A stretch of 44,558 bases of DNA, from the IMG/VR virus record IMGVR_UViG_2541047901_000009; one strand, written 5' to 3'. This DNA comes from a virus. Its lineage: Duplodnaviria > Heunggongvirae > Uroviricota > Caudoviricetes. Within the stretch, counting starts at the first letter, position 1, and the number at the start of each line of letters is the position of its first letter. A program made the translations under genes and the position numbers. The notes below the pieces were generated by a model. That model saw only the letters and a program-made list of their open reading frames with translations, was not told the DNA's origin and made no database searches. Positions 1 to 44,558 of the stretch are shown in pieces.

Positions 1-2109
1 TTACACCATACTGTTAACCTGGCCGGGTAATTCGCTAGCTGGAATACGAAAGGTATACCAGGCATAACGACAGCGTTTCCACAGGCTGGAGAAATGGAGA
101 TGATAAAGGCAATCTGCAATAATTTCGTTATCTGGATATAAAGACTCGGCAAAATGTGTCCAGCGCGCACTGAGTTTCATGTTAAACAGTTTTTCATCTT
201 CTTTGTTACCATACAGGCGCGACAAAGTAATCATTGCTTCGAGCGTACCTTTATTCGCTTCTTCTTGTACCTGTTGGAGGTGCAAATGAGCAAGTGAGAG
301 TTCTTTCACCTCAAAGATATTAAGTAAAAAAAGCCCCCATGCTTTTTCATGTCCAGCTTCATGAGCCAGAAATAAATTGTCAAGGAGATTTTTTTCATAA
401 ATAGCCCGTGTTTCTTTAGAAATTTCTTGTTTATTTAGTGCCTGGTAGCAGATAGCAATGCTAAAATAAATATTTTGTAGATCTTGTTGATGTTCGCTAT
501 AACCATAATTTTTTACCAGTGGATAAGATACCGAGCTATGGAAATTTAGGTCATCTTGAAGTATTTTAAGTGCCCGTCGAAAATACTCCAAAGCTGTAGA
601 TGGTTCATAAGGTAATTTTGTATTGTCTTCCTTATCCAAATATTCAAGAGCAACTAAATTTAATGCGGCAGGAATATTTCTTTGCTTACCAATTGTCGCA
701 AGCGGAATGAAATAATCAGAAAGGTCAAACCAACTCAAATCTTTTATTGCCGACCGCCAATTATGATTGTATTTAATGTCACTAGCTTTTTCCAGCCAAG
801 CATCGCCCTGCCCTTCATCTTTTTCAAAACCCAAAATACCCTCTCGCTGGAAAAACCCCCTATAAATAACAGGTGTAGCATAAGTTGTATTCTGTGAATT
901 TTGGCAGATAAAATTATATATCCAGAATGAATCTGGATAATAACTTAATGCAAATTTTATCGCGTACGCAGTGTAATAATTATTGAGCTTCATGTCTTCC
1001 ATCACCGCTCGCTGTATACAGCACCACAACTTATCGTGATCGTTCTGCTTGTTATAGCAGGCAAGTAACCACTCTAGGGCATTATGGCGACATTCCTGAA
1101 ATTGTGCGTACTGAGCAATATTCTCTGCTAAGTCGATTGCATATTGTTGCTCCTCGGGCGCAATGTCCTCAATGCTGACATCTCGGTAATCATCCCACCA
1201 AAGTAAGAGATCCATATAGTCATGTTCTTCGGTAGATAAGTGCTTACAGGTTACTGAATCCAGCAATTCGGAAATTTCTTTATGCGACCCTCCCCAGCGT
1301 GGCATTCGAAATGGTATATATTCAACAAAAGGATAAAAAGTGTGAGGAAAAATAGTCAGGCAAACAGAAAGCCAATATTTTTGCCCACCATCATCATCAT
1401 ACTCAGGAAGTATATTGGGGCGAGGCAAAACGGGGCATATTGCATGCTCAAACGAAAGTCCGGAATACGCCATCAACGCTTCCACTTCTTGCGGGGAGCG
1501 GCGGTGATAATTTTTCAGTGCGATCATTAATGGTATTCCTGCGACACTATCACCGTTAAGGTGTGCCGCCAGCCAGGCTGGCTGACCAAATACTTTTGAG
1601 TTGGTGCTGGTAAGTAATGCAGCCATCCATTGTCGTGGGTCACAATCAATTGCTTTAAGTGTAGCGATGACCATTTGTTCATTACATGCACCAGCACAAA
1701 GCCACATTGCATGTGTGGTATCATTTGCCCAGCCATAACTGCGATATAACCATGCACGGTGATTCCAGTATTGTGCTTCGGCAAGCCAGGCATGTGTAGA
1801 ATGAGGTCTTGCTTGCTGCCAGGTTTTAATGAGTCTTAAACCTTCTGTTCCGGCATCAACTAGCGTGTTCATATCATAAAAATAGTTGCACATTTGGGTC
1901 CAGGATAAAAAATAGCGCTTTTCAGCCTGACGAGAAGTGAAACTCTCCTGTAATACCTGGTTATAAATTTCATCTAGTTCCTGATAACGTTTTTCTTGTA
2001 ACATATAAGGAATATTTGCGATTTGCCATTTTCTCTCAAGAGTATTAAGTGGCATTTTTTGGTCACACATCTTTTGCATTGCACTGAGTAAACGAGCATC
2101 CTGTTCCAT
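1..2109 (-). CDS. Hypothetical protein, about 702 aa, Trp-rich, with an HEAGH (HExxH-like) motif near the C-terminus; last gene of a three-gene operon
   Basis: Long ORF 1..2148 on the minus strand. The likely true start is the ATG for MEQDARLL at about 2109, preceded by AAGGA and lying just after the stop of the upstream gene. No family recognised. Region is AT-rich by eye. Confidence 0.6.
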   Translation of the reverse strand: MEQDARLLSAMQKMCDQKMPLNTLERKWQIANIPYMLQEKRYQELDEIYNQVLQESFTSRQAEKRYFLSWTQMCNYFYDMNTLVDAGTEGLRLIKTWQQARPHSTHAWLAEAQYWNHRAWLYRSYGWANDTTHAMWLCAGACNEQMVIATLKAIDCDPRQWMAALLTSTNSKVFGQPAWLAAHLNGDSVAGIPLMIALKNYHRRSPQEVEALMAYSGLSFEHAICPVLPRPNILPEYDDDGGQKYWLSVCLTIFPHTFYPFVEYIPFRMPRWGGSHKEISELLDSVTCKHLSTEEHDYMDLLLWWDDYRDVSIEDIAPEEQQYAIDLAENIAQYAQFQECRHNALEWLLACYNKQNDHDKLWCCIQRAVMEDMKLNNYYTAYAIKFALSYYPDSFWIYNFICQNSQNTTYATPVIYRGFFQREGILGFEKDEGQGDAWLEKASDIKYNHNWRSAIKDLSWFDLSDYFIPLATIGKQRNIPAALNLVALEYLDKEDNTKLPYEPSTALEYFRRALKILQDDLNFHSSVSYPLVKNYGYSEHQQDLQNIYFSIAICYQALNKQEISKETRAIYEKNLLDNLFLAHEAGHEKAWGLFLLNIFEVKELSLAHLHLQQVQEEANKGTLEAMITLSRLYGNKEDEKLFNMKLSARWTHFAESLYPDNEIIADCLYHLHFSSLWKRCRYAWYTFRIPASELPGQVNSMV

Positions 2110-2119
2110 AGATATCCTT

Positions 2120-2836
2120 TTAATTAGGTTCAAAAATTTTAAATTCATTCCACGGCAATTTTTTCCAGTTACTGGATGGATCTTTCAACCATGCAGTGAC
2201 TTCCTTTAAATCACGGTTCGCAGTGGCGACGGGGGTATCGTATATCATTAACCATTTTTGTCGGGCGCGAACATAAGCACTGGCATAATCTTCCCATGAA
2301 GCGAAACAATCTTGTGCTCTTTGAGCATTCAGTAATAACACTATCCAGGCCTGGTTTTCATCGCACCAGCCTAAACCGGCGATGCAACGAGTTAAAAAAG
2401 CAGTGCGCATACAGTCAAACGCCAGCCCATCCAGAACCTGGCCTTGTGCTGCCAGTTGTTCGTAAAAATCATGTGGAGAATTACCAAGCCCTGTAGCCCA
2501 GCGCTGTAATATAACGCCAATTTGTTGACGGAAATCTTCGTTGCTTTGGTAAGTTTCTGTTCCTAGCTCTTGTTTAACCTGTAGTGCAAGTTGTTGACGC
2601 TTATCATCAGTCAACTTTAAATCTAACGTGAAGCCATTTACTGACAGTCCATTACGACGAGCAACTATATCACCAATTGCTAATGCCCACTTACGTCTCT
2701 TTGTTGCTCGTCTTTTGTCCTTGATTAGATCCTTTTCTTTTTCTTTAGCAATAAAAGCATCGATTTGTGGTTTGTTTTTTTTGTATCTATAGATAAAAAT
2801 AAATATTGCGACCAGGAGAACAATGATAAGACTCAT
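2120..2836 (-). CDS. Hypothetical membrane-anchored protein, 238 aa, single N-terminal transmembrane helix
   Basis: ORF with hydrophobic N-terminus (LIIVLLVAIFIFIY) followed by a Lys/Arg-rich stretch. Its start overlaps the stop of the upstream 404-aa gene, indicating translational coupling. Confidence 0.6.
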   Translation of the reverse strand: MSLIIVLLVAIFIFIYRYKKNKPQIDAFIAKEKEKDLIKDKRRATKRRKWALAIGDIVARRNGLSVNGFTLDLKLTDDKRQQLALQVKQELGTETYQSNEDFRQQIGVILQRWATGLGNSPHDFYEQLAAQGQVLDGLAFDCMRTAFLTRCIAGLGWCDENQAWIVLLLNAQRAQDCFASWEDYASAYVRARQKWLMIYDTPVATANRDLKEVTAWLKDPSSNWKKLPWNEFKIFEPN

Positions 2837-4050
2837 TATTTTTCAACCTCTGACAGGGGTAAGTAATGAGATGTCTGTAATGTCAAACTCTCTATCTCAA
2901 AGGAAATGTTGCTGATATTTTGACCTGCAAATTGCGGATGCCACTCAGCGCCAGGGAATAACATTTCCGCAGAAGTAGCAACTATAGGGTCAATAGCATT
3001 AAGATAATGTAACTTATCAGGTGCGCTGTGTAACAGTAACCACTGCAACTCCACTGAAGGATTTGTAAAATGTTCTAATAAATGAAAGTTATTATGTAGT
3101 ACGCTTAGTAAAAAACTGGTTTCGTATACTTCCGTTACATATTTCCACCCCTGATATTCAGGTGTATTTTCATAAACAATACCCATACCTTCACAATCAC
3201 TATGTCGAACTGCTTGTGGTGATAATAGTTGCAAAAGAGACAAAACATCGTCCGCATATTTTTTAACTGGATGACGATTTTGCTTACCTTTTATTTGATC
3301 AATTTCAAGTGAATCACCAACAACATTGAGAGCAATAGTAACATGAGGAATATTATTATTATCACGCAAACTGAATAACCGTAATTTATGTTGCTCAATT
3401 TGATTTGCATAATACTCACCATAACCACCGGTAAGATTTTTTCGATCATCAAACTGGCCTACGCAATGTTGCATATGCCATGATTCATAAGCCATTTCAC
3501 GACGAAGGTTCGAATGACTGGCATCAAACTCAACAATTTTTCCGTCTGGCACATCAAGTATTGACTTTACAGTATTTTGTTCACTCGGCTGCCACCCTTT
3601 CTCGCGTCGTTGAAGCATCTTTTCATGCTCTTCTTCACGCATTCTGAACGCAACGTAGCAGGTTATGCGCTGTAGTTTTGATTCCAGACGGGTACCACAT
3701 TTCCTGGAAAGAAATTCCACCAACTCCCGTTCTTTGGTTAATATTTGTTGATGATCGGTTTCGATATAATAAAGTGTCGCAGTTGATACTGAGGCAGTAT
3801 TAAACTTCGATACCAGCCATTCCGGGATTACATCATCATTTTTATTAAACAGTGAATATTCTGCAAGCGAGTTAATTTGTTGCACCATTGGAAAGTCACT
3901 AATTAGCCATCGATAAAAATGGTTGAGTAACCATTTTTGGATGGTCTCATTATCCTGGCGAAACAGACTTCTTTGCAAAATTGCTGTTTTTACTTCCGGG
4001 GCATTAATTACATCCCTTGCATTATAATTCTGGTGAATATTTCCAGTCAT
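2836..4050 (-). CDS. Hypothetical protein, 404 aa, first gene of the three-gene operon
   Basis: Uninterrupted 404-codon ORF, followed by about 220 bp of AT-rich upstream sequence. No recognisable catalytic motif. Confidence 0.6.
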   Translation of the reverse strand: MTGNIHQNYNARDVINAPEVKTAILQRSLFRQDNETIQKWLLNHFYRWLISDFPMVQQINSLAEYSLFNKNDDVIPEWLVSKFNTASVSTATLYYIETDHQQILTKERELVEFLSRKCGTRLESKLQRITCYVAFRMREEEHEKMLQRREKGWQPSEQNTVKSILDVPDGKIVEFDASHSNLRREMAYESWHMQHCVGQFDDRKNLTGGYGEYYANQIEQHKLRLFSLRDNNNIPHVTIALNVVGDSLEIDQIKGKQNRHPVKKYADDVLSLLQLLSPQAVRHSDCEGMGIVYENTPEYQGWKYVTEVYETSFLLSVLHNNFHLLEHFTNPSVELQWLLLHSAPDKLHYLNAIDPIVATSAEMLFPGAEWHPQFAGQNISNISFEIESLTLQTSHYLPLSEVEK

Positions 4051-4537
4051 AACATCCGCCCGTGTTTATTATATCACTCAAAGCAATAATTGTTGACTAT
4101 AGATTTTTTATCTAAATCAGCATGGTTGCAGGTACATACTCAAGTAAGCCACTCAAGAAAATAACGTAAACTCAATAGTGGCAGCGTCACAAACTTTGGA
4201 AATTATGTCTTATATTTGCAGTTTATTTTAGTGAATAATTGAGATAAATGACATTATTTTACATCCTCAATAATTCAGGCTGTAAGAGGACGGCAAATAC
4301 ATTCATAATTATCAGGGGATGAACATTCAGGAAAGTAGTCAGTATCGTCAACTTTTTCTTTTATCACTACATGAAGATTTCGTGTAGATACTCCCATCTC
4401 TGCCACTTCTCCCCTCACATTTACACTGGAGCTAAACCCGCCGATTGCGCTACAATGCCCGCCCTTAAAGTGGGGGCACTCCCCTAACCGCTTCATCAGG
4501 TGAAGCGGCTCTGACCTGTCATCAGAACGAGAGAATT

Positions 4538-5899
4538 ATGTTTAAACCGGAACTCCTTTCCCCGGCGGGAACGCTGAAAAATATGCGTTACGCTTTCGCT
4601 TATGGCGCAGATGCTGTTTATGCGGGCCAGCCGCGTTACTCCCTGCGTGTACGCAACAACGAATTCAACCACGAAAATCTTCAGCTCGGCATCAATGAAG
4701 CCCACGCGCTGGGGAAAAAGTTTTATGTCGTGGTCAACATTGCACCGCACAACGCCAAGCTGAAAACCTTTATCCGTGACCTGAAACCGGTGGTGGAAAT
4801 GGGGCCGGATGCGCTGATTATGTCCGATCCAGGGCTGATTATGCTGGTGCGTGAACACTTCCCGGAAATGCCAATCCACCTCTCGGTACAGGCTAACGCC
4901 GTAAACTGGGCGACGGTGAAATTCTGGCAGCAAATGGGTCTGACCCGCGTGATCCTCTCTCGCGAACTGTCACTGGAAGAGATTGAAGAGATCCGCAATC
5001 AGGTGCCGGATATGGAGATCGAAATCTTCGTTCACGGCGCGCTGTGCATGGCCTACTCCGGTCGCTGCCTGCTCTCTGGCTATATCAACAAGCGCGACCC
5101 GAACCAGGGCACCTGCACCAACGCCTGCCGCTGGGAGTACAATGTCCAGGAAGGGAAAGAAGATGACGTCGGCAACATCGTACACAAGTACGAGCCGATT
5201 CCGGTGCAAAATGTTGAGCCGACGCTGGGTATCGGCGCGCCAACCGACAAAGTGTTTATGATCGAAGAAGCCCAGCGTCCGGGCGAGTATATGACCGCGT
5301 TTGAAGATGAGCACGGCACTTACATCATGAACTCGAAAGATCTGCGCGCCATCGCCCATGTTGAACGCCTGACCAAAATGGGCGTGCATTCGCTGAAAAT
5401 CGAAGGCCGTACCAAATCTTTCTACTATTGCGCACGCACCGCGCAGGTTTACCGTAAAGCTATCGATGACGCCGCTGCGGGCAAACCGTTCGATACCAGC
5501 CTGCTGGAAACGCTGGAAGGTCTGGCGCATCGTGGCTATACCGAAGGTTTCCTGCGTCGTCATACCCACGACGATTATCAGAACTACGAATACGGTTATT
5601 CGGTTTCTGACCGCCAGCAGTTTGTTGGTGAGTTTACCGGTGAGCGCAAGGGGGAGCTCGCGGCGGTAGCGGTGAAAAATAAATTCTCCGTTGGCGACAG
5701 CCTTGAGCTGATGACGCCGCAAGGCAACATTAACTTTACCCTTGAGCATATGGAAAACGCCAAAGGTGAAGCGATGCCGGTCGCACCAGGCGATGGTTAT
5801 ACTGTGTGGCTCCCGGTGCCGCAGGATCTTGAGCTAAATTACGCGCTGCTGATGCGTAATTTCTCCGGGGAAACCACGCGTAACCCCCACGGTAAGTGA
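4538..5899 (+). CDS. yegQ: Peptidase U32 family protein YegQ (tRNA hydroxylation protein TrhP)
   Basis: 453-aa translation recognised as the E. coli YegQ/U32 collagenase-like family (conserved core around EIFVHGALCMAYSGRCLLS). The P2 remnant ogrK sits directly downstream of yegQ in E. coli K-12, and this window has a full prophage at that position. Confidence 0.92.
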   Translation: MFKPELLSPAGTLKNMRYAFAYGADAVYAGQPRYSLRVRNNEFNHENLQLGINEAHALGKKFYVVVNIAPHNAKLKTFIRDLKPVVEMGPDALIMSDPGLIMLVREHFPEMPIHLSVQANAVNWATVKFWQQMGLTRVILSRELSLEEIEEIRNQVPDMEIEIFVHGALCMAYSGRCLLSGYINKRDPNQGTCTNACRWEYNVQEGKEDDVGNIVHKYEPIPVQNVEPTLGIGAPTDKVFMIEEAQRPGEYMTAFEDEHGTYIMNSKDLRAIAHVERLTKMGVHSLKIEGRTKSFYYCARTAQVYRKAIDDAAAGKPFDTSLLETLEGLAHRGYTEGFLRRHTHDDYQNYEYGYSVSDRQQFVGEFTGERKGELAAVAVKNKFSVGDSLELMTPQGNINFTLEHMENAKGEAMPVAPGDGYTVWLPVPQDLELNYALLMRNFSGETTRNPHGK

Positions 5900-6043
5900 T
5901 TAATTTCGATTATTTTTCCCGGATGGAAAATTCTTAGAAACCGATCACATACAGCTGCATTTATTAAGGTTATCATCCGTTTCGCTGAAAAACATAACCC
6001 ATAAAATGCTAGCTGTACCAGGAACCACCTCCTTAGCCTGTGT

Positions 6044-6071
6044 AATCTCCCTTACACGGGCTTATTTTTTA
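6044..6071. repeat. Prophage attachment-site core, ogr-proximal copy (28-bp direct repeat AATCTCCCTTACACGGGCTTATTTTTTA)
   Basis: The identical 28-mer recurs at 43886-43913 next to int. It contains the remembered P2 att core (AAAAAATAAGCCCGTGTAAGGGAGATT) in reverse orientation. Confidence 0.85.
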
Positions 6072-6132
6072 CGCGTAACACAATGAAATAAAAGGATTTA
6101 TTTCTGGTCACGTCCACACATTGACCACATCG

Positions 6133-6158
6133 ACAAAAAAGCCCCTCGACTGAGGGGC
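6133..6158 (-). terminator. Probable rho-independent terminator downstream of ogr
   Basis: GC-rich hairpin GCCCCTC-gact-GAGGGGC followed on the minus strand by a T-run (plus-strand AAAAAA at 6135-6140). Confidence 0.5.
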
Positions 6159-6171
6159 TTCCTGTTTGTAA

Positions 6172-6390
6172 TTACATCCACATAATTTGCTGCCCTGACG
6201 GCAACGGGTGCGGTCTTACGGCGTGGACTTCTCCCGGCTTCACGATGTATCGCTGTACCGACTCATAAGTGATGAATGTGGCGCTGCAATTCACGTTCTG
6301 ACACTGGTGATAACGCTCTTTTGTCGTGTCAGTGATATAGCGGCTTGTACGCGCATGTGCGGCATGCTGGCATAAAGGACAATGAAACAT
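6172..6390 (-). CDS. ogr: P2 Ogr late-gene transcriptional activator (zinc-finger)
   Basis: 72-aa product from the internal Met (MFHCPLCQHAAHARTSRYITDTTKERYHQCQNVNC...) with CxxC...CxxC, matching P2 Ogr. The ORF-track N-terminal extension was rejected. Confidence 0.9.
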   Translation of the reverse strand: MFHCPLCQHAAHARTSRYITDTTKERYHQCQNVNCSATFITYESVQRYIVKPGEVHAVRPHPLPSGQQIMWM

Positions 6391-6471
6391 CGCGAGCACC
6401 TCTTCCGGTTTTGTTGATGGTGCCATTTTAGTTAATTTATCCTTATAAAACAAACAGATAAATAAATTACA

Positions 6472-7635
6472 TCACTCATCATCTTCTGTTTCGTACTCCA
6501 CATCAGAAAGCCTGACCTCAAGCTCTAAGGACGTCGTGAAGCCGCTATTATTCAGAAAATGTGTCACCTTAGTGATTGTCCAGTCCTGCTCGTCTATGAC
6601 GCGCTTAAAGCCTGATACTTTAACCGGTGTTTCCGTGTAAATATCAGCACGACCGGTAGCCAGGCTGATGGAGAACTCCGCAACGCCCCGTTGCAGTTTA
6701 TCCCACTTCGCCTGAGCGGCACGCATGGCCTGTGCTTTCGTGGCATATACCGTGGTCAGGGCAAAAACGTTGTCAGCCTCACCGGCCATGTATTCACCTT
6801 CGCGCGCTTCCGGTACTCTTGGCGCTTTCTTCTGCCTGACCGGTTTTGCTTTCGGGTGCTCCAGTGCGCGCAGGTGTTTTTCTTTCTTTTTGCGTTTCAG
6901 TTTTACCTTCTGCTTTTGCGGCTTCGGGTCTTTGGTGTGTAACCACTTTGCCGTTACGCCGGTATAGGCTCCACGGTCAGCAATCGCAAAATGATGGCGG
7001 TCGCCGTCGCTGCGGGTGATGGTGACCTGCGGGATTTTTTTACCGCTGGCCGTCACCCCCTGCCCCGCTTTGAGAAACAGCAGTTTTCCCATTTTTACCG
7101 ACACCTCACCGCCGTTGCGTTCTGCAAGACGGGTCAGGAATTTCGCATCAGACTCCTGCGACTGGTCGATGTGCGGAATTTTAATTCCGGCCAGTGACGG
7201 AGCGATACTGGCTTCCAGCCTGTTACGGGAGGCAATCGCCTCAACAATCGCACCGAGCGTGGTGTCATGCCAGGAGCCTTCCCGGCGGGAATTGAGCGTC
7301 CCGCGAAAATCTGCACTCCGGGCGCGGATGGTGACCACATCCGGCGCGCCCCGGTGTTCAACCTCATCAACGGTAAATTTCCCTTTGCATACCAGGGCAA
7401 AACCTTTCCAGCCGATATACACCGTCAGGACAGCGCCACGAACCGGCAGCCCGACCTGCCCGTCGGCATCGTTCAGTTCAATATCAAGCTGGTCAGCCTC
7501 AAAGCCCCGGTTATCCGTCAGGGTCATGCTCATCAGACGGTCGCTGATATTGCCGGTAATATCCCTGCTGTCGAGCATCAGCATGTAATCCGGCGTCAGC
7601 GTACTGCCTGCATCAAATGTCAGCGCATCCAGCAT
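6472..7635 (-). CDS. D: P2 gpD tail protein
   Basis: 387 aa, the same length and position as P2 D, between U and ogr. Confidence 0.88.
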   Translation of the reverse strand: MLDALTFDAGSTLTPDYMLMLDSRDITGNISDRLMSMTLTDNRGFEADQLDIELNDADGQVGLPVRGAVLTVYIGWKGFALVCKGKFTVDEVEHRGAPDVVTIRARSADFRGTLNSRREGSWHDTTLGAIVEAIASRNRLEASIAPSLAGIKIPHIDQSQESDAKFLTRLAERNGGEVSVKMGKLLFLKAGQGVTASGKKIPQVTITRSDGDRHHFAIADRGAYTGVTAKWLHTKDPKPQKQKVKLKRKKKEKHLRALEHPKAKPVRQKKAPRVPEAREGEYMAGEADNVFALTTVYATKAQAMRAAQAKWDKLQRGVAEFSISLATGRADIYTETPVKVSGFKRVIDEQDWTITKVTHFLNNSGFTTSLELEVRLSDVEYETEDDE

Positions 7636-8114
7636 TATCCCGCCCCCGTCATACCCGTGAATTTAGTCGCCATACTGCCAGCCTTACCGATGAGCGATTC
7701 CGCCTGTTTACCGATATCGCCATAAAGCGCGGCCAGTGATTCATCAACGCGGGTGAGCGACAGCGTAAAATCAATTTTTCGGGGTGTGCCGTCTGCAAAG
7801 AAAATACTCCCTGTTTCACTCACCCTGCTGATGACATACATGCCGTAAATCATGCCGGTGCCATCCAGCAACGGCCACGCCCGGCCTTCCTCTGCCATCA
7901 GTCTGAGCGTGGTCATCGTCAGCTTTCCGCCGGTCAGTTCTGGATAAAGCACACCGGCAAGCGTAATGTTTTCCTCACCCACACCGAGAAACTGGTAGGC
8001 ATCCCGTTTGCCGATACGGGAATTTGACGGCCAGCGATAATCTGATTCACGCTGCATGGTCTGGTGTGGCAGCGTCTGGCGCATAAAAACAAACATACCT
8101 AACGCGAGCATCAT
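7635..8114 (-). CDS. U: P2 gpU tail protein
   Basis: 159 aa, in the P2 U position and of P2 U length. Confidence 0.85.
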   Translation of the reverse strand: MMLALGMFVFMRQTLPHQTMQRESDYRWPSNSRIGKRDAYQFLGVGEENITLAGVLYPELTGGKLTMTTLRLMAEEGRAWPLLDGTGMIYGMYVISRVSETGSIFFADGTPRKIDFTLSLTRVDESLAALYGDIGKQAESLIGKAGSMATKFTGMTGAG

Positions 8115-8128
8115 TTTTCGTCACCTCC

Positions 8129-10576
8129 TTAACCGTCATGCATCATGCTGGCACGGGCGCGCGCACGTTTATCCCGCTCGTATTTTTCGAGCGCATCCTG
8201 TAACTGGCGGTCAAGCTGTGTCCCCGGCGCAGTACCACCCGTCAGGCTGATGTGATATTCGTTTTTACTCTGGTCCACATAAGAGCGGCCAGCCGGTGCC
8301 GTGACCGGCTGATAAGCTTGATAGCCTGCATAAGAGCTGGTCGCCGGAATATAACCACCGGTGCCATACGTGGCGGCATGAGTTCTGGCGGCGGTCTGGT
8401 CAAGTGTGTCTGACTCTTTGTTGATGACCCCGAGCTTTTCCAGTACCCAGTCAATGCCGCTGCGCAGTTTGTTGAACGCATTAAGCGGCAGCATCAGCGC
8501 GTCAGCCAGTGCCTGCCCGAACATGACGCCCGTGTCACGGCAACGGTTCAGGGTGTCCTGTGTGGCTTTGACCGGGGCAATCAGGTTTTTAAACCACTGC
8601 CACGCGGCCTGTAACTTTTCGCCCAGCCAGTCAAACACCGGCTTAAGTGGCGTGAACAGTTCCCCCACCGGCGCAAATGCCGCTTTCAGCCCTTCCACCA
8701 CACCGCCAAAGAATGCGCTGACAGGCTCCCAGTATTTACGGATAAGCAACGCACCGGCGACAATGGCGGCCACCACGGCCACAACCGGCCAGCTAATCGC
8801 CCCGATGGCCGTCATAACAGCACTGCCAACCGTCGTGAAGATTGCCCCCATTGCGCCTGCTGCCGCGATGATGGCATTGATGCCAGTGATAACCGGCCAG
8901 GCTACGAGGCCAATGGCACCGATGACAGCAGTCAGCGCCAGTGCACCACCGACAATGAGGCCGATGGTTGACGCCAGTGATTTGTTTTTCTGGATCCAGC
9001 CGTCGAGTTTTAACACATACTTTGTGGCCGTCTGCGTGAGCTTACGCAGTGCGCCTTCCTGCTGGTCAAACAGGTCAGTCCCCACCGCCTCATAAGCGGA
9101 CTGAAACTCCTTAAAGTCACCGCCGAGGTTGTCCTGCATGATATTTACCAGCTCGGCGGTCTTCCCGTCTGAGGCTTTAAACGCAGCGGTCAGTTTGTCC
9201 AGCTTTCCAGTTGAGGCGGCAGTCATCAGCACGGCGGCGGCTGAGCTGGCCTCCTCCCCGAAAATAGTTTTCATGTATTCAGCCTGCTGGGCAGTACCGA
9301 GCCGGTTTTTCTCAAAACTGGCCTGCATTTCTTTCAGAATGGTAAATACTGGTCGAGTATTCCCTTTACTGTCTGAGGTTTTCACGCCAAGCTCTTTCAG
9401 TGCATCCCATGCTTTTCCCGTCGGTGCCTGCAGGCGGCTTAACACGGCACGGCTTCCCGTCCCCGCCATTGAACCGGTAATTTTTGCATCATGCAGCGCC
9501 CCGACCATTGCGGCGGTTTCTTCAATGCTGACACCAGCATTTTTTGCCACAGGTGCGGCATAGGTCAGCGCATCGCTCATGCCATCAAAATCGGCGGCGG
9601 TTTTGTTCATCGTCATGGAGAGAACATCCCCGATATGAGCGACCTTATCGTTTGAAAGCTGAAAGGCGGATTTCATCCCCATCAGCAGGGCGGCGTTTTC
9701 TTCCATCGTGCGACGGTTCGCCAGCGCCATATTCAGCGTGACCGGCGTTGCCGCCTGAATGGCATCAACATCCCCACCGGCTTTCGCAATAATAATCTGC
9801 GCACCGGCTGCATCATCTGCCGAGGCTGCGGTATTGTCGCCGAGCTGGCGCGCCTGCTTGCGTAGTGCAGCCATTTCGGCGGAGTCTTTTGCCACACCGA
9901 GCACAGCCTGCAATTCTGAGTTTTTCTGCGCAAACTCATAACCGGGCATCAGCAACTTAACTCCGGCCATCGTTCCCGCAGCAGCAATCCCCACACCGGC
10001 AGCGCCCACTGAGGCCATATTTCCGGCCAGTTCCTTTCCGGCCTGATAACGCTGTTTTACTGCGTTAAGTTTTGCCTGTTGTGCACTGACACGCGCCAGC
10101 GCGTCACGCTGACGGTTAAGCTGTGCGGTGGTTTCACTGATACGGTTTTTCAGTCCCTGCTCATCATGTGCAAGATTGCGGGTATTAATTCCCACAGCGG
10201 CCAGTTCCCGCTGCTGGCGTTTAATGGAATCTGTCAGGCGGTTATATTTCGCCTGTAAGTCCTCCGCCGCACGCTTTGCGGATTCCAGCACTTTCGCCTG
10301 AGCACGGGTCGGACGTTCAGTGTTTTTAAACTGTGTGGCAAGGGCTTCGGCTTCCTGCCGTGCCTTTTCAAGTGCATGACCAGTCACGGCAAGCTGTGCG
10401 CTGGTCTTGCGAAATCCCTCAATACGGGATGCGTGACCGTTCAGCTCGCGCAGTGATTTTTGTGTTTCCCGGATATCCCCCGACAGCGACTTACTCGCTG
10501 TGCGGATGGATTTAAACGGGCGGGATGCCTGGTCAACAGCCCTGAGCAATACCTGTAATTTTACATTGTTACTCAT
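8129..10576 (-). CDS. T: P2 gpT tail tape measure protein
   Basis: 815 aa, Ala/Gly-rich with coiled-coil and hydrophobic segments, located after E/E'. Confidence 0.9.
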   Translation of the reverse strand: MSNNVKLQVLLRAVDQASRPFKSIRTASKSLSGDIRETQKSLRELNGHASRIEGFRKTSAQLAVTGHALEKARQEAEALATQFKNTERPTRAQAKVLESAKRAAEDLQAKYNRLTDSIKRQQRELAAVGINTRNLAHDEQGLKNRISETTAQLNRQRDALARVSAQQAKLNAVKQRYQAGKELAGNMASVGAAGVGIAAAGTMAGVKLLMPGYEFAQKNSELQAVLGVAKDSAEMAALRKQARQLGDNTAASADDAAGAQIIIAKAGGDVDAIQAATPVTLNMALANRRTMEENAALLMGMKSAFQLSNDKVAHIGDVLSMTMNKTAADFDGMSDALTYAAPVAKNAGVSIEETAAMVGALHDAKITGSMAGTGSRAVLSRLQAPTGKAWDALKELGVKTSDSKGNTRPVFTILKEMQASFEKNRLGTAQQAEYMKTIFGEEASSAAAVLMTAASTGKLDKLTAAFKASDGKTAELVNIMQDNLGGDFKEFQSAYEAVGTDLFDQQEGALRKLTQTATKYVLKLDGWIQKNKSLASTIGLIVGGALALTAVIGAIGLVAWPVITGINAIIAAAGAMGAIFTTVGSAVMTAIGAISWPVVAVVAAIVAGALLIRKYWEPVSAFFGGVVEGLKAAFAPVGELFTPLKPVFDWLGEKLQAAWQWFKNLIAPVKATQDTLNRCRDTGVMFGQALADALMLPLNAFNKLRSGIDWVLEKLGVINKESDTLDQTAARTHAATYGTGGYIPATSSYAGYQAYQPVTAPAGRSYVDQSKNEYHISLTGGTAPGTQLDRQLQDALEKYERDKRARARASMMHDG

Positions 10577-10996
10577 TCGTGTTTCCGCTTCGCCGGAGCG
10601 CCTTTTCGCGCCATGTGATGAGTTCGATCAGGCTCATGGGATACAGTTCTGATGGCGGCCAGTGAAATATCACTGCCACATCCGCCATCAGGTCATCGAC
10701 CGAGAGATTTTTCGGGAACGTTACTGCACCGAGTTCGGCGACAAAAAACCGACCACCTTACCGGCCAGCGCCACAAGGTCAGGCAGTTCCAGCGCGGCGA
10801 CTTCCTGCTCGGTCAGCATCGGTGCCGTCATGCGCGGCAGCACCTTAATCAGTGCATCGACTTCGGAGTTCGCGACCGCAGCCAGACTGACACCGCGCAG
10901 CGTCCCGGCATTAGGTTTCATCAGCGTGACCTGTTCGATAACCTGCTCACCACGCTTGACCGGATTGTCCAGGGTAATCACATTTTCTTTGTTCAT
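10569..10996 (-). CDS. E': P2 gpE+E' product made by programmed -1 ribosomal frameshift
   Basis: From the slippery site GGTTTTTTG (about 10742-10750) the -1 frame stays open for about 50 codons by hand translation and stops at TAA overlapping the T start codon (ACGAATGAGTAA). Confidence 0.65.
10721..10996 (-). CDS. E: P2 gpE tail assembly chaperone
   Basis: 91 aa ending GFLSPNSVQ. The 3' end carries the slippery heptamer TTTTTTG used for the E/E' frameshift. Confidence 0.88.
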   Translation of the reverse strand: MNKENVITLDNPVKRGEQVIEQVTLMKPNAGTLRGVSLAAVANSEVDALIKVLPRMTAPMLTEQEVAALELPDLVALAGKVVGFLSPNSVQ

Positions 10997-11052
10997 GGTT
11001 TTCTCACTTCTGAATCGGGGTTAACCGGTCAGCCAGGCTGACCGGATGAAAA

Positions 11053-11571
11053 TCACAGGCCGATATTGCGGCGGTGTTGCTCCAGCCGGTCGACGCCGTT
11101 CACCTTCTCAATCATGTTGATGGTGTCGATTTCGACCAGCTCCTTACCGTCCATCGTCAGCCGGAAATAGGTGCAGACCACGGAGATTTTCGACTCGGTG
11201 TCTTCTCCCTGTTTGCCCTCGCCGGTGTCGATTTCTTTCTGACGTCCACGCATGACCACCTCGACGGCCACCGTTTCGCCGGTATCGTCGCGCTGGTAAG
11301 AGCCTGCAAAACGAATCGGTACGGAATCCACACCGGTTGCGGCGTAAAGCTCCCAGATAACCGAATCCGGGAAGCCACCGAGCGACCACTCCATTGACAG
11401 CGCATCGTCATCAAGGCCGAGGTCTACCGGTGCGCTGCCGTTCATCCCCGCACCGCGATAGTTTTCGAGCTTACGGGTCAGTTTTGGTAGCGTGACGGAC
11501 TTCGCGACGCCCTGATAGCTGTAGCCGTTCAGAAAGACGTTCATTAACTTGAGTTTGCGCGGCATTGCCAT
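11053..11571 (-). CDS. FII: P2 gpFII tail tube protein
   Basis: 172 aa, in the P2 FII position. Confidence 0.9.
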   Translation of the reverse strand: MAMPRKLKLMNVFLNGYSYQGVAKSVTLPKLTRKLENYRGAGMNGSAPVDLGLDDDALSMEWSLGGFPDSVIWELYAATGVDSVPIRFAGSYQRDDTGETVAVEVVMRGRQKEIDTGEGKQGEDTESKISVVCTYFRLTMDGKELVEIDTINMIEKVNGVDRLEQHRRNIGL

Positions 11572-11583
11572 CGGTCAGGCTCC

Positions 11584-12774
11584 TTAATTGCTGTTAACCG
11601 AGGTGACCAGATTTGCCAGGTATTTATCGGTAATACGCTGGCGCAGGGTCAGGTTTTCAAGAGGAGGCACCGGTGTATAGTCGTAGTCGATATACAGTTT
11701 TCCGGCCTTGAGGGTTTCCGCATCGTTGGATTCTTCGCTGAACCAGCAGGTCGCATCCACGATATAGCCGTTTGTTTTCAGCTCACGGAATTTGGCATTG
11801 ATGCCGTCAACGATGTCGCGAATCAGCGTTGCGGTGATGGGCTTGTCCACCGCCCACATGTGCGCCTCAGCCATCGTGTCGGCCATCACCTGCGCGGTGC
11901 GGGTGTAGTTTTCAAAGAGGAACAGCGGGTCATCAGAGCAGGTACGGTTACCCCAGAATCGGAAACCGTCGCGGCGAATCAGCGTAGTGACGCCTGACTC
12001 GTTAAGCAGGTCAGCATCGGTGCCGGACTCCTGCAAATCCCAGAATACAGATGCGCTGATGCCGGTAACACCGTTTACCCCGACGTTGGACAGCGTTTTA
12101 TGCCAGCCCTGCTCCTGGTCGATTTTAGCGCGCAGACCCAGCGCACGGGCGGTGGCATACGCGGTGGCGGTGGTACTGGTGACCGTATCCCATGCGAGGA
12201 AATCCGGCCAGATGACCATCAGCTCACGCTGGCTGAAATTCTGGCGGTAGGCTTTCACCTCGGAAATGGTCTTACAGCCCCATGCGCTGATATATCCGAA
12301 AGCGCGCAGCTTCTGACAGACGGATGCCAGTGCAACAGCCACCTCTTTGGTATCCAGTCCCGGCACACCGAGAATACGCGGTTTAACACCGGTTACCGAC
12401 TCCGCCGCCAGCAGGGCTTTTAGTCCGGTGTACTGACCGTTTTCGTCGGTGGTGCCGATGATATTGGAAACGGTCTGCGCGAGTTTCGTTTCCTCGTCAT
12501 CACCGGTGCCGTCTTCCACGCGCACGACAACGGTGACCGGTTTTGACTGGTCAGCGATGGCCTGCAACGATGCCGCCAGCGTGCCTTTTTTACCGGCCTT
12601 TGCAATTGCGCTTTGCACATTGGTAATCAGCACCGGTTTATTGAGGGGGAAGGTTTCCGCATCCGCATCGCTGGCCGTGCAGACCATGCCGACAATGGCA
12701 GTGGATACGGTGGAAATGACGCGGGTGCCGTCGTTAATCTCCAGCACCTGCACGCCATGATGATAGTCACTCAT
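11584..12774 (-). CDS. FI: P2 gpFI contractile tail sheath protein
   Basis: 396 aa, in the P2 FI position. Confidence 0.9.
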   Translation of the reverse strand: MSDYHHGVQVLEINDGTRVISTVSTAIVGMVCTASDADAETFPLNKPVLITNVQSAIAKAGKKGTLAASLQAIADQSKPVTVVVRVEDGTGDDEETKLAQTVSNIIGTTDENGQYTGLKALLAAESVTGVKPRILGVPGLDTKEVAVALASVCQKLRAFGYISAWGCKTISEVKAYRQNFSQRELMVIWPDFLAWDTVTSTTATAYATARALGLRAKIDQEQGWHKTLSNVGVNGVTGISASVFWDLQESGTDADLLNESGVTTLIRRDGFRFWGNRTCSDDPLFLFENYTRTAQVMADTMAEAHMWAVDKPITATLIRDIVDGINAKFRELKTNGYIVDATCWFSEESNDAETLKAGKLYIDYDYTPVPPLENLTLRQRITDKYLANLVTSVNSN

Positions 12775-12870
12775 CCGTTTAACTCCGTGGTTAATGGGTG
12801 CAACTATTTTCTGTTGTGCAGAGCATAAGACGCTATTTGACCTGGCTGGTCAGTGGATGAAACAACAGAT

Positions 12871-12897
12871 AAAGAAAAGGCGGGCAATTCGCCCGCC
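12871..12897 (-). terminator. Hairpin terminator upstream of FI
   Basis: Perfect stem GGCGGGC-aattc-GCCCGCC at 12879-12897, followed on the minus strand by a T-run (plus-strand AAAGAAAA). Confidence 0.5.
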
Positions 12898-12957
12898 TGT
12901 CCTGATTTGTACTCACTCATTTTCCGCCTGACAATTTACATAGCCCAAATGCTATCA

Positions 12958-12973
12958 AATCTGACAGTCTGCT
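12958..12973. repeat. 16-bp repeat AATCTGACAGTCTGCT, left copy, flanking the Z/fun-locus cargo
   Basis: Its exact reverse complement occurs at 15392-15407, and a 22/25 direct near-copy at 15264-15288. Confidence 0.8.
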
Positions 12974-13104
12974 TTGAGCGAAAAGTGGACATTAGAGTTA
13001 CAAAAGCAAGTTTAAATCATCCAAAATATTACAATGTCCTTATCTATCTGATATCGTTATGATAAAAAGCTCCTGAATATAATCGATAGTAGGTGGTTAT
13101 TTCC

Positions 13105-13482
13105 ATGAAATCAATTTTAGAGGTTTTTACTCAAGGAAATACTAAAGAAAAACTGGCTGTTATCGCCGATCTCACAACCATTGCGGGAATATCGATTGCA
13201 ACTATTATTGCTGGTTTGTTAACCCTAGTTGCAAAAACAGATAAACTAGATGTTGGAAATCTGTTTGGAGTTGTCATAATATCTCTGCTCGGATTGGCTG
13301 GTGTTTGCTGTTTTGTGGCCTTATTTATTTGGGTTATAACCCAAATGTCTAAACCATGGGGAACACCTCGGGGGGTTCAGCCCTTAGTTAAGTGTGCTAT
13401 TTCCCTTATCTTTATCTGTATGTTTTTGCTGGCTGTCTTTACATTTTATGAGTTTATTTCTTCGATGAGCATACGCTATTGA
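13105..13482 (+). CDS. Small hydrophobic membrane protein, about 125 aa, 3-4 predicted TM helices; function unknown
   Basis: ORF 13093..13482. Likely ATG at 13105 (MKSILEVF) with AGGTGG eight nt upstream and a TATAAT box at 13078-13083. Strongly hydrophobic and AT-rich. Confidence 0.6.
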   Translation: MKSILEVFTQGNTKEKLAVIADLTTIAGISIATIIAGLLTLVAKTDKLDVGNLFGVVIISLLGLAGVCCFVALFIWVITQMSKPWGTPRGVQPLVKCAISLIFICMFLLAVFTFYEFISSMSIRY

Positions 13483-13504
13483 ATATAAAATCAGCCCCCA
13501 TAAC

Positions 13505-14089
13505 TTAAAAGAGACCTTCTATATCGACTTCAATGCCCAAATAACGGACTGTGCTTTCCAGTTTCTTATGGCCCAACAGAAGTTGGATCCCCCGGAGACT
13601 CTTGGTTTTCTTGTAGATTAAGTAAGGTTTTGTTCTTCTCATGGAATGTGTGCTGTACAGCGAATCTTCGAGACCAAGCTTTTCTACCCACCCATGAAAA
13701 ATTCGGTTGTATTGCCGGGTTGATATATGGTGGTTAGTTCCGACCCGAGAGCGGAACAGGAAGCCTTTACTATGCCAGTTGCCGAGCTTTATCAATGCAG
13801 TAACCGCTTCCCTTGTCCCTTTGGTTATCTCAAATTGGACAGGGCTGCCGGTTTTCTGTTGCAACACCGTTGCTCTGCTTGAGACAGAACTGCCATATGC
13901 AGCATCTGATACTTTGAGTTTGACCAAATCACAGCCCCGTAGCTTAGTGTCCAAAGCCATGTTGAACAGAGCTAGATCGCGTGTTTTACCTTCCAACTCA
14001 AGTCTAATCCGGATCCCCCAGATATGAGATATCTGAAGTGGCCTTTTTTGACCGATGGTACGGTCTTTATTCCACGGTGACGTTTTCAT
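13505..14089 (-). CDS. Small tyrosine site-specific recombinase, about 194 aa, FimB/FimE-like size with catalytic domain only
   Basis: Catalytic signature in order: R (TKLRGCDLVKL), K, HSMRRT (H-x-x-R) and LLGHKKLESTVRY (H...Y). Start taken at the internal ATG (MKTSPWNK) preceded by AGGAG. Confidence 0.7.
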   Translation of the reverse strand: MKTSPWNKDRTIGQKRPLQISHIWGIRIRLELEGKTRDLALFNMALDTKLRGCDLVKLKVSDAAYGSSVSSRATVLQQKTGSPVQFEITKGTREAVTALIKLGNWHSKGFLFRSRVGTNHHISTRQYNRIFHGWVEKLGLEDSLYSTHSMRRTKPYLIYKKTKSLRGIQLLLGHKKLESTVRYLGIEVDIEGLF

Positions 14090-14195
14090 ATTCAAATCTC
14101 CTGCAATGTGGGAGATTTGAGTATGGTTGTCTCTCAAGAGCGAAAATAAGTCAACTATCACTAGTTGTTGCGCATGTACGTATTCTGTCAATTAA

Positions 14196-15038
14196 TTATT
14201 GACAATCATCAATTCTGGAATGATCAAAATCATCATATCGAATTATAGTCTGGTTGACTGTATCTATTGTTGGTGTCATTTCTGTTATAATATCCTGATA
14301 ACCTAAAGAGTTAAATACATTTACTAAGGCCTCACACCGAAGGGCCGTAGCAATTACAAAATTATAAATTGCCAGCCGTTTATTTTCTTGTTTAACTGCA
14401 AGAATGAATTCGATAGCAGTATTTTCATCACTTTGGATTGCATTATATAGAGATACTATATTTACCATATCATCAGAGAATGTATGTATTGAATCACAAA
14501 GAGGAACGTAATGGGCATGATAGTGTGTTTCCCAGCCAATTAATTCAAAAAGTTTTCTGGTTCCTGGATATTCAGGTGTATTTGGCCACAATCTATTAAA
14601 TAGATCAGTTAGTTCTTTTCCCATGCGAATCCTTTCATTTGCTGCTGGATTAGTCATTCCTTTGGATTTTAAACACTCCAGCCACCGTTTTCCATTACTA
14701 TGAACTAATTTCTTACTAGCCTTGAGTAATGCTTGTGCATTTTCGCCATCATCTATTGCTATATAAAATTGATTGGCAGCCTGTTCTATTATAACCCTAG
14801 CTAATACTTCCGATGCTGAAAAGGCTCCTATATTCAAAGAAGAGATAGCCTGATTACTAAGTTCATTCAGTACATTAAAGTACTGTAAGACCATCAATTT
14901 TTGTTCCACACCCTTTAGGTTGTCTATTTTATTTTTATGCTCCTCAAATTTTGCATGGATATATTTATTTATCGCGGCTATTTTTTTTACATCTTCGTCA
15001 AGATCAAACGGGCAACGTCCAAACAATTCTTTTTTCAT
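14196..15038 (-). CDS. Hypothetical protein, 280 aa, cargo gene directly upstream of the recombinase
   Basis: Clean ORF with AGGAGA five nt upstream of the ATG; its stop lies about 105 bp before the recombinase start codon. No recognisable family. AT-rich. Confidence 0.65.
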   Translation of the reverse strand: MKKELFGRCPFDLDEDVKKIAAINKYIHAKFEEHKNKIDNLKGVEQKLMVLQYFNVLNELSNQAISSLNIGAFSASEVLARVIIEQAANQFYIAIDDGENAQALLKASKKLVHSNGKRWLECLKSKGMTNPAANERIRMGKELTDLFNRLWPNTPEYPGTRKLFELIGWETHYHAHYVPLCDSIHTFSDDMVNIVSLYNAIQSDENTAIEFILAVKQENKRLAIYNFVIATALRCEALVNVFNSLGYQDIITEMTPTIDTVNQTIIRYDDFDHSRIDDCQ

Positions 15039-15263
15039 ATATTTCTCCTGTTGTACAAGCTTCCATAAGTTGGCAGATTATACACTGAAGATTACCTATA
15101 AATAGCTGTGCGGGATAGCAGATCAGTGCAAGAAGTACAACCAAGTGAACTGTGCGTATTCAGATACCTGGCCTAACGTTCGCGATAGCCGTCCCCTGCA
15201 CGAAGCCATATATTAGATGTATTAGCTCAGACCTTATCTGACAGGTTGAGTAGGTAGAATCTA

Positions 15264-15288
15264 ATCAAAGCTGACAGTCTGGTTTGGA
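15264..15288. repeat. Direct near-copy (22/25) of the flanking repeat, core CTGACAGTCTG at 15271-15281
   Basis: ATCAAAGCTGACAGTCTGGTTTGGA here against ATCAAATCTGACAGTCTGCTTTGAG at 12955-12979. Confidence 0.7.
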
Positions 15289-15391
15289 CTGTGAGTTCAA
15301 CCGATGGATGCAACACACAGCGATCTACGGACATTACTAGCATAGCTGTGTATTAATCATCGGGAAGCAGGTCAGTCCGCTCCTAGCACAG

Positions 15392-15407
15392 AGCAGACTG
15401 TCAGATT
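15392..15407. repeat. Inverted perfect copy of the 16-bp flanking repeat (AGCAGACTGTCAGATT)
   Basis: Exact reverse complement of 12958-12973. It lies in the loop of a 9-bp stem (AGCACAGAG...CTCTGTGCT, 15385-15424). Confidence 0.8.
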
Positions 15408-15459
15408 AGGCTTTACTCTGTGCTATAGATACGTTAGCTCACTCCAGAGATCATACAAC

Positions 15460-15987
15460 TTATTGCGGCATTTCCGGCCATTCAGGATTTGCAGGATCCA
15501 CACGGCTGACCAGAACACTGTAGCGTTCCCATGCTTCCAGTCGGCTACGCTCATCATCTGTTGCCATATTCAGTCTGACAGAGCGTTCCAGTGGCTGAAT
15601 GATAGTTTCAGCTTCGGAAAGCAAAGCTGACTTCTGTAATTCCGCCAGTTGCAGCTGTTCGTCTGCCGTATAAATCCGCTTAATCACGGCACCATCCTTA
15701 AACATCCATTTACCTGAGTCATCAGCACGTCGGTTGGCGGTAATATCAGGAACCTCGACAACGCTAAAACCTTCAGGGTTGAGCGTTGAAGCATCTCTGG
15801 TGATGCCGACAATTATATTATTCTCATCGTAAACAATCTTTATCGTGTCTTCCTGAAAATTACTTACTTCCTCATACCAGTTTTTTCCCTCTTCGGACCA
15901 TAACCAGATAACATCAAAATTTTTTGTCAGTTGATATTGGGCAACAGTTTTTGGATTACCCGCAGTAATATTTTTTAAATGCTGCAT
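15460..15987 (-). CDS. G: P2 gpG tail fibre assembly protein
   Basis: 175 aa, immediately downstream of H. Confidence 0.88.
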
Positions 15988-15990
15988 AAA

Positions 15991-25772: not shown

Positions 25773-26270
25773 TTAAGCCGGTACGCCGCCGGCGGTACGC
25801 CAGACGGTGACCAGTTTTTCCAGTGAATGCTCACGCTGACCGTAACCGGCACCCGGCAGGGACGCCCAGATATTGCGACAGCGTGAAATGGCGCGCTCAA
25901 TGCGTCCCGCCCGGATGTCATCCAGTGCACCGCGTTCGCGGATCAACTGAATGGAGAGCCTGTCCTGTGACAACGGACTGAAATCCGGCAGGGCAAGCTG
26001 TTTGCGGTAGTGCGGCCAGAACAGGTAAAGCTGCTGATAGCGACCGGAGGCCGTGGATTTTTCACCGCGACGGTTAAACACCTTCGCCGGTCGGCCATGC
26101 GCGAACGGGTGGTCACTGTAGTCGGTGAAAATTTCCGGCTTTCCGTCCAGTCCGGTGACTATCACGTCATAGCCCCGGTTTTTCGTCAGCGGATGATTCG
26201 CCGTCCCTTCCGACACGGCCAGCATGTCGAGAAAGGCGGCGATATTCTGATGCGTGTTAATTACCGGCAT
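25773..26270 (-). CDS. K: P2 gpK endolysin
   Basis: 165 aa, in the P2 K position between holin Y and lysA. Confidence 0.88.
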   Translation of the reverse strand: MPVINTHQNIAAFLDMLAVSEGTANHPLTKNRGYDVIVTGLDGKPEIFTDYSDHPFAHGRPAKVFNRRGEKSTASGRYQQLYLFWPHYRKQLALPDFSPLSQDRLSIQLIRERGALDDIRAGRIERAISRCRNIWASLPGAGYGQREHSLEKLVTVWRTAGGVPA

Positions 26271-26551
26271 TACGGTTTCCCCCTGCCCTTAAAACGGCGC
26301 TGAATGGCAATCTCAATCACCTGATAACCGGCGATACCCAGCATGGAGCCGATGCCGCACACCGCAGGCAGTGACAGGTCAGGAAACTGCACCAGAACAA
26401 CACCGGCAACCATCGAGACAAAACCACCGAGCAACATGCGCCCGATAAACAGACGCGGGGTGATGGGTTCACCACCGGCAAGCACCTTGCCGACAACAAT
26501 CAGCACCCCAATCATGAAAAGCGACAGGACGCTTTTTTCTTCTGCTGTCAT
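26270..26551 (-). CDS. Y: P2 gpY holin
   Basis: 93 aa with TM segments; its stop overlaps the K start. Confidence 0.88.
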   Translation of the reverse strand: MTAEEKSVLSLFMIGVLIVVGKVLAGGEPITPRLFIGRMLLGGFVSMVAGVVLVQFPDLSLPAVCGIGSMLGIAGYQVIEIAIQRRFKGRGKP

Positions 26552-26554
26552 GCG

Positions 26555-26758
26555 TTACTCCCACAGATTGACAGTTTCAGCCACGGGCGCGGTCTGAACG
26601 TCGGGCAGTTCGACGGCGGTGCCATGTGGCAGCACCGCCCCCAGTTCAGCCAGTCCCGGATTTGCGGCGAGCACGGTCTCAACCACGCCCTCAGTGCGCC
26701 CGTAATACCGGACACAAATGGCGTCGAGCGTGTCGCCCTGTAGCGCAAAGGTCTTCAT
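26555..26758 (-). CDS. X: P2 gpX tail protein
   Basis: 67 aa from the internal Met (MKTFALQGDTLDAICVRYYGRTEG...), overlapping the L stop. Confidence 0.85.
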   Translation of the reverse strand: MKTFALQGDTLDAICVRYYGRTEGVVETVLAANPGLAELGAVLPHGTAVELPDVQTAPVAETVNLWE

Positions 26759-27267
26759 CAGATTTGACTCACGATGCAGCGCGGCTTGTCCTGGATACGC
26801 GCCACTGCCCAGCGCATATCCCGCCACAGTTCATCAATGGTGCTGTCAATGCTGTCGGCCTTCTTGTCGCCTTTCGCACTGGCATCCACGCCGCGGTAAC
26901 GCTCATAAAGCGACGCGGTCGCCATCGCACACACGGCGCGCTCGTAGTAAAAAACTTTGATACTTTCACCGTCGATGTCGTCCGCCGGAACGTCCGCCAG
27001 ACGCGTAAAACCGGCGGCTATTTTCTGTTCGCGGTACTCGTACAGCTCCGCATTCGTCTCCGCCATGCCTGACTTGATGGCCTCACGCAGACGGGCGGGG
27101 GCGACGGTCTGCTCAAGGCGCATACGTTCCCGGACGCGCTTCGGGTCGATATCGGGAAAAAAGAACGTGTTTTTAATCACCGGCTCGTCGCCTGCCGGTT
27201 GCGGGATGACCACCGTACCCTCACCGGACACGGGAGCCTCCTTTCGCGGAATAATCAGCGTCATCAT
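26758..27267 (-). CDS. L: P2 gpL head completion protein
   Basis: 169 aa from the internal Met (MMTLIIPRKE...). Confidence 0.85.
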   Translation of the reverse strand: MMTLIIPRKEAPVSGEGTVVIPQPAGDEPVIKNTFFFPDIDPKRVRERMRLEQTVAPARLREAIKSGMAETNAELYEYREQKIAAGFTRLADVPADDIDGESIKVFYYERAVCAMATASLYERYRGVDASAKGDKKADSIDSTIDELWRDMRWAVARIQDKPRCIVSQI

Positions 27268-27366
27268 GACTACCTCTGAAAAGTCGGGCGGTGGACGCCG
27301 GTGCAGTGTCAGGTGATTCACCCTCACTGACCGGCGTGCCGCCCTGGCGCGGGGCGCATTCGGTTG

Positions 27367-28110
27367 TTAACTGGCTTTCTTTTTCGGGCGTCCACGTTTT
27401 GCCGGTGTCGCACTCCGGGTCTTACGCGGGGCGCAGGTGGCCGCTTTTGGCTGTGGCTCCGGCTTCGGTTTCAGTTCCCGCTCCAGTCGTTCAATCTCTT
27501 TTTTGACGCCTGCCTGACAGTCGAGCTGTGTCGCACGTTGCAGGTGCGCCAGCGCACCTGCGGCATCACCAGCGTCACGCAGAAACAGACCGGTGATTTT
27601 GTGCAGCTTTGCGCGCACTTCATCAGGCATGTCAGCCGTGGCGGTCAGTTCGAGGGTGTCCGTCAGCAGGCGGGGATCCACAGACTCACCGGCAGCGTGG
27701 GCGCGCATGGCCGCGAGCGCCACCTCCTCGGTGAACATGTACGGCGGGGTGCGGCGGTGTTTACCCGGCATGGTCAGACCGTACTTCAGGGCATAACGGG
27801 CAATCTCCAGCGCACCGGCAATATCGCCGGTATCCAGACGCCACAGCATGACCGTCATCAGAATGTCATCCTGTGCACCTTTGCCCTGCTCCAGCACGCC
27901 GTTCACCCACGGCAACCAGAACGGCAGCAGTTCGCGTTTTTTCGCGGCCTTAAGCTCTTTTGAGTAAATCGCTTTCAGTGTGCGCTGGTCTGCGGCGAGC
28001 TTAACCAGCATCTGCTCATAGACAGTTGCATGTCGCAGCGGGGCGGCTTCCCGCTGCGCGGTCATCGCTGCCGAGACCCGCATCATGTGGCGCTGTGCGG
28101 GACTCGTCAT
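27367..28110 (-). CDS. M: P2 gpM terminase small (endonuclease) subunit
   Basis: 247 aa with a basic C-terminal tail, in the P2 M position. Confidence 0.88.
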   Translation of the reverse strand: MTSPAQRHMMRVSAAMTAQREAAPLRHATVYEQMLVKLAADQRTLKAIYSKELKAAKKRELLPFWLPWVNGVLEQGKGAQDDILMTVMLWRLDTGDIAGALEIARYALKYGLTMPGKHRRTPPYMFTEEVALAAMRAHAAGESVDPRLLTDTLELTATADMPDEVRAKLHKITGLFLRDAGDAAGALAHLQRATQLDCQAGVKKEIERLERELKPKPEPQPKAATCAPRKTRSATPAKRGRPKKKAS

Positions 28111-28113
28111 CAG

Positions 28114-29187
28114 TTACGCTCCCGGCTCTGCGGTCGCCCTGGCCGGTGTGGAGAAATCACCGACCTTAATTTTTTCCACCAGGCAACCGGCGGCGTAGTC
28201 TTCCACCACGTAATCAATATTCATTGACTCGTAGTTCTCCACGCGGTCGAGTTTCGGGTTTTCCACAATCACGCGGCGATGGCTGTCATCCATGTAGTAG
28301 ATGGACAGGTTTTCCAGCTTCGTGATGAGCATCGCATCCGCCGGGAAGTACGGGACGCGTACCGCTGGCAGGTTGCCGATGCGTTTCTGGCTGATGATGA
28401 CGTCAGCGGCCAGCATCTCGCTGTTGTCCTGCTCCTTGTTGACGATGGGGAAATACTTGTCCGCCAGTAGCTGACGCCCCACAATCACCACAAGGTCAGG
28501 GTCTTCCTGATACCACGGTTCAATCAGGTTGTTGGTCGCATCCATCACCAGTGCATCAAGGCTGGCATAATCACCGCCCTTACCCACGCGGATAACCTCA
28601 GAGGTGGTGCGGCCTTCCTCGTCAGTGACCTTGCTCATCACGCGCGCCGGGGCTTCATTGCGGTATTTCTGCAGCCAGCCGACCGCCACATCCTGCAACA
28701 TCGGATTGCTGCTGCGGTCAGAGGTTTCGGCACGCTTCACGCCGTTAAAACCGGCCATGATTAAATCAAGGGACTGGCGTTTGATAATGGCGTTACGGAC
28801 ACGGAGCTGGAAATCCTGATAACGCGCCCACAGGTCAAGCGTTTTGTAGCGGATATAAAAATCGAAGTTAATCTGGTCGCATTCGTACTTACTGGACGCC
28901 AGCTTCGAGAAGTCCTTCGGCTGACGCTCGGTGCCACCGGCGGTGTCGGTGGTGCTGGCGATGGAGCCGGTGACACCAATACCAATTTTTTCCCCTTTCA
29001 TTTCGCTGACCGGCACAATGTTGATGCGGGTCAGAAAGTCAGAGGACTCCTGCATGGTGTTCATCAGGGTCTGGGTGACCGACGGTTCAACGGTGAATTT
29101 TTTCGACACATCACCGGCGTCGATGCCGTTCAGCTCGGCAACACGGGACAGGTAGGCATTAAATTTAAAGCGGGTTTCCTGGCGCAT
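28114..29187 (-). CDS. N: P2 gpN major capsid protein
   Basis: 357 aa, in the P2 N position. Confidence 0.92.
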   Translation of the reverse strand: MRQETRFKFNAYLSRVAELNGIDAGDVSKKFTVEPSVTQTLMNTMQESSDFLTRINIVPVSEMKGEKIGIGVTGSIASTTDTAGGTERQPKDFSKLASSKYECDQINFDFYIRYKTLDLWARYQDFQLRVRNAIIKRQSLDLIMAGFNGVKRAETSDRSSNPMLQDVAVGWLQKYRNEAPARVMSKVTDEEGRTTSEVIRVGKGGDYASLDALVMDATNNLIEPWYQEDPDLVVIVGRQLLADKYFPIVNKEQDNSEMLAADVIISQKRIGNLPAVRVPYFPADAMLITKLENLSIYYMDDSHRRVIVENPKLDRVENYESMNIDYVVEDYAAGCLVEKIKVGDFSTPARATAEPGA

Positions 29188-29245
29188 AGTTTTTCCTGAA
29201 ATTAAGGGTTAATCGTGAAGGTTTTCCCGGACTGACTGACGCCGG

Positions 29246-30100
29246 TCAGCAGTTCGTCATCAGGGCGTCACCGCCACCGCCGGTGGCCTTGCTGCGGCGC
29301 TGCTGGGTCAGACTTTCGGTGTGGTCGAGACTGTTTTTCAGGCGGGTGAATGCCTGGCTGGTTTCATCCGCCCTGTCAGTCACCTCCTGCTTAAGTGCGG
29401 AAAAGGCGGTTTCCATCTCAGCGAGGCGCTGCTCAGTGGCACTCAGCTTTTCCTGCACATGTTCAGCAACAGCGGTCACCGCTTCATGCACGTCATTCAG
29501 ACGGGCGTCATCGCTGGCCTGTTTGCGGCCAAAAATGGATTTCACCTTTTCGGTCAGGGCGGTGAACACGGTTTCAGGCAGGTCTTCAAATTCCAGCTCA
29601 ACAGGCGTTGCCACTGAAATCAGGTTTTCAGGGCTTAATTTGAAGCGGTTCAGGGGGTTGTGTTTTGCCGTGCGGCAGAATTCCAGGTATTCCGTGCCGA
29701 GGCTTGCCGGGTCATCGGTGACGGCCAGCCCCACCAGATAACATTTGCCGGTGTTGGCAAAGTTCGGCTGAATTTCCATTGAGGTGTAGACCTTCTGCGC
29801 GGCCTTGTTCATCGCGATAAGGTCATCGGTCGGGGTGATTTTCGCAAACAGCGCCCATTTGCCTTTCAGCGCCGAATCGTCATCAATCTTTTCGGCCTTC
29901 AGTTCGGCCACATCGCCATAACGTTTAAAAATACCGTCAGGCAGGATGCCGCGCAGATGTTCCAGGTTAATGCGGCAACCATAGACACGCGGGTCAAAGG
30001 TTTCCGCCATTTCCTGAATATCCTGCGCACTGATGACACGCCCGTCACAGGTGTCACCCTCAACGCCGATACGAAAGAATTTTGAGACTTTTTTTGCCAT
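29246..30100 (-). CDS. O: P2 gpO capsid scaffolding protein
   Basis: 284 aa from the internal Met (MAKKVSKFFRIG...), in the P2 O position. Confidence 0.88.
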   Translation of the reverse strand: MAKKVSKFFRIGVEGDTCDGRVISAQDIQEMAETFDPRVYGCRINLEHLRGILPDGIFKRYGDVAELKAEKIDDDSALKGKWALFAKITPTDDLIAMNKAAQKVYTSMEIQPNFANTGKCYLVGLAVTDDPASLGTEYLEFCRTAKHNPLNRFKLSPENLISVATPVELEFEDLPETVFTALTEKVKSIFGRKQASDDARLNDVHEAVTAVAEHVQEKLSATEQRLAEMETAFSALKQEVTDRADETSQAFTRLKNSLDHTESLTQQRRSKATGGGGDALMTNC

Positions 30101-30273
30101 TGTCAGGAGTCCTGAATAGTGATTAGAGGAGTCACATGTCGGCATCAGTTTCCCGACGATGCGCATCCTCCGCCATCAGTCCCGGATGGCTTATCACTGA
30201 CACAACAGCACCTTAGCGAATCGCGGGGCGCGACTCAGTAGCCTTGCCGTGTATTCATCACGGCGAGGTATTC

Positions 30274-32046
30274 ATGACCATCACCACAGACACCACTCTT
30301 TTACACGACCCGCGTCGTCAGGCGGCGCTGCTGTACTGGCAGGGATTTTCCGTGCCGCAGATTGCCGCCATGTTGCAGATGAAACGCCCGACGGTGCAGA
30401 GCTGGAAACAGCGCGACGGCTGGGACAGCGTTGCTCCCATCAGCCGTGTCGAAATGAGTCTGGAAGCGCGGCTGACCCAGCTCATCATCAAACCGCAGAA
30501 AACCGGTGGTGACTTCAAGGAAATTGACCTGCTGGGACGCCAGATTGAACGACTGGCACGGGTAAACCGCTACAGTCAGACCGGCAACGAGGCAGACCTT
30601 AATCCGAACGTCGCTAACCGCAACAAAGGCGGGCGTCGCAAACCGAAAAAGAATTTTTTCAGTGACGAGGCCATCGAAAAGCTGGAGCAGATTTTCTTTG
30701 AGCAGTCTTTCGAATATCAGTTGCACTGGTATCGCGCCGGGCTTGAGCACCGCATCCGCGATATCCTGAAATCCCGCCAGATTGGCGCGACGTTTTATTT
30801 TTCCCGCGAGGCGCTGCTGCGCGCCCTGAAAACCGGTCATAACCAGATTTTTCTGTCGGCCAGTAAAACGCAGGCGTATGTGTTCCGCGAATACATCATC
30901 GCCTTTGCCCGGCTGGTTGACGTTGACCTGACCGGTGACCCGATTGTCCTGGGCAATAACGGCGCAAAACTGATTTTTCTCGGCACCAACTCCAACACCG
31001 CACAGAGCCATAACGGCGACCTGTACGTCGACGAGATTTTCTGGATCCCGAATTTTCAGGTACTGCGTAAGGTGGCATCAGGTATGGCCTCACAGAGTCA
31101 CCTGCGCTCGACCTATTTCTCCACCCCGTCCACGCTGGCGCACGACGCCTACCCGTTCTGGTCGGGTGAACTGTTCAACCGGGGACGCGCCAGCGCCGCC
31201 GAACGCGTGGAAATCGACGTCAGTCATAACGCCCTTGCCGGAGGTCTTCTCTGTGCGGACGGCCAGTGGCGGCAGATTGTCACCATTGAGGACGCCCTGA
31301 AAGGCGGCTGCACGCTGTTCGACATTGAGCAGCTCAAACGTGAAAACAGCGCCGACGATTTTAAAAACCTGTTCATGTGTGAATTTGTTGACGACAAGGC
31401 GTCGGTGTTCCCGTTCGAGGAGCTGCAACGCTGCATGGTCGACACGCTGGAAGAATGGGAAGACTATGCGCCGTTTGCCGCGAATCCGTTCGGCTCCCGC
31501 CCGGTATGGATTGGTTACGACCCGTCACACCGTGGCGACAGCGCCGGATGCGTGGTACTGGCACCGCCGGTGGTGGCCGGTGGCAAATTCAGAATACTTG
31601 AGCGTCACCAGTGGAAAGGCATGGACTTTGCCACTCAGGCGGAATCCATCCGCAAACTCACCGAAAAATACAACGTCGAATACATCGGTATTGATGCCAC
31701 CGGCCTCGGTGTCGGCGTGTTCCAGCTCGTGCGCTCGTTCTATCCCGCCGCGCGCGACATCCGCTACACGCCGGAAATGAAAACCGCAATGGTGCTCAAG
31801 GCCAAAGACGTTATCCGCCGTGGCTGTCTGGAATATGACGTCAGCGCCACCGACATCACCAGCTCGTTTATGGCTATCCGCAAGACCATGACCAGCAGCG
31901 GACGCAGCGCCACCTATGAGGCCAGCCGCAGCGAGGAAGCCAGCCACGCCGACCTCGCCTGGGCGACCATGCACGCCCTGTTAAATGAGCCACTCACCGC
32001 AGGTATCAGCACCCCGCTGACATCCACCATTCTGGAGTTTTACTGA
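30274..32046 (+). CDS. P: P2 gpP terminase large (ATPase) subunit
   Basis: 590 aa from the internal Met (MTITTDTTLL...), divergent from O across the late-promoter region. Confidence 0.92.
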   Translation: MTITTDTTLLHDPRRQAALLYWQGFSVPQIAAMLQMKRPTVQSWKQRDGWDSVAPISRVEMSLEARLTQLIIKPQKTGGDFKEIDLLGRQIERLARVNRYSQTGNEADLNPNVANRNKGGRRKPKKNFFSDEAIEKLEQIFFEQSFEYQLHWYRAGLEHRIRDILKSRQIGATFYFSREALLRALKTGHNQIFLSASKTQAYVFREYIIAFARLVDVDLTGDPIVLGNNGAKLIFLGTNSNTAQSHNGDLYVDEIFWIPNFQVLRKVASGMASQSHLRSTYFSTPSTLAHDAYPFWSGELFNRGRASAAERVEIDVSHNALAGGLLCADGQWRQIVTIEDALKGGCTLFDIEQLKRENSADDFKNLFMCEFVDDKASVFPFEELQRCMVDTLEEWEDYAPFAANPFGSRPVWIGYDPSHRGDSAGCVVLAPPVVAGGKFRILERHQWKGMDFATQAESIRKLTEKYNVEYIGIDATGLGVGVFQLVRSFYPAARDIRYTPEMKTAMVLKAKDVIRRGCLEYDVSATDITSSFMAIRKTMTSSGRSATYEASRSEEASHADLAWATMHALLNEPLTAGISTPLTSTILEFY

Positions 32047-32135
32047 TGAGTGCGTATTACCGTGAAGGAGATCGGTGAGTAACATCGATGGAGATCGGTT
32101 CGTGTCACTTTCACAGAACCGTTTTTAAATTACCT

Positions 32136-32885
32136 TCACTGATCTCCTTCGGTCAACGGTGATTGTATTTTCCGCATTGATTCTCCTTTAAGTTCGATCT
32201 TGATACTGCCATGAACCAGTCGATCTAGGATGGCATCCGCATGTGTGGAGTCTCCGATCATTTTGTACCAGTTTTCCACCGGCAACTGGCTCACTACGAT
32301 GATTGAGCCTCGTTGGTACATCAGATCCACTATTTCCAGCAGGTCGCTACGCTGTTCTGATGAGAGAGGTTCCAGCCCCCAGTCATCCAGAAGCAGCAGA
32401 TCGCTATTATTCAGCCTGGTCAAAAGTTTGCTGTATCTTCCATCAGCATGCCCCTGATAGCACTGTTCCATCAGCGCTTTAAGGCGATAATAGTAGACCT
32501 TGTATCCCTGTCGGCAGGCATTATGACCAAGTGCACATGCCAGGAACGTTTTACCGCTGCCGGTGGCCCCGGTCAGTAAAATATTTTGTTTCAGGGTTAA
32601 CCAGTTTCCCTGACTGAGTGAACGGATGAGGGCCCTGTCCAGCCCTCTATTGTTACGATAATCCAGCTTTGATAACTCAGCATTAAGTCTGAACCGTGCA
32701 TGTTTGATCAGACGCTCTGCCTTCCTGTTTTCACGGCAGGTTAGTTCTTCTGCTGTCAGTAATGACAGGCGTTCTTCGAAGCCCAGCTCCTGGTATGTGC
32801 CCGGCTGAGCAAGTTGCTTTTTAAGCGCATCACGGAAGCCGGTGAGTTTAAGTGCGGTCAGTTGTTCGTAAAGATGATTCATCAT
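32136..32885 (-). CDS. istB: IS21-family helper ATPase IstB
   Basis: 249 aa with Walker A LLTGATGSGKTFLACALG and Walker B LLLLDDWG. Confidence 0.93.
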   Translation of the reverse strand: MMNHLYEQLTALKLTGFRDALKKQLAQPGTYQELGFEERLSLLTAEELTCRENRKAERLIKHARFRLNAELSKLDYRNNRGLDRALIRSLSQGNWLTLKQNILLTGATGSGKTFLACALGHNACRQGYKVYYYRLKALMEQCYQGHADGRYSKLLTRLNNSDLLLLDDWGLEPLSSEQRSDLLEIVDLMYQRGSIIVVSQLPVENWYKMIGDSTHADAILDRLVHGSIKIELKGESMRKIQSPLTEGDQ

Positions 32886-32896
32886 TGGATCCCGTA

Positions 32897-34438
32897 TCAG
32901 TGGTAATACTCACTGCCGCGTACGTTTTCGTGTTCCATCGTGGATAACAGATCTGGTTTTGGATCCTGAACAGGTTGTTTATCCAGACCTTTTTCCAGGA
33001 TCGATTTAATACCTGACAGACGCCATACCTTTGTTTTCAGAGCTCTTGCACATGCTGCATTAAGTCTGGCTTTACTGTATTTTTTATGAAGGTTCAGGAG
33101 TCCAAGGCAGAAGCGATAGCTTTGTTCCGGATGTGGACGAGAGTTCAGTATATGAAGCACATAACTATGAGTTTCACTGCCTATGTGCCCCGCCCATTCC
33201 AGAAGACGCTCTGGCGTCCAGGTGGCATGCTGTCGATGAGCTTCAGGCATGTGCTCGTTGCGGGTACTGTAGCCATAAGTACGCTTGCGCGGGTGCACAG
33301 CAACCTCCTGCCCCTGATTGAAGAGTCTTACCAGTTCTCCGGAGATCCATGCTTCCAGTTGCTGGCCTAACAGCGAACATGGAACCGAGTAGTAATGTTT
33401 GTCGATTTCCACGTGGTAATCGGCATGAACTCTGACTTTCTTCACCAGGGTGTAACTGTAACTGGCTTCAGGAAGAGGCTTCAGTGCGGGTTTATCAAGC
33501 TGGATGAAGAGTTCTGCACGTGAATAACCCAACTTCTGCATTATTTTGTTATTCAGTCTTTCCAGCAACTCCCGAATGCGCTGATTAAGCGATGCAAGGC
33601 TGTAGAAGATCTCATGCCTGATTCGGGCCATGATCCAGCGTTCAACAACCTGAACGCCAACTTCAGCTTTGGCTTTATCTTTCGGTTTACGTGGCCGCGC
33701 AGGCAAAACTGCGACATTATAATGCTCAAGCATCTGCTGGTAGGTAGGGTTAACGTCAGGATCATACTTACATGCCCTGGATGTGGCGCTTTTCAGATTG
33801 TCCGGAACAACAAGTTCAGGAACGCCACCCAACCACTGGAAGCAGCGAACATGACTCATCACCCAGTCTTCAAGCTGCTGAGACCAGGTGGCCTCTGCCC
33901 ATGTGTAACTTGATGCCCCGAGAACAGCTACGATGACCTGAGCAGTTCTTATTTCTCCGGTCTCAGGGTCGGTAACGCCAACGGTAGGTCCACAGTAATC
34001 AACGAAAAGTTTTTCGCCAGCTTTATGTACCTGACGCATTGATGGTGAAGTGGTTTTGAGCCATTCACGGTACATCCGGCAGTAATGGTTATAGCTGTAA
34101 AAACCGCCTGGATTACGCTCACAGTATTCTTCCCAGAGTAGCTGCAGCGTCACGCATTTATTACGCAGTTCCCGGTGTACTGTAGCCCAGTCAGGCAGAG
34201 AGTGCTTCTTCATCTTAACCTGGGTCTGAAGGAACGCATGTTTTAGTTTTGTATCATCCCATCCTGTAGGTAAGGGCCACTGCTTTATGCCAAGTTGAGC
34301 CGCCCGATTAGCATATCTGGATACAACGGAAGGGGAGATTGCAAGACTACGACCAATTTGTCGATGGCTGAGTCCAACACCGTATTTAAGCCTAAGAATT
34401 TCTTTAAGTTTTCTCATAGAAATTGGAACTGTTGGCAT
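32897..34438 (-). CDS. istA: IS21-family transposase IstA
   Basis: 513 aa with an N-terminal HTH and DDE integrase core, immediately upstream of istB. Confidence 0.92.
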   Translation of the reverse strand: MPTVPISMRKLKEILRLKYGVGLSHRQIGRSLAISPSVVSRYANRAAQLGIKQWPLPTGWDDTKLKHAFLQTQVKMKKHSLPDWATVHRELRNKCVTLQLLWEEYCERNPGGFYSYNHYCRMYREWLKTTSPSMRQVHKAGEKLFVDYCGPTVGVTDPETGEIRTAQVIVAVLGASSYTWAEATWSQQLEDWVMSHVRCFQWLGGVPELVVPDNLKSATSRACKYDPDVNPTYQQMLEHYNVAVLPARPRKPKDKAKAEVGVQVVERWIMARIRHEIFYSLASLNQRIRELLERLNNKIMQKLGYSRAELFIQLDKPALKPLPEASYSYTLVKKVRVHADYHVEIDKHYYSVPCSLLGQQLEAWISGELVRLFNQGQEVAVHPRKRTYGYSTRNEHMPEAHRQHATWTPERLLEWAGHIGSETHSYVLHILNSRPHPEQSYRFCLGLLNLHKKYSKARLNAACARALKTKVWRLSGIKSILEKGLDKQPVQDPKPDLLSTMEHENVRGSEYYH

Positions 34439-34632
34439 AGGTATCCTTTACCGGAATGGCAAAAGATACAGATCAACACACCTGTGAAGTTCCAATAACA
34501 TTGATGGAGATCACTGAATAACAAAATGAGTCAAAAGTGATCTCCATCGATGTTATTCAGCGATCTGTTCAAATGTTATTACCCGATCTCGATGGAAGTT
34601 ATTGAGTGATCTCCTTTCATGAAAATACGCAG

Positions 34633-35667
34633 ATGAGCAAGAAAAAAGGGAAAACACCGCAACCTGCGGCAAAAACAATGACTGCCAGCGCCCCGAAAAT
34701 GGAGGCATTCACCTTTGGTGAGCCGGTACCGGTACTCGACCGCCGTGACATTCTGGATTATGTCGAATGCATCAGTAACGGCAGATGGTATGAGCCGCCG
34801 GTCAGCTTTACCGGTCTGGCAAAAAGCCTGCGTGCTGCCGTGCATCACAGCTCACCGATTTACGTCAAACGTAATATTCTGGCTTCAACGTTTATCCCGC
34901 ACCCGTGGCTTTCCCAGCAGGATTTCAGCCGCTTTGTGCTGGATTTTCTGGTGTTCGGTAATGCGTTTCTGGAAAAGCGTTACAGCACCACCGGTAAGGT
35001 CATCAGACTGGAAACCTCACCGGCAAAATATACCCGCCGTGGTGTGGAAGAGGATGTTTACTGGTGGGTGCCGTCCTTCAACGAGCCGACAGCCTTCGCA
35101 CCCGGCTCCGTGTTTCACCTGCTGGAGCCGGATATTAATCAGGAGTTGTACGGCCTGCCAGAATATCTCAGCGCCCTTAACTCTGCCTGGCTGAATGAGT
35201 CGGCCACGCTGTTCCGCCGCAAGTATTACGAAAATGGCGCACATGCCGGATACATCATGTACGTCACCGATGCCGTGCAGGATCGCAACGATATCGAAAT
35301 GCTTCGCGAAAACATGGTTAAGTCGAAAGGCCGCAATAACTTTAAAAATCTGTTTCTCTATGCCCCGCAGGGGAAAGCCGACGGCATTAAAATTATCCCG
35401 CTCAGTGAAGTGGCGACGAAGGACGATTTTTTTAATATCAAAAAAGCCAGCGCCGCTGACCTGCTGGACGCACACCGCATCCCCTTTCAGTTGATGGGCG
35501 GCAAGCCGGAGAACGTCGGGTCGCTGGGTGATATTGAGAAAGTGGCAAAGGTCTTTGTCCGCAATGAGCTTATCCCGCTACAGGACAGGATCCGCGAGAT
35601 AAACGGCTGGCTCGGTCAGGAGGTCATCCGCTTTAAAAACTACTCACTGGACACTGACAACGACTGA
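34633..35667 (+). CDS. Q: P2 gpQ portal protein
   Basis: 344 aa from the ATG at 34633 (MSKKKGKT...). This ATG lies inside the IS21 target-site duplication. Confidence 0.9.
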   Translation: MSKKKGKTPQPAAKTMTASAPKMEAFTFGEPVPVLDRRDILDYVECISNGRWYEPPVSFTGLAKSLRAAVHHSSPIYVKRNILASTFIPHPWLSQQDFSRFVLDFLVFGNAFLEKRYSTTGKVIRLETSPAKYTRRGVEEDVYWWVPSFNEPTAFAPGSVFHLLEPDINQELYGLPEYLSALNSAWLNESATLFRRKYYENGAHAGYIMYVTDAVQDRNDIEMLRENMVKSKGRNNFKNLFLYAPQGKADGIKIIPLSEVATKDDFFNIKKASAADLLDAHRIPFQLMGGKPENVGSLGDIEKVAKVFVRNELIPLQDRIREINGWLGQEVIRFKNYSLDTDND

Positions 35668-35671
35668 ACAT

Positions 35672-35695
35672 CGCCGCCTGCGGGCGGCTTTTTTA
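35672..35695 (+). terminator. Rho-independent terminator after Q
   Basis: Hairpin GCCGCC-tgcg-GGCGGC followed by TTTTTT. Confidence 0.6.
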
Positions 35696-35834
35696 CATCC
35701 CGTCATCACGCCCTCACACGCTCACCACCGCACAAAACACCCCTTAGACACACCAACGCCCCGACGCACAATCTAAACGCCATCACGACGCGCTCAGACG
35801 CTGAAAAAATAAAATCAGCACCACCGCCAGCGCG

Positions 35835-35853
35835 CAGTGCTTTCCCCGCCTCG
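35835..35853. other. P2 cos site (19-nt cohesive-end sequence)
   Basis: GTGCTTTCCCCGCCTCGCC is the reverse complement of the P2 cohesive end GGCGAGGCGGGGAAAGCAC as I remember it, located after Q as expected. Confidence 0.8.
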
Positions 35854-36006
35854 CCCGCCCGCTTCATGGGTCGGTTTGAATGCAGTTGAATTACAACTAC
35901 CAAACCAAGCAATCCCTACTATTACGCAGAAAATGCATACTGAAATACCTCGTGCAAATTGATGCAGCTAAGTATGCATAGGTTTTATGCCTCAACGTAT
36001 ACGTTA

Positions 36007-37839
36007 TCAAACAGAGCCCTGTTCAAATACAGTATCAAAATATGGTAGGAGAGGATAAGCACACAGAAAGAAAATCAGGATGCATGCATATGTCGTTGTT
36101 TCATCGTAACAAGCATTAGTATATAAATTACCATGTGCTAATTTATGTCTTAAGGTTGCCCCACTCTTTCTATTAAAAAGAACATCGATAGTTAAAACAA
36201 GATTCTTAGAAAAGATACTTTCCAAATCATCTCTGCATTTATCTAGAAGCTGAGAAATACTTGTTGACTCCTCTAATCCCTTATCCAAATATCTAGTAGC
36301 ATCCTTTCCACTAAGCTCATAATAATAACGAACCATACCTTCCATTTGTGGTATTAAAAGATAAGCTGCACTGATGTAATCTCCCTGCCATAATTTGTAA
36401 AAGCCCAAATTAAAAATCTCCCTAAACTCCGGCTTGACAATTGGACTAGTTGTAACTAATTTAACGAATGTTGACAACGTCAAGCCATGTTCTTGAGAAA
36501 GTACATAGCGAGCAGGTTCAAAGACACCGTTTACAAAAATCTTATGAGTAATCTCGAAATTTCTTAGATATTGATCAATAACAACATCATCACTCATATC
36601 TTTTTTATTATTCAACGGCGGGATTGTATATACCTTACGCCCACTCTCATCATTAATTTCTGTTCCAACAAAACTAGAGAATAAACTTTTTTCTGATAAT
36701 CTTAAAACTTGCTCCCTCATGCTTTCAATATTTTCAATCGGTGTTTCACGCATTAAAACTTTGAATATATCGGGCAAAGAACGCCCCGTCAGTTTTTTTT
36801 CACTTTCAGCAACCAAGTCACTAATATCAATAGAATGGCTTAAAGTGACATATTCACTCCTTACTTCTTCTCTCAAATTAGCAAGTTGTTCCTTTAAATC
36901 TTCTATCTGTTGGCTATCACCACCATACTGTCTTAATTCAGAGATAGCTGTTCTTAACCAAGAGATCTTACCCATATTATCAGGTCGATCTGTTGCAACT
37001 TTAATAGTAATATTTGCAGATGCCAGTTTACATCTCTTGGCACGTTCATACTCACCATTTTTTTCATAAATAACTGCACTTGTCATATAAAGTGATTTTA
37101 CAGCATCATAATATTTTTTATCTTTATGCTGCTCAGCCATCTTCTCAGCATTTTCCGCATACTGCAGATTATACCCATCAAAATCACGCACCATAAACCA
37201 AGTCAAATTATTGAAACCTTCAAAGATTAATCTTTCATTTTGAATACTATAAAGAGAATGAATGGCATTTTTAATCGCCATGTTTCCTTCTGATTTTCTA
37301 GGGTAGACCATTTTATTAATGTGCAAAGCCCTAGCAATATAATCACGAGCAAAAATAAAGCAATTTAAATCACTTTCATCCATGCTTTCGTTTTTTATTA
37401 TTAGTTTTTCAATTGCTATATTTAGCATTTCAGCATAGGAATCAATTGCTTTAATTGCCACGTCTTTGTTTTTCCGGTTATTACACCAAACAACATCATA
37501 TATTCTTGATAACAAAAATGGATTGGTTATTTTTTGAGAAACATATAAAAGACAGTCATTCACCTGCTCATCAAAATCTTCAGGCAATATTGATCTTTTA
37601 TTACCCCAAATCATTTGGGGTTCAAATGATGGAGTGTTGTTAACAACTTGCAAATTGAAACTATATAGCATACCAAAAAGAGATGCTAATTTTTTCTCTT
37701 TGGGGTTTCCTGATGATTCAGCAATCCCATCCAGATATTTTTTTATTTTATGTGCATGAAATGTAACTGGTATATGCATAAAAACACTATAATCTAGTGT
37801 TTCAAGCTCTTCCCTTGTAAGAACAAAGATATCATTCAT
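36007..37839 (-). CDS. Hypothetical protein, about 610 aa, at the P2 tin/old cargo position; C-terminal Rx4H motif
   Basis: Long ORF, very AT-rich by eye. Start taken at the ATG for MNDIFVLTREEL, preceded by AAGGTG; the ORF-track start is a TTG at 37941. C-terminal ATLRHKLAHGNLY fits an R-x4-H pattern. No Walker A seen. Confidence 0.65.
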   Translation of the reverse strand: MNDIFVLTREELETLDYSVFMHIPVTFHAHKIKKYLDGIAESSGNPKEKKLASLFGMLYSFNLQVVNNTPSFEPQMIWGNKRSILPEDFDEQVNDCLLYVSQKITNPFLLSRIYDVVWCNNRKNKDVAIKAIDSYAEMLNIAIEKLIIKNESMDESDLNCFIFARDYIARALHINKMVYPRKSEGNMAIKNAIHSLYSIQNERLIFEGFNNLTWFMVRDFDGYNLQYAENAEKMAEQHKDKKYYDAVKSLYMTSAVIYEKNGEYERAKRCKLASANITIKVATDRPDNMGKISWLRTAISELRQYGGDSQQIEDLKEQLANLREEVRSEYVTLSHSIDISDLVAESEKKLTGRSLPDIFKVLMRETPIENIESMREQVLRLSEKSLFSSFVGTEINDESGRKVYTIPPLNNKKDMSDDVVIDQYLRNFEITHKIFVNGVFEPARYVLSQEHGLTLSTFVKLVTTSPIVKPEFREIFNLGFYKLWQGDYISAAYLLIPQMEGMVRYYYELSGKDATRYLDKGLEESTSISQLLDKCRDDLESIFSKNLVLTIDVLFNRKSGATLRHKLAHGNLYTNACYDETTTYACILIFFLCAYPLLPYFDTVFEQGSV

Positions 37840-37955
37840 CGTTTTCACCTTTTTCAGTATAAATTTGCACACATTATTAGCAACATAATTATCAATAGTT
37901 AACACATGTAGATAAACAGCAATTTTACTATTATGCAACAAATTAAATCAGATGT

Positions 37956-40238
37956 TTATTGCTCTGAATAACAATAAAACCAACTCCACTCATCAGCGAC
38001 CGGATACGTAAATTTTTTCCCGTTGTAATCTACGGTCGCACCACGCGCCAGCGCCTCAAGCTCCCATCGCTGCGGCCTGATACCGTTCTGAGCAAGGTCA
38101 ACGCGGATACGGGTAATTTGCATTCTTTCCGACCGGGTCAGTCTGGCCGATGGCGCTATTTCATGCGGTTTTAACGGGCTTCCGTTTCTTTGCTGACGGT
38201 TTGGTGTTATCAGGTCGTGTTTTAATGCGCCCCTGAGCGCCCTCACGACCTCCGGGTCATTCCATTCGATAACACCGTCATCAACCAGATTAAGCACTGC
38301 TGCGGCGTGTTCAGAAGGTGTGGGAGCCGGTAACGAAGTATCACCACTGGTGAGCTTTCCACAGTTATTGACAGGACTCCGAGGCGCGGCGATGCCGCTT
38401 TTTAAAGTCAAAGGCTCCACGACCGGAACTTTCGGAACAATGCGCCAGTCCGTCGTTCTGGTGATATGAATATGACGCGCGCCGAGATGCGGCGCGTAAA
38501 TGCCGACCACTCTCTCGACTTCTTCCTCGTACTCGTTAACTTCATCCGACGGGCTACGGGCGACTCTGACAGTCTGGCAATCGCGCGGAACATTTGCCCC
38601 ACCCTGCGCACTGATATACAACGCAAAATCGCCACTGTCTGCGGCAGCGCGTGCAGCCTCGACGCGTTCGTCAAACTCATCAGCAATGCTGACGCCGCGA
38701 GGCAATTTGCGTAGTTCACGGTAAGCCCCCATTGTCGGCAGACCAACCGTTTTAAATTGCGGGATGCGCCACGTTGACGCCCATGCAGTAACAGCCGCGG
38801 CAGTATCTTTCAGAGGTCTGCCGGTATCGTTATCGAGCTGACCATCCAGTGCATAGCCGTCGATATTTTTTGAAATGTATTTCGCGATATATCCCGCAGC
38901 ACCGCCCCGGTTAAGGTGCTTTGCCTGAAAACGGTTTCGCGCGGCTCCTCTTTCGTCACCATCCTCTTTGAGCGCATAGCGACGCATGATTTCGATAATC
39001 TGATTACGCTGGCGTGGATTACAAAAAAGCATCATATGCCAGTGCGGCGTTCCGTCGTGGTGTGGCTCGACGACACGCAAACCGTAGACCTGTAAATCAT
39101 TATCCTTGAATGCCGTGCGCATCAGGCTCCAGATGCGGCAGAGATAACGCTGCGCATCCTTTGGATTAAATGCCTCATCGTTCCAGCCGTGATTTAGCTG
39201 GACGGTTTTACTTTCGCCTTTTCCGACCTGACGTGTCGGGTGATACTTTGACGGCGCGGTCAGCGTGATAAACATCCCCACATCACCCTCTGCGGCGGCG
39301 TAACGCTCAATACCGGCAATGGTGTTCATCAGCTCCATCCGGCGAATTTCAGGATTAGAAATACTTCCCATCACCTTACTGATAAGGTCGATGCGCTCGC
39401 CGGTTTCCCTGTTTTCAAGGTCACACGATTTAAGAAATTCCAGATTTGCCTGGCGGCGCGCACGCACATCACGAATGGCATGTTTACTGGCATAAGGAGA
39501 ACGGTCTTTATTGACCTCCCCGACAGCAATCAGTAACGCTTCATGCCAGCGCATACGCTGACCTTTAAGCTGATGAGTCCACCACTCATCGTTAAACAGG
39601 CGGGCAATGGCAGAATATGCCTGCCTCGTGGTCATCTGTCCTTTACGGTATTTTTTCCAGTAAAGCGGGGAAATATTGAAAGCACGTGCAGCGCCAGCAA
39701 CATGACCATACAGGTGAGCCTGAGCCTCATCCGTAAACAGTGATTCTTTTTCGCCATGCGCATCCCCCCAGGCATCGCTGATTTCCTCATACATCATGAA
39801 AAGCTGCGATGAGATACGGGCGGCAAACTTTTTCAGCTCCTTATCATTCATCCCCGGCAGACGCGCATAATGGTCACGCTCTGCCAGAAACAGCAACGAC
39901 GCGTCGGTGTTCATTTCATGGCGCTGATTCACACGCTCAATGCGCGGCCATAAACGACGCTGAAAAGTGGATGTGAGGAAATAAAACCCGTGCACCGGGC
40001 TTTTATTGCGCCGGATGTAGTCATAGCGTGAAGTAAACAGCGAGCGCAAAAAGTAAGGCAGGCGATTAATCGTGGATAAAACACCTTGCACCTGACGCAT
40101 CTCGTCACGTGTAAGGGGTCTTTCGCGCCCGACGGCCTCGCGTGGCGCATTCCATGCATAAGCACCGGTAAACGTCTCACCGGTGCCTGCGGCAAATGCT
40201 GACGGAGGGACAAAACGCCCGGAGGCTTTAACGGCCAT
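37956..40238 (-). CDS. A: P2 gpA replication initiation protein (rolling-circle nicking endonuclease)
   Basis: About 760 aa from the ATG for MAVKASGRF, in the P2 A position. The ORF-track start at 40280 is a TTG. Confidence 0.9.
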   Translation of the reverse strand: MAVKASGRFVPPSAFAAGTGETFTGAYAWNAPREAVGRERPLTRDEMRQVQGVLSTINRLPYFLRSLFTSRYDYIRRNKSPVHGFYFLTSTFQRRLWPRIERVNQRHEMNTDASLLFLAERDHYARLPGMNDKELKKFAARISSQLFMMYEEISDAWGDAHGEKESLFTDEAQAHLYGHVAGAARAFNISPLYWKKYRKGQMTTRQAYSAIARLFNDEWWTHQLKGQRMRWHEALLIAVGEVNKDRSPYASKHAIRDVRARRQANLEFLKSCDLENRETGERIDLISKVMGSISNPEIRRMELMNTIAGIERYAAAEGDVGMFITLTAPSKYHPTRQVGKGESKTVQLNHGWNDEAFNPKDAQRYLCRIWSLMRTAFKDNDLQVYGLRVVEPHHDGTPHWHMMLFCNPRQRNQIIEIMRRYALKEDGDERGAARNRFQAKHLNRGGAAGYIAKYISKNIDGYALDGQLDNDTGRPLKDTAAAVTAWASTWRIPQFKTVGLPTMGAYRELRKLPRGVSIADEFDERVEAARAAADSGDFALYISAQGGANVPRDCQTVRVARSPSDEVNEYEEEVERVVGIYAPHLGARHIHITRTTDWRIVPKVPVVEPLTLKSGIAAPRSPVNNCGKLTSGDTSLPAPTPSEHAAAVLNLVDDGVIEWNDPEVVRALRGALKHDLITPNRQQRNGSPLKPHEIAPSARLTRSERMQITRIRVDLAQNGIRPQRWELEALARGATVDYNGKKFTYPVADEWSWFYCYSEQ

Positions 40239-40503
40239 ATGAGCCAAAAGCCTCTGAACAACGCCTGCTGAGTTGCTCAACCTGCGCGTTTAAATCAGCG
40301 AAAGACTTTGCGCTTCCGGTCAGAATATCGTGATGCATCAGGCCGGAAACGAGCTGGCTTAATTTCGGGTAATAACCAACCACTGCCAGCCATTCCTGAC
40401 CGGCGTTTTTACCGCTTTCCGCTCTCTTTTTCTCGTGGAGAATAAACTGAAAGCTGTCACTGGTAACGACATAACGTTCGCCAATTTCAATACGAATACT
40501 CAT
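40228..40503 (-). CDS. Small protein at the P2 orf83 position, 91 aa
   Basis: Part of a compact chain of overlapping small ORFs between B and A. Confidence 0.6.
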   Translation of the reverse strand: MSIRIEIGERYVVTSDSFQFILHEKKRAESGKNAGQEWLAVVGYYPKLSQLVSGLMHHDILTGSAKSFADLNAQVEQLSRRCSEAFGSYGR

Positions 40504-40724
40504 GCCGTTCTCCGGTAATGTTTGTTTTTTGCTTCAAAGACTGACTGACAGGAAACACAACGCGTGGCTGACGGATAAGCCGCACGACGGGCAGCAGGTA
40601 TTGGCGCGTCACACTCTTCGCAAACCAGCGCAGAAGCACCGCAATGTTTTACCCTTGCCGCGTTAATCTGGCGCTCCAGTAATTCAGCCTGTTGTTCCTG
40701 AATAAAATCTACGTTGTCCGGCAT
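40500..40724 (-). CDS. TraR/DksA-type C4 zinc-finger protein (P2 orf82-like)
   Basis: 74 aa with CGASALVCEECD...CVSC (CxxC-N17-CxxC). Confidence 0.7.
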   Translation of the reverse strand: MPDNVDFIQEQQAELLERQINAARVKHCGASALVCEECDAPIPAARRAAYPSATRCVSCQSVFEAKNKHYRRTA

Positions 40725-40726
40725 TA

Positions 40727-41029
40727 TCAGCTCCTTTTATCGTTAAGTTTCCTGGATACATCAGCGCAATAACTGGCAAGTTCTGTCGTTAATTTTGTCA
40801 GTTCATCCACGGAGGAAATTTGCTTGTGGAATACAGCGCGTTTAACAAGTAAATTGACCACATCAGACAGGAGGTTTAATTCATTCTGATAAATCGCGAT
40901 AACAGATTCAGTTATGTCGCGTTTTTCTTTATCAAGACAAAGTTGAATAAGAGACAAATCACCATTTTCCATAACGGCGATTTTTAAGGCGTTATTCAGT
41001 AATACAACTGAATGAGAACAGGACATCAA
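40727..41029 (-). CDS. Small protein at the P2 orf81 position, 100 aa
   Basis: Overlaps the start/stop of neighbouring genes in the B-to-A block. Confidence 0.55.
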
Positions 41030-41283
41030 AGTACCTCCCCGCGAGACAATCCGATATTGTGAAATTTTTCCGACTCCTGACTGAGCAGCTCGACTATCTC
41101 CACGCGGGATAACTCCGCCTTTGTGATGTGGCGAATCATGGCGTCAAGATGAGAAGAAAAGCGCGTCGCCGCGTCGGCCTGTGCTTCGGTTCTGGTCTGT
41201 TGCAGCAGTAATGCGTATTTACCGCACTGATTTTCAGAAACTGTATGCATGACTTTCTCCAGGCAAAAAGAAGCCCCGCACAA
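41026..41283 (-). CDS. Small protein at the P2 orf80 position, 85 aa
   Basis: Start/stop overlap with neighbours in the B-to-A block. Confidence 0.55.
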
Positions 41284-41313
41284 TTAAGTGCGTTAGAAAC
41301 TCTGGTTACTTAC

Positions 41314-41814
41314 TTAATGCAGATATTGCTCTGGTTTTACCGATGTCAGAATTGTCGGTGCATACTCAAACAGGCTGAACAATTCACGTAATGCACGGAA
41401 TAAAGCATCACGCCAGTAACATGATTCTTCATTAATGCGCCAGTACGGCTGATTGAATTCTTTTTCTGTCAATCCCGCATGCATAAATAAAGTACGACGC
41501 TGACTGACTGTTAAAAAACTAATATATGCATACTCACTTGCACCGACCTGACGGCGTTTTGAGAATGCCCCACGCAGTTCATCAATTGCACAAACCAGCC
41601 GTTCACGTTCGACGTCGTTCATTTCTTCAAAACGCATCGTTGCGTGACGTTGTTTTAACTGCGCATGAAAGCAAACCGTTAGCCGTTCGCGCTCCATCAT
41701 CTGATTATAATAATCACATGTCTCCTGCCAGCGAGGGACGGCAAGATGCTTGCCAATTATCCGGCGCATAGCTGCTGGCTGTTTTTCGACGAGATTGAGC
41801 GTCATCACTGTCAT
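41314..41814 (-). CDS. B: P2 gpB replication protein (helicase loader)
   Basis: 166 aa, in the P2 B position. Confidence 0.88.
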   Translation of the reverse strand: MTVMTLNLVEKQPAAMRRIIGKHLAVPRWQETCDYYNQMMERERLTVCFHAQLKQRHATMRFEEMNDVERERLVCAIDELRGAFSKRRQVGASEYAYISFLTVSQRRTLFMHAGLTEKEFNQPYWRINEESCYWRDALFRALRELFSLFEYAPTILTSVKPEQYLH

Positions 41815-42005
41815 TTCCAGACCCTCCGGCTTTTCAGAAAGGTCAGAGCCTTCTTTAACGGACTCTGTTTTTTGGTGCGGATAATGATTCCCTTACGCCC
41901 CTTACCGTGGGTGATGGTGAAGTCAATCGCCCTGGGGCTTTCGTTACGCAATAACTGAGCAATACAACGAGGCTCGTTCATACGGTTCTCCTTAACGTGG
42001 TTCAC
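41811..42005 (-). CDS. Small basic protein at the P2 orf78 position, 64 aa
   Basis: Sits between cox and B with start/stop overlaps. Confidence 0.5.
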   Translation of the reverse strand: MNHVKENRMNEPRCIAQLLRNESPRAIDFTITHGKGRKGIIIRTKKQSPLKKALTFLKSRRVWK

Positions 42006-42267
42006 CGAGACCTAACCACATCAACCAGCCGTCACGAATCTCTTTAGGGCGGCTTTCATAAGCCAGTTTTAGTCCGTTATTCCATGCCGGAAGGTATACC
42101 CAATATTCACCTGCACGACCTGAAGCTGATTGTGGATCGGTCATATCAATTACAGGCAGCTTTCCTTTATCGATCATCCGACGAACCGCTCCTGTCGATT
42201 TTCCTATTAGTTTTGCGAACTCCTGATAAGGAATCGCATCAGTCATGAGTGTTACTTGCTTGCTCAT
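41992..42267 (-). CDS. cox: P2 Cox (excisionase / early transcriptional regulator)
   Basis: 91 aa, divergent from C. Confidence 0.88.
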   Translation of the reverse strand: MSKQVTLMTDAIPYQEFAKLIGKSTGAVRRMIDKGKLPVIDMTDPQSASGRAGEYWVYLPAWNNGLKLAYESRPKEIRDGWLMWLGLGEPR

Positions 42268-42381
42268 GTCGTCCCCCAGCCCTCATGAATTGCGTTTAAT
42301 GCCTTATAATGCCTTTTAGTGCCCACATCCAAGCACTAAACAATCTACATCTAAACCAAATACTATTGAGATCTAAACACC
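42268..42381. promoter_or_regulatory. cox-C intergenic switch region (divergent Pe/Pc promoters with direct-repeat operators)
   Basis: Direct repeats TAATGCCTT x2 and ATCTAAAC x2 lie between the divergent cox and C starts, matching the P2 arrangement of C binding to directly repeated half-sites. Individual sites not assigned. Confidence 0.5.
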
Positions 42382-42681
42382 ATGTCAAACACGATAAGCG
42401 AGAAGATAGTCTTAATGCGAAAATCAGAGTATTTGAGCAGACAACAACTTGCTGATTTAACAGGGGTTCCGTATGGCACGCTGAGTTACTATGAAAGTGG
42501 TCGTTCAACACCTCCAACAGATGTCATGATGAACATCCTGCAGACCCCACAATTCACCAAATACACTTTATGGTTCATGACCAATCAGGTCGCTCCTGAG
42601 TCCGGGCAAATTGCGCCCGCTCTCGCACACTTTGGGCAAAACGAAACAACGTCGCCCCACTCCGGTCAAAAGACTGGTTAA
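42382..42681 (+). CDS. C: P2 immunity repressor C
   Basis: 99 aa, in the P2 C position. Confidence 0.9.
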   Translation: MSNTISEKIVLMRKSEYLSRQQLADLTGVPYGTLSYYESGRSTPPTDVMMNILQTPQFTKYTLWFMTNQVAPESGQIAPALAHFGQNETTSPHSGQKTG

Positions 42682-42796
42682 CAATTCATCGTGAATATAT
42701 TCATCACAAGTGCCTACTATTGGTGGCTAAATTTCAGCCACCACGAAAAAAGCGATTAGTAGTCGCAAAAAAACACACCACTCGGAGGGTTTTCTG

Positions 42797-43806
42797 ATGG
42801 CAATCAAAAAACTCGATGATGGTCGATATGAAGTGGACATCCGCCCTACTGGACGTAATGGAAAACGCATCCGTAGGAAGTTTGATAAGAAAAGCGAAGC
42901 TGTCGCTTTCGAGAAATACACGTTGTACAACCACCACAATAAAGAATGGCTATCAAAACCAACAGACAAGCGACGTCTGTCGGAGCTGACACAGATCTGG
43001 TGGGATTTAAAGGGTAAACACGAAGAGCATGGGAAATCTAATCTTGGAAAAATTGAAATCTTCACAAAAATAACGAATAACCCATGCGCATTTCAAATTA
43101 CGAAATCGCTTATCAGCCAGTACTGCGCCACCCGAAGAAGTCAGGGTATTAAACCTTCGAGTATCAATCGTGATTTAACATGTATTAGCGGCATGTTTAC
43201 AGCCCTGATTGAAGCGGAGTTATTCTTTGGTGAGCACCCTATCAGAGGGACAAAAAGGCTTAAGGAGGAAAAACCAGACACAGGCTATCTCACGCAGGAA
43301 GAAATTGCCTTACTGCTTGCTGCTCTTGACGGCGACAACAAAAAGATTGCGATTCTTTGCCTGAGTACTGGAGCACGTTGGGGAGAAGCAGCTCGTTTGA
43401 AAGCAGAAAATATCATCCATAACCGCGTCACGTTTGTTAAAACGAAAACAAACCACGCACCGTCCCGATCTCAGAGGCTGTTGCCAAAATGATCGCGGAT
43501 AACAAACGAGGTTTTTTATTCCCTGATGCTGATTACCCTCGCTTCAGACGAACAATGAAAGCAATAAAACCGGATTTGCCAATGGGGCAAGCCACACATG
43601 CACTAAGGCACAGCTTTGCCACTCATTTCATGATTAATGGAGGAAGTATTATCACGCTACAACGGATACTAGGTCACACGCGGATTGAGCAAACTATGGT
43701 TTACGCTCATTTTGCGCCAGAGTACCTTCAGGACGCCATTTCTCTTAATCCGCTAAGAGGTGGTACTGAGGCCGAGAGTGTCCACACAGTGTCCACAGTA
43801 GAGTAA
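42797..43806 (+). pseudogene. int: P2 integrase (tyrosine recombinase) interrupted by a frameshift
   Basis: Two consecutive ORFs in different frames (42797..43492, 231 aa; 43489..43806, 105 aa) together cover an integrase of about 337 aa. The C-terminal part retains HALRHSFATH...LGHTRIEQTMVYAH. The frame break lies in an A/C-rich run around 43445-43456. Confidence 0.7.
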
Positions 43807-43885
43807 CGTTTAAGGGCTTTCAGTGGTAATTTATGCCGCTCAAACCCGCATTGTACCGTTGAAAGCCCCTACTGGTGACACCCTA

Positions 43886-43913
43886 AATCTCCCTTACACG
43901 GGCTTATTTTTTA
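43886..43913. repeat. Prophage attachment-site core, int-proximal copy (28-bp direct repeat)
   Basis: Identical to 6044-6071. Confidence 0.85.
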
Positions 43914-44240
43914 TGCATAAGCCCTATCCCTGGTCACCGTCTTCCATTGACCACATCGATAGAATCCTCCTTCATAGCACGATGCTTTTCACTTATCGAC
44001 ATCGTGCTCGCACAGGTTCCGGTTACGCACAGCCAGAACGCGCATGTTTGACGCTTACCAAAAAATGAACCTAAAGCATTGGAACATTTTTGACATCATT
44101 TTCTGATGGCTGCATAAAATAAAAATTCTGCTTTAGTTTCATCTATCTGTTTGTCATTATTACTCACATTCAATAATGGTGTTGAAGAATATCCCATCAC
44201 AGATAAAATAAATATGTGCATGGTAGTCTTGAATCTATTC

Positions 44241-44558
44241 TCACTCTCCACATTTGAATGTCAGACGAGCGACGCCATGTAATCCTGCACCTTCTGTCTT
44301 CAGGTCAACTATCTGCATTTTTTTGCCCTGAGTAACACAGAAATGAACTGCATCATTTTTTACTATATTTTCTGCACCAGATATTCTACCCCTGGCTAAA
44401 GAAGCTTCGGCTTCGGTGTAGTATTGGTTATCGAGTTTACGCTGAATATTACTTTTATATGCAAGACCAAATTTACCGATACTTGTCTCATCATTATGTA
44501 CAGCACACCCAGACATAAGAAAAACACTAATTAATGATATAGCAGCTATCTTTTTCAT
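44241..44558 (-). CDS. yegR: Small lipoprotein, 105 aa; probable YegR
   Basis: Signal peptide plus lipobox (LMSGCA). Lies on the chromosome side of the right att core, where yegR follows the ogrK/yegZ P2 remnant in K-12. Identity is from memory only. Confidence 0.55.
   Translation of the reverse strand: MKKIAAISLISVFLMSGCAVHNDETSIGKFGLAYKSNIQRKLDNQYYTEAEASLARGRISGAENIVKNDAVHFCVTQGKKMQIVDLKTEGAGLHGVARLTFKCGE

Follow-up and report, generated by a model that had tools for sequence, protein, structure and literature searches.

What lies between the host gene yegQ and the phage gene ogr at positions 5900-6171 of the window (the whole 44,558-nt stretch of DNA analysed here, IMG/VR record IMGVR_UViG_2541047901_000009), and what does it say about the prophage that begins there? 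An initial sequence-only reading had placed a prophage in the yegQ-yegR site, where Escherichia coli K-12 retains only the ogrK/yegZ remnant, and MG1655 indeed shows that remnant at this position. We consider it about 95% probable that the segment is the attL of a 37.8-kb P2-type (Peduovirus) prophage, that it occupies the well-known chromosomal P2 site between yegQ and yegR, that the target was the terminator of the small RNA gene cyaR and that this copy of the prophage is no longer autonomous. No evidence contradicting the attL/attR reading was found.

Repeats, prophage boundaries and the empty site

The 28-mer AATCTCCCTTACACGGGCTTATTTTTTA is found exactly twice on the + strand of the window, at 6044-6071 and 43886-43913, with 0 mismatches and a start-to-start distance of 37,842 bp; the coordinates given by the sequence-only reading were right. 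No further copies were present in the window when up to 3 mismatches were allowed, and none would be expected by chance, with 0 matches in 100 dinucleotide-preserving shuffles. Similarity between the two repeats extends past the 28-mer, reaching 33/35 identical positions up to 6078 and 43920, respectively. Alignment with phage P2 (AF063097) gave two blocks of homology, window 6044-12989 with P2 24382-17433 (96.7% identity) and window 37986-43913 with P2 30286-24355 (97.3% identity). These blocks meet at the repeat, so that the prophage corresponds to a circularly permuted P2 opened there. Moreover, the 28-mer equals P2 24355-24382, that is, the annotated 27-nt attP (24356-24382) plus one more shared base, confirming upon comparison with P2 attP that the repeat contains the P2 att core. 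P2 homology starts precisely at 6044, the first base of the left copy (attL core, 6044-6071, +), and matches of empty genomes to the region of the right copy (attR core, 43886-43913, +) begin precisely at 43886.

The prophage is flanked on the left by yegQ (trhP; 4538-5899, +), as annotated by PGAP in the near-identical MS7163 and 97.4% identical to yegQ of K-12, and on the right by yegR (44241-44558, -), as seen in the ORF list and in the annotations of K-12 and MS7163. Upstream of yegQ, window positions 1-4050 contain three genes on the - strand, encoding DUF4034, DUF1266 and PcfJ-domain proteins, where K-12 and EC291 have baeR-yegP. The PcfJ gene is also found in EcPF5, and homology to K-12 exists only from window position 4447.

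An empty site was identified in EcPF5, where yegQ and yegR are separated by a 500-bp spacer with no prophage. An attB rebuilt from window 5900-6071 and 43914-44240 is identical to this spacer at 498 of 499 positions. The spacer consists of left flank, core and right flank, and so contains one core. The site is also empty in EC291, which resembles EcPF5 except for a 169-bp indel near yegR and a run of T7 rather than T6. Both genomes thus bear out the expectation that, in related strains, the site without a prophage has the core once, bordered by the same flanks. Across 5426 complete E. coli genomes, the yegQ-core-ogr junction was found in 1129 and the int-core-flank junction in 815, whilst almost all remaining genomes match from precisely the first core base onward. 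A K-12-type junction was found in 356 genomes, the examples among the matches listed being laboratory derivatives of K-12. These three junction counts do not sum consistently.

The 169-bp indel corresponds to an AT-rich segment before yegR (44067-44235), which the window and EcPF5 have and K-12 and EC291 lack; this polymorphism has nothing to do with the prophage. The T-run of the core (6063-6070 and 43905-43912) is T6 in the window, P2 and EcPF5, whereas EC291 and the second, partial core of K-12 have T7. In E. coli ECDA1023 and Kluyvera intermedia, what adjoins this cyaR core is another P2-like P arm (GCCTGTAATAAACTGAAATAAAAGAATTTATTTCTCTCAATGTCCAC...), and therefore other P2-like phages use this site, another genus included. 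The site is also occupied in the E. coli type strain, DSM 30083, by a different but related P2-like prophage. Its int (1014 bp) is intact, and ISEc12 lies within an AAA-ATPase gene that forms part of the old/tin-slot cargo.

That the 28-mers recur by chance, or delimit a mobile element unrelated to P2 integration, can be practically dismissed. Nothing beyond the existence of a repeat speaks for it, and it is opposed by the shuffled sequences, by the precise coincidence of the end of P2 homology with the repeats and by the precision of the empty sites. The attL/attR reading was previously said to give exact prophage boundaries. This holds to within the 28-bp identity, since the crossover point inside it is unreadable from sequence. 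Within that limit, the analysis provides base-accurate boundaries for a P2-type prophage of the S88/MS7163 (O45:K1:H7-like) lineage.

The arrangement of the surrounding elements likewise follows P2, in whose record the IHF, P- and P'-arm Int and Cox sites, together with ogr, its terminator and int, are annotated where the window would lead one to expect them. The P' arm and core show no difference from P2 (100% identity), and an attP rebuilt from both junctions is identical to it at 257 of 263 positions. On the P arm, an IHF site is predicted at 6069-6102 from its position relative to P2 24324-24357 in an ungapped alignment, and Int arm-type sites are predicted at 6106-6133 (-) from the P2 annotation (24293-24320). 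On the other side, the P2 annotation predicts a P' arm at 43772-43869, with Int arm-type sites (P2 24470-24496) and a Cox-binding region at 43796-43869 (P2 24399-24472). A motif scan with the Int arm-type consensus of P2-type phages, tgTGGaCa (PMC3448106), located TGTGGACG at 6111-6118 and TGTGGTCA at 6122-6129 on the P arm, and two copies of TGTGGACA on the - strand of the P' arm, at 43779-43786 and 43790-43797. On both arms the motif pairs are direct repeats with 11-bp spacing.

As previously suggested, ogr lies just inside the left repeat (6172-6390, -), 100 nt inward. It encodes the 72-aa late-gene activator, with an Ogr_Delta zinc-finger domain (Pfam E 1e-21, in agreement with PGAP) and 97% identity to P2 ogr. 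It is followed by the ogr/F-operon terminator (6138-6161, -; P2 24265-24288), which has a hairpin at 6139-6160, and is preceded by gene D (6472-7635, -; 387 codons). Towards the right end, cox (41992-42267, -), encoding the excisionase and Pc repressor, is intact according to the ORF list and to the MS7163 annotation by PGAP, whose coordinates are offset by 1443 bp; so is the P2-type immunity repressor gene C (42382-42681, +), according to the ORF list and the MS7163 annotation. By analogy with established P2 biology, we infer both the binding-site positions and the mechanism, with Int and IHF acting in integration and Int, IHF and Cox in excision. Int, a tyrosine recombinase, together with IHF would have exchanged strands inside the core identity, producing an attL in which intact cyaR is joined to the phage P arm and ogr, and an attR (43886-43913) in which a 3' fragment of cyaR is joined to the P' arm and int.

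The core as the cyaR terminator and a probable P-arm relic in the host flank

The P2 att-site interpretation of the sequence-only reading stands; what it lacked is the identity of the core as the cyaR terminator. A search against Rfam matched CyaR/RyeE (RF00112) at 5982-6067 with 100.7 bits (gathering threshold 47), E 4e-19, covering model positions 1-85 of 85. The cyaR (ryeE) gene is intact (5982-6070, +), its final 27 nt falling within the attL core, and together with its promoter region it is 100% identical to K-12. A terminator scan and an MFE fold gave the same hairpin for the intrinsic terminator (6035-6070, +), consisting of an 11-bp stem and a 6-nt loop (6035-6062) followed by the T-run at 6063-6070. 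Within this terminator, the 28-bp core begins 2 nt before the end of the 5' stem arm and runs through the loop and the 3' arm to include the U-tail. As these 28 nt are also present in the phage, its integration restores an intact cyaR at attL. The core spans only the loop and 3' arm and therefore attR holds a non-functional cyaR 3' fragment that is missing the 5' stem arm; neither the terminator scan nor folding found a terminator hairpin at the attR core. The P2 att core is thus the terminator of the regulatory RNA CyaR and not anonymous intergenic DNA, and CyaR remains intact in lysogens.

CyaR is under the control of CRP (PMC3333887). A putative CRP site, TTAGA-N6-TCACA, can be read from the sequence at 5934-5949 (+), approximately -42 from the RNA start, which would fit a class II position in the cyaR promoter.

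One genome per species was scanned for CCCTTACACGGGCTTATTTTTT. The core was present in E. coli, Shigella, E. ruysiae, many Kluyvera species and Enterobacter hormaechei, and was preceded by the same ~45 nt of left flank in all loci except one in E. ruysiae, which is an attR junction with a phage P' arm. In the 5' arm of the terminator, E. coli has a T where several Kluyvera have a C, exchanging a G-U pair for a G-C pair. The sequence to the right of the T-run varies between genera, whilst cyaR and the core are kept in Kluyvera, Enterobacter and E. ruysiae.

The right-hand host flank in E. coli contains a decayed copy of the P2 P arm (43914-43964, +), detected by repeat search and alignment and carrying a 16-bp gap relative to the phage. 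After the 16-bp offset, 40 nt align at 75% identity (6099-6138 with 43925-43964), and a local alignment of flank 43924-43964 with the P arm has z = 6.2, with 0 of 500 shuffles reaching an equal score. The similarity is also found in empty sites and in K-12, and 5410 of the 5426 complete genomes have a match to the region right of the core. The arm-type motif TGTGGTCA is unchanged in the flank (43948-43955, -; motif scan). It falls within a 15-nt block, CATTGACCACATCGA (43942-43956), which contains one Int arm-type site. This block does not differ from the phage sequence in any of the window, EcPF5, EC291, K-12, ECMA0423 and Escherichia sp. MOD1, while the relic around it has decayed to ~60-75% identity. 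Over 56 ungapped positions, 43 agree between the P arm and the flank of Escherichia sp. MOD1-EC7003 (score 30, shuffle maximum 17), and the match includes 16 nt, the IHF-site segment, that are missing from E. coli. A P-arm-like flank is absent beside cyaR in Kluyvera, Enterobacter and E. ruysiae.

In the simplest reading of these data, the P arm of an ancient P2-type element stayed behind beside cyaR before E. coli diversified, making today's attB a scar. The reverse direction, in which P2 once took host DNA by imprecise excision, so that the P arm is host-derived and the flank is no phage fossil, draws on the fact that the similarity is significant whilst its direction is unreadable from two sequences alone. 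However, the shared block holds an Int arm-type motif of the P2-type consensus (PMC3448106), the flank is missing in Kluyvera, Enterobacter and E. ruysiae, which keep cyaR and the core, and retention of the IHF segment in MOD1 beside a 16-bp deletion in E. coli is the pattern of a decaying insert. We therefore regard a host origin of the P arm as unlikely and favour the ancient insertion.

Three extensions of the relic were rejected. The left host flank (5900-6043) is not a relative of the P' arm, scoring 10 against a shuffle mean of 9.5; the relic does not reach past 43970 into an ogr/D relic (z = -0.2); and a 13-nt match of the E. ruysiae flank to the start of ogr is not significant (score 15, shuffle maximum 18).

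It is conceivable, if improbable, that the preferred P2 attB comprises the core and an arm-type site that would aid capture of Int, rather than the core only. If this were true, with CATTGACCACATCGA kept by selection or phage conversion and binding Int, it could explain the preference for this site over secondary sites.

Integrase lesion, insertion sequences and cargo

The sequence-only reading put int just inside the right repeat. Its position is correct, 79 nt inward, but the gene is not intact. Translation and alignment with P2 int show a pseudogene (42797-43806, +), annotated by PGAP in MS7163 as 'phage integrase, frameshifted'. A 4-bp deletion after 43445 reduces an AAAC repeat from 3 copies in P2 to 2, and the frame stops after residue 231, before most of the catalytic domain. 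Consistent with this, the Pfam Phage_integrase match covers profile positions 2-65 of 172, approximately the first third. The gene is otherwise ~99% identical to P2 int. The frameshift allele was found exactly in only 4 of 760 records (MS7163, S88, N53 and N62), the remaining 756 int copies having the 64-bp wild-type version at the lesion. Occurrence of the same allele in four independent assemblies indicates a real lineage-specific lesion and not a sequencing error.

Apart from the position of ISEc12 and the presence of an IS110-family element, the window is 100% identical to MS7163. ISEc12, of the IS21 family (32051-34631, -), was delimited by comparison with MS7163. It sits exactly between the stop of P (32044-32046) and the start of Q (34633-34635), which overlap, thereby splitting the P-Q operon, and is accompanied by a 6-bp target duplication, GATGAG. 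In the MS7163 prophage ISEc12 interrupts the capsid gene N instead. As the prophages are otherwise identical, the element has moved or inserted independently within the lineage.

The 1438-bp IS110-family element (24325-25762, -) was recognised by comparison with MS7163, which does not have it, by inspection of the sequence and by Pfam matches to DEDD_Tnp_IS110 and Transposase_20, the DEDD transposase being encoded at 24597-25616 (-). It separates the ribosome-binding site of lysA from the lysA ATG. No IS110 element was found at this position among the complete E. coli genomes. IS110 copies in other genomes, which lie at the junction of lambdoid minor tail protein L and C40 peptidase genes, also match beyond the element, over ~15 nt on its left side and 9 nt on its right. 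The targets are therefore alike, as expected of sequence-guided IS110 targeting.

Three of the P2 variable slots, for which a hotspot concept has been put forward (PMC9122126), hold cargo not found in P2 (12990-15374, 21153-22455 and 35856-37985). The Z/fun slot encodes a hypothetical protein, a 194-aa C-terminal fragment of Phage_integrase and a DUF5677 protein. The orf30 slot encodes a 359-aa RelA_SpoT-domain protein, a PADLOC candidate (PDC-S33), and the old/tin slot a 610-aa DUF7380 protein, also a PADLOC candidate (PDC-S39, E 8e-85).

Could the prophage nevertheless be a fully functional, excisable P2 lysogen whose att/int module works as in P2? The cores, arms, Cox sites, cox and C are all intact and 97-100% identical to P2, and every structural gene retains an open reading frame. 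Set against this are the int deletion, which ends the frame at residue 231; its presence in four independent assemblies, S88 among them; the position of ISEc12 between the portal gene Q and the P promoter; and that of the IS110 element within the O operon, ahead of lysA, lysB, R and S. Taken together, these lesions make a functional lysogen very improbable. The att sites are still members of the P2-type family, while the adjacent functional tyrosine integrase of a P2-type integration module is lacking. Judged by its sequence, the module is non-functional in cis and the prophage is probably locked in and defective. It would give P2 immunity and keep its cargo whilst being unable to excise itself, and is probably also unable to make particles. 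With cox, the arm sites and both att sites undamaged, excision by a P2-type Int supplied in trans could still occur.

The K-12 remnant and relation to known systems

In K-12 MG1655 the gene order is yegQ, core, ogrK (-), a truncated D pseudogene annotated as 'phage late control D family' (-) and yegR (-). The window aligns with K-12 without gaps from 4447 to 6684, and K-12 resumes at window 43895, the breakpoint 6684 | 43895 lying at positions 3980-3990 of the K-12 locus extract. K-12 thus keeps only 6472-6684 of gene D, the last 70 of 387 codons with the break at codon 317/318, and a partial second core, positions 10-28, broken between core positions 9 and 10. One deletion equal to window 6685-43894 (37,210 bp) would convert a window-like state to that of K-12, and structurally the window prophage represents an early stage toward a K-12-like ogrK remnant. 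Identity to the window is 98.0% for the P arm, 98.2% for ogr and 94.6% for the D fragment. As the phage segment of K-12 is just 94.6-98.2% identical, it derives from a different P2-like lineage. The earlier suggestion that the window reconstructs the ancestral state of the K-12 locus is therefore upheld in structure but not literally, given the other lineage and the partial second core.

Whether the K-12 deletion was random or made by aberrant Int recombination between the attR core and a pseudo-core in D can be considered from its two ends. The right break centres on the core dyad CCC-TTACAC-GGG, the exchange point expected of a tyrosine recombinase, and the first matching base of K-12-type genomes is query position 396 (window 43895). 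On the D side, however, GAACTCCGCAACGCCCCGTTGCAGTTTA matches the core at only 14 of 28 positions (7 of 15 in the centre) and ranks 183 among same-strand 28-mers of the prophage. Weighing also against recombination by Int is a chance endpoint within the 28-bp target, itself unlikely. Because the D side is a mediocre core look-alike, we consider Int-made deletion doubtful, if a possibility of some substance, relative to a random deletion.

The window prophage is in early decay, with an int frameshift and two IS elements but intact cargo genes, and K-12 represents the end stage at the same site. The locus is of value for annotation and as a tidy illustration of how a prophage decays at a single attachment site; current understanding is unchanged. 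The fossil arm in attB and the in-core K-12 breakpoint are only mildly new points and the rest is known.

Compared with the K-12 remnant, the host junction is alike, running from yegQ through cyaR/core and the P arm to ogr and the 3' end of D. K-12 differs in having no equivalent of window 6685-43894: there, ogr and a truncated D are joined to the yegR-side flank, whereas the window has a full-length prophage. Phage P2 attP and locI, the latter reportedly preferred by P2 in E. coli C, have a 27-nt core identical to that of the window, and there is agreement in the Int arm sites, in the IHF and Cox regions and in the order ogr-att-int. What differs is int, a pseudogene in the window prophage. 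In addition, the prophage is 37.8 kb long, against 33.6 kb for P2, owing to both IS elements and to cargo in the Z/fun, orf30 and old/tin slots that is unlike that of P2.

The RNA itself is no different from CyaR as represented by RF00112, but downstream of its U-tract is phage DNA and not the usual host flank. In E. coli, ryeE was described as a 'previously known' phage target by Bobay et al. 2013, citing Wassarman et al. 2001 (PMC3603311). The 3' ends of RNA genes also serve as targets for 186 (tRNA-Ile), for Fels-2 and SopE-phi (ssrA) and, in Salmonella, at ryeB/sdsR (PMC3448106; PMC3603311; PMC3333887). Targeting of the cyaR terminator is the logic of integration into tRNA genes applied to an sRNA gene, and is already known. 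As with the integrases that target tRNA, tmRNA and sRNA genes, the phage core copies the 3' part of the RNA and the gene survives integration. In contrast to tRNA-type targets, the target in the window is the terminator of an Hfq-type sRNA and not a tRNA-like fold.

Follow-up and report, generated by a model that had tools for sequence, protein, structure and literature searches.

Phage P2 is naturally non-inducible by DNA damage, and in P2/P4 biology Int is not required for helper function. The P2 record (NC_001895; 33,593 bp) gives the content of two of its operons as O, N, M, L, X, Y, K, lysA, lysB, R and S, and as P and Q, with R, S and Q being essential and lysA non-essential. The A-Q site has been described in the literature as a defence hotspot (PMC9122126), and defective P2 elements with conserved defence genes have been reported, for which domestication was raised as an open question (PMC13586616). 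The K-12 cryptic prophage PR-X (the ogrK-yegZ remnant), which is of P2 origin and lies beside cyaR and yegR, comprises 629 bp with ogrK and yegZ only and no cargo. IS110 elements of the IS1111 group are guided by a bridge RNA and are characterized by a DEDD transposase, sub-terminal inverted repeats, a 3' non-coding end that is longer than the 5' end, and a specific target (PMC11208160).

The DNA analysed here, a stretch of 44,558 nucleotides from IMG/VR virus record IMGVR_UViG_2541047901_000009 (the window), contains an almost complete copy of P2 that is very probably trapped in the E. coli chromosome and in an early phase of decay. A P2-like prophage at 6044-43913 had been proposed in the preliminary description, and this was confirmed by comparison with the P2 proteins and by a perfect 28-bp direct repeat, AATCTCCCTTACACGGGCTTATTTTTTA, at 6044-6071 and 43886-43913, which defines the prophage boundaries and corresponds to the P2 attP core in sequence comparison. 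The prophage occupies the yegQ(trhP)/cyaR-yegR attachment site of the E. coli chromosome, the same locus as PR-X, where the att core rebuilds the 3' end of cyaR; the K-12 remnant is flanked likewise. PR-X can be taken as the final stage of such decay; in contrast to it, the window keeps the whole phage and therefore represents a much earlier state. Without the two insertion sequences (IS) and their duplications the prophage measures 33,841 bp, and its map is as follows:

5982-6067, plus strand: CyaR (RyeE) sRNA gene (Rfam RF00112, 100.7 bits)
6044-43913, no strand: P2 prophage, 37,870 bp (from att repeat, P2 protein comparison and lengths)
6044-6071, no strand: att core on the ogr side, overlapping the 3' end of the cyaR sRNA gene
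6172-6390, minus strand: ogr, late-gene activator, 100% identical to P2
6472-12774, minus strand: F operon with FI, FII, E/E', T, U and D (tail sheath, tube, tape measure), all full length
15460-21152, minus strand: V operon with V, W, J, I, H and G (baseplate, tail fibre), H of 911 aa
22458-24316, minus strand: distal part of the O operon with lysA (23891-24316), lysB, lysC, R and S, full length, downstream of the IS110-family element
25773-30100, minus strand: proximal part of the O operon with O, N (intact), M, L, X, Y and K (25773-26270)
30274-32046, plus strand: P, terminase large subunit, full length
34633-35667, plus strand: Q, portal, full length
35837-35855, minus strand: cos, 19-nt cohesive end, identical to P2
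37956-42267, minus strand: early operon with cox, orf78, B, orf80-83 and A, including the ori nick site, all full length
42382-42681, plus strand: C, immunity repressor, 99% identical to P2 C
42797-43806, plus strand: int pseudogene, frame lost after about residue 219, premature stop at 43490-43492
43886-43913, no strand: att core on the int side

When the 42 P2 proteins were searched with tblastn, 38 were present in the order of P2, most of them with 95-100% amino acid identity (C, cox, ogr, Int, A and B included; orf81 and G about 88%), and the four absent ones are known non-essential cargo genes. Outside the three cargo sites the P2 genes were recovered end to end and free of stops, except int, which was recovered as two pieces. 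The alignment of H with P2 H is confined to N- and C-terminal parts, and its C-terminus is longer than and unlike that of P2, yet the gene is a single open frame; hence the earlier view that the structural genes are otherwise full length holds. The cos, ori, attP core (both ends), Int arm sites and Cox sites match those of P2 exactly, tQ and the PO/PP activator site are intact, and gene order with homologues together with these sites places the prophage among the P2-type phages (Peduovirus). Unlike P2, the prophage has a frameshifted int and two IS insertions, and other cargo takes the place of orf30, fun(Z) and orf91/tin/old, so that all three classical P2 cargo sites are filled by intact genes, one set of which has no PADLOC match:

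13105-15038, P2 fun(Z) site: 125-aa open reading frame (plus strand), 194-aa tyrosine-recombinase-like protein (minus strand) and DUF5677 protein (minus strand), GC 35-41%
21298-22377, plus strand, P2 orf30 site: 359-aa RelA/SpoT-type small alarmone synthetase homologue with an extra C-terminal region, PADLOC candidate PDC-S33
36007-37839, minus strand, P2 tin/old site: 610-aa DUF7380/DUF4209 protein, PADLOC candidate PDC-S39

The split of int into two frames over 42797-43806, as first described, results from the absence of four bases relative to the intact allele of AH21I008 (1014 nt), namely one AAAC unit of (AAAC)3, leaving (AAAC)2 at 43446-43453. The first frame ends at 43492 after Arg194, while HALRHSF (269-275) and VYAHF (303-307) are confined to the second frame, and the complete tyrosine-recombinase set Arg...His-x-x-Arg...Tyr is not present in one Int polypeptide. 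The truncated protein retains the N-terminal arm-binding part and Arg194 and is devoid of H269, R272 and the Tyr304 nucleophile. Since these catalytic His, Arg and Tyr residues are lost, a predicted inability to excise is well founded, and the immobility of the prophage is well supported. A homopolymer error in the A/C-rich run, which had been considered earlier, did not prove to be the cause, as a tetranucleotide repeat unit was lost and five assemblies agree on it; such an artefact is ruled out because four S88-clone genomes that were sequenced independently have the same allele. RefSeq marks the identical int sequence as 'frameshifted' in S88, MS7163 and N53, and the 2559-bp int-yegR stretch is 100% identical in S88, MS7163, N53 and N62, the only identical copies among the 741 genomes covering this stretch. 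A co-resident P2 of the same specificity could in principle supply Int in trans.

The two insertions that had been noticed between K and lysA and between P and Q were both substantiated and consist of the following features:

24325-25762, minus strand: IS110-family (IS1111-group) element, a 1438-bp insertion relative to S88
24597-25616, minus strand: IS110-family DEDD transposase, 339 aa, intact, identical to WP_000878012.1
32051-34631, minus strand: ISEc12 (IS21 family), 2581 bp
32136-32882, minus strand: istB of ISEc12
32897-34438, minus strand: istA of ISEc12

The transposase of the first element contains the domains DEDD_Tnp_IS110 (PF01548, 2.6e-11) and Transposase_20 (PF02371, 6e-22), and PGAP calls the identical protein an IS110 family transposase. 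Similar to the IS1111-group elements described above, it has 13-bp sub-terminal inverted repeats, ATGAACGCATCCC and GGGATGCGTTCAT, located 1-4 nt from its ends, and a short 5' (146 nt) relative to a long 3' (272 nt) non-coding end. The bridge RNA search gave no match to an Rfam family for this element, and only a 10-nt identity (CGCAGTAAAT) links its 3' end to its commonest target. TTTA is present on both sides (24321-24324 and 25763-25766), which leaves the boundaries ambiguous by up to 4 bp. The insertion splits the 14-bp K-lysA spacer and separates the lysA Shine-Dalgarno sequence CTCC (25767-25770, as read on the plus strand) from the ATG (24314-24316). Four insertions, which we counted as independent sites (window, CEA106S, pJNE132847_1 and SC418), have CATGG[T/G][G/A]TTTA on one side of the element and TTTACT on the other in common, and P2 carries the same target motif in the same K-lysA spacer. 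The insertion therefore looks natural, apparently at the element's own sequence-specific target. Searches of complete E. coli genomes, metagenome contigs and species-representative genomes revealed no second example of the junction of this element with lysA.

ISEc12 sits on the overlap of the P stop and the Q start and is flanked by a 6-bp target duplication, GATGAG, at 32045-32050 and 34632-34637, of which the left copy keeps the TGA stop of P (32044-32046) and the right copy the ATG of Q; Q is now separated by 2.6 kb from its Shine-Dalgarno sequence (GGAG, 32034-32037) and from the P promoter. The 2581 bp are 100% identical to the S88 copy annotated as ISEc12 istA/istB, and the ends TGCGTATT...AATACGCA provide the TG...CA inverted repeats that enclose istA and istB in IS21 elements. 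At five other sites the ISEc12 duplication has a length of 5-7 bp. Further, independent ISEc12 insertions in P2-type prophages are located in N (S88 group), in Q (BCE-1) and at the P/Q overlap (six genomes), and in addition to N and Q the element was also found in P4-like satellites. The insertion point, the orientation and GATGAG are as in the window in the pflA-site prophage of MS7163, the ST131 strain 18044 and the bovine OkiPb01678/01712, and the ISEc12 copies of these P/Q prophages differ by 0-2 bases. These three prophages share flanking SNPs that are absent from the window; their int is intact, their cargo is different, and two reside at another att site. Because intact-int prophages carry ISEc12 at P/Q at two att sites and with different cargo, this insertion may be tolerated or may have been spread by recombination.

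Neither IS interrupts a reading frame, leaving int as the sole broken one. Thus, of the earlier proposal that the prophage is probably cryptic, the part that concerns the inactivation of int stands, while damage by the IS is deduced indirectly: both insertions would be harmful through polarity and packaging size because lysA and Q lose their ribosome-binding sites, the O and P late operons are interrupted, and the genome reaches 112.7% of the length of P2 (12.7% oversized). The IS110-family element lies upstream of the essential genes R and S in the O operon and ISEc12 upstream of the essential gene Q in the P operon. In none of about 90 records of P2-like phages is the P/Q or the K/lysA junction occupied by an IS; the 15 closest records range from 31.1 to 34.8 kb versus 37.9 kb for the prophage described here. 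A search for intrinsic terminators oriented with late transcription yielded no convincing candidate in either IS, the counts being within shuffle expectation, and the IS110 transposase gene runs in the same direction as the O operon, so that read-through to R and S is possible.

Comparison with close relatives suggested how this state may have arisen. Two IS differences aside, the window and E. coli S88 are 100% identical, with zero substitutions. In S88, MS7163, N53 and N62, which we take to be the ST95 clone, the nucleotide sequence of the prophage outside the IS is 100% identical to that of the window, and int deletion and cargo are shared. However, in S88, MS7163 and N53, whose annotation was inspected, ISEc12 is inserted into the capsid gene N with the duplication ACTGG and the IS110 element is absent, whereas in the window N is intact with an exact empty site, ISEc12 is present at P/Q in the opposite orientation, and the IS110-family element is present. 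The int deletion is common to the four sister genomes and both IS positions are unique to the window, consistent with the three independent lesions initially postulated, and our results support three different mechanisms, namely repeat slippage, IS110-family target recombination and IS21-family transposition. As judged from these sequence comparisons, the lesions probably arose at different times. Slippage in (AAAC)3 would have removed 4 bp of int, which would abolish Int-dependent excision, and the cos-containing circle required for P2 packaging could no longer form. Lytic functions would then no longer be under selection, and IS would accumulate separately in each sub-lineage: ISEc12 in the capsid gene N in the lineage of S88, MS7163 and N53, and, in the lineage of the window, the IS1111-group element in its cognate K-lysA motif and ISEc12 on the P-stop/Q-start overlap. 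The position of ISEc12 in N in the sister genomes suggests that decay continued separately after the loss of int. Expression of C, cox, ogr and the three cargo loci, all of which are intact, presumably continues. Incipient decay of a prophage is an ordinary finding with little import beyond correct annotation; it nevertheless provides a clean, datable example in which int was lost first and sub-lineages subsequently gained different IS while the rest of the 34-kb phage remained identical base for base. Release of phage by this strain is not to be expected, and induction tests must reckon with the non-inducibility of P2.

Several other readings of these data were weighed. A domesticated prophage, whose three cargo loci and immunity benefit the host and whose lesions were selected as a lock-in, is rather unlikely. 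Such a benefit would be in line with the intact genes at all three cargo sites, two of which match PADLOC candidates, with the intact C and cox, and with the A-Q defence hotspot (PMC9122126) and the defective P2 elements keeping defence genes (PMC13586616); domestication for cargo is an already published idea. However, the lytic genes are as intact as the cargo, with zero substitutions relative to S88, which equally fits very recent neutral decay; the pattern of conserved cargo beside decaying lytic genes was not found in this comparison, which is powerless at such a young age. In addition, the K-12 remnant at the same locus keeps no cargo, these cargo genes have no known defence phenotype, and one cargo set lacks a PADLOC match. 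It is also unlikely that the prophage, though unable to excise, serves as a working late-gene cassette with partly polar IS, in which Ogr or a P4-type delta activator would switch on the late promoters and either provide a P4-like satellite with capsids, tails and lysis or cause lysis of the cell. In favour of this reading, none of the late genes is broken, ogr and the PO/PP activator site are likewise intact, N is uninterrupted unlike in S88, the IS have no strong predicted terminators, the IS110 transposase is read in the same direction as the O operon, and a helper would not need Int. In contrast, Q has no Shine-Dalgarno sequence and is preceded by 2.58 kb of antisense IS RNA that is not translated and for which Rho-dependent polarity would be expected, the lysA Shine-Dalgarno sequence is lost too, and neither insertion occurs in any isolated P2-like phage (about 90 records).

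An artefact of sequencing or assembly in one or more lesions, such as a miscall in the int repeat or an IS misplaced between near-identical P2 prophages, is highly improbable. Although the IS110/lysA junction is absent from other complete E. coli genomes, metagenome contigs and species representatives, ISEc12 is in N rather than at P/Q in the sister genomes, and the second P2 prophage of MS7163 carries the identical ISEc12 at P/Q, four further independent assemblies contain the same int allele, and each IS is bordered by clean duplications within the S88 haplotype. Furthermore, the haplotype of the second prophage shows differences at a distance of 49 bp on the left side of the IS and of 26 bp on the right side, so that a chimeric assembly would have brought in those SNPs, and the IS110 site is the natural target motif of the element, while the N empty site is exact. 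Finally, it appears quite unlikely that both IS are non-random and jointly lock P2-type and lambdoid prophages without destroying genes. As parts of this reading, the P-stop/Q-start overlap, beside a GTTTT(A/C) motif, may be a hot spot for ISEc12, and a motif of start codon and upstream spacer in phage late operons may be what the IS1111-group element is programmed for. Apart from early decay, which we consider the best explanation of the locus, the recurrence of ISEc12 at one nucleotide position of P2 and the clear target motif of the IS1111-group element may be of relevance for the field of IS targeting. The latter motif was located at the lambdoid L/K tail-gene junction and in the P2 K-lysA spacer.

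The preliminary description had presented the prophage at 6044-43913 as carrying three independent lesions and as probably cryptic, and our analysis supports this with caveats: the lesions were confirmed, while polarity of the insertions is plausible but unproven. The feature is of an ordinary, already understood kind, and its best reading is that of an excision-dead prophage accumulating insertion sequences (IS).

By megablast, run with the right end and then with the whole window, the sequence was assigned to the E. coli S88 clone, in which it represents the yegQ(trhP)-yegR region. Aligned directly with S88 (NC_011742.1), it falls into five collinear blocks of 100% identity, with only two structural differences:

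24325-25762: 1438-bp insertion relative to S88
32051-34631: 2581-bp ISEc12 (IS21 family); in S88 inverted and inside capsid gene N

The S88 arrangement is also present in the sister genomes MS7163 and N53. That the window is some existing complete genome was rejected, as the junction of the IS110-family element is covered by no record; the P/ISEc12 junction occurs in six records only, every one on another haplotype.

A perfect 28-mer at 6044-6071 and 43886-43913, the longest repeat common to both ends, is the P2 attP core, and its coordinates coincide exactly with the proposed bounds of the prophage. A tblastn comparison of the window with the 42 annotated P2 proteins recovered every P2 gene outside the three cargo sites over its full length, stop-free and in P2 order, except for int, which lies in two pieces, and the products were mostly 95-100% identical, so that the structural genes are otherwise full length, as had been stated. 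No counterpart of orf30, fun(Z) or orf91/tin/old was detected in the window by tblastn. The H protein (15991-18726, minus strand) aligned at its two ends only and differs in its C-terminus, and still forms one open 911-aa frame (669 aa in P2); its first ~207 residues are P2-like (84%) and its C-terminal ~200 show 52% identity, a divergence that suggests a different receptor specificity. Exact P2 matches were obtained for cos (35837-35855), tQ, the PO/PP activator site, ori, the Int arm sites and the Cox sites; the activator sites of the V and F late promoters, in regions adjoining swapped cargo, were not recovered by short-BLAST or with the pattern TGT-N12-ACA. Gene content and order together with these exact sites argue that the prophage is phage P2 itself with different cargo, more than a P2-like element.

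An ogr-type junction at the yegQ-yegR locus was found in ~1195 of 5426 complete E. coli genomes, and K-12 carries there a 629-bp remnant, PR-X (ogrK, yegZ). The CyaR (RyeE) sRNA gene (5982-6067, plus strand; Rfam 100.7 bits) ends within the att core at 6044-6071, its 3' end being supplied by phage sequence, and is likewise arranged in K-12 beside the P2 remnant. A low-GC (37-44%) block on the minus strand (1-4050), between yegP and trhP, encodes DUF4034, DUF1266 and PcfJ-domain proteins; since K-12 has nothing between these two genes, the block represents a small island of its own, located upstream of the prophage.

The three classical P2 non-essential sites hold the following cargo:

13105-15038, fun(Z) site: DUF5677 protein, 194-aa tyrosine-recombinase-like protein and divergent 125-aa ORF; GC 35-41%
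21298-22377 (plus), orf30 site: 359-aa RelA/SpoT small-alarmone-synthetase homologue with an extra C-terminal region; PADLOC candidate PDC-S33
36007-37839 (minus), tin/old hotspot: 610-aa DUF7380/DUF4209 protein; PADLOC candidate PDC-S39, 8e-85

No PADLOC model matched the fun(Z)-site cargo, of which the second P2 prophage of MS7163 has the DUF5677 gene and the recombinase as a fragment only. The RelA/SpoT protein resembles small alarmone synthetases of the RelQ/RelP type over its first ~200 residues, its last ~150 match nothing, and no CapRel-like match was found by sequence or against solved structures; in the structure comparison of the cargo the RelA/SpoT domain alone was matched, to small alarmone synthetases, and no match was obtained for the DUF7380 and DUF5677 proteins. 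The same DUF7380/DUF4209 gene is carried by the prophages of BCE-1 and OkiPb01678. Published work recognises the A-Q site as a defence hotspot (PMC9122126), and another study has described defective P2 elements in which defence genes are conserved, posing their domestication as an open question (PMC13586616). The proposal that the prophage persists as a domesticated carrier of its cargo, an idea thus already published, can be neither supported nor refuted by the window, because the lytic genes are as intact as the cargo and the sequence has not diverged from S88.

Alignment with the intact 1014-nt int allele of AH21I008 revealed that int in the window lacks AAAC, with (AAAC)3 reduced to (AAAC)2 at 43446-43453. 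The frame is lost after approximately residue 219 and terminates at 43490-43492, which accounts for the split into two frames; Arg194 is kept in the first, while His269, Arg272 and Tyr304 fall in the second. Comparison with related strains located the same deletion in S88, MS7163, N53 and N62, in which the 2559-bp int-yegR stretch is 100% identical and ungapped. These are the only four such genomes of the 741 covering the stretch; all others listed have 4 additional bp and an integrase annotated as intact. A homopolymer error in the A/C-rich run, considered in the preliminary description, was rejected, since a 4-bp repeat unit is lost and identically so in the four sister genomes, which argues that the lesion is real and clonal. 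P2 is not SOS-inducible, and its packaging needs a circle containing cos. As excision requires Int and Cox (P2 record), the loss of Int should prevent phage production.

The IS110-family element (24325-25762) lies in the 14-bp spacer from the K stop to the lysA start, where TTTA flanks it on either side, and separates K from lysA as reported, also parting the lysA GGAG from its ATG. It encodes an intact 339-aa transposase (DEDD_Tnp_IS110 and Transposase_20 domains) identical to WP_000878012.1. Sub-terminal inverted repeats of 13 bp and ends of 146 nt (5') and 272 nt (3') give the element the characteristic features of the IS1111 group. It was found inserted independently at three further sites, namely a lambdoid L/K tail-gene junction, a plasmid permease gene and an autotransporter gene, and these share with the window copy the flanks CATGG[T/G][G/A]TTTA before and TTTACT after the IS. 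As the P2 K-lysA spacer itself carries CATGGTATTTACT, the insertion looks like a natural, sequence-directed event. The IS110/lysA junction was not found in other complete E. coli genomes, nor did exact-match scans detect it in metagenome or species-representative contigs. In the IS1111 group the bridge RNA is located in the 3' end; Rfam identified neither a bridge RNA nor another RNA family in the element. The 3' non-coding end also holds CGCAGTAAAT, identical to the commonest (L/K) target, which may be a bridge-RNA guide; 7 of the 10 best copies of the element in complete E. coli genomes lie between the lambdoid tail genes L and K. A near-match (CATGGTGTTTAG) also occurs at 42374, at the start of gene C. 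The insertion cuts the O operon upstream of the non-essential lysA and lysB and the essential R and S (P2 record). The transposase gene runs in the direction of the operon, no convincing terminator was predicted on the O-operon strand of the element, and a polar effect on this operon is plausible.

ISEc12, with the ends TGCGTATT...AATACGCA, occupies 32051-34631 at the overlap of the P stop and the Q start (...TAC TGA TGAG), is flanked by the 6-bp duplication GATGAG (32045-32050 and 34632-34637) and separates P from Q as described. Because the left copy keeps the P TGA (32044-32046) and the right copy the Q ATG (34633-34635), both genes remain full length. Q now lies 2.6 kb downstream of its GGAG (32034-32037) and of the P promoter, and the IS sequence in between runs antisense to istAB; terminator-like hairpins on this strand were no commoner than in shuffled sequence. 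Likewise, terminator and promoter scans in both IS performed no better than on shuffled sequence, and so speak directly neither for polarity nor against it.

Six other complete genomes have ISEc12 at exactly this point, in this orientation and with this duplication, and three of them were examined: MS7163, with ISEc12 at P/Q of its second P2 prophage at the pflA site, ST131 strain 18044, also at the pflA site, and bovine strains, with an intact int at the yegQ-yegR site. The cargo differs in each of these prophages. This recurrence across different att sites, cargo and hosts points to a hot spot or to an IS-bearing module spread by recombination. Gene conversion of the window copy from a co-resident P2 prophage, such as the pflA-site copy of MS7163, is unlikely, since the three have in common flanking SNPs absent from the window, the first of them 49 bp to the left of the IS and 26-44 bp to its right, so that a converted tract could reach no further than 49 bp leftwards and 26 bp rightwards of the IS. 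The window copy would therefore represent either an independent hot-spot hit or a very short conversion tract. GTTTT(A/C) lies right beside the duplication, on the istB side, at four of six independent ISEc12 sites, with a duplication of 5 to 7 bp across sites, which favours a target preference of ISEc12. Two of these sites are in P4-like satellites. In the same orientation ISEc12 was detected within the lysA-Q stretch of ~100 genomes, of which only BCE-1, where Q is interrupted, and the three P/Q cases were inspected. No publication on ISEc12 in P2 prophages turned up in our literature search.

In S88, MS7163 and N53 ISEc12 resides in capsid gene N with the duplication ACTGG (28779-31359 in the compared stretch L001). 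The window has an exact, unbroken N, with the empty site at 28773-28777, and an identical copy of ISEc12 3.3 kb from it in the opposite orientation. Separate insertions into sister lineages, subsequent to the int deletion that they share, best account for these two configurations. The int deletion, being shared with the sister genomes, would have come first, and the IS insertions would have followed, differing by sub-lineage: in N in S88, MS7163 and N53, and at P/Q and K/lysA in the window.

The prophage measures 37,870 bp, and 33,841 bp without the IS and duplications, compared to 33,593 bp in P2 and 31.1-34.8 kb in the 15 closest isolated phages; in all ~90 P2-like phage records the P/Q and K/lysA junctions are free of IS. 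Full-length, 100% identical ISEc12 is carried by four isolated E. coli phages of 52-54 kb (PhiR12 series; records PV340549-PV340553), which indicates that viable phages of another type can transport ISEc12 in their genomes.

Follow-up and report, generated by a model that had tools for sequence, protein, structure and literature searches.

In a P2-like prophage, how did an AT-rich insert of 2.4 kb come to lie between FI and G, and do the three genes that it carries belong together? The window, i.e. the whole 44,558-nt stretch of DNA analysed here, was first annotated from its letters alone, and the interval was taken for foreign cargo at the Z/fun position. Most of that description holds. The insert sits between the genes for the tail sheath FI (11584-12774) and the tail-fibre assembly protein G (15460-15987), and its GC content is 0.33-0.48 versus 0.52-0.60 outside. 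The three open reading frames are where they were reported, with a gene for a membrane protein (TM gene) at 13105-13482 on the plus strand and, on the minus strand, genes for a small tyrosine recombinase (int) at 13505-14089 and for a DUF5677 protein at 14196-15038; none of them is a P2 structural gene. The prophage region 12775-15459 is 100% identical to that of E. coli S88, in which RefSeq annotates the same three genes. The insert thus exists, but the start given for it, 12871, is too early: because 12871-12990 is P2 backbone, the true cargo is 12991-15374. A rho-independent terminator of the P2 backbone (12878..12898, minus strand; 9-bp stem with 7 GC pairs, followed by a T-run) lies just outside the slot, upstream of the FI late promoter region and within a stretch (12745-12984) that is conserved in P2-EC58 and P2-EC67. 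A search of 12500-15700 against Rfam gave no match.

Two class-typed 24-bp sites are found exactly at the cargo boundaries, where 0.013 were expected per simulated window; none of 300 simulated windows had two such sites. The left boundary, beside FI, is the B site GTCTGCTTT-GAGCGA-AAAGTGGAC (12967..12990, plus strand) and the right boundary, beside G, is the A site GTCTGCTCT-GTGCTA-GGAGCGGAC (15375..15398, minus strand), each forming the core of one of the two annotated P2 Z-region inverted repeats. Both sites consist of a 9-bp arm, a 6-bp spacer and a 9-bp arm (9-6-9). The arms are near-palindromic (GTCCGCTnT / nnAGCGGAC) and the spacers differ, being GAGCGA in B and GTGCCA-type in A. With a site oriented so that its class spacer is read, the cargo is always 3' of it, and the cassette in the window is bounded by an A and a B site in inverted orientation. 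Sites were defined by arms plus spacer class, since a definition by arms only was too loose, with 1.5 chance matches per shuffled window and a spurious match at 9078. The flanking repeats seen in the first-pass annotation are real (12958-12990 / 15375-15407, 33 nt, 82%), but they are generic to the P2 Z/fun slot and not part of a particular cargo. The slot repeats are 94-95% and 90-92% identical to the annotated repeats of AJ512683 and AJ512685, onto which the B site maps. P2-EC58 and P2-EC67 carry other cargo, yet their annotated inverted repeats coincide with the A and B sites, and to the right of the cargo homology to both phages resumes at 15373-15376. P2 slots with six different cargoes have the same outer arm, whereas the inner arm varies from cargo to cargo. 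The A site is overlapped by a 10-bp inverted repeat (TAGCACAGAG / CTCTGTGCTA; 15384..15425, unstranded; DNA fold z-score -2.5), and similar inverted-repeat partners are present at the A sites of loci L004, L007 and L026.

The content of the slot does not behave as the single three-gene module that had been supposed. The TM gene is found with neither of its two companions in other P2 prophages, and in lambdoid prophages the DUF5677 gene and int occur without the TM gene. Comparison of these copies shows that the TM and DUF5677 cassettes are separable. The TM cassette (12991..13523, plus strand) is a single gene with its own terminator, from which the right part has been lost; window positions 12967-13523 are 96-100% identical to cassettes in CD306 (L015) and MSI001 (L016), both of which lack int and DUF5677. 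Its 125-aa product (phrog_4155) has three hydrophobic segments, predicted to be membrane helices. The left half and the loop of the terminator hairpin, AAAAGAGACCT-TCTATA, are retained at 13507..13523 (plus strand), the hairpin is intact in L015 and L016 (AAAAGAGACCT-TCTATA-AGGTCTCTTTT), and the deletion junction is at 13523/13524. The second cargo protein, of 280 aa (14196..15038, minus strand; phrog_4167), matches DUF5677 (PF18928) with 40.1 bits versus a gathering score of 27.1 and is named DUF5677 in RefSeq as well. It is predicted to be all-alpha, with a conserved motif YHAxY...PLCDSxH..DD, and a fold search returned generic helical bundles only. No functional name for the TM or the DUF5677 protein was obtained from PADLOC, NCBIfam or PHROGs. 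The DUF5677 cassette includes an element (15238..15300, plus strand) made of a degenerate B-like site (15277-15300) and 49 nt of similarity to the P2 flank of B, which is conserved in the lambdoid copy. The direct third repeat copy that it provides (15238-15286) was considered as the attR of a direct-repeat-flanked cargo; this reading was dropped, since the copy has a degenerate inner arm and, in the lambdoid context as well, lies within the DUF5677 cassette. The lambdoid cassette ends at the same nucleotide as that of the window but is not followed by an A site, and therefore not every junction is a spacer crossover. The insert is a Z/fun cassette slot holding two independent cassettes, TM and DUF5677/int; the explanation as a whole, with the exchange by int and the cargo roles set out below, we consider probable.

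The recombinase gene (13505..14089, minus strand) encodes 194 aa that comprise the catalytic domain only, and its true 3' end is missing. The protein matches PF00589 with 62.3 bits, above the curated cut-off of 27.1 (E = 6e-17). All catalytic residues (R51, K79, H148, R151, H174 and Y183) are present; in an alignment with 10 homologues H148 is nearly invariant and the other five are invariant. It is a member of a large, widespread and highly conserved family of ~200-aa enzymes sited in cassette junctions. The family had no match among PDB sequences by phmmer, and IntI-type integrase models gave 17.4 bits versus 435 (NF011946) and 17.5 bits versus 265 (TIGR02249). Nor is the protein FimB/E-like, as had been proposed, with the tyrosine-type DNA invertase model NF007371 (NCBIfam) reaching 20 bits versus a cut-off of 222. 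In the window copy, the family tail DALEISESIEV (DDALEISESIEV) is replaced after ...GIEVD by IEGLF*, so that the C-terminal segment after the catalytic Tyr is not intact. A deletion, from the loop of the TM-gene terminator to int codon 189, removed both this tail and the downstream A-type site; the predicted undeleted intermediate would have a full-length int, then the int-adjacent site A*, then 323 nt adjoining the TM gene. Among the matches listed in E. coli genomes, there is no P2-type copy with an intact int. Upstream of int lies the B* site GTCTCTCAA-GAGCGA-AAATAAGTC (14129..14152, plus strand), at which homology to other int copies stops. Its inner arm is degenerate, and intact counterparts (GTCCCTTAT-GAGCGA-GGAGTGGAC) are found in L028 and L051. 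The window int is thus flanked by a degenerate B* and has lost A*. What remains of the earlier suggestion of self-mobilisation is that int stems from a mobile-cassette family; at present, the gene lacks its last 11 codons, which are conserved in the family, and the downstream site. Most likely the insert is frozen, a remnant passed on with the prophage, because the C-terminal tail of int and the downstream A-type site are deleted and the site between DUF5677 and int is degenerate. In practical terms, what the window contains is a pair of unrelated cargo genes beside a disabled recombinase, all of them fixed in an ExPEC/APEC prophage lineage.

How such slots exchange their content can be followed in 226 viral loci with 486 sites, a sample that was fetched by exact site patterns and is seeded with exact arm patterns. 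The prevailing grammar is one of A-cassette-B units joined by ~18-nt junctions. Cassettes, with a median of ~1.5 kb, are enclosed by A+..B- (86 pairs) or B+..A- (56), and junctions by B-..A+ (62) or A-..B+ (26), with 79 junction pairs at a spacing of <60 nt. Departures from strict A/B alternation amount to ~12% of pairs; there are 28 adjacent pairs of the same class and orientation (A+..A+ 10, B-..B- 9, B+..B+ 7, A-..A- 2) and 2 mixed-orientation pairs such as A-..A+ or B-..B+. When the flank is the same and the cargo differs (460 A and 471 B pairs, which are not independent events), identity extends through the outer arm and spacer and is lost from the first inner-arm positions. The reverse pattern is seen when the same cargo has different flanks (13 A and 26 B pairs, likewise not independent). 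As mapped by these comparisons, the homology breakpoints are shown to fall in the 6-bp spacers. Furthermore, six cassette clusters are each present in two unrelated backbones, and both ends switch inside the sites. In Alphaproteobacteria, sites with a GGGTCA spacer form dense arrays in one orientation.

The int family is regularly associated with these sites. An A-type site is located 25-29 nt after the int stop in 29/29 int loci (at least 81% identity, int 3' end preserved), a further A-type site follows int in L385, and B-type sites are found ~40 nt upstream of int genes. After distant homologues (54-62% identity) come sites whose arms are unchanged and whose spacer belongs to another class. 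One int cassette occurs at two targets, L004 and L007, and its arms there are hybrids of the kind that attL and attR should have. Int genes of this family occupy cassette junctions; a B-type site precedes them by ~40 nt, and a hairpin-bearing A-type site follows after ~25 nt. We propose that the enzyme would catalyse strand exchange within the 6-bp spacers. Two outcomes may follow: int-bearing cassettes would integrate and excise at A sites, and two-site replacement of cargo could occur between any elements with an A/B slot, amounting to a natural recombinase-mediated cassette exchange. That the family acts on A/B sites and exchanges cassettes we infer from comparative sequence data. More broadly, and with a confidence somewhat short of even, we suggest that the P2 Z/fun slot, the lambdoid slot (from the replication genes to hokD-rem) and many genomic-island and ICE slots may be docking sites of one undescribed cassette-exchange system of Proteobacteria. 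Its 9-6-9 sites would have arms in common but heterospecific spacers (GTGCCA and GAGCGA in enterobacteria, GGGTCA in Alphaproteobacteria), and a ~200-aa catalytic-domain-only tyrosine recombinase would operate it in cis or in trans, moving anti-phage genes between unrelated mobile elements. Searches by protein accession, site sequence and concept found no description of the sites or the int family in the searchable literature, and such sites are unmentioned in the pipolin paper, the iLund4u hotspot preprint and the 2026 P2/P4 preprint.

An unlikely alternative is that homologous recombination (RecA or phage Red/RecET-type) exchanges the cargo, with the 24-bp palindromes and backbone flanks used as short homology patches; the palindromes would then be mainly RNA/DNA hairpins (terminators, insulators) and int an unrelated passenger. 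The arms can indeed fold into a 7-9-bp GC-rich hairpin and int is not near most slots, but the exchange point is confined to ~7 bp between variable arm positions in both site classes, and cassettes cross between backbones without common flanking homology. Tyrosine-recombinase core sites typically have this 9-6-9 layout with spacers specific to each class, and at 54-97% identity int genes keep a constant spacing from the sites on either side. The 2026 preprint on P2/P4 defence turnover names no site-specific recombination sites at the hotspots, which would favour the homologous route, although it treats homologous recombination in the discussion only, as limited because P2 and P4 lack sequence identity.

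The identity of the enzyme is a separate matter, because int is scarce. It is present in the fetched flanks of only 4/226 site-bearing viral loci and in only 16% of complete E. coli genomes; therefore, it would act in trans and rarely, or another enzyme uses the sites. It is quite improbable in our view that these are the true recombination sites of a different enzyme, of the host or another element, and that the 200-aa int family only colonised the junctions. The absence of int from the remaining 222/226 loci and 84% of genomes agrees with this, as does the occurrence of the exact A site in very distant taxa. However, no other recombinase was seen to keep a constant spacing from the sites, those that adjoin distant int homologues retain the arms, and self-integration is compatible with the hybrid arms, resembling attL and attR, of the int cassettes in L004 and L007.

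Exchange by the int family would be consistent with the cargo found at the sites. The 142 cassettes form 102 clusters with a median GC of 38%, and across the 226 viral loci the cargo is hyperdiverse, AT-rich and rich in anti-phage genes. Sister cassettes often carry known defence genes, including Old, PD-T7-1/-5, DRT, AbiV, DarT, TIR, GmrSD and PDC-S06. PADLOC-DB v2 had 0 families at E <= 0.1 for the three window proteins. The two window cargo genes probably have lysogenic-conversion functions and are most likely, by association only, phage exclusion or defence genes. Counting against this, a Bacillota DUF5677 protein gave no protection against six phages. We regard as highly improbable the possibility that DUF5677 and the recombinase-like protein are a two-gene anti-phage system, with the recombinase as effector or sensor and the TM protein as a third component. 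The slot is rich in defence genes, DUF5677 and int are neighbours on one strand in P2 and lambdoid settings alike, and DUF5677 is enriched beside serine recombinases in Bacillota according to a preprint. Nevertheless, a B-type site, albeit degenerate, separates DUF5677 from int, the same int family accompanies unrelated cargo (ars operons, LysR/oxidoreductase sets, TIR/HNH proteins), and the TM gene moves separately. In lambdoid copies int is a pseudogene while DUF5677 is intact, and the DUF5677 homologues P0130 and P0127 (42-44% identity) stand alone. The phase-variable switch envisaged in the first-pass annotation, in which the recombinase flips the segment to toggle cargo expression, is extremely unlikely: flanking inverted repeats around a small catalytic-domain-only recombinase do recall the fim switch, but the flanking spacers are unlike (GAGCGA versus GTGCTA), 30/30 full-length E. 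coli copies among the matches listed (assemblies) are collinear, the same repeats bound slots without a recombinase, and int is truncated and outside the FimB/E family by its model score.

Among known systems, the closest in position is the P2 Z/fun region itself, whose flanking inverted repeats were reportedly described by Nilsson, Karlsson and Haggard-Ljungquist in 2004. The Z/fun records AJ512683 and AJ512685 share the FI-G position, left and right inverted repeats that map to window 12745-12984 and 15373-15489, and foreign, AT-rich cargo varying between phages. The window cargo is new relative to these records, which appear to annotate long repeats only and to give neither the 9-6-9 cores with their two spacer classes nor a candidate recombinase or an array grammar beyond P2. 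Like integrons, the sites described here combine a tyrosine recombinase with arrays of mostly single-gene, AT-rich, hyperdiverse cassettes, short sites between them, anti-phage cargo and a specialised int-adjacent site (A*) used with ordinary sites. Unlike in integrons, int is ~200 aa long, lacks the N-terminal domain and scores 17 bits versus a cut-off of 435 on the integron-integrase model; the sites appear to be 24-bp duplex-type 9-6-9 palindromes rather than folded attC, enterobacterial cassettes lie between two inverted sites with different spacers, and the slots are inside phages and islands, usually without int. The pdif modules of Acinetobacter plasmids are similar in having discrete cargo and inverted short sites, in tandem and on unrelated replicons, mostly without a recombinase gene. 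However, pdif sites are dif-like and attributed to host XerC/XerD, whereas here the spacers fall into two classes, a small dedicated recombinase gene is located inside junctions, and the arms of A/B sites are, we presume, unrelated to the dif sequence. FimB/FimE-type invertases are of similar size (~200 aa), have essentially nothing beyond the catalytic domain and recombine short (9-bp) repeats; int differs from them in sequence, in the unlike flanking spacers and in that inversion was not seen. Finally, common arms with incompatible spacers are shared with engineered recombinase-mediated cassette exchange (Cre/Flp with heterospecific lox/FRT), where a double crossover replaces the resident cassette without inversion or deletion. 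That is a laboratory design, whereas the present system would be natural, its operation being deduced from comparative genomics only.

Prophage and satellite hotspots are now a main source of new anti-phage systems, and clean cargo replacement at fixed hotspot positions has so far been explained by a general appeal to recombination. If the proposed exchange is true, the mechanism of cargo turnover is open to direct test, the boundaries of cargo are predictable to the nucleotide, cassettes and hence candidate defence genes can be mined by site rather than by gene search, and a compact natural two-site exchange system could be used as a tool. A last observation concerns int itself, whose Shine-Dalgarno sequence and ATG are buried in a hairpin (14086..14126, minus strand) of 15 pairs, 3 of which show compensatory changes among eight family members.

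The Z/fun slot of this P2-like prophage lies between the sheath gene FI (11584-12774, minus strand) and the tail-fibre assembly gene G (15460-15987, minus strand; Caudo_TAP, 1e-33), the latter adjoined by the tail fibre gene H (15991-18726, minus strand). The first-pass annotation had described an AT-rich three-gene module here, and both the composition and the gene content are borne out: GC drops from 0.52-0.60 outside to 0.33-0.48 within the insert, and RefSeq annotates the same three genes, encoding a hypothetical protein of 125 aa with three hydrophobic segments (13105-13482, plus strand; hereafter TM), a 194-aa tyrosine-type recombinase (13505-14089, minus strand; hereafter int) and a DUF5677 protein (14196-15038, minus strand). 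PADLOC gave no match for any of the three, and PHROGs assigns both cargo proteins to families of unknown function. Positions 12775-15459 are 100% identical to E. coli S88; at least 80% of their length is found in 36 of 5426 complete E. coli genomes, and only their ends are common to about 1600 further E. coli genomes. The inverted repeat said to bound the module is real (12958-12990/15375-15407), but it is part of the slot rather than of the cargo. The stretches that contain it match, at 90-95% identity, the features labelled "left" and "right inverted repeat" in the Z-region records of P2-EC58 and P2-EC67, which have the same repeats and different cargo. Homology to these records ends at 12984 and restarts at 15373-15376, thus delimiting the true cargo as 12991-15374.

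Each repeat contains a 24-bp unit in which two near-palindromic 9-bp arms enclose a 6-bp spacer. Two classes are told apart by the spacer. The B site (12967-12990) reads GTCTGCTTT-GAGCGA-AAAGTGGAC, and the A site (15375-15398), of the GTGCCA type, reads GTCTGCTCT-GTGCTA-GGAGCGGAC on the minus strand. These two are the only class-typed sites (spacer required) in the 44.5-kb window, for a chance expectation of 0.013 per simulated window and two sites in 0 of 300 simulations. When P2 slots with other cargo were compared (EC58, a Z/fun-position ORF, HAD plus NUDIX, DUF6650 and others), the outer arm was constant and the inner arm differed. A further candidate in the tape-measure gene (9078-9101) was rejected as a chance match, since it has two matching 7-bp arm cores and an unrelated spacer; 1.5 arms-only matches are expected per shuffled window. 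Inside the DUF5677 cassette, 77 nt from the A site, a degenerate B-like site with 49 nt similar to the P2 backbone sequence flanking the real B (15238-15300) has the appearance of an empty slot, and is kept in the lambdoid copy.

The same sites are not confined to P2. Exact-pattern scans of IMG/VR returned at least 120 matches for A and at least 120 for B, and the 226 loci fetched hold 486 class-typed sites; the search pattern fixes the arms of the seed sites, but not the rules of orientation and spacing. Marker genes assign 36 loci to the P2 type and 67 to the lambdoid type (Rem, DUF968, DUF977), leaving 123 of other kinds. Adjacent sites enclose cassettes as A+..B- (86) or B+..A- (56), with a median of about 1.5 kb, or form junctions as B-..A+ (62) or A-..B+ (26), of which 79 are less than 60 nt apart, 42 nt from start to start. 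The A and B sites thus follow an orderly grammar well beyond P2, from whose alternation 28 same-class, same-orientation neighbours depart (A+..A+ 10, B-..B- 9, B+..B+ 7, A-..A- 2); A-..A+ and B-..B+ occur once each. Sequence clustering of the 142 cassettes gave 102 clusters, with 57% single-gene and a median GC of 38%. Among the cargo are Old, PD-T7-1, PD-T7-5, DRT/UG17 reverse transcriptases, PDC-S06, PDC-M01A, AbiV, DarT, TIR, GmrSD, RES and AriA-like ATPases, and further HAD hydrolases, LysR regulators and others. Tandem occupancy is seen in the Z slot of the P2-like prophage of E. coli CD306 (L015, 3080-4881), arranged as B | DUF6650 | A-B | TM | A, where the neighbouring G gene is interrupted by an IS21-family element. 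Outside enterobacteria, the exact A site occurs in Hyphomicrobiales, Bradyrhizobium, Rhodospirillum, Nitrosospira, Amphritea and Pseudidiomarina. In some Hyphomicrobiales contigs the density reaches 16-17 sites per 9 kb; all of them point the same way, and their spacers alternate between GGGTCA and GTGCCA. Such dense same-arm arrays, in Hyphomicrobiales MAG contigs (L350, L351, L353, L362) and Nitrosospira (L295, L296), reach 17 sites per 9.6 kb at spacings of 45-91 nt; GGGTCA represents a third spacer class, and the one-orientation grammar is unlike the inverted A/B pairing of enterobacterial phages.

Where cassettes are exchanged was examined by pairwise comparison of 436 distinct site instances, with the cargo set on the right; the pairs do not represent independent events. 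Pairs with the same outer flank and unrelated cargo (460 A, 471 B) show at least 90% identity across the outer arm and spacer, falling to ~44% at inner-arm positions 1-2 and to background further in. The pattern is mirrored, including at the one variable outer-arm position, in the 13 A and 26 B pairs whose cargo is the same and whose flanks are unrelated. Moreover, six cassette clusters each occur in two unrelated backbones, as in L120 (P2 slot) and L187 (non-P2 backbone), and both ends switch within the sites. These alignments appear to locate the exchange in the 6-bp spacer, with the switch confined to ~7 bp at both site classes. Homologous recombination over the shared 24 bp could be considered as the route, but it does not predict a switch so confined, which fits strand exchange by a tyrosine recombinase. 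One junction is not accounted for by spacer crossover: in a lambdoid prophage of E. coli 19AR0254 (L403, 6741-6750), the last nucleotide of the DUF5677 cassette is that of the window copy (15374/15375), but the cassette is not followed by an A site, and the adjoining DUF1627 gene is truncated.

The recombinase of the insert belongs to PF00589 (6e-17), keeps all six catalytic residues and has thousands of relatives of ~200 aa. It had been called FimB/E-like, a placement that does not hold, as the corresponding model scores 20 bits against a cut-off of 222; the integron integrase model likewise fails (17 bits, cut-off 435), and the best similarity, a weak one, is to Xer-type models. Of 5426 complete E. 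coli genomes, 869 carry a family member, among them 042 (full-length copy WP_023147793), CFT073, ATCC 25922 and 83972, and relatives with 75-92% identity occur in Proteus, Providencia, Pantoea, Pectobacterium, Idiomarina and Cycloclasticus. On islands and ICEs, int closes cargo blocks at their 3' end; a LysR/oxidoreductase/GSH-peroxidase set and an ars operon are examples of such blocks. In all 29 loci with at least 81% identity and a preserved int 3' end, and also in L385, an A-type site lies 25-29 nt past the int stop. This int-adjacent version, A*, has a hairpin in place of the outer arm, CAGGGCTG-N5-CAGCCCT-GTGCCA-nnAGCGGAC. In phage contexts, a B-type site (B*) lies ~40 nt upstream of the int ATG, so that int occupies a cassette junction. 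The order in E. coli 042 is B | cassette | A*-int-B* | cassette | A-B | cassette | A. One and the same int cassette is present at two different targets, in L004 and L007. There, the left site joins the outer arm of the target to the inner arm of the cassette, and the right site joins the A* hairpin to the inner arm of the target, as attL and attR would be expected to look. Finally, sites that share these arms but have another spacer, TGACCC or CGACCC, follow int homologues with only 54-62% identity. From the fixed site positions, the hybrid arms and the same-arm sites of distant homologues, we infer that the int family is the cognate enzyme of the A/B sites. The int leader carries a 15-bp hairpin (14086-14126, minus strand) that buries the Shine-Dalgarno sequence and ATG and is kept in eight family members with compensatory changes at three pairs, which suggests that read-through transcripts are silenced at translation, as they are for some transposase genes.

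This insert is a decayed example of the cassette system. Positions 12967-13523 are 96-100% identical to the TM cassettes of CD306 and MSI001, where TM stands beside the DUF6650 cassette and alone, respectively. Neither slot contains int or DUF5677, and the three genes therefore do not form the single module first described. In both, the TM gene ends in a hairpin, AAAAGAGACCT-TCTATA-AGGTCTCTTTT, followed by ~323 nt and an A site. In the window, this terminator is broken off past its loop at 13523, from where int sequence continues. As a result, the invariant family tail ...GIEVD-DALEISESIEV becomes ...GIEVD-IEGLF, read from the TM terminator, and the C-terminal tail DDALEISESIEV of full-length int is absent from the 194-aa S88 allele. 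Qin-like lambdoid prophages carry the DUF5677-int block as well (87-90% identity), placed between the replication gene P and hokD-rem; these copies retain the canonical int 3' end and A*, and their int has an internal deletion and a frameshift. The inner arm of the B-type site that separates DUF5677 from int (14129-14152) is degenerate in the P2 and the lambdoid context alike. The simplest history of the insert would begin with an ancestral array B | TM | A*-int-B* | DUF5677 | A, in which a deletion from the TM terminator loop to int codon 189 would have taken out both A* and the tail of int. The segment past the catalytic tyrosine touches the neighbouring subunit and governs catalysis in Cre, XerD and lambda Int. 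Because of the lost tail and of five private substitutions at otherwise conserved columns, the window int is likely inactive. With the int tail and A* deleted, the idea of a self-mobilising cassette is not sustained, nor is phase variation by inversion: all 30 listed full-length E. coli copies are collinear, and inversion is not expected between ends with unlike spacers. In one lambdoid lineage (L017, 4483-5696), an IS3-family element lies just upstream of the DUF5677 cassette, adjoined by a truncated prophage integrase, and many draft assemblies break at the same insertion point (contig ends of L018-L021).

The Z/fun hotspot itself is known. Its inverted repeats were already annotated in GenBank records of 2003-2004, and the hotspot and repeats were reportedly treated by Nilsson et al. 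in 2004. Recent hotspot papers describe the Z/fun locus or a tail-gene hotspot, naming neither sites nor enzyme. A literature search of incomplete coverage turned up no account of the 9-6-9 sites, the spacer classes or the junction-resident int. The system resembles integrons in its cassette arrays, specialised int-adjacent site and defence cargo, pdif modules in the inverted sites around each module and in that most modules lack an enzyme, and engineered cassette exchange in its shared arms with incompatible spacers, but belongs to none of them.

As for the cargo, the DUF5677 subfamily is small (52 representative clusters at E <= 0.001) and consists of single-domain proteins of ~280 aa with the invariant motifs RVIxEQxAN, YHxxY and PLCDSxH..DD. 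The structure is predicted to be all-alpha with moderate confidence, and a structural neighbour search with this model gave no informative match. Two homologues (P0130 and P0127, 42-44% identity) stand alone at moron positions of lambdoid prophages with defence-like genes nearby. Enrichment of the domain next to serine recombinases had led to the testing of a DUF5677 gene from Bacillota, which failed to protect against six Enterococcus phages. The TM protein is of a kind typically suspected of exclusion at the membrane. Both genes may be lysogenic-conversion genes, most likely anti-phage, a reading to which we give, for either gene, slightly less than an even chance, because of the other cargo at such cassettes and only that. 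Elsewhere in the same prophage, adjoining the baseplate gene V and with neither an A nor a B site flanking it, a gene at 21298-22377 (plus strand) encodes a 359-aa RelA/SpoT-domain protein (PF04607, 1.8e-21; PADLOC candidate PDC-S33, 1e-16) and has the look of a second moron, one coding for a toxic small alarmone synthetase (CapRel-like).

Follow-up and report, generated by a model that had tools for sequence, protein, structure and literature searches.

Boundary repeats of the P2 Z/fun slot as candidate docking sites of a cassette-swapping system

Why should some 2.4 kb of cargo in the genome of a tailed phage be framed by copies of one short repeat, with a gene for a small recombinase lying between them? 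The question is raised by the window analysed here, the whole 44,558-nt stretch of IMG/VR record IMGVR_UViG_2541047901_000009 (Caudoviricetes), for which a first-pass annotation had proposed possible recombination sites or an invertible switch. Searched across the whole window, the sequence AATCTGACAGTCTGCT at 12958-12973 has its exact reverse complement at 15392-15407, as that annotation had reported, and the inverted arms are longer than it had claimed, reaching 33 nt (12958-12990 and 15375-15407) with 82% complementarity. The direct near-copy that it described was recovered as well, positions 15238-15286 matching 12928-12976 (71% over 49 nt), most tightly in a core at 15263-15288. The 11-mer CTGACAGTCTG occurs 4 times in the window at no more than 1 mismatch, compared to 0.59 expected, and 4 copies were reached in 0 of 100 shuffles. 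Chance was ruled out as the source of the third copy, since by our own calculation the expectation for an exact 11-mer in 2.4 kb is about 0.001. The features discussed below are collected in Table 1.

Table 1. Positions of the slot boundaries, cassettes, sites and neighbouring signals in the window.
Feature	Position	Strand	Detail
Intrinsic terminator (context only)	12878..12898	-	9-bp stem, 7 GC pairs, then T tract
Left slot boundary	12958..12990	+	Outer flank AATCTGACA + L-type core GTCTGCTT-TGAGCGAA-AAGTGGAC
L-type core	12967-12990	+	Centre GAGCGA; inside left boundary
129-aa predicted membrane protein gene, first cassette	13093..13482	+	Predicted
Tyrosine recombinase, 194 aa, catalytic domain only	13505..14089	-	PF00589, 6e-17
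Hairpin in recombinase 5' leader	14087..14125	-	dG -17.4, z -5.2
Degenerate recombinase-proximal L-type site, inner arm decayed	14130..14153	+	GTCTCTCA-AGAGCGAA-AATAAGTC
280-aa DUF5677 protein gene, second cassette, fused to recombinase module	14196..15038	-	PF18928, 5e-10
Third copy: relic, L-type outer flank and outer arm only	15263..15288	+	AATCAAAGCTGACA-GTCTGGTT...
Degenerate L-type site	15309-15332	+	Precedes the ~45-nt box
Conserved ~45-nt box	15333-15374	+	Abuts the R core
Right slot boundary	15375..15407	+	R-type core GTCCGCTC-CTAGCACA-GAGCAGAC + outer flank TGTCAGATT
R-type core	15375-15398	+	Centre TGGCAC; inside right boundary

The repeat pair is located between the tail sheath gene FI (11584-12774) and the tail-fibre assembly gene G (15460-15987), both assigned by Pfam matches, and it is the pair of boundary repeats already known for the Z/fun variable slot of P2-like phages. 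The classic occupant of that slot, fun, excludes phage T5. Nilsson, Karlsson and Haggard-Ljungquist (Molecular Biology and Evolution, 2004) reportedly described inverted repeats on either side of the Z/fun region in P2-like coliphages. Aligned to AJ512676, AJ512677, AJ512683 and AJ512685, from the Nilsson et al. series AJ512676-AJ512685, the arms of the window agree in sequence and position with the left and right repeats that these AJ5126xx records carry under the GenBank annotation "inverted repeat". In the same alignments, and in that with P2, the homology of the cargo breaks at the inner ends of the 33-nt arms, which bears out the earlier claim that the copies frame the cargo. The left boundary is conserved in P2-EC30/31/58/67 and in P2 itself, and the same L/R pair bounds other cargo, without a recombinase, in P2 and P2-like phages. 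Although identical to these repeats in position (FI-G) and sequence, the outer pair of the window encloses in addition a tyrosine recombinase gene and decayed internal sites. Among 5426 complete E. coli genomes, the boundary pair was found in 1005 and the recombinase inside the slot in only 36-37; about 1000 prophages carry the outer pair without it, and 97% of P2 slots lack a recombinase in cis. The first-pass annotation had named the occurrence of the same repeats in P2-like phages lacking the recombinase as the observation that would speak against its reading, and this is what we observed, the outer pair being conserved phage backbone. This does not refute a role in recombination, because the recombinase occurs elsewhere in 801 of the 5426 genomes and could act in trans. 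A passage of a review concerning Nilsson et al. 2004 states that the inverted repeats enable site-specific recombination (PMC8987985), and, as summarised there, such a role for the P2 boundary repeats has already been proposed. The P2 hotspot examined by Rousset 2022 is the other one and not Z/fun.

Strict conservation as phage backbone could also be read as a sign that the repeats are housekeeping elements of the phage, such as terminator or insulator hairpins between the G and FI operons, with the cargo being swapped by homologous recombination in the flanking tail genes or in the repeats and the recombinase being a passenger. We consider this unlikely. A real terminator does lie immediately beyond the left site and upstream of the FI operon, and homologous exchange is possible at short repeats. 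On the right side, however, the 9-bp stem at 15385-15424 pointed out in the first-pass annotation is present but unexceptional as a fold (dG -8.8, z -1.4; 20 of 200 shuffles equal it), and it has no T tract. The segment 15262-15410 as a whole forms a long imperfect palindrome (dG -29.4, z -4.96), and none of 200 shuffles was as good.

Further evidence on this point came from the family of sites to which the boundary repeats belong. The core is 24 bp long, composed of an 8-bp arm, an 8-bp centre and a second 8-bp arm, and it exists in 2 classes, L (GAGCGA) and R (TGGCAC), an L site resembling an inverted R site apart from two invariant differences in the centre. In Enterobacterales, chromosomes, plasmids and prophages carry arrays in which cassettes of 1-5 genes, delimited by L and R sites, are grouped around a conserved tyrosine recombinase of about 200 aa, in the canonical order ...L-genes-R-18nt-L-genes-R-recombinase-L-genes-R..., the cassettes lying on both sides of the recombinase with genes in either orientation and often with their own regulators. 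Matches to the arm pattern near recombinase homologues numbered 55 in 1.24 Mb of loci compared to 4 in a shuffle, and nhmmer retrieved 96 L and 83 R sites, whose polarity relative to the recombinase gene was fixed (179 to 0). Successive sites ran from L to R 59 times and from R to L 46 times; 27 of the latter pairs form composite junctions with a spacing of 36-48 nt, and 11 enclose the recombinase gene (683-688 nt). Like neighbours were also seen (L-L 20, R-R 12), and the array model therefore requires missed or decayed sites. The most conserved positions are the central 6 nt (0.96-1.00), while the arms do not covary (paired fraction 0.780 vs 0.783 in shuffles; compensatory cells 23 vs 29 ± 7), a combination that fits double-stranded half-sites with a homology-dependent centre. 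The flank TGTCAGATTAG of the right boundary is also found after terminal R sites in E. coli island arrays, and the extended outer arm reads CTGACA/CTGAAG. Of 80 viral contigs with sites, 41 have no P2 markers. By direct inspection, many cassettes, that of P2 among them, have the box of about 45 nt next to their L site, on its inner side, and a mirrored copy inside their R site, many of the adjoining sites being degenerate. Both the occurrence of the two site classes in non-phage chromosomal and plasmid arrays with polarity fixed around the recombinase, and the lack of the arm covariation expected of a selected hairpin, argue against a housekeeping role.

The same arrays bear on a second alternative, in which the repeats are genuine recombination sites that serve a different enzyme, host XerC/XerD or some other protein, while the 200-aa recombinase has another job. 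Site polarity is tied to the recombinase gene, and among 21 loci with full flanks R lies about 45 nt past the recombinase stop in 16 and L about 40 nt before its start in 13. The L and R centres are moreover retained beside recombinase homologues as distant as about 71% identity (Colwellia and Pseudoalteromonas), and the 8-8-8 cores are, in our reading, unlike the 11-6-11 dif consensus. These results make the action of another enzyme quite improbable, even though modules with inverted Xer sites are known from Acinetobacter plasmids and most P2 slots have no recombinase in cis.

Comparisons between genomes revealed that shared cassettes end at the sites (L006/L085, L007/L085, L023/L026, L028/L044 and L088 against the window), with about half of the alignment ends falling within 20 nt of a site centre compared to 1% for random positions. 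The clearest case is that of the islands of E. coli Nissle and H8, whose flanks are 99.6% identical: H8 has 4.8 kb extra, made up of the linker, an L, a reverse-transcriptase cassette and an R, and each end of this insert has the same 24-bp R core. Three E. coli strains have the island, the recombinase module and the right flank in common and differ in their cassettes, the breakpoints being the recombinase-proximal L and the terminal R. The breakpoints lie inside the 24-bp cores rather than in long flanking homology, contrary to a swap of the cargo through the tail genes, although deletion or insertion between repeats of 24-66 bp could in principle be attributed to homologous recombination instead. 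Together, these comparisons uphold one part of the first-pass proposal, that of possible recombination sites, in that the L/R family bounds mobile cassettes beside recombinase homologues.

In the window, the protein encoded by the first cassette had no family match in Pfam, PADLOC or NCBIfam. In E. coli NQ3 the P2 slot holds this cassette too, at 96% DNA identity, in second place and with a composite R-18nt-L junction as its boundary; homology with it in another phage begins at 12967. The DUF5677 protein of the second cassette yielded nothing in the PADLOC and NCBIfam scans, and the recombinase-DUF5677-R unit has a 94-97% identical copy in a Buttiauxella chromosomal array. Positions 14090-14195 are homologous to about 40 other arrays up to about 14143-14146, inside the centre of the degenerate recombinase-proximal L-type site. 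The third copy of the repeat is present within the DUF5677 cassette of Buttiauxella L008 too, in a 336-nt stretch of 97% identity, and therefore is not a P2 junction; it is a decayed site inside that cassette. The degenerate L and the box that follow it (15309..15374) resemble the end of a cassette that is empty or has collapsed.

The enzyme encoded in the slot belongs to the tyrosine recombinase superfamily, scoring 62.3 bits against PF00589 (Phage_integrase; cut-off 27.1). Residues R51, K79, H148, R151, H174 and Y183 are invariant in the recombinase alignment, and we take them, from the general features of the fold, to be the catalytic R-K-H-R-H-Y set. Identity is 90-96% to the sampled enterobacterial homologues of about 200 aa and 54-73% to those from marine and other taxa. 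An example of the canonical 200-aa form is WP_001305361 of Nissle, and Nissle 1917 and S88 are both strains that carry arrays. The window protein falls far short of the models for XerC (42.5 vs a cut-off of 335) and XerD (22.9 vs 330), and also of those for IntI (TIGR02249, 17.9 vs 265; NF011946, 17.8 vs 435), the IntI family model being built on proteins of about 320 aa with an IntI-specific extra domain, compared to 194-200 aa here. Its normal C-terminal 11 aa are replaced by IEGLF, the gene being joined at its 3' end to the 129-aa cassette's terminator hairpin, and with its C-terminus altered in this way the enzyme may be inactive. An AlphaFold2 model based on 25 close homologues was too poor to use (pLDDT 52.7). 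In the leader hairpin, the Shine-Dalgarno sequence and the AUG are base-paired to a complementary stretch upstream, and the arms are identical in L005-L007. Distant homologues have comparable leader hairpins of different sequence in single-sequence folds, and RNAalifold detected no consensus fold for the leader, on a poor alignment.

On the evidence of sequence comparison, we estimate a probability of about 0.7 that the L/R boundary sites are docking sites of a cassette-swapping system run by the recombinase of about 200 aa, which we infer to be the acting enzyme. The recombinase would pair like with like, joining L to L and R to R, because strands can be exchanged only between matching centres. 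Two direct L sites, or two direct R sites, would recombine to excise a cassette as a putative circle with an R-linker-L junction, and the circle could then enter any L or R site, among them the one slot that a P2-like prophage offers. Removal of the old cassette by a further like-with-like event would give a net exchange without inversion. In the window, the slot has captured the recombinase module itself together with two cassettes. Its internal sites are decayed and the enzyme has lost its normal C-terminus, so that the 2.4-kb cargo now acts as one cassette with one good L and one good R. With the recombinase absent in cis from 97% of P2 slots, action in trans must be assumed.

The other part of the first-pass proposal, a fimS-like switch in which a FimB/FimE-sized recombinase would flip the whole cargo or the segment of about 110 bp at 15282-15394 and so toggle a promoter, is highly improbable: a small tyrosine recombinase does adjoin short inverted repeats here, as FimB/FimE adjoin fimS, both segments are flanked by inverted copies, and the R1-R2 segment is a strong imperfect palindrome, but the window recombinase scores only 20.6 bits against the FimB/FimE-type invertase model NF007371 (cut-off 222), the inner copy is an outer half-site only, a consensus scan found no promoter-like site in 15282-15394, the L and R centres are unlike at two invariant positions, the outer pair occurs in all those prophages without the recombinase, the repeats enclose cassettes that can be exchanged, not a switch, and all 36 E. 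coli assemblies with the cargo, as well as the Buttiauxella copy, have a single orientation. At the assembly level, the 36 align in one piece at an identity of at least 99.7%, bar one IS insertion, with no inversion variants. The sole apparent inverted cassette, L012/L031 against Yersinia L036, was considered as an L x R inversion and rejected, the segment splitting an intact L site (R in L036; compare L015) in the manner of a site-targeting IS element. Its ORF presumably encodes an IS110-family-like transposase.

The proposed system has likenesses to several known ones. As in integrons, varied accessory and defence cassettes are arrayed next to a tyrosine recombinase gene, with a site at each junction, fixed polarity and cassettes common to several replicons. 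IS1111-attC elements target attC sites, and L/R sites are likewise targeted by a putative IS110-family element. In contrast to integrons, the recombinase here has only about 200 aa and scores far below the IntI models, there are two site classes, and cassettes of 1-5 genes lie on both sides of the recombinase; unlike the folded hairpins of attC, the L/R sites are 24-bp palindromes of double-stranded type, with arms that do not covary and an unrelated consensus. The pdif modules of Acinetobacter plasmids, which depend on XerC/XerD and have 11-6-11 dif-like sites, are also gene modules bounded by short, mutually inverted sites and common to replicons, whereas the 8-8-8 sites described here are of unrelated sequence and accompanied by a dedicated small recombinase, and their cassettes are separated by a composite R-18nt-L junction instead of a single common site. 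In engineered cassette exchange with heterospecific lox or FRT, inverted sites likewise have common arms and incompatible centres; by this analogy, incompatible centres in inverted flanking sites would favour exchange over inversion or loss. Compared to that laboratory design, the L/R arrangement is natural, and its like-with-like rule is inferred from the invariant centres.

More tentatively, and as a possibility to which we give somewhat less than even odds, the sites and the enzyme may constitute an unnamed platform, integron-like but distinct, in which a catalytic-domain-only recombinase of about 200 aa and incompatible 24-bp L/R sites would shuttle defence and accessory cassettes among chromosomal islands, plasmids and the docking sites of P2-like and other prophages, in Enterobacterales and some marine Gammaproteobacteria. 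Site-sequence and keyword searches of the literature found no description of the L/R array system, the text of Nilsson 2004 lying outside their coverage.

P2-like prophages are present in about one-fifth of complete E. coli genomes, and their variable slots carry anti-phage genes. A 2026 survey ascribed hotspot integration to "a presumably different mechanism" and described related islands as "of unknown mobility". If the reading proposed here is true, it would supply a mechanism for the turnover of the hotspot and for such cryptic islands, and a sequence rule by which cassettes could be located and new defence genes discovered. Genome engineering would also gain a compact natural recombinase that comes with two orthogonal sites. 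A working exchange system made up of the L and R sites and the 200-aa enzyme, if there is one, would explain the rapid swapping of defence genes among phages, plasmids and chromosomes.

The window is a P2-like prophage, and its cargo, which was present in 36 of 5426 complete E. coli genomes, is 100% identical in E. coli S88 and MS7163 over the cargo region. The repeats lie between FI and G, and therefore within the Z/fun variable region (here the slot) of P2-like phages. The exact 16-bp inverted repeat reported in the first-pass annotation (12958-12973, with its reverse complement at 15392-15407) was recovered, as was the direct near-copy, at 15263-15288; the inverted arms reach 33 nt at 82%, and the core 11-mer is much commoner in the window than expected by chance. 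The stem proposed at 15385-15424 is present but does not represent a significant fold (z = -1.4), and the region 15262-15410 as a whole forms a strong imperfect palindrome (z = -4.96). CTGACAGTCTG also occurs exactly a fourth time, on the plus strand at 38566-38576 in GC-rich surroundings; models of the two site classes described below gave no match there, and this copy may be due to chance. Elsewhere, 32051-34123 is 100% identical over 2073 nt to a segment beside the P2 slot of E. coli NQ3 (locus L088, 5575-7647) annotated as the istA/istB genes of IS21-like ISEc12, so the window apparently has a copy of ISEc12.

Features of the FI-G interval and its cargo
Feature	Coordinates	Strand	Remark
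FI, tail sheath gene	11584-12774	-	
Left arm	12967-12990		L site
129-aa membrane protein gene	13093-13482	+	cargo
Tyrosine recombinase gene	13505-14089	-	cargo; PF00589 match
DUF5677 protein gene	14196-15038	-	cargo
Right arm	15375-15398		R site
G, tail-fibre assembly gene	15460-15987	-	

When the cargo region was used as a query in DNA searches, only its flanks recurred in other P2-like phages. GenBank entries AJ512676, AJ512677, AJ512683, and AJ512685, the "proviral Z-region" records of the Nilsson et al. 2004 study, carry a "left inverted repeat" and a "right inverted repeat" annotated at matching positions. Alignment revealed that both window arms are conserved in these phages, which have unrelated cargo and no recombinase, and that homology to them ends exactly at the inner arm ends on both sides. 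P2's own cassette is flanked by the same sites, and 1005 of 5426 complete E. coli genomes contain the left boundary. The first-pass annotation had listed the occurrence of the same repeats in P2-like phages lacking the recombinase (a conserved phage regulatory motif) as evidence against its reading, and this is what we found for the outer pair. The outer inverted pair is thus already-known phage backbone; both these repeats and the suggestion that site-specific recombination acts at them go back to 2004 (Nilsson et al. 2004, as summarised in PMC8987985).

In 801 E. coli genomes, homologues of the recombinase gene (approximately 88-90% DNA identity) are present in settings as different as genomic islands, a lambdoid prophage, and plasmids. 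They are surrounded by copies of a 24-nt element, GTCCGCTC-N8-GAGCGGAC, and one of these, in Nissle, is nearly identical to the window right arm, flank TGTCAGATTAG included. This arm pattern matched 55 times in 80 loci from GTDB genomes, compared to 4 times in a shuffle. Every match was in a locus with a recombinase that shares at least 84% identity with that of the window, and almost all had one or other of two sequences at the centre. With the loci oriented so that the recombinase lies on the minus strand, nhmmer identified 96 L-type (GAGCGA) and 83 R-type (TGGCAC) sites, all 179 on the plus strand and none on the minus strand. L resembles an inverted R except for two fixed differences in the centre, and the phage boundaries therefore look like an inverted repeat. 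Conservation is highest in the central six bases (0.96-1.00), and no covariation between the two arms was found (paired fraction 0.780 versus 0.783 in shuffles). Together, these results favour double-stranded half-sites that are bound by protein, with a homology-dependent centre, over folded hairpins. Sites of the GAGCGA and TGGCAC types still adjoin the gene in Colwellia and Pseudoalteromonas (L037 and L038), where the recombinase is 71-73% identical; in Marinobacter (L073-L087; approximately 55% identical) the upstream site is longer and different, yet ends AAGCGRAC-ATTC.

In IMG/VR, the exact R-type pattern matched at least 120 viral contigs. Among the matches listed, 80 loci (L089-L168) had P2-type FI, G, or H genes nearby in 32 cases, the recombinase in 7, and neither in 41; cassette slots therefore seem to exist in prophage types other than P2. 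Of the 59 contigs in this set that had at least two sites, 57 carried all of them on one strand.

The usual array order is L-genes-R, an 18-nt linker, and again L-genes-R, repeating, with the recombinase gene standing in place of the linker at one junction, flanked by an R site about 45 nt past its stop codon and an L site about 40 nt ahead of its start codon. Composite R-to-L junctions (n = 27) were spaced 36-48 nt, and R-to-L pairs with the recombinase between them (n = 11) 683-688 nt. The 56 clean L-to-R cassettes, of median length 1.7 kb, contain 1-5 ORFs each, in either orientation; clustering of the 96 ORFs gave 86 protein clusters. We take cassette ORFs to include putative ATPase-plus-HNH and nucleotidyltransferase proteins, as well as transporters, regulators, and enzymes. 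Annotated contents of the E. coli island arrays include an abortive-infection protein, SIR2, a restriction endonuclease, and a reverse transcriptase. One island position in the chromosome, beside yeeP-like GTPase and Ag43 genes (E. coli loci L213, L215, and L216), carries cassettes next to the recombinase that differ by strain, their annotations including an Abi protein; SIR2 with an NTP pyrophosphatase and an amidohydrolase; a restriction endonuclease; and a 1229-aa reverse transcriptase. The L216 recombinase has an internal stop codon. A conserved box of about 45 nt (ATTACTAACAGCATTCTGTGTGAATCACCAGGGAGCAGGTCA) occurs in the window, in a P2 locus (L211, about 517-560), and in many other loci; in a subset of cassettes it lies directly inside L and is mirrored directly inside R, giving terminal inverted repeats of roughly 70 nt.

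E. coli NQ3 carries the window's 129-aa cassette as the second one in its P2 slot, with homology beginning exactly at the L core (window 12967, L088 4090). Complete cassettes are common to arrays of different species at 90-98% identity and end on L and R cores; about half of the alignment ends fall within 20 nt of a site centre compared to 1% of random positions. The cleanest evidence for cassette movement at the sites comes from Nissle 1917 and strain H8, which share flanks at 99.6% identity and differ by an extra 4.8 kb in H8. This insert consists of the linker, an L site, a cassette with a reverse transcriptase, and an R site, with an identical 24-bp R core at both ends. Three strains have the island, recombinase module, and right flank in common and differ in their cassettes, with breakpoints within the recombinase-proximal L and the terminal R. 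The proposal that the repeats are recombination sites is thus strongly supported by comparative evidence. The main rival explanation, that homologous recombination at short repeats moves the cassettes, is opposed by the fixed polarity of the sites, by how tightly they are linked to the recombinase gene, and by the location of the breakpoints inside the cores. A fimS-type invertible switch is not supported: the recombinase scores far under the invertase family threshold, the small segment has no promoter-like site, and no orientation variants were found among 36 assemblies or in a related Buttiauxella copy.

The one apparent inverted cassette was rejected as an IS element targeting the sites. 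This element (L012, 3186-4698; L031, 1734-3256; L036, 8628-9942) encodes a 425-aa protein that is presumably an IS110/IS1111-family-like transposase. The IS110-like element is placed between the centre and inner arm of an L site, and its Yersinia copy (L036) is in an R site in opposite orientation; it appears to target L and R sites, much as IS1111-attC elements do integron attC sites.

The window recombinase retains all conserved tyrosine recombinase motif residues. Its last 11 residues, DALEISESIEV, are replaced by IEGLF (13505-13523), and the enzyme may be impaired by this change. The replacement results from fusion of the 3' end of the gene to a bidirectional terminator hairpin that belongs to the adjacent 129-aa cassette, and the R sites that would be expected at this end are consequently missing. 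In the L site upstream (14130-14153) the inner arm has decayed, and homology to about 40 other arrays ends inside this site. From the recombinase leader through DUF5677 to R, the cargo matches a chromosomal array of a Buttiauxella genome at 94-97% identity. This stretch includes the third copy, the direct near-copy, which is therefore an internal cassette relic and not a phage junction. The third copy retains just one outer flank and one outer arm of a site; after it come a degenerate L (15309-15332), the box of about 45 nt (15333-15374) usually found along the inside of cassette ends, and an intact R. This arrangement looks like a collapsed empty cassette, which explains the long palindrome. 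The recombinase leader contains a hairpin on the minus strand (14087-14125; 15-nt perfect; dG -17 to -22, z -5 to -8) that pairs the Shine-Dalgarno and AUG with an upstream complement. It has a counterpart in L005-L007 at 6565-6603, and distant homologues form equivalent leader hairpins from different sequence, resembling the fold-back inhibition that blocks IS transposase expression from read-through transcripts.

The sites appear to belong to a so far undescribed cassette platform, although its novelty is uncertain. Literature searches by site sequence and topic, over searchable papers other than Nilsson et al. 2004, found no printed site sequences and no arrays described. A 2026 preprint on P2 and P4 hotspots mentions neither recombinase nor sites and calls the mechanism unknown, and a 2022 hotspot study covered the other P2 locus; no close recombinase homologue was found in deposited phage genomes. 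We infer that the recombinase would join L with L and R with R, and that cassettes would exit as circles with an R-linker-L junction. A single like-with-like event would then bring a cassette into a slot, and the earlier occupant would be lost in a second event of this kind. Like-with-like exchange would explain how arrays elsewhere in the cell refill single-slot phages in trans.

Follow-up and report, generated by a model that had tools for sequence, protein, structure and literature searches.

Members of the IS21 family insert with no strong sequence specificity, and DNA that is prone to kinking can be a hotspot for them; the IstB protein bends its target DNA, and repeats of 5 bp are common (PMC11208146). 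A 5-bp duplication has been reported for ISEc12, whose insertion in tssM marks clade C of ST131 (PMC10711316). Another described system that is relevant here is the P-Q operon of phage P2. In P2 and in the P2-like prophage of E. coli S88, genes P and Q are annotated as overlapping by 1 nt, and the uninterrupted junction reads TAC-TGATGAG-CAAG. The P2 counterpart of the terminator at the end of the operon carries the annotation "tQ; putative rho-independent terminator for P operon". Here we describe a copy of ISEc12 that lies exactly at this gene junction.

The window, that is, the whole stretch of DNA analysed (44,558 nucleotides, IMG/VR record IMGVR_UViG_2541047901_000009), contains a P2-like prophage at 20595-44558. 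Gene P (30274-32046, + strand) encodes the terminase large/ATPase subunit of 590 aa (Pfam Terminase_6N 6e-60, Terminase_6C 3e-47 and the gpP-like Terminase_5 2e-27), and at the DNA level it matches the terminase gene of S88 (annotated at L001 10824-12596) at 100%. Gene Q (34633-35667, + strand) is an intact ORF for a portal protein of 344 aa (Pfam Phage_portal 3e-14), all but one residue of which is identical to P2 gpQ (343/344). A terminator scan places tQ, the intrinsic terminator closing the operon, at 35673-35694 (+ strand), where GCCGCCTGCGGGCGGC is followed by TTTTTT. With a terminase large subunit, a portal, the TGATG overlap and tQ at its end, the locus is a P2-like (Peduovirus) P-Q operon. 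The region upstream of P (30167-30273) is 100% identical to that of the S88 prophage, and the Ogr-type pattern TGT-N12-ACA has no exact match in it.

Between the two genes lies ISEc12 (32051-34631, 2581 bp), with its genes on the - strand, antisense to P and Q. The element is 100% identical over its full length to copies annotated "IS21-like element ISEc12", and 1773 E. coli records match it with at least 80% coverage; the name rests on the copies labelled by RefSeq "IS21-like element ISEc12 family". Its boundaries could be fixed independently of the prophage, as hundreds of copies in E. coli and on plasmids, in contexts unrelated to one another, are 100% identical to query positions 1-2581 and stop exactly there. 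Read directly, the left side runs GGAGTTTTAC TGATGAG and then enters the element at TGCGTATTACC, and the right side leaves it at GAAAATACGCA and continues as GATGAG CAAGAAAAAAGG. The tips are TG...CA, and the terminal inverted repeat is perfect over 8 bp (TGCGTATT/AATACGCA). The istB-side end (IRR) faces P and the istA-side end (IRL) faces Q.

The assignment of the element to the IS21 family, made in the initial annotation, is borne out by its genes. The gene istA (32897-34438, - strand) encodes a DDE transposase of 513 aa with an rve domain (2.7e-10) and a Mu-transposase C domain (Mu-transpos_C_2, 2.6e-16), corresponding to RefSeq WP_001298859.1 on identical copies. It lies upstream of istB, as in the family gene order; the 249-aa ORF of istB (32136-32885, - strand) encodes the AAA+ helper ATPase (Pfam IstB_IS21, PF01695, 2.2e-67; WP_001016257.1 on identical copies). 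RefSeq places istB on those copies at the equivalent of 32136-32882. Both ORFs are intact and identical to those of widespread copies. A repeat search found about two copies of a unit containing GATCTCC/GGAGATC at the IRR end (32065-32117), and at the IRL end (34494-34616) three direct copies 23 bp apart (34539-34612) and one inverted copy (34494-34523). Multiple terminal repeats are a pattern typical of the IS21 family. The locus thus shows istA with istB, TG...CA inverted repeats with sub-terminal repeats, and a short target duplication within the 4-8 bp, often 5 bp, of the family.

The duplicated sequence is GATGAG, present at 32045-32050 on the left and, by direct reading and alignment, at 34632-34637 on the right. 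When the element and one hexamer are deleted, the resulting 1200-nt junction is 100% identical, without gaps, to E. coli S88, MS7163 and N53, and it has 97.8% identity to phage P2. Because the S88 and P2 junctions hold a single TGATGAG, the hexamers on either side of the element stem from duplication of the target, as had been proposed from the sequence of this locus. We looked for an uninterrupted junction lacking GATGAG or holding two copies of it and found none; uninterrupted junctions of this type occur in at least 1539 of 5426 complete E. coli genomes. At 11 distinct sites ISEc12 duplications measured 5 bp (seven sites), 6 bp (two) and 7 bp (two), so the 6 bp seen here falls inside the range of the element.

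The remaining statements of the initial annotation about the junction hold as well: the interval 32041-34641 was right to the base, the left hexamer completes the P stop (TGA, 32044-32046), and the right one supplies the Q start (ATG, 34633-34635). The original junction was accordingly an overlapping stop and start, TGATGAG, with one A common to the TGA of P and the ATG of Q.

Taken as a whole, we put a probability of roughly 0.85 on the reading that a resident ISEc12 transposed into the P-Q operon of the P2-like prophage next to yegR, at a junction that it prefers, and uncoupled Q. In this event the IstA transposase and its AAA+ helper IstB would have made strand-transfer cuts staggered by 6 bp across GATGAG, a hexamer that takes in the GA of the P stop (T-GA) and the entire Q start (ATG). 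Gap repair would then have duplicated the hexamer, the left copy restoring TGA and the right copy ATG. Since the duplicated hexamer spans the stop and start, preservation of both ORFs would be a geometric by-product and would call for no special mechanism.

The prophage of the window and that of S88 show 0 mismatches and differ only in where ISEc12 lies and in an additional IS110-family insertion in the window. In S88, ISEc12 lies within the capsid gene N between two copies of a duplicated CCAGT, and nothing is inserted at P/Q; with flanks otherwise identical, the P/Q insertion in the window is a separate and recent event on that background. The differing positions in otherwise identical prophages imply that ISEc12 has recently been active in this lineage. 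The prophage also bears other damage. A 4-bp deletion relative to intact int breaks its int gene into two parts, 42797-43492 and 43489-43806, and the identical sequence in S88 and MS7163 is annotated as frameshifted. The IS110-family element (about 24325-25762; transposase NF033542 at 9e-99) separates the lysozyme gene from a lysA-like gene in the lysis region. With int split, this element present and ISEc12 in the P-Q operon, the locus does not have the make-up of a functional, inducible P2-like prophage and, judged by these lesions, is an already defective (cryptic) one.

The earlier view that both genes remain intact stands for the coding sequences, P with 590 aa and Q at its full 344 aa, but not for the signals on which Q depended. 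In an uninterrupted junction the native Shine-Dalgarno sequence of Q, GGAG (32034-32037, + strand), precedes the ATG by 8 nt; here it has stayed in the 3'-terminal part of P, and 2.6 kb now separate it from the Q start. Pairing with the 3' end of 16S rRNA amounts to -5.9 kcal/mol at the native junction versus 0 in the IS context, where the 25 nt preceding Q show no anti-Shine-Dalgarno complementarity. The stop/start coupling of Q to P has also been lost through the insertion. A consensus scan of the + strand of the element found no sigma-70-like promoter facing Q, and inspection by eye of its last 150 bp for a promoter found poor hexamers only. Terminator-like hairpins on the + strand are weak and no more frequent than in shuffled sequence, and a strong intrinsic terminator that would block read-through was accordingly rejected. 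Stretches with more C than G lie directly after the P stop. Given the loss of the Shine-Dalgarno sequence and of coupling, the 2.6 kb of antisense, untranslated IS sequence and the absence of a detected outward promoter, Q expression is predicted to be strongly reduced.

Untranslated RNA of 2.6 kb is a classical substrate for Rho, and amber mutations, and their suppression by P4 Psu, are well known to reveal polarity in the late operons of P2. With the IS RNA now lying between Q and a putative late promoter upstream of P, Rho-dependent polarity and the missing ribosome-binding site would together cut portal synthesis strongly, and the shortage of portal would block head assembly even if the prophage were induced. 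The lysogen itself would probably pay no cost, since it does not express the late genes and its prophage is cryptic in any case.

Some features of the locus might nevertheless allow Q to be made in adequate amounts, leaving the insertion neutral for the phage, either through read-through of the P transcript across the element or through translation from a GTG at 34606. The + strand of the element has no convincing intrinsic terminator. An in-frame ORF (34606-35667) is open from this IS-borne GTG, adding nine residues to Q, and a weak GGAAG lies 7 nt upstream of it (-3.4 kcal/mol). The region around the Q ATG is A-rich and weakly structured, with a mean unpaired probability of 0.68, and some Shine-Dalgarno-independent initiation might occur there. 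In addition, the same insertion is found in otherwise intact-looking prophages of several lineages, and ISEc12 is present in viable lambdoid phages. Against this stand the loss of the native Shine-Dalgarno sequence and coupling, the lack of a Q-facing IS promoter in the scan, and the polarity expected of such a transcript. Moreover, ISEc12 was absent from all of the roughly 100 sequenced isolates of P2-like phages, and exact-pattern scans of viral_contigs, genome_contigs and metagenome_contigs did not find the junction. We regard adequate expression as unlikely, if the strongest of the alternatives, and favor a strongly reduced Q. In this prophage the question carries little weight, as int is frameshifted and a second IS is present.

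The same insertion is not confined to the window. ISEc12 lies at the same P/Q junction and in the same orientation in five other complete E. coli genomes: in pflA-adjacent prophages of MS7163 and O25:H4 18044, and in yegR-adjacent prophages of OkiPb01678, OkiPb01712 and 98201. The junctions can be recognised by the k-mers TTTTACTGATGAGTGCGTATTACC and ATACGCAGATGAGCAAGAAAAAAGG, with ATACGCAATGAGCAAG as the variant for a 5-bp duplication. A search of plasmids for the junction gave no hits, and no ecoli_genomes record is 100% identical to the junctions of the window. The duplication in 98201 is 5 bp, ATGAG. Pairs of these prophages have 19-55 differences per 2 kb of flank versus 0-3 in the 2581-bp element (binomial p 1e-5 to 1e-18), and the IS haplotypes among the prophages bearing the element at P/Q are not all alike. 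The diverged flanks, the two attachment sites and the one 5-bp duplication suggest a recurrent ISEc12 hotspot, and from the shared site and orientation on different P2-like backgrounds we infer that the junction is a preferred target of the element. Recombination among P2-like prophages, or gene conversion homogenising the IS, could however give a false appearance of independent events. The +45 allele (A), common to four other IS-bearing prophages, was considered as a marker of shared origin and rejected as uninformative, because 594 of 1542 records hold the exact 99-nt haplotype, nearly all of them with uninterrupted junctions. We found no description of a P/Q insertion site in the literature on ISEc12, on insertion sequences in P2-like prophages or on IS21 target choice.

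In the window itself, the element could alternatively derive from a second P2-like prophage in the same cell that already carried ISEc12 at P/Q, copied across by homologous recombination or gene conversion. MS7163 offers such a setting, holding both the S88-type yegR prophage and a pflA prophage whose P/Q-borne element is of the same haplotype as that of the window. An identical 6-bp duplication, as copying would produce, is furthermore common to four backgrounds, whereas ISEc12 duplications otherwise vary between 5 and 7 bp. The flanks in the window are, on the other hand, of the S88 empty-site haplotype, and the first differences from MS7163 come only 50 bp away from the element on the P side and 27 bp away on the Q side, so that copying would require one crossover in each of these short intervals (about 50 and about 27 bp); and the 5-bp duplication in 98201 marks at least one separate transposition into the site. 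Copying is hence improbable next to direct transposition. That the hexamers are a chance repeat, or that the placement of the element is an assembly artefact, is rejected as highly improbable: multi-copy elements carry a general risk of being misplaced in assemblies, but the empty-site match is exact and both the left and right junctions occur in five independently finished genomes.

If transposition recurs at this junction, the likely cause is that the A/T-tract-rich sequence TTTTACTGATGAGCAAGAAAAAAGGGAAAA, with a TTTT run before and an AAAAAA run after GATGAG, would be easily kinked, as in the structure-based selectivity described for IstB. A target consensus or extreme AT-richness was rejected as the cause: the 11 ISEc12 sites show no clear consensus, and the junction is AT-rich, in the 4th percentile of 30-nt windows in P-Q, yet is not the AT-richest spot. 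A bolder view is that the P/Q boundary is a structure-determined, orientation-specific ISEc12 hotspot at which the ORFs are kept and the portal is silenced, so that prophages are recurrently disarmed across E. coli lineages. This is speculative and, in our estimate, doubtful. Were it true, silencing would act through polarity together with the missing ribosome-binding site, with coding capacity kept, and would in principle be reversible through precise excision across the 6-bp repeat.

The insertion in itself is an ordinary, textbook event, involving a known IS, a known prophage and a duplication that happens to span the overlap of stop and start. Its sole unusual and new aspect is the presence of the same element at the same spot in other P2-like prophages, and its wider reach is limited to this repeated use of one junction in diverged prophages. 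It nonetheless provides a clean example of an intact ORF that is not an intact gene, since the ribosome-binding site and translational coupling are lost, and an example of IS elements adding to prophage decay. If the target preference is real, P/Q would be a natural and easily cloned hotspot for the study of structure-based site selection by IstB of the IS21 family.

Among known systems, structure-based target choice in IS21, in which IstB bends or kinks DNA, could plausibly explain why a junction flanked by A tracts is used repeatedly in the absence of a consensus; that work was performed in vitro with IS5376/IS21, on a system other than ISEc12 and P/Q DNA (PMC11208146). Annotated ISEc12 copies on E. 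coli chromosomes and F-type plasmids share the 2581-bp sequence, the istA-istB layout, the TG/CA tips, the sub-terminal repeats and short duplications with the copy in the window, which differs from them in splitting an operon at a gene boundary without breaking any ORF and in having a duplication of 6 bp rather than the more usual 5. The P-Q operon of phage P2 (NC_001895) resembles the locus in nucleotide identity across the junction (97.8%), in the TGATG overlap, the Shine-Dalgarno sequence and tQ, and in gpQ (343/344); unlike P2, the prophage of the window is interrupted by an IS, has a frameshifted int and an IS110-family insertion, and carries different cargo genes. Closest of all is the yegR-side P2-like prophage of S88 and MS7163, which matches that of the window with 0 mismatches across about 24 kb and shares its attachment site and int frameshift; it differs in lacking the IS110-family element and in carrying ISEc12 in capsid gene N (CCAGT), with an uninterrupted P/Q junction.

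The window carries an IS21-family insertion sequence between the genes for the P2-type large terminase subunit (P) and the portal protein (Q). Read directly from the sequence, the left joint is ...CTGGAGTTTTAC-TGATGAG|TGCGTATTACCG... and the right joint is ...GAAAATACGCA|GATGAG-CAAGAAAAAAGG..., with 2581 bp (32051–34631; first bases TGCGTATT, last bases AATACGCA) between the GATGAG copies at 32045–32050 and 34632–34637. The plus-strand P frame (30244 or 30274 to 32046; Pfam Terminase_6N, 6e-60; Terminase_6C, 3e-47; gpP-like Terminase_5, 2e-27) ends in the TGA at 32044–32046, and the plus-strand Q frame (34633–35667; Phage_portal, 3e-14) opens with the ATG at 34633. The coordinates and sequence statements of the initial annotation are all correct by this reading. 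The element encodes, on the minus strand, an IstB (32136–32885; Pfam, 2.2e-67) and an IstA-type DDE transposase (32897–34438; Pfam rve and Mu-transpos_C_2). Both ist genes run opposite to P and Q; P is next to the istB-side end (IRR) and Q next to the istA-side end (IRL). A repeat search revealed three direct copies 23 bp apart plus one inverted copy at the istA end and about two repeats at the istB end, and multiple sub-terminal repeats of this kind are typical of the IS21 family. The full 2581 bp are 100% identical, end to end, to copies labelled “IS21-like element ISEc12” by RefSeq. Coverage reaches at least 80% in 1773 E. coli and 609 plasmid records, and the copies stand in a wide variety of unrelated settings on chromosomes and plasmids, so the boundaries of the element are fixed independently of the flanking repeat.

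The flanking hexamers had been proposed to be a target duplication that restores both the P stop and the Q start. Deleting the IS and one hexamer rebuilt the empty site as a 1200-nt query, which aligned at 100% and without gaps to E. coli S88, MS7163 and N53, and at about 98% identity to phage P2 and its relatives. In both S88 and P2 the alignment contains a single GATGAG, within ...TTTTACTGATGAGCAAG..., and a one-base P/Q overlap is annotated; the intact P2 junction thus carries TGATGAG, as the proposal predicts. Uninterrupted junctions of the same type are present in at least 1539 complete E. coli genomes. The duplications at 11 distinct ISEc12 sites that we extracted are 5 bp (seven sites), 6 bp (two) or 7 bp (two) long, and a 5-bp duplication accompanies the ISEc12 insertion in tssM of ST131 (PMC10711316), placing a 6-bp duplication inside the normal range of the element. 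These comparisons show that GATGAG is a true target duplication. Because the duplication spans the stop and start codons, their regeneration is its direct consequence and involves no new mechanism.

With either IS/flank junction as the query, the same five finished genomes were found to carry ISEc12 at P/Q in the same orientation. The prophage adjoins pflA in MS7163 and O25:H4 18044 and yegR in OkiPb01678 and 98201; for OkiPb01712 the yegR site is assumed by analogy with OkiPb01678. Among the four genomes whose joints were compared, the GATGAG duplication is identical in MS7163, 18044 and OkiPb01678, while 98201 has the same left joint but a 5-bp duplication, its right copy being ATGAG. ISEc12 also lies within Q in the same orientation 75 bp into the gene in DETEC-S565 (20377–22957 of locus L007; duplication CATTCAC) and 699 bp into it in S6 (20996–23576 of locus L006; duplication AAGGC). 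At all four distinct ISEc12 sites in P2-like prophages (P/Q, Q+75, Q+699 and capsid gene N), the orientation of the ist genes is opposite to that of the interrupted gene; four sites are too few to tell an orientation bias from chance.

Compared pairwise, the junction-bearing prophages differ at 19–55 positions in 2 kb of flank, whereas their 2581-bp IS copies differ at only 0–3 (binomial p, 1e-5 to 1e-18). The IS haplotypes are not all the same: one is common to the window and MS7163, OkiPb01678 carries 110A, 18044 carries 110A and 755T, and 98201 carries 110A, 755T and 987C. The IS flanks in the window are those of the S88 empty-site haplotype, and they differ from the flanks of all the other IS-bearing prophages within about 50 bp of the IS in P and 27–45 bp in Q. 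The +45 allele, common to the other four, was rejected as a linkage marker, being present in 594 records with nearly all junctions uninterrupted. An alternative is that one IS with a short flanking segment spread by recombination among P2-like prophages and that the IS copies were homogenized, which would require very short conversion tracts. On the simplest reading, ISEc12 has inserted here independently at least twice, and probably more often, at positions no more than 1 bp apart, which would make the junction a hotspot.

The basis of such a hotspot may be structural. No sequence consensus was found among the 11 ISEc12 sites, and the GC content of the junction falls in the 4th percentile of 30-nt windows in P-Q, yet is not the minimum. 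According to published structural work (PMC11208146), IS21 has no strong sequence specificity and IstB decamers give the target a kinked S-shape; the same paper cites proposals that DNA prone to kinking becomes a hotspot. We conjecture that the A/T tracts around GATGAG (TTTTAC...CAAGAAAAAAGGGAAAA) could fit this idea. An antisense terminator-like hairpin, TGCCGCAGGTTGCGGTG followed by a T-rich run (34655–34671, minus strand), lies beside the insertion site, 20–40 bp inside the Q start, and is native P2 sequence.

Two IS-related differences aside, window positions 20595–44558 show zero mismatches to the yegR-adjacent P2-like prophage of E. coli S88. The yegR prophages of S88 and MS7163 carry ISEc12 in N with a CCAGT duplication (6742–9322 of the S88 locus, L001; counterpart in the MS7163 locus, L009) and have an uninterrupted P/Q junction, whereas in the window N is whole (corresponding site, 28773–28777) and ISEc12 is at P/Q instead. 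Two ISEc12 positions on a background without SNPs imply that the element has been recently active in this lineage. A second IS of about 1.44 kb (~24325–25762), of the IS110 family and absent from the S88 prophage, occupies a 14-bp gap between the lysozyme and lysA-like genes; its transposase frame (24597–25616, minus strand; NF033542, 9e-99) is of the RNA-guided, bridge-RNA type. This element is 90.5% identical to ISEc66, and 99.7%-identical copies lie elsewhere between lambdoid ‘minor tail protein L’ and ‘C40 peptidase’ genes; none was found at the same P2 site in other genomes of the E. coli collection. The integrase gene has lost 4 bp (AAAC) that the intact gene of OkiPb01678 retains and is thereby split into 42797–43492 and 43489–43806, and the identical sequence in S88 and MS7163 is annotated as frameshifted or a pseudogene. 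Given the split integrase and the extra IS110-family insertion, the prophage is cryptic whatever the state of Q. The P/Q insertion should make no selective difference to the lysogen.

Other cargo includes a small alarmone synthetase-like protein with a RelA/SpoT domain (21277–22377, plus strand; Pfam RelA_SpoT, 2e-21; PADLOC PDC-S33, 1e-16) and, just downstream of Q, a DUF7380 protein (36007–37941, minus strand; PADLOC PDC-S39, 1e-84). Both genes occupy known variable spots of P2-like phages and are candidate anti-phage defence genes. A tyrosine recombinase reduced to its C-terminal half (228 aa) and an adjacent DUF5677 protein are encoded between the genes for tail fibre and tail sheath (13505–15038, minus strand); the same pair is annotated in the MS7163 prophages as a partial integrase and DUF5677.

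The claim that both genes remain intact holds for their coding sequences but not for Q as an expression unit. P is unaltered up to its stop codon, and Q is full length and identical to P2 gpQ at 343 of 344 residues. Natively, the Shine-Dalgarno GGAG lies inside the P end, 8 nt upstream of the Q ATG, and the stop/start overlap provides translational coupling of Q to P. Both are lost to Q here: GGAG stays with P (32034–32037), and the 25-nt stretch that Q now has upstream (IS end ...TCTCCTTTCATGAAAATACGCAG) is not complementary to the 3′ end of 16S rRNA, with a duplex energy of 0 kcal/mol compared with −5.9 kcal/mol at the native junction. Scans of the plus strand of the IS found no promoter and no strong intrinsic terminator. 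An outward −35 element of IS21 was reportedly located at the istB-side end by Reimmann and colleagues in 1989, and that end points away from Q here. Consequently, transcription of Q can only come from read-through that starts at a promoter upstream of P and crosses the 2.6 kb of IS, which is antisense and untranslated. Long untranslated stretches are classical substrates of Rho-dependent polarity, and polarity in the P2 late operons is well documented through polar amber mutations suppressed by P4 Psu. Some residual expression may persist: an in-frame GTG at 34606, preceded by a weak GGAAG (−3.4 kcal/mol), could yield a Q protein predicted to be 9 residues longer, a 5-codon mini-ORF (ATG at 34619 to TGA at 34636) terminates on the Q ATG, and the Q start region is predicted to be mostly unpaired. 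Overall, Q output is probably strongly reduced.

The order terminase, istB, istA, portal is already present in the RefSeq annotation of five genomes. Our literature search (ISEc12, IS elements in P2-like prophages, IS21 target choice) found no published description of ISEc12 at P/Q. Searches for the IS/flank junction in viral contigs, GTDB-representative contigs, JGI metagenome contigs and plasmids gave no match, and a phage genome search found no ISEc12 in isolated P2-like phages. Phage records PV340549–PV340553 (PhiR12_1, _2, _2_star and _4), of lambdoid size (52–54 kb), contain a complete ISEc12 beside tail fibre assembly genes, essentially identical to the copy in the window (reported 100.0%); the element can therefore be carried by phages whose genomes are deposited as isolates. 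The insertion is real, its initial interpretation was correct, and the event is an ordinary one. The repeated, orientation-constant use of the P/Q junction is a modest curiosity that can be tested experimentally; the insertion itself places a known element, ISEc12, in a known target, the P2 P-Q operon.

Follow-up and report, generated by a model that had tools for sequence, protein, structure and literature searches.

Two bodies of earlier work frame the gene described here, one concerning HEPN nucleases and the other concerning the cargo of P2-like prophages. HEPN domains are recognized by an R-x4-6-H motif in which a polar N, D or H directly follows the arginine, accompanied by an upstream acidic Ex3[KR] motif in helix 2, and their fold is an up-down bundle of four helices in which a variable insert separates helix 2 from helix 3 and the motif sits either where helix 3 ends or where the H3-H4 loop begins (Anantharaman et al., 2013, PMC3710099). 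The C6orf70 (ERMARD) family, whose Pfam counterpart is DUF4209, was classed as HEPN in the same study and predicted to be catalytically active; catalytic activity is ascribed there to its bacterial versions, which are joined to helical (TPR) repeats and located near R-M operons (PMC3710099). Non-catalytic HEPNs typically lack Rx4-6H, and some HEPN families are non-catalytic binders (PMC3710099).

Among HEPN proteins that act alone in phage defence, two have recently been described in mechanistic terms. DARNA (PD-T7-3) is a single-protein HEPN tRNase that is activated by ssDNA which phage SSB presents (bioRxiv 10.64898/2026.02.22.705581), and ApeA is a HEPN anticodon nuclease triggered by 5'-phosphorylated deoxydinucleotides through a pocket that lies apart from the active site (bioRxiv 10.64898/2026.01.26.701840). 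In both of these single HEPN proteins a large non-catalytic domain gates tRNA cleavage (10.64898/2026.02.22.705581; 10.64898/2026.01.26.701840), and dimerization that creates a composite HEPN active site has been described for DARNA, Csm6 and HepT. In Csm6 and DARNA the two Rx4H motifs lie opposite one another at a distance of about 8 Å, and RNA cut by a HEPN enzyme should carry 2',3'-cyclic phosphate ends. Proteins with HEPN_Apea also occur at the P4 hotspot, according to the survey by Rousset et al. (2022, PMC9122126).

The same survey defined the gpA-gpQ hotspot of P2-like prophages and catalogued its cargo, defence genes included (Rousset et al., 2022, PMC9122126), although this cargo is not always defensive, as partition systems and a cytolethal distending toxin are found at the same site (Rousset et al., 2022, PMC9122126). 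In its Table S5B, system 13, labelled "DUF4209", is assigned to the P2 hotspot with 193 occurrences, and system 55, of the ORF612 type, is listed with 76 occurrences (PMC9122126). The study also separates validated systems (Table S2A) from "additional tested systems" (Table S2B); three of eight additional P2 systems were active, namely DUF4238, a three-gene hp+hp+hp system and DprA-PRTase (PMC9122126). A 2026 preprint by related authors reports that most of the untested hotspot cargo is protective when challenged with a set of 28 phages.

The window, by which we mean the whole 44,558-nt stretch of viral DNA analyzed here, carries a single 610-aa ORF in this slot (Table 1). Its position downstream of gene A and adjoining cos, where P2 has tin and old, had been described in the earlier note, and the flanking genes together with the cos sequence establish it as the slot between gpA and gpQ. 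The cos sequence, GGCGAGGCGGGGAAAGCAC, is the 19-nt P2 cohesive-end sequence, and the identical 19-mer is present in hotspot clones of Table S2 (Rousset et al., 2022, PMC9122126). An IS has damaged the prophage of the window.

Table 1. Coordinates of the hotspot gene, its predicted domains and motifs, and its flanking features in the window.
Feature	Position	Strand	Remarks
Portal gene Q	34633..35667	(+)	Downstream flank of the hotspot, past cos
P2-type cos sequence GGCGAGGCGGGGAAAGCAC	35837..35855	(-)	About 150 nt downstream of the 610-aa ORF
CDS, 610 aa and stop	36007..37839	(-)	ORF call; DUF7380, helical middle and DUF4209/predicted HEPN
Predicted HEPN domain, C-terminal, approximately Pfam DUF4209	36022..36432	(-)	aa 470-606; Pfam, model
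R564-H565-K-L-A-H569, putative Rx4H catalytic motif of HEPN RNases	36133..36150	(-)	End of helix 3
E500-x3-R504 (E500-G-M-V-R504), putative HEPN accessory acidic Ex3[KR]	36328..36342	(-)	Helix 2
Central alpha-helical repeat (TPR/MIT-like solenoid) and linker, aa 185-415	36595..37287	(-)	
DUF7380 domain, N-terminal, aa 4-184	37288..37830	(-)	Pfam E 1.2e-39, 75/75 members, model
Intergenic region, AT-rich, 116 nt	37840..37955	(-)	Holds RBS AGGTGA and sigma-70-like hexamers
Replication endonuclease gene A	37956..40280	(-)	Upstream flank of the hotspot

The gene itself has been encountered before. Its DNA is 100% identical to ECS88_RS12480 of E. coli S88 (WP_000997854.1), and Table S2B lists a plasmid pFR103 that holds one gene from E. 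coli S88, locus P2, under the name "Putative HEPN" (PMC9122126). The printed part of the pFR103 insert is the window sequence, covering the 3' end of gene A, the intergenic region and part of the gene, and the system 13 protein differs from the window protein by isolated substitutions only over the 146 residues compared. PDC-S39 (a PADLOC family discussed below), system 13 and pFR103 represent the same protein as that of the window, and each of these sources gives it candidate status. The pFR103 trial, in which the gene was placed with its native upstream region in K-12 and challenged with an eight-phage panel, yielded no reported protection and stands with the systems for which no activity was seen (Rousset et al., 2022, PMC9122126) and is the only published test that we found for the gene. 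Such negatives may be expression artefacts, given that one PARIS homologue was active only on induction (Rousset et al., 2022, PMC9122126). The gene, the HEPN idea and the candidacy for defence are therefore already on record, and it is the analysis of conservation, fold and genomic context that goes further here. The novelty implied by the earlier note does not hold, since the protein type had been catalogued and the S88 gene cloned as "Putative HEPN" in 2022.

Nor does that note's statement that the protein could not be placed in any family hold; it belongs to DUF7380 + DUF4209, to PADLOC PDC-S39 and to PHROG 5183. The N-terminal DUF7380 domain (PF24098) is matched at 136.4 bits, far above the threshold of 27 bits. 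PDC-S39, a candidate single-gene defence family in PADLOC for which a full-length match is required, is recognized by two profiles that both span nearly the entire protein, PDLC05011 (E 8.3e-85, aa 40-598) and PDLC05012 (E 1.3e-83, aa 7-596). PHROG 5183 is a family of unknown function in PHROG, and NCBIfam gave no match for the window protein. While word-indexed homologue searches returned just 21 close relatives, the family became visible through an exhaustive profile search, which recovered 3,357 cluster representatives at E ≤1e-3 and 2,141 at E ≤1e-10; the best 150 of the 3,357 representatives are nearly all 600-640 aa long and match end to end.

The C-terminal DUF4209 (PF13910) assignment is less direct. 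On the window protein this profile aligns to aa 524-590 and scores 19.5 bits at full length and 22.0 bits with the isolated C-terminus, just short of the cutoff of 22.3, which is nevertheless passed by seven of nine isolated C-termini of the family. Across 75 diverse members DUF4209 was found in 65 (E up to 0.01, best 9e-13), with DUF7380 in all of them. Since the homologues match DUF4209, the window protein is by transitivity a divergent but genuine DUF7380 + DUF4209 member. Consistent with this placement, its C-terminus matches DUF4209/ERMARD from the P-Q-x-E-x3-R helix to R-H-x-x-A-H, and its helical-repeat middle and the defence-rich neighbourhoods of its family resemble the bacterial DUF4209 versions. 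It departs from ERMARD in setting, as the eukaryotic members are predicted ER-membrane RNA-degradation proteins whereas the window protein is prophage cargo. Searches of the literature for DUF7380, PF24098 or WP_000997854 found no publication, those for PDC-S39 found it solely in two genome surveys, as an assignment made by PADLOC, and those for ERMARD together with HEPN gave nothing; reports of an RNase assay, toxicity data or a trigger were not found for any member of the family.

Family membership, conserved motifs and modelled fold together make it very probable that the C-terminal domain is a HEPN domain. The earlier note had pointed to the peptide ATLRHKLAHG, which is present and contains R564-x4-H569, and had read R-x4-6-H as a HEPN signature. 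Taken bare, the motif is at chance level: shuffling the window protein produces R-x4-H in 41% of cases and R-x4-6-H in 80%, so that the motif by itself is no evidence and its significance comes solely from conservation. That conservation is strong. We aligned the window protein with 133 relatives (134 sequences, taken from the best 150 of the 3,357 representatives, with a median identity of 23% to the window protein) and found R564, H569 and E500 each 100% conserved and R504 99% conserved. The arginine and histidine, whose absence from homologues would have spoken against the reading, are thus retained in 134/134 aligned sequences, and the HEPN reading of the motif stands by virtue of its relatives. 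E500 and R504 are likewise invariant or nearly so in two further alignments, and R-[HN]-x-hydrophobic-A-H is present in 153/153 full-length relatives.

Structure prediction of the C-terminus, which the note had proposed as a check, returned a model with a HEPN-like helix layout. In the AlphaFold models (mean pLDDT 80 for the whole protein and 76.5 over its last 213 aa) the predicted helices are H1 470-485, H2 488-509, H3 545-569, ending exactly at H569, and H4 580-604; the H2-H3 insert (510-544) is poorly ordered, and the H3-H4 loop spans 570-579. The helix at the C-terminus is hydrophobic over aa 587-605. The published sequence and fold features of HEPN domains, that is, an Rx4-6H with a polar residue after the arginine, an Ex3[KR], a bundle with an insert and the position of the motif, all fit. 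Comparison of the C-terminal model with the PDB by Foldseek gave no significant match (best E 0.94), and sequence-profile searches of the PDB returned designed or TPR helical repeats only and no HEPN. The predicted HEPN core is also the most conserved region of the protein, with a mean pairwise identity of 0.40 family-wide vs about 0.25 in the N-terminal and middle regions, and, within the P2 clade, of 0.77 vs 0.52-0.64 for the same regions. A conserved effector coupled to a faster-evolving sensor would be expected to give such a contrast.

The remainder of the protein may supply such a sensor. DUF7380 is modelled as helical with one beta-hairpin (aa 62-73), and seven of its residues (R82, D88, R112, D115, W118, Y135 and R170) are at least 93% conserved in the family. 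Farther along, D397 and G400 are retained within a second conserved beta-hairpin, at aa 393-406. The DUF7380 and middle regions resemble helical-repeat scaffolds only. We propose that DUF7380 acts as a sensor or regulatory domain, and its conserved polar cluster could, by analogy with ApeA, form a ligand pocket.

Comparison with the two mechanistically described proteins places the window protein beside them but in neither family. DARNA has its HEPN domain at the N-terminus of 456 aa, unlike the window protein, in which the predicted HEPN is C-terminal in 610 aa; this difference in size and domain order, together with the lack of a PADLOC PD-T7-3 match, led us to reject the identification of the window protein as DARNA. 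Dodecamers, ssDNA sensing and tRNA targets are features of DARNA of which we saw no sign in the window protein. Like ApeA it would be a stand-alone HEPN protein, for which defence has been shown in the case of ApeA and is a candidate function in the case of the window protein, but it belongs to a different family, as HEPN_Apea is not matched in Pfam or PADLOC. Across both comparisons, PADLOC is significant only for PDC-S39 and the Pfam matches do not include HEPN_Apea, placing the protein outside the DARNA and ApeA families. With tin and old of P2, which are prophage-expressed exclusion genes, the gene shares the position between gene A and cos, yet the proteins are unrelated: Old combines an ABC ATPase with a TOPRIM nuclease, Tin is without HEPN, and no homology of the window protein to the tin or old products was detected in Pfam, PADLOC, NCBIfam or PHROG.

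To describe the distribution of the gene, we surveyed complete E. coli genomes, of which 55 of 5,426 carry it, once each and on the chromosome. In 53 of these 55 the undisrupted ORF shows an identity of at least 99%, no pseudogene annotation appears among the 15 matches listed from complete E. coli genomes, and the RefSeq label among the matches listed is always "DUF7380 domain-containing protein". Phage vB_EcoM-569R9 holds a copy with 99% identity, and P2-EC46 has at the same locus the homologue ORF612, with 33% identity. Orthologues with 53-64% identity are located between gpA and gpQ in prophages of the P2-like and 186-like types, in Klebsiella, Kosakonia and a metagenome contig, and the closest protein cluster comprises 810 member sequences. 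Orthologues down to 48% identity remain full length and retain every catalytic residue, which indicates purifying selection.

More distant relatives were located with an alignment subset sharing PQLENSLR, which yielded 44 loci in Pseudomonas, Sphingomonas, Mesorhizobium, Rhodobacterales, cyanobacteria and others. These loci have no conserved partner gene, as no neighbour family occurs in more than four of the 44. Their neighbours include mobility genes (integrases, resolvases and recombinases) and known defence genes, comprising IetAS, the DISARM genes DrmC/DrmMI, type IIG R-M, AbiEii, TIR, a KAP NTPase and Hma. In the window, the flanks of the gene contain neither an RNA antitoxin nor a repeat array (no Rfam match, and only a weak 12-nt x2.8 repeat), and the adjacent tandem-repeat RNA antitoxin that characterizes type III toxin-antitoxin and AbiF-like systems is accordingly not seen. 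The description of the gene as single-gene cargo is upheld by the 44 distant loci without a conserved neighbour and by the lack of an RNA partner in the window, and this distribution, the neighbours and the absence of flanking RNA or repeats together lead us to regard it as a solitary mobile single-gene module that occurs amid defence genes.

Collectively, these observations lead us to favour, with moderate confidence, an autoinhibited single-polypeptide HEPN RNase that is accessory cargo of the gpA-cos-gpQ hotspot and would act by abortive infection. In a lysogen, the prophage-expressed protein would be kept inactive; upon infection, a cue would be sensed by the faster-evolving N-terminal DUF7380 and helical-repeat region, whereupon HEPN domains would pair or become unmasked to give a composite Rx4H active site. 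Metal-independent cleavage of host and/or phage RNA, for which tRNA anticodon loops provide the precedent, would then halt translation and abort the infection. We infer the RNase activity, the autoinhibition, the sensor role of the N-terminus, what triggers the protein, which RNA it cleaves and that infection is aborted. The occupation of a defence-hotspot slot in several prophages and the defence-rich neighbours count for a defence RNase; the negative pFR103 test, the null Foldseek result and the DUF4209 score below cutoff count against it.

The lack of protection in that test may also be due to the gene being inert hitch-hiking cargo in E. coli, recently transferred, AT-rich and poorly expressed or silenced. 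A GC content of 33% against 52% in the flanks fits this explanation, as does the general tendency of AT-rich foreign DNA in E. coli to be silenced by H-NS, and both the negative published test and the IS damage to the window's prophage agree with it. We nonetheless consider it quite unlikely, as an inert gene would sit poorly with an undisrupted ORF of at least 99% identity in nearly all of the E. coli genomes carrying it, with the absence of pseudogenes among the 15 matches listed, with the 810 sequences of the closest cluster and with the purifying selection indicated by the orthologues down to 48% identity. Alternatively, the protein may be an active HEPN RNase with a role other than broad anti-phage defence, which would instead serve rivalry with P4-like satellites, plasmids or other prophages, or would be an addiction or stress toxin that aids the prophage. 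No protection was reported against eight unrelated phages, the hotspot is known to include non-defensive genes (PMC9122126), and HEPN families are tied to many kinds of conflict system (Anantharaman et al., 2013, PMC3710099), all of which would suit a role of this type. However, the gene has no adjacent antitoxin gene or RNA and could be cloned alone, a combination which argues against a constitutive toxin, and most of what surrounds its relatives in distant genomes is anti-phage systems, such that we judge the mobile-element or addiction role unlikely.

An explanation of a different kind would deny the C-terminal domain its activity, making it a non-catalytic HEPN-like binder of RNA or nucleotides, or a scaffold, with the polar cluster of DUF7380 as the site of the real activity. 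Binder families exist among HEPNs (PMC3710099), and the seven residues of DUF7380 stand out in a domain that is otherwise only about 26% identical. Non-catalytic HEPNs, however, lose Rx4-6H, whereas here the arginine, the histidine and the glutamate of Ex3R are invariant in the 134 aligned sequences, taken from the best 150 of the 3,357 representatives, and the HEPN core is the best-conserved region of the protein. DUF7380 and the middle region, for their part, resemble helical-repeat scaffolds only; we therefore hold this explanation to be very improbable.

Extending the favoured reading of a defence RNase to the whole family is a more tentative step. The DUF7380-DUF4209 proteins (>3,300 clusters at 50% identity, in Proteobacteria and cyanobacteria) might constitute a single-protein abortive-infection RNase in which DUF7380 is a new infection sensor, its cue absent from the eight tested phages, and might represent the prokaryotic forerunner of ERMARD/C6orf70; we regard this as possible but doubtful. 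If it were true, the human ER protein ERMARD would join the eukaryotic RNases that descend from bacterial immunity. Should defence be shown, it would turn a large orphan family (PADLOC PDC-S39) into a single-gene immune system with experimental validation, offer DUF7380 as a new sensor domain to dissect and give a starting point for the function of ERMARD, the eukaryotic protein with DUF4209. For the gene of the window the re-examination has been mostly corrective, as the gene can be placed, the HEPN and defence ideas had been recorded earlier and one negative test exists; of what the earlier note put forward, the ORF, the hotspot position and the HEPN assignment hold, while the claim of an unplaceable protein and the implied novelty fall away.

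The gene was also described as an AT-rich ORF with its own RBS, which agrees with what we find. Its GC content is 0.332 and its GC3 0.252, vs a GC content of 0.53 in gene A and 0.52 in Q, and the RBS AGGTGA lies at 37845-37850. The longest reading of the ORF would begin at a TTG at 37941 (36007..37941, 644 aa, minus strand), but the ATG at 37839 is the likely start given the AGGTGA 5 nt upstream of it, the RefSeq annotation of S88 and the N-termini of 20 homologues. The upstream gap is present as reported, although it measures 116 nt from the stop of gene A and not 117. Within it lie two candidate pairs of sigma-70-like hexamers, TTAACT-18-AATAAT (37902-37873) and TTGCTA-16-TATACT (37883-37856), which are consensus-level pattern matches, and the weak 12-nt x2.8 repeat occupies 37862-37895.

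Across the family to which the 610-aa window protein belongs, seven DUF7380 residues (R82, D88, R112, D115, W118, Y135 and R170) are each kept in at least 93% of members, while the remainder of DUF7380 is only about 26% identical across the family. Just N-terminal of the HEPN region, a beta-hairpin carries D397 and G400, conserved at 98-100%. The residue cluster or the hairpin may form a ligand pocket or a regulatory loop; a search for a relative of known function returned none for either element.

The final helix of the protein, ILIFFLCAYPLLPYFDTVF, has a 19-residue Kyte-Doolittle mean of 1.78, against the classic threshold of 1.6 for a transmembrane segment, and 32% of family members also exceed 1.6, mostly inside the last 45 aa. 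This hydrophobic stretch may be no more than the fourth HEPN helix or a dimer interface; alternatively, by analogy with the tether predicted for the eukaryotic DUF4209 protein C6orf70/ERMARD, it may anchor the protein to a membrane.

A weak tandem repeat lies across the promoter-like hexamers in front of the HEPN gene. It has 2.8 copies of a 12-nt unit (77% matches, TRF score 38), reads ATGTTGCTAATT on the strand of the gene, and could be either an operator-like element or a chance occurrence in AT-rich DNA. Annotated starts disagree: GenBank phage ON470601 (7334-9265) uses an upstream TTG, giving 643 aa, whereas RefSeq/PGAP uses the ATG, giving 610 aa. Of the two, the ATG fits better with both the RBS and the alignments of homologues.

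Features of the window discussed here
Feature	Position	Strand	Remark
Terminase ORF	30244..32046	+	
ISEc12	32136-34438		IS21 family
istB	32136..32885	-	
istA	32897..34438	-	
Portal Q	34633..35667	+	
68-aa ORF	35706-35912	-	TTG start; overlaps cos region
Final helix	36025-36081		aa 587-605
Beta-hairpin	about 36622-36663		aa 393-406
DUF7380 residue cluster	about 37330-37596		aa 82-170
ATG start	37839		
TTG start	37941		
Tandem repeat	37862-37895		

The ISEc12 element lies precisely at the junction of the terminase gene with the portal gene, interrupting the P-Q late operon, and the window prophage is probably defective for packaging. In a genome of like arrangement, the annotation gives both ORFs as intact, and the terminase-IS-portal stretch has a match with at least 80% coverage in no fewer than 34 complete E. 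coli genomes. In E. coli S88, which carries an identical HEPN gene, an ISEc12 copy instead adjoins a truncated capsid gene N. The 68-aa ORF is probably spurious; phage ON470601 has a small ORF in the equivalent gene-to-Q interval, labelled "hypothetical protein."

The study that assayed the S88 HEPN gene included a second HEPN-type single-gene candidate, pFR83 "HEPN-TPR," found in a P4 hotspot of E. coli ATCC8739, which its Table S2B lists as tested but non-validated (Rousset et al., 2022, PMC9122126). HEPN proteins with helical repeats seem to be recurrent hotspot cargo missed by the eight-phage panel. Further uncharacterised hotspot cargo is found in a Kosakonia cowanii 186-like prophage (L055 9070-10675), where the DUF7380 gene is separated from portal Q by three extra ORFs of 286, 85, and 151 aa, none with Pfam matches. 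Two small ORFs also precede the DUF7380 gene in that hotspot.
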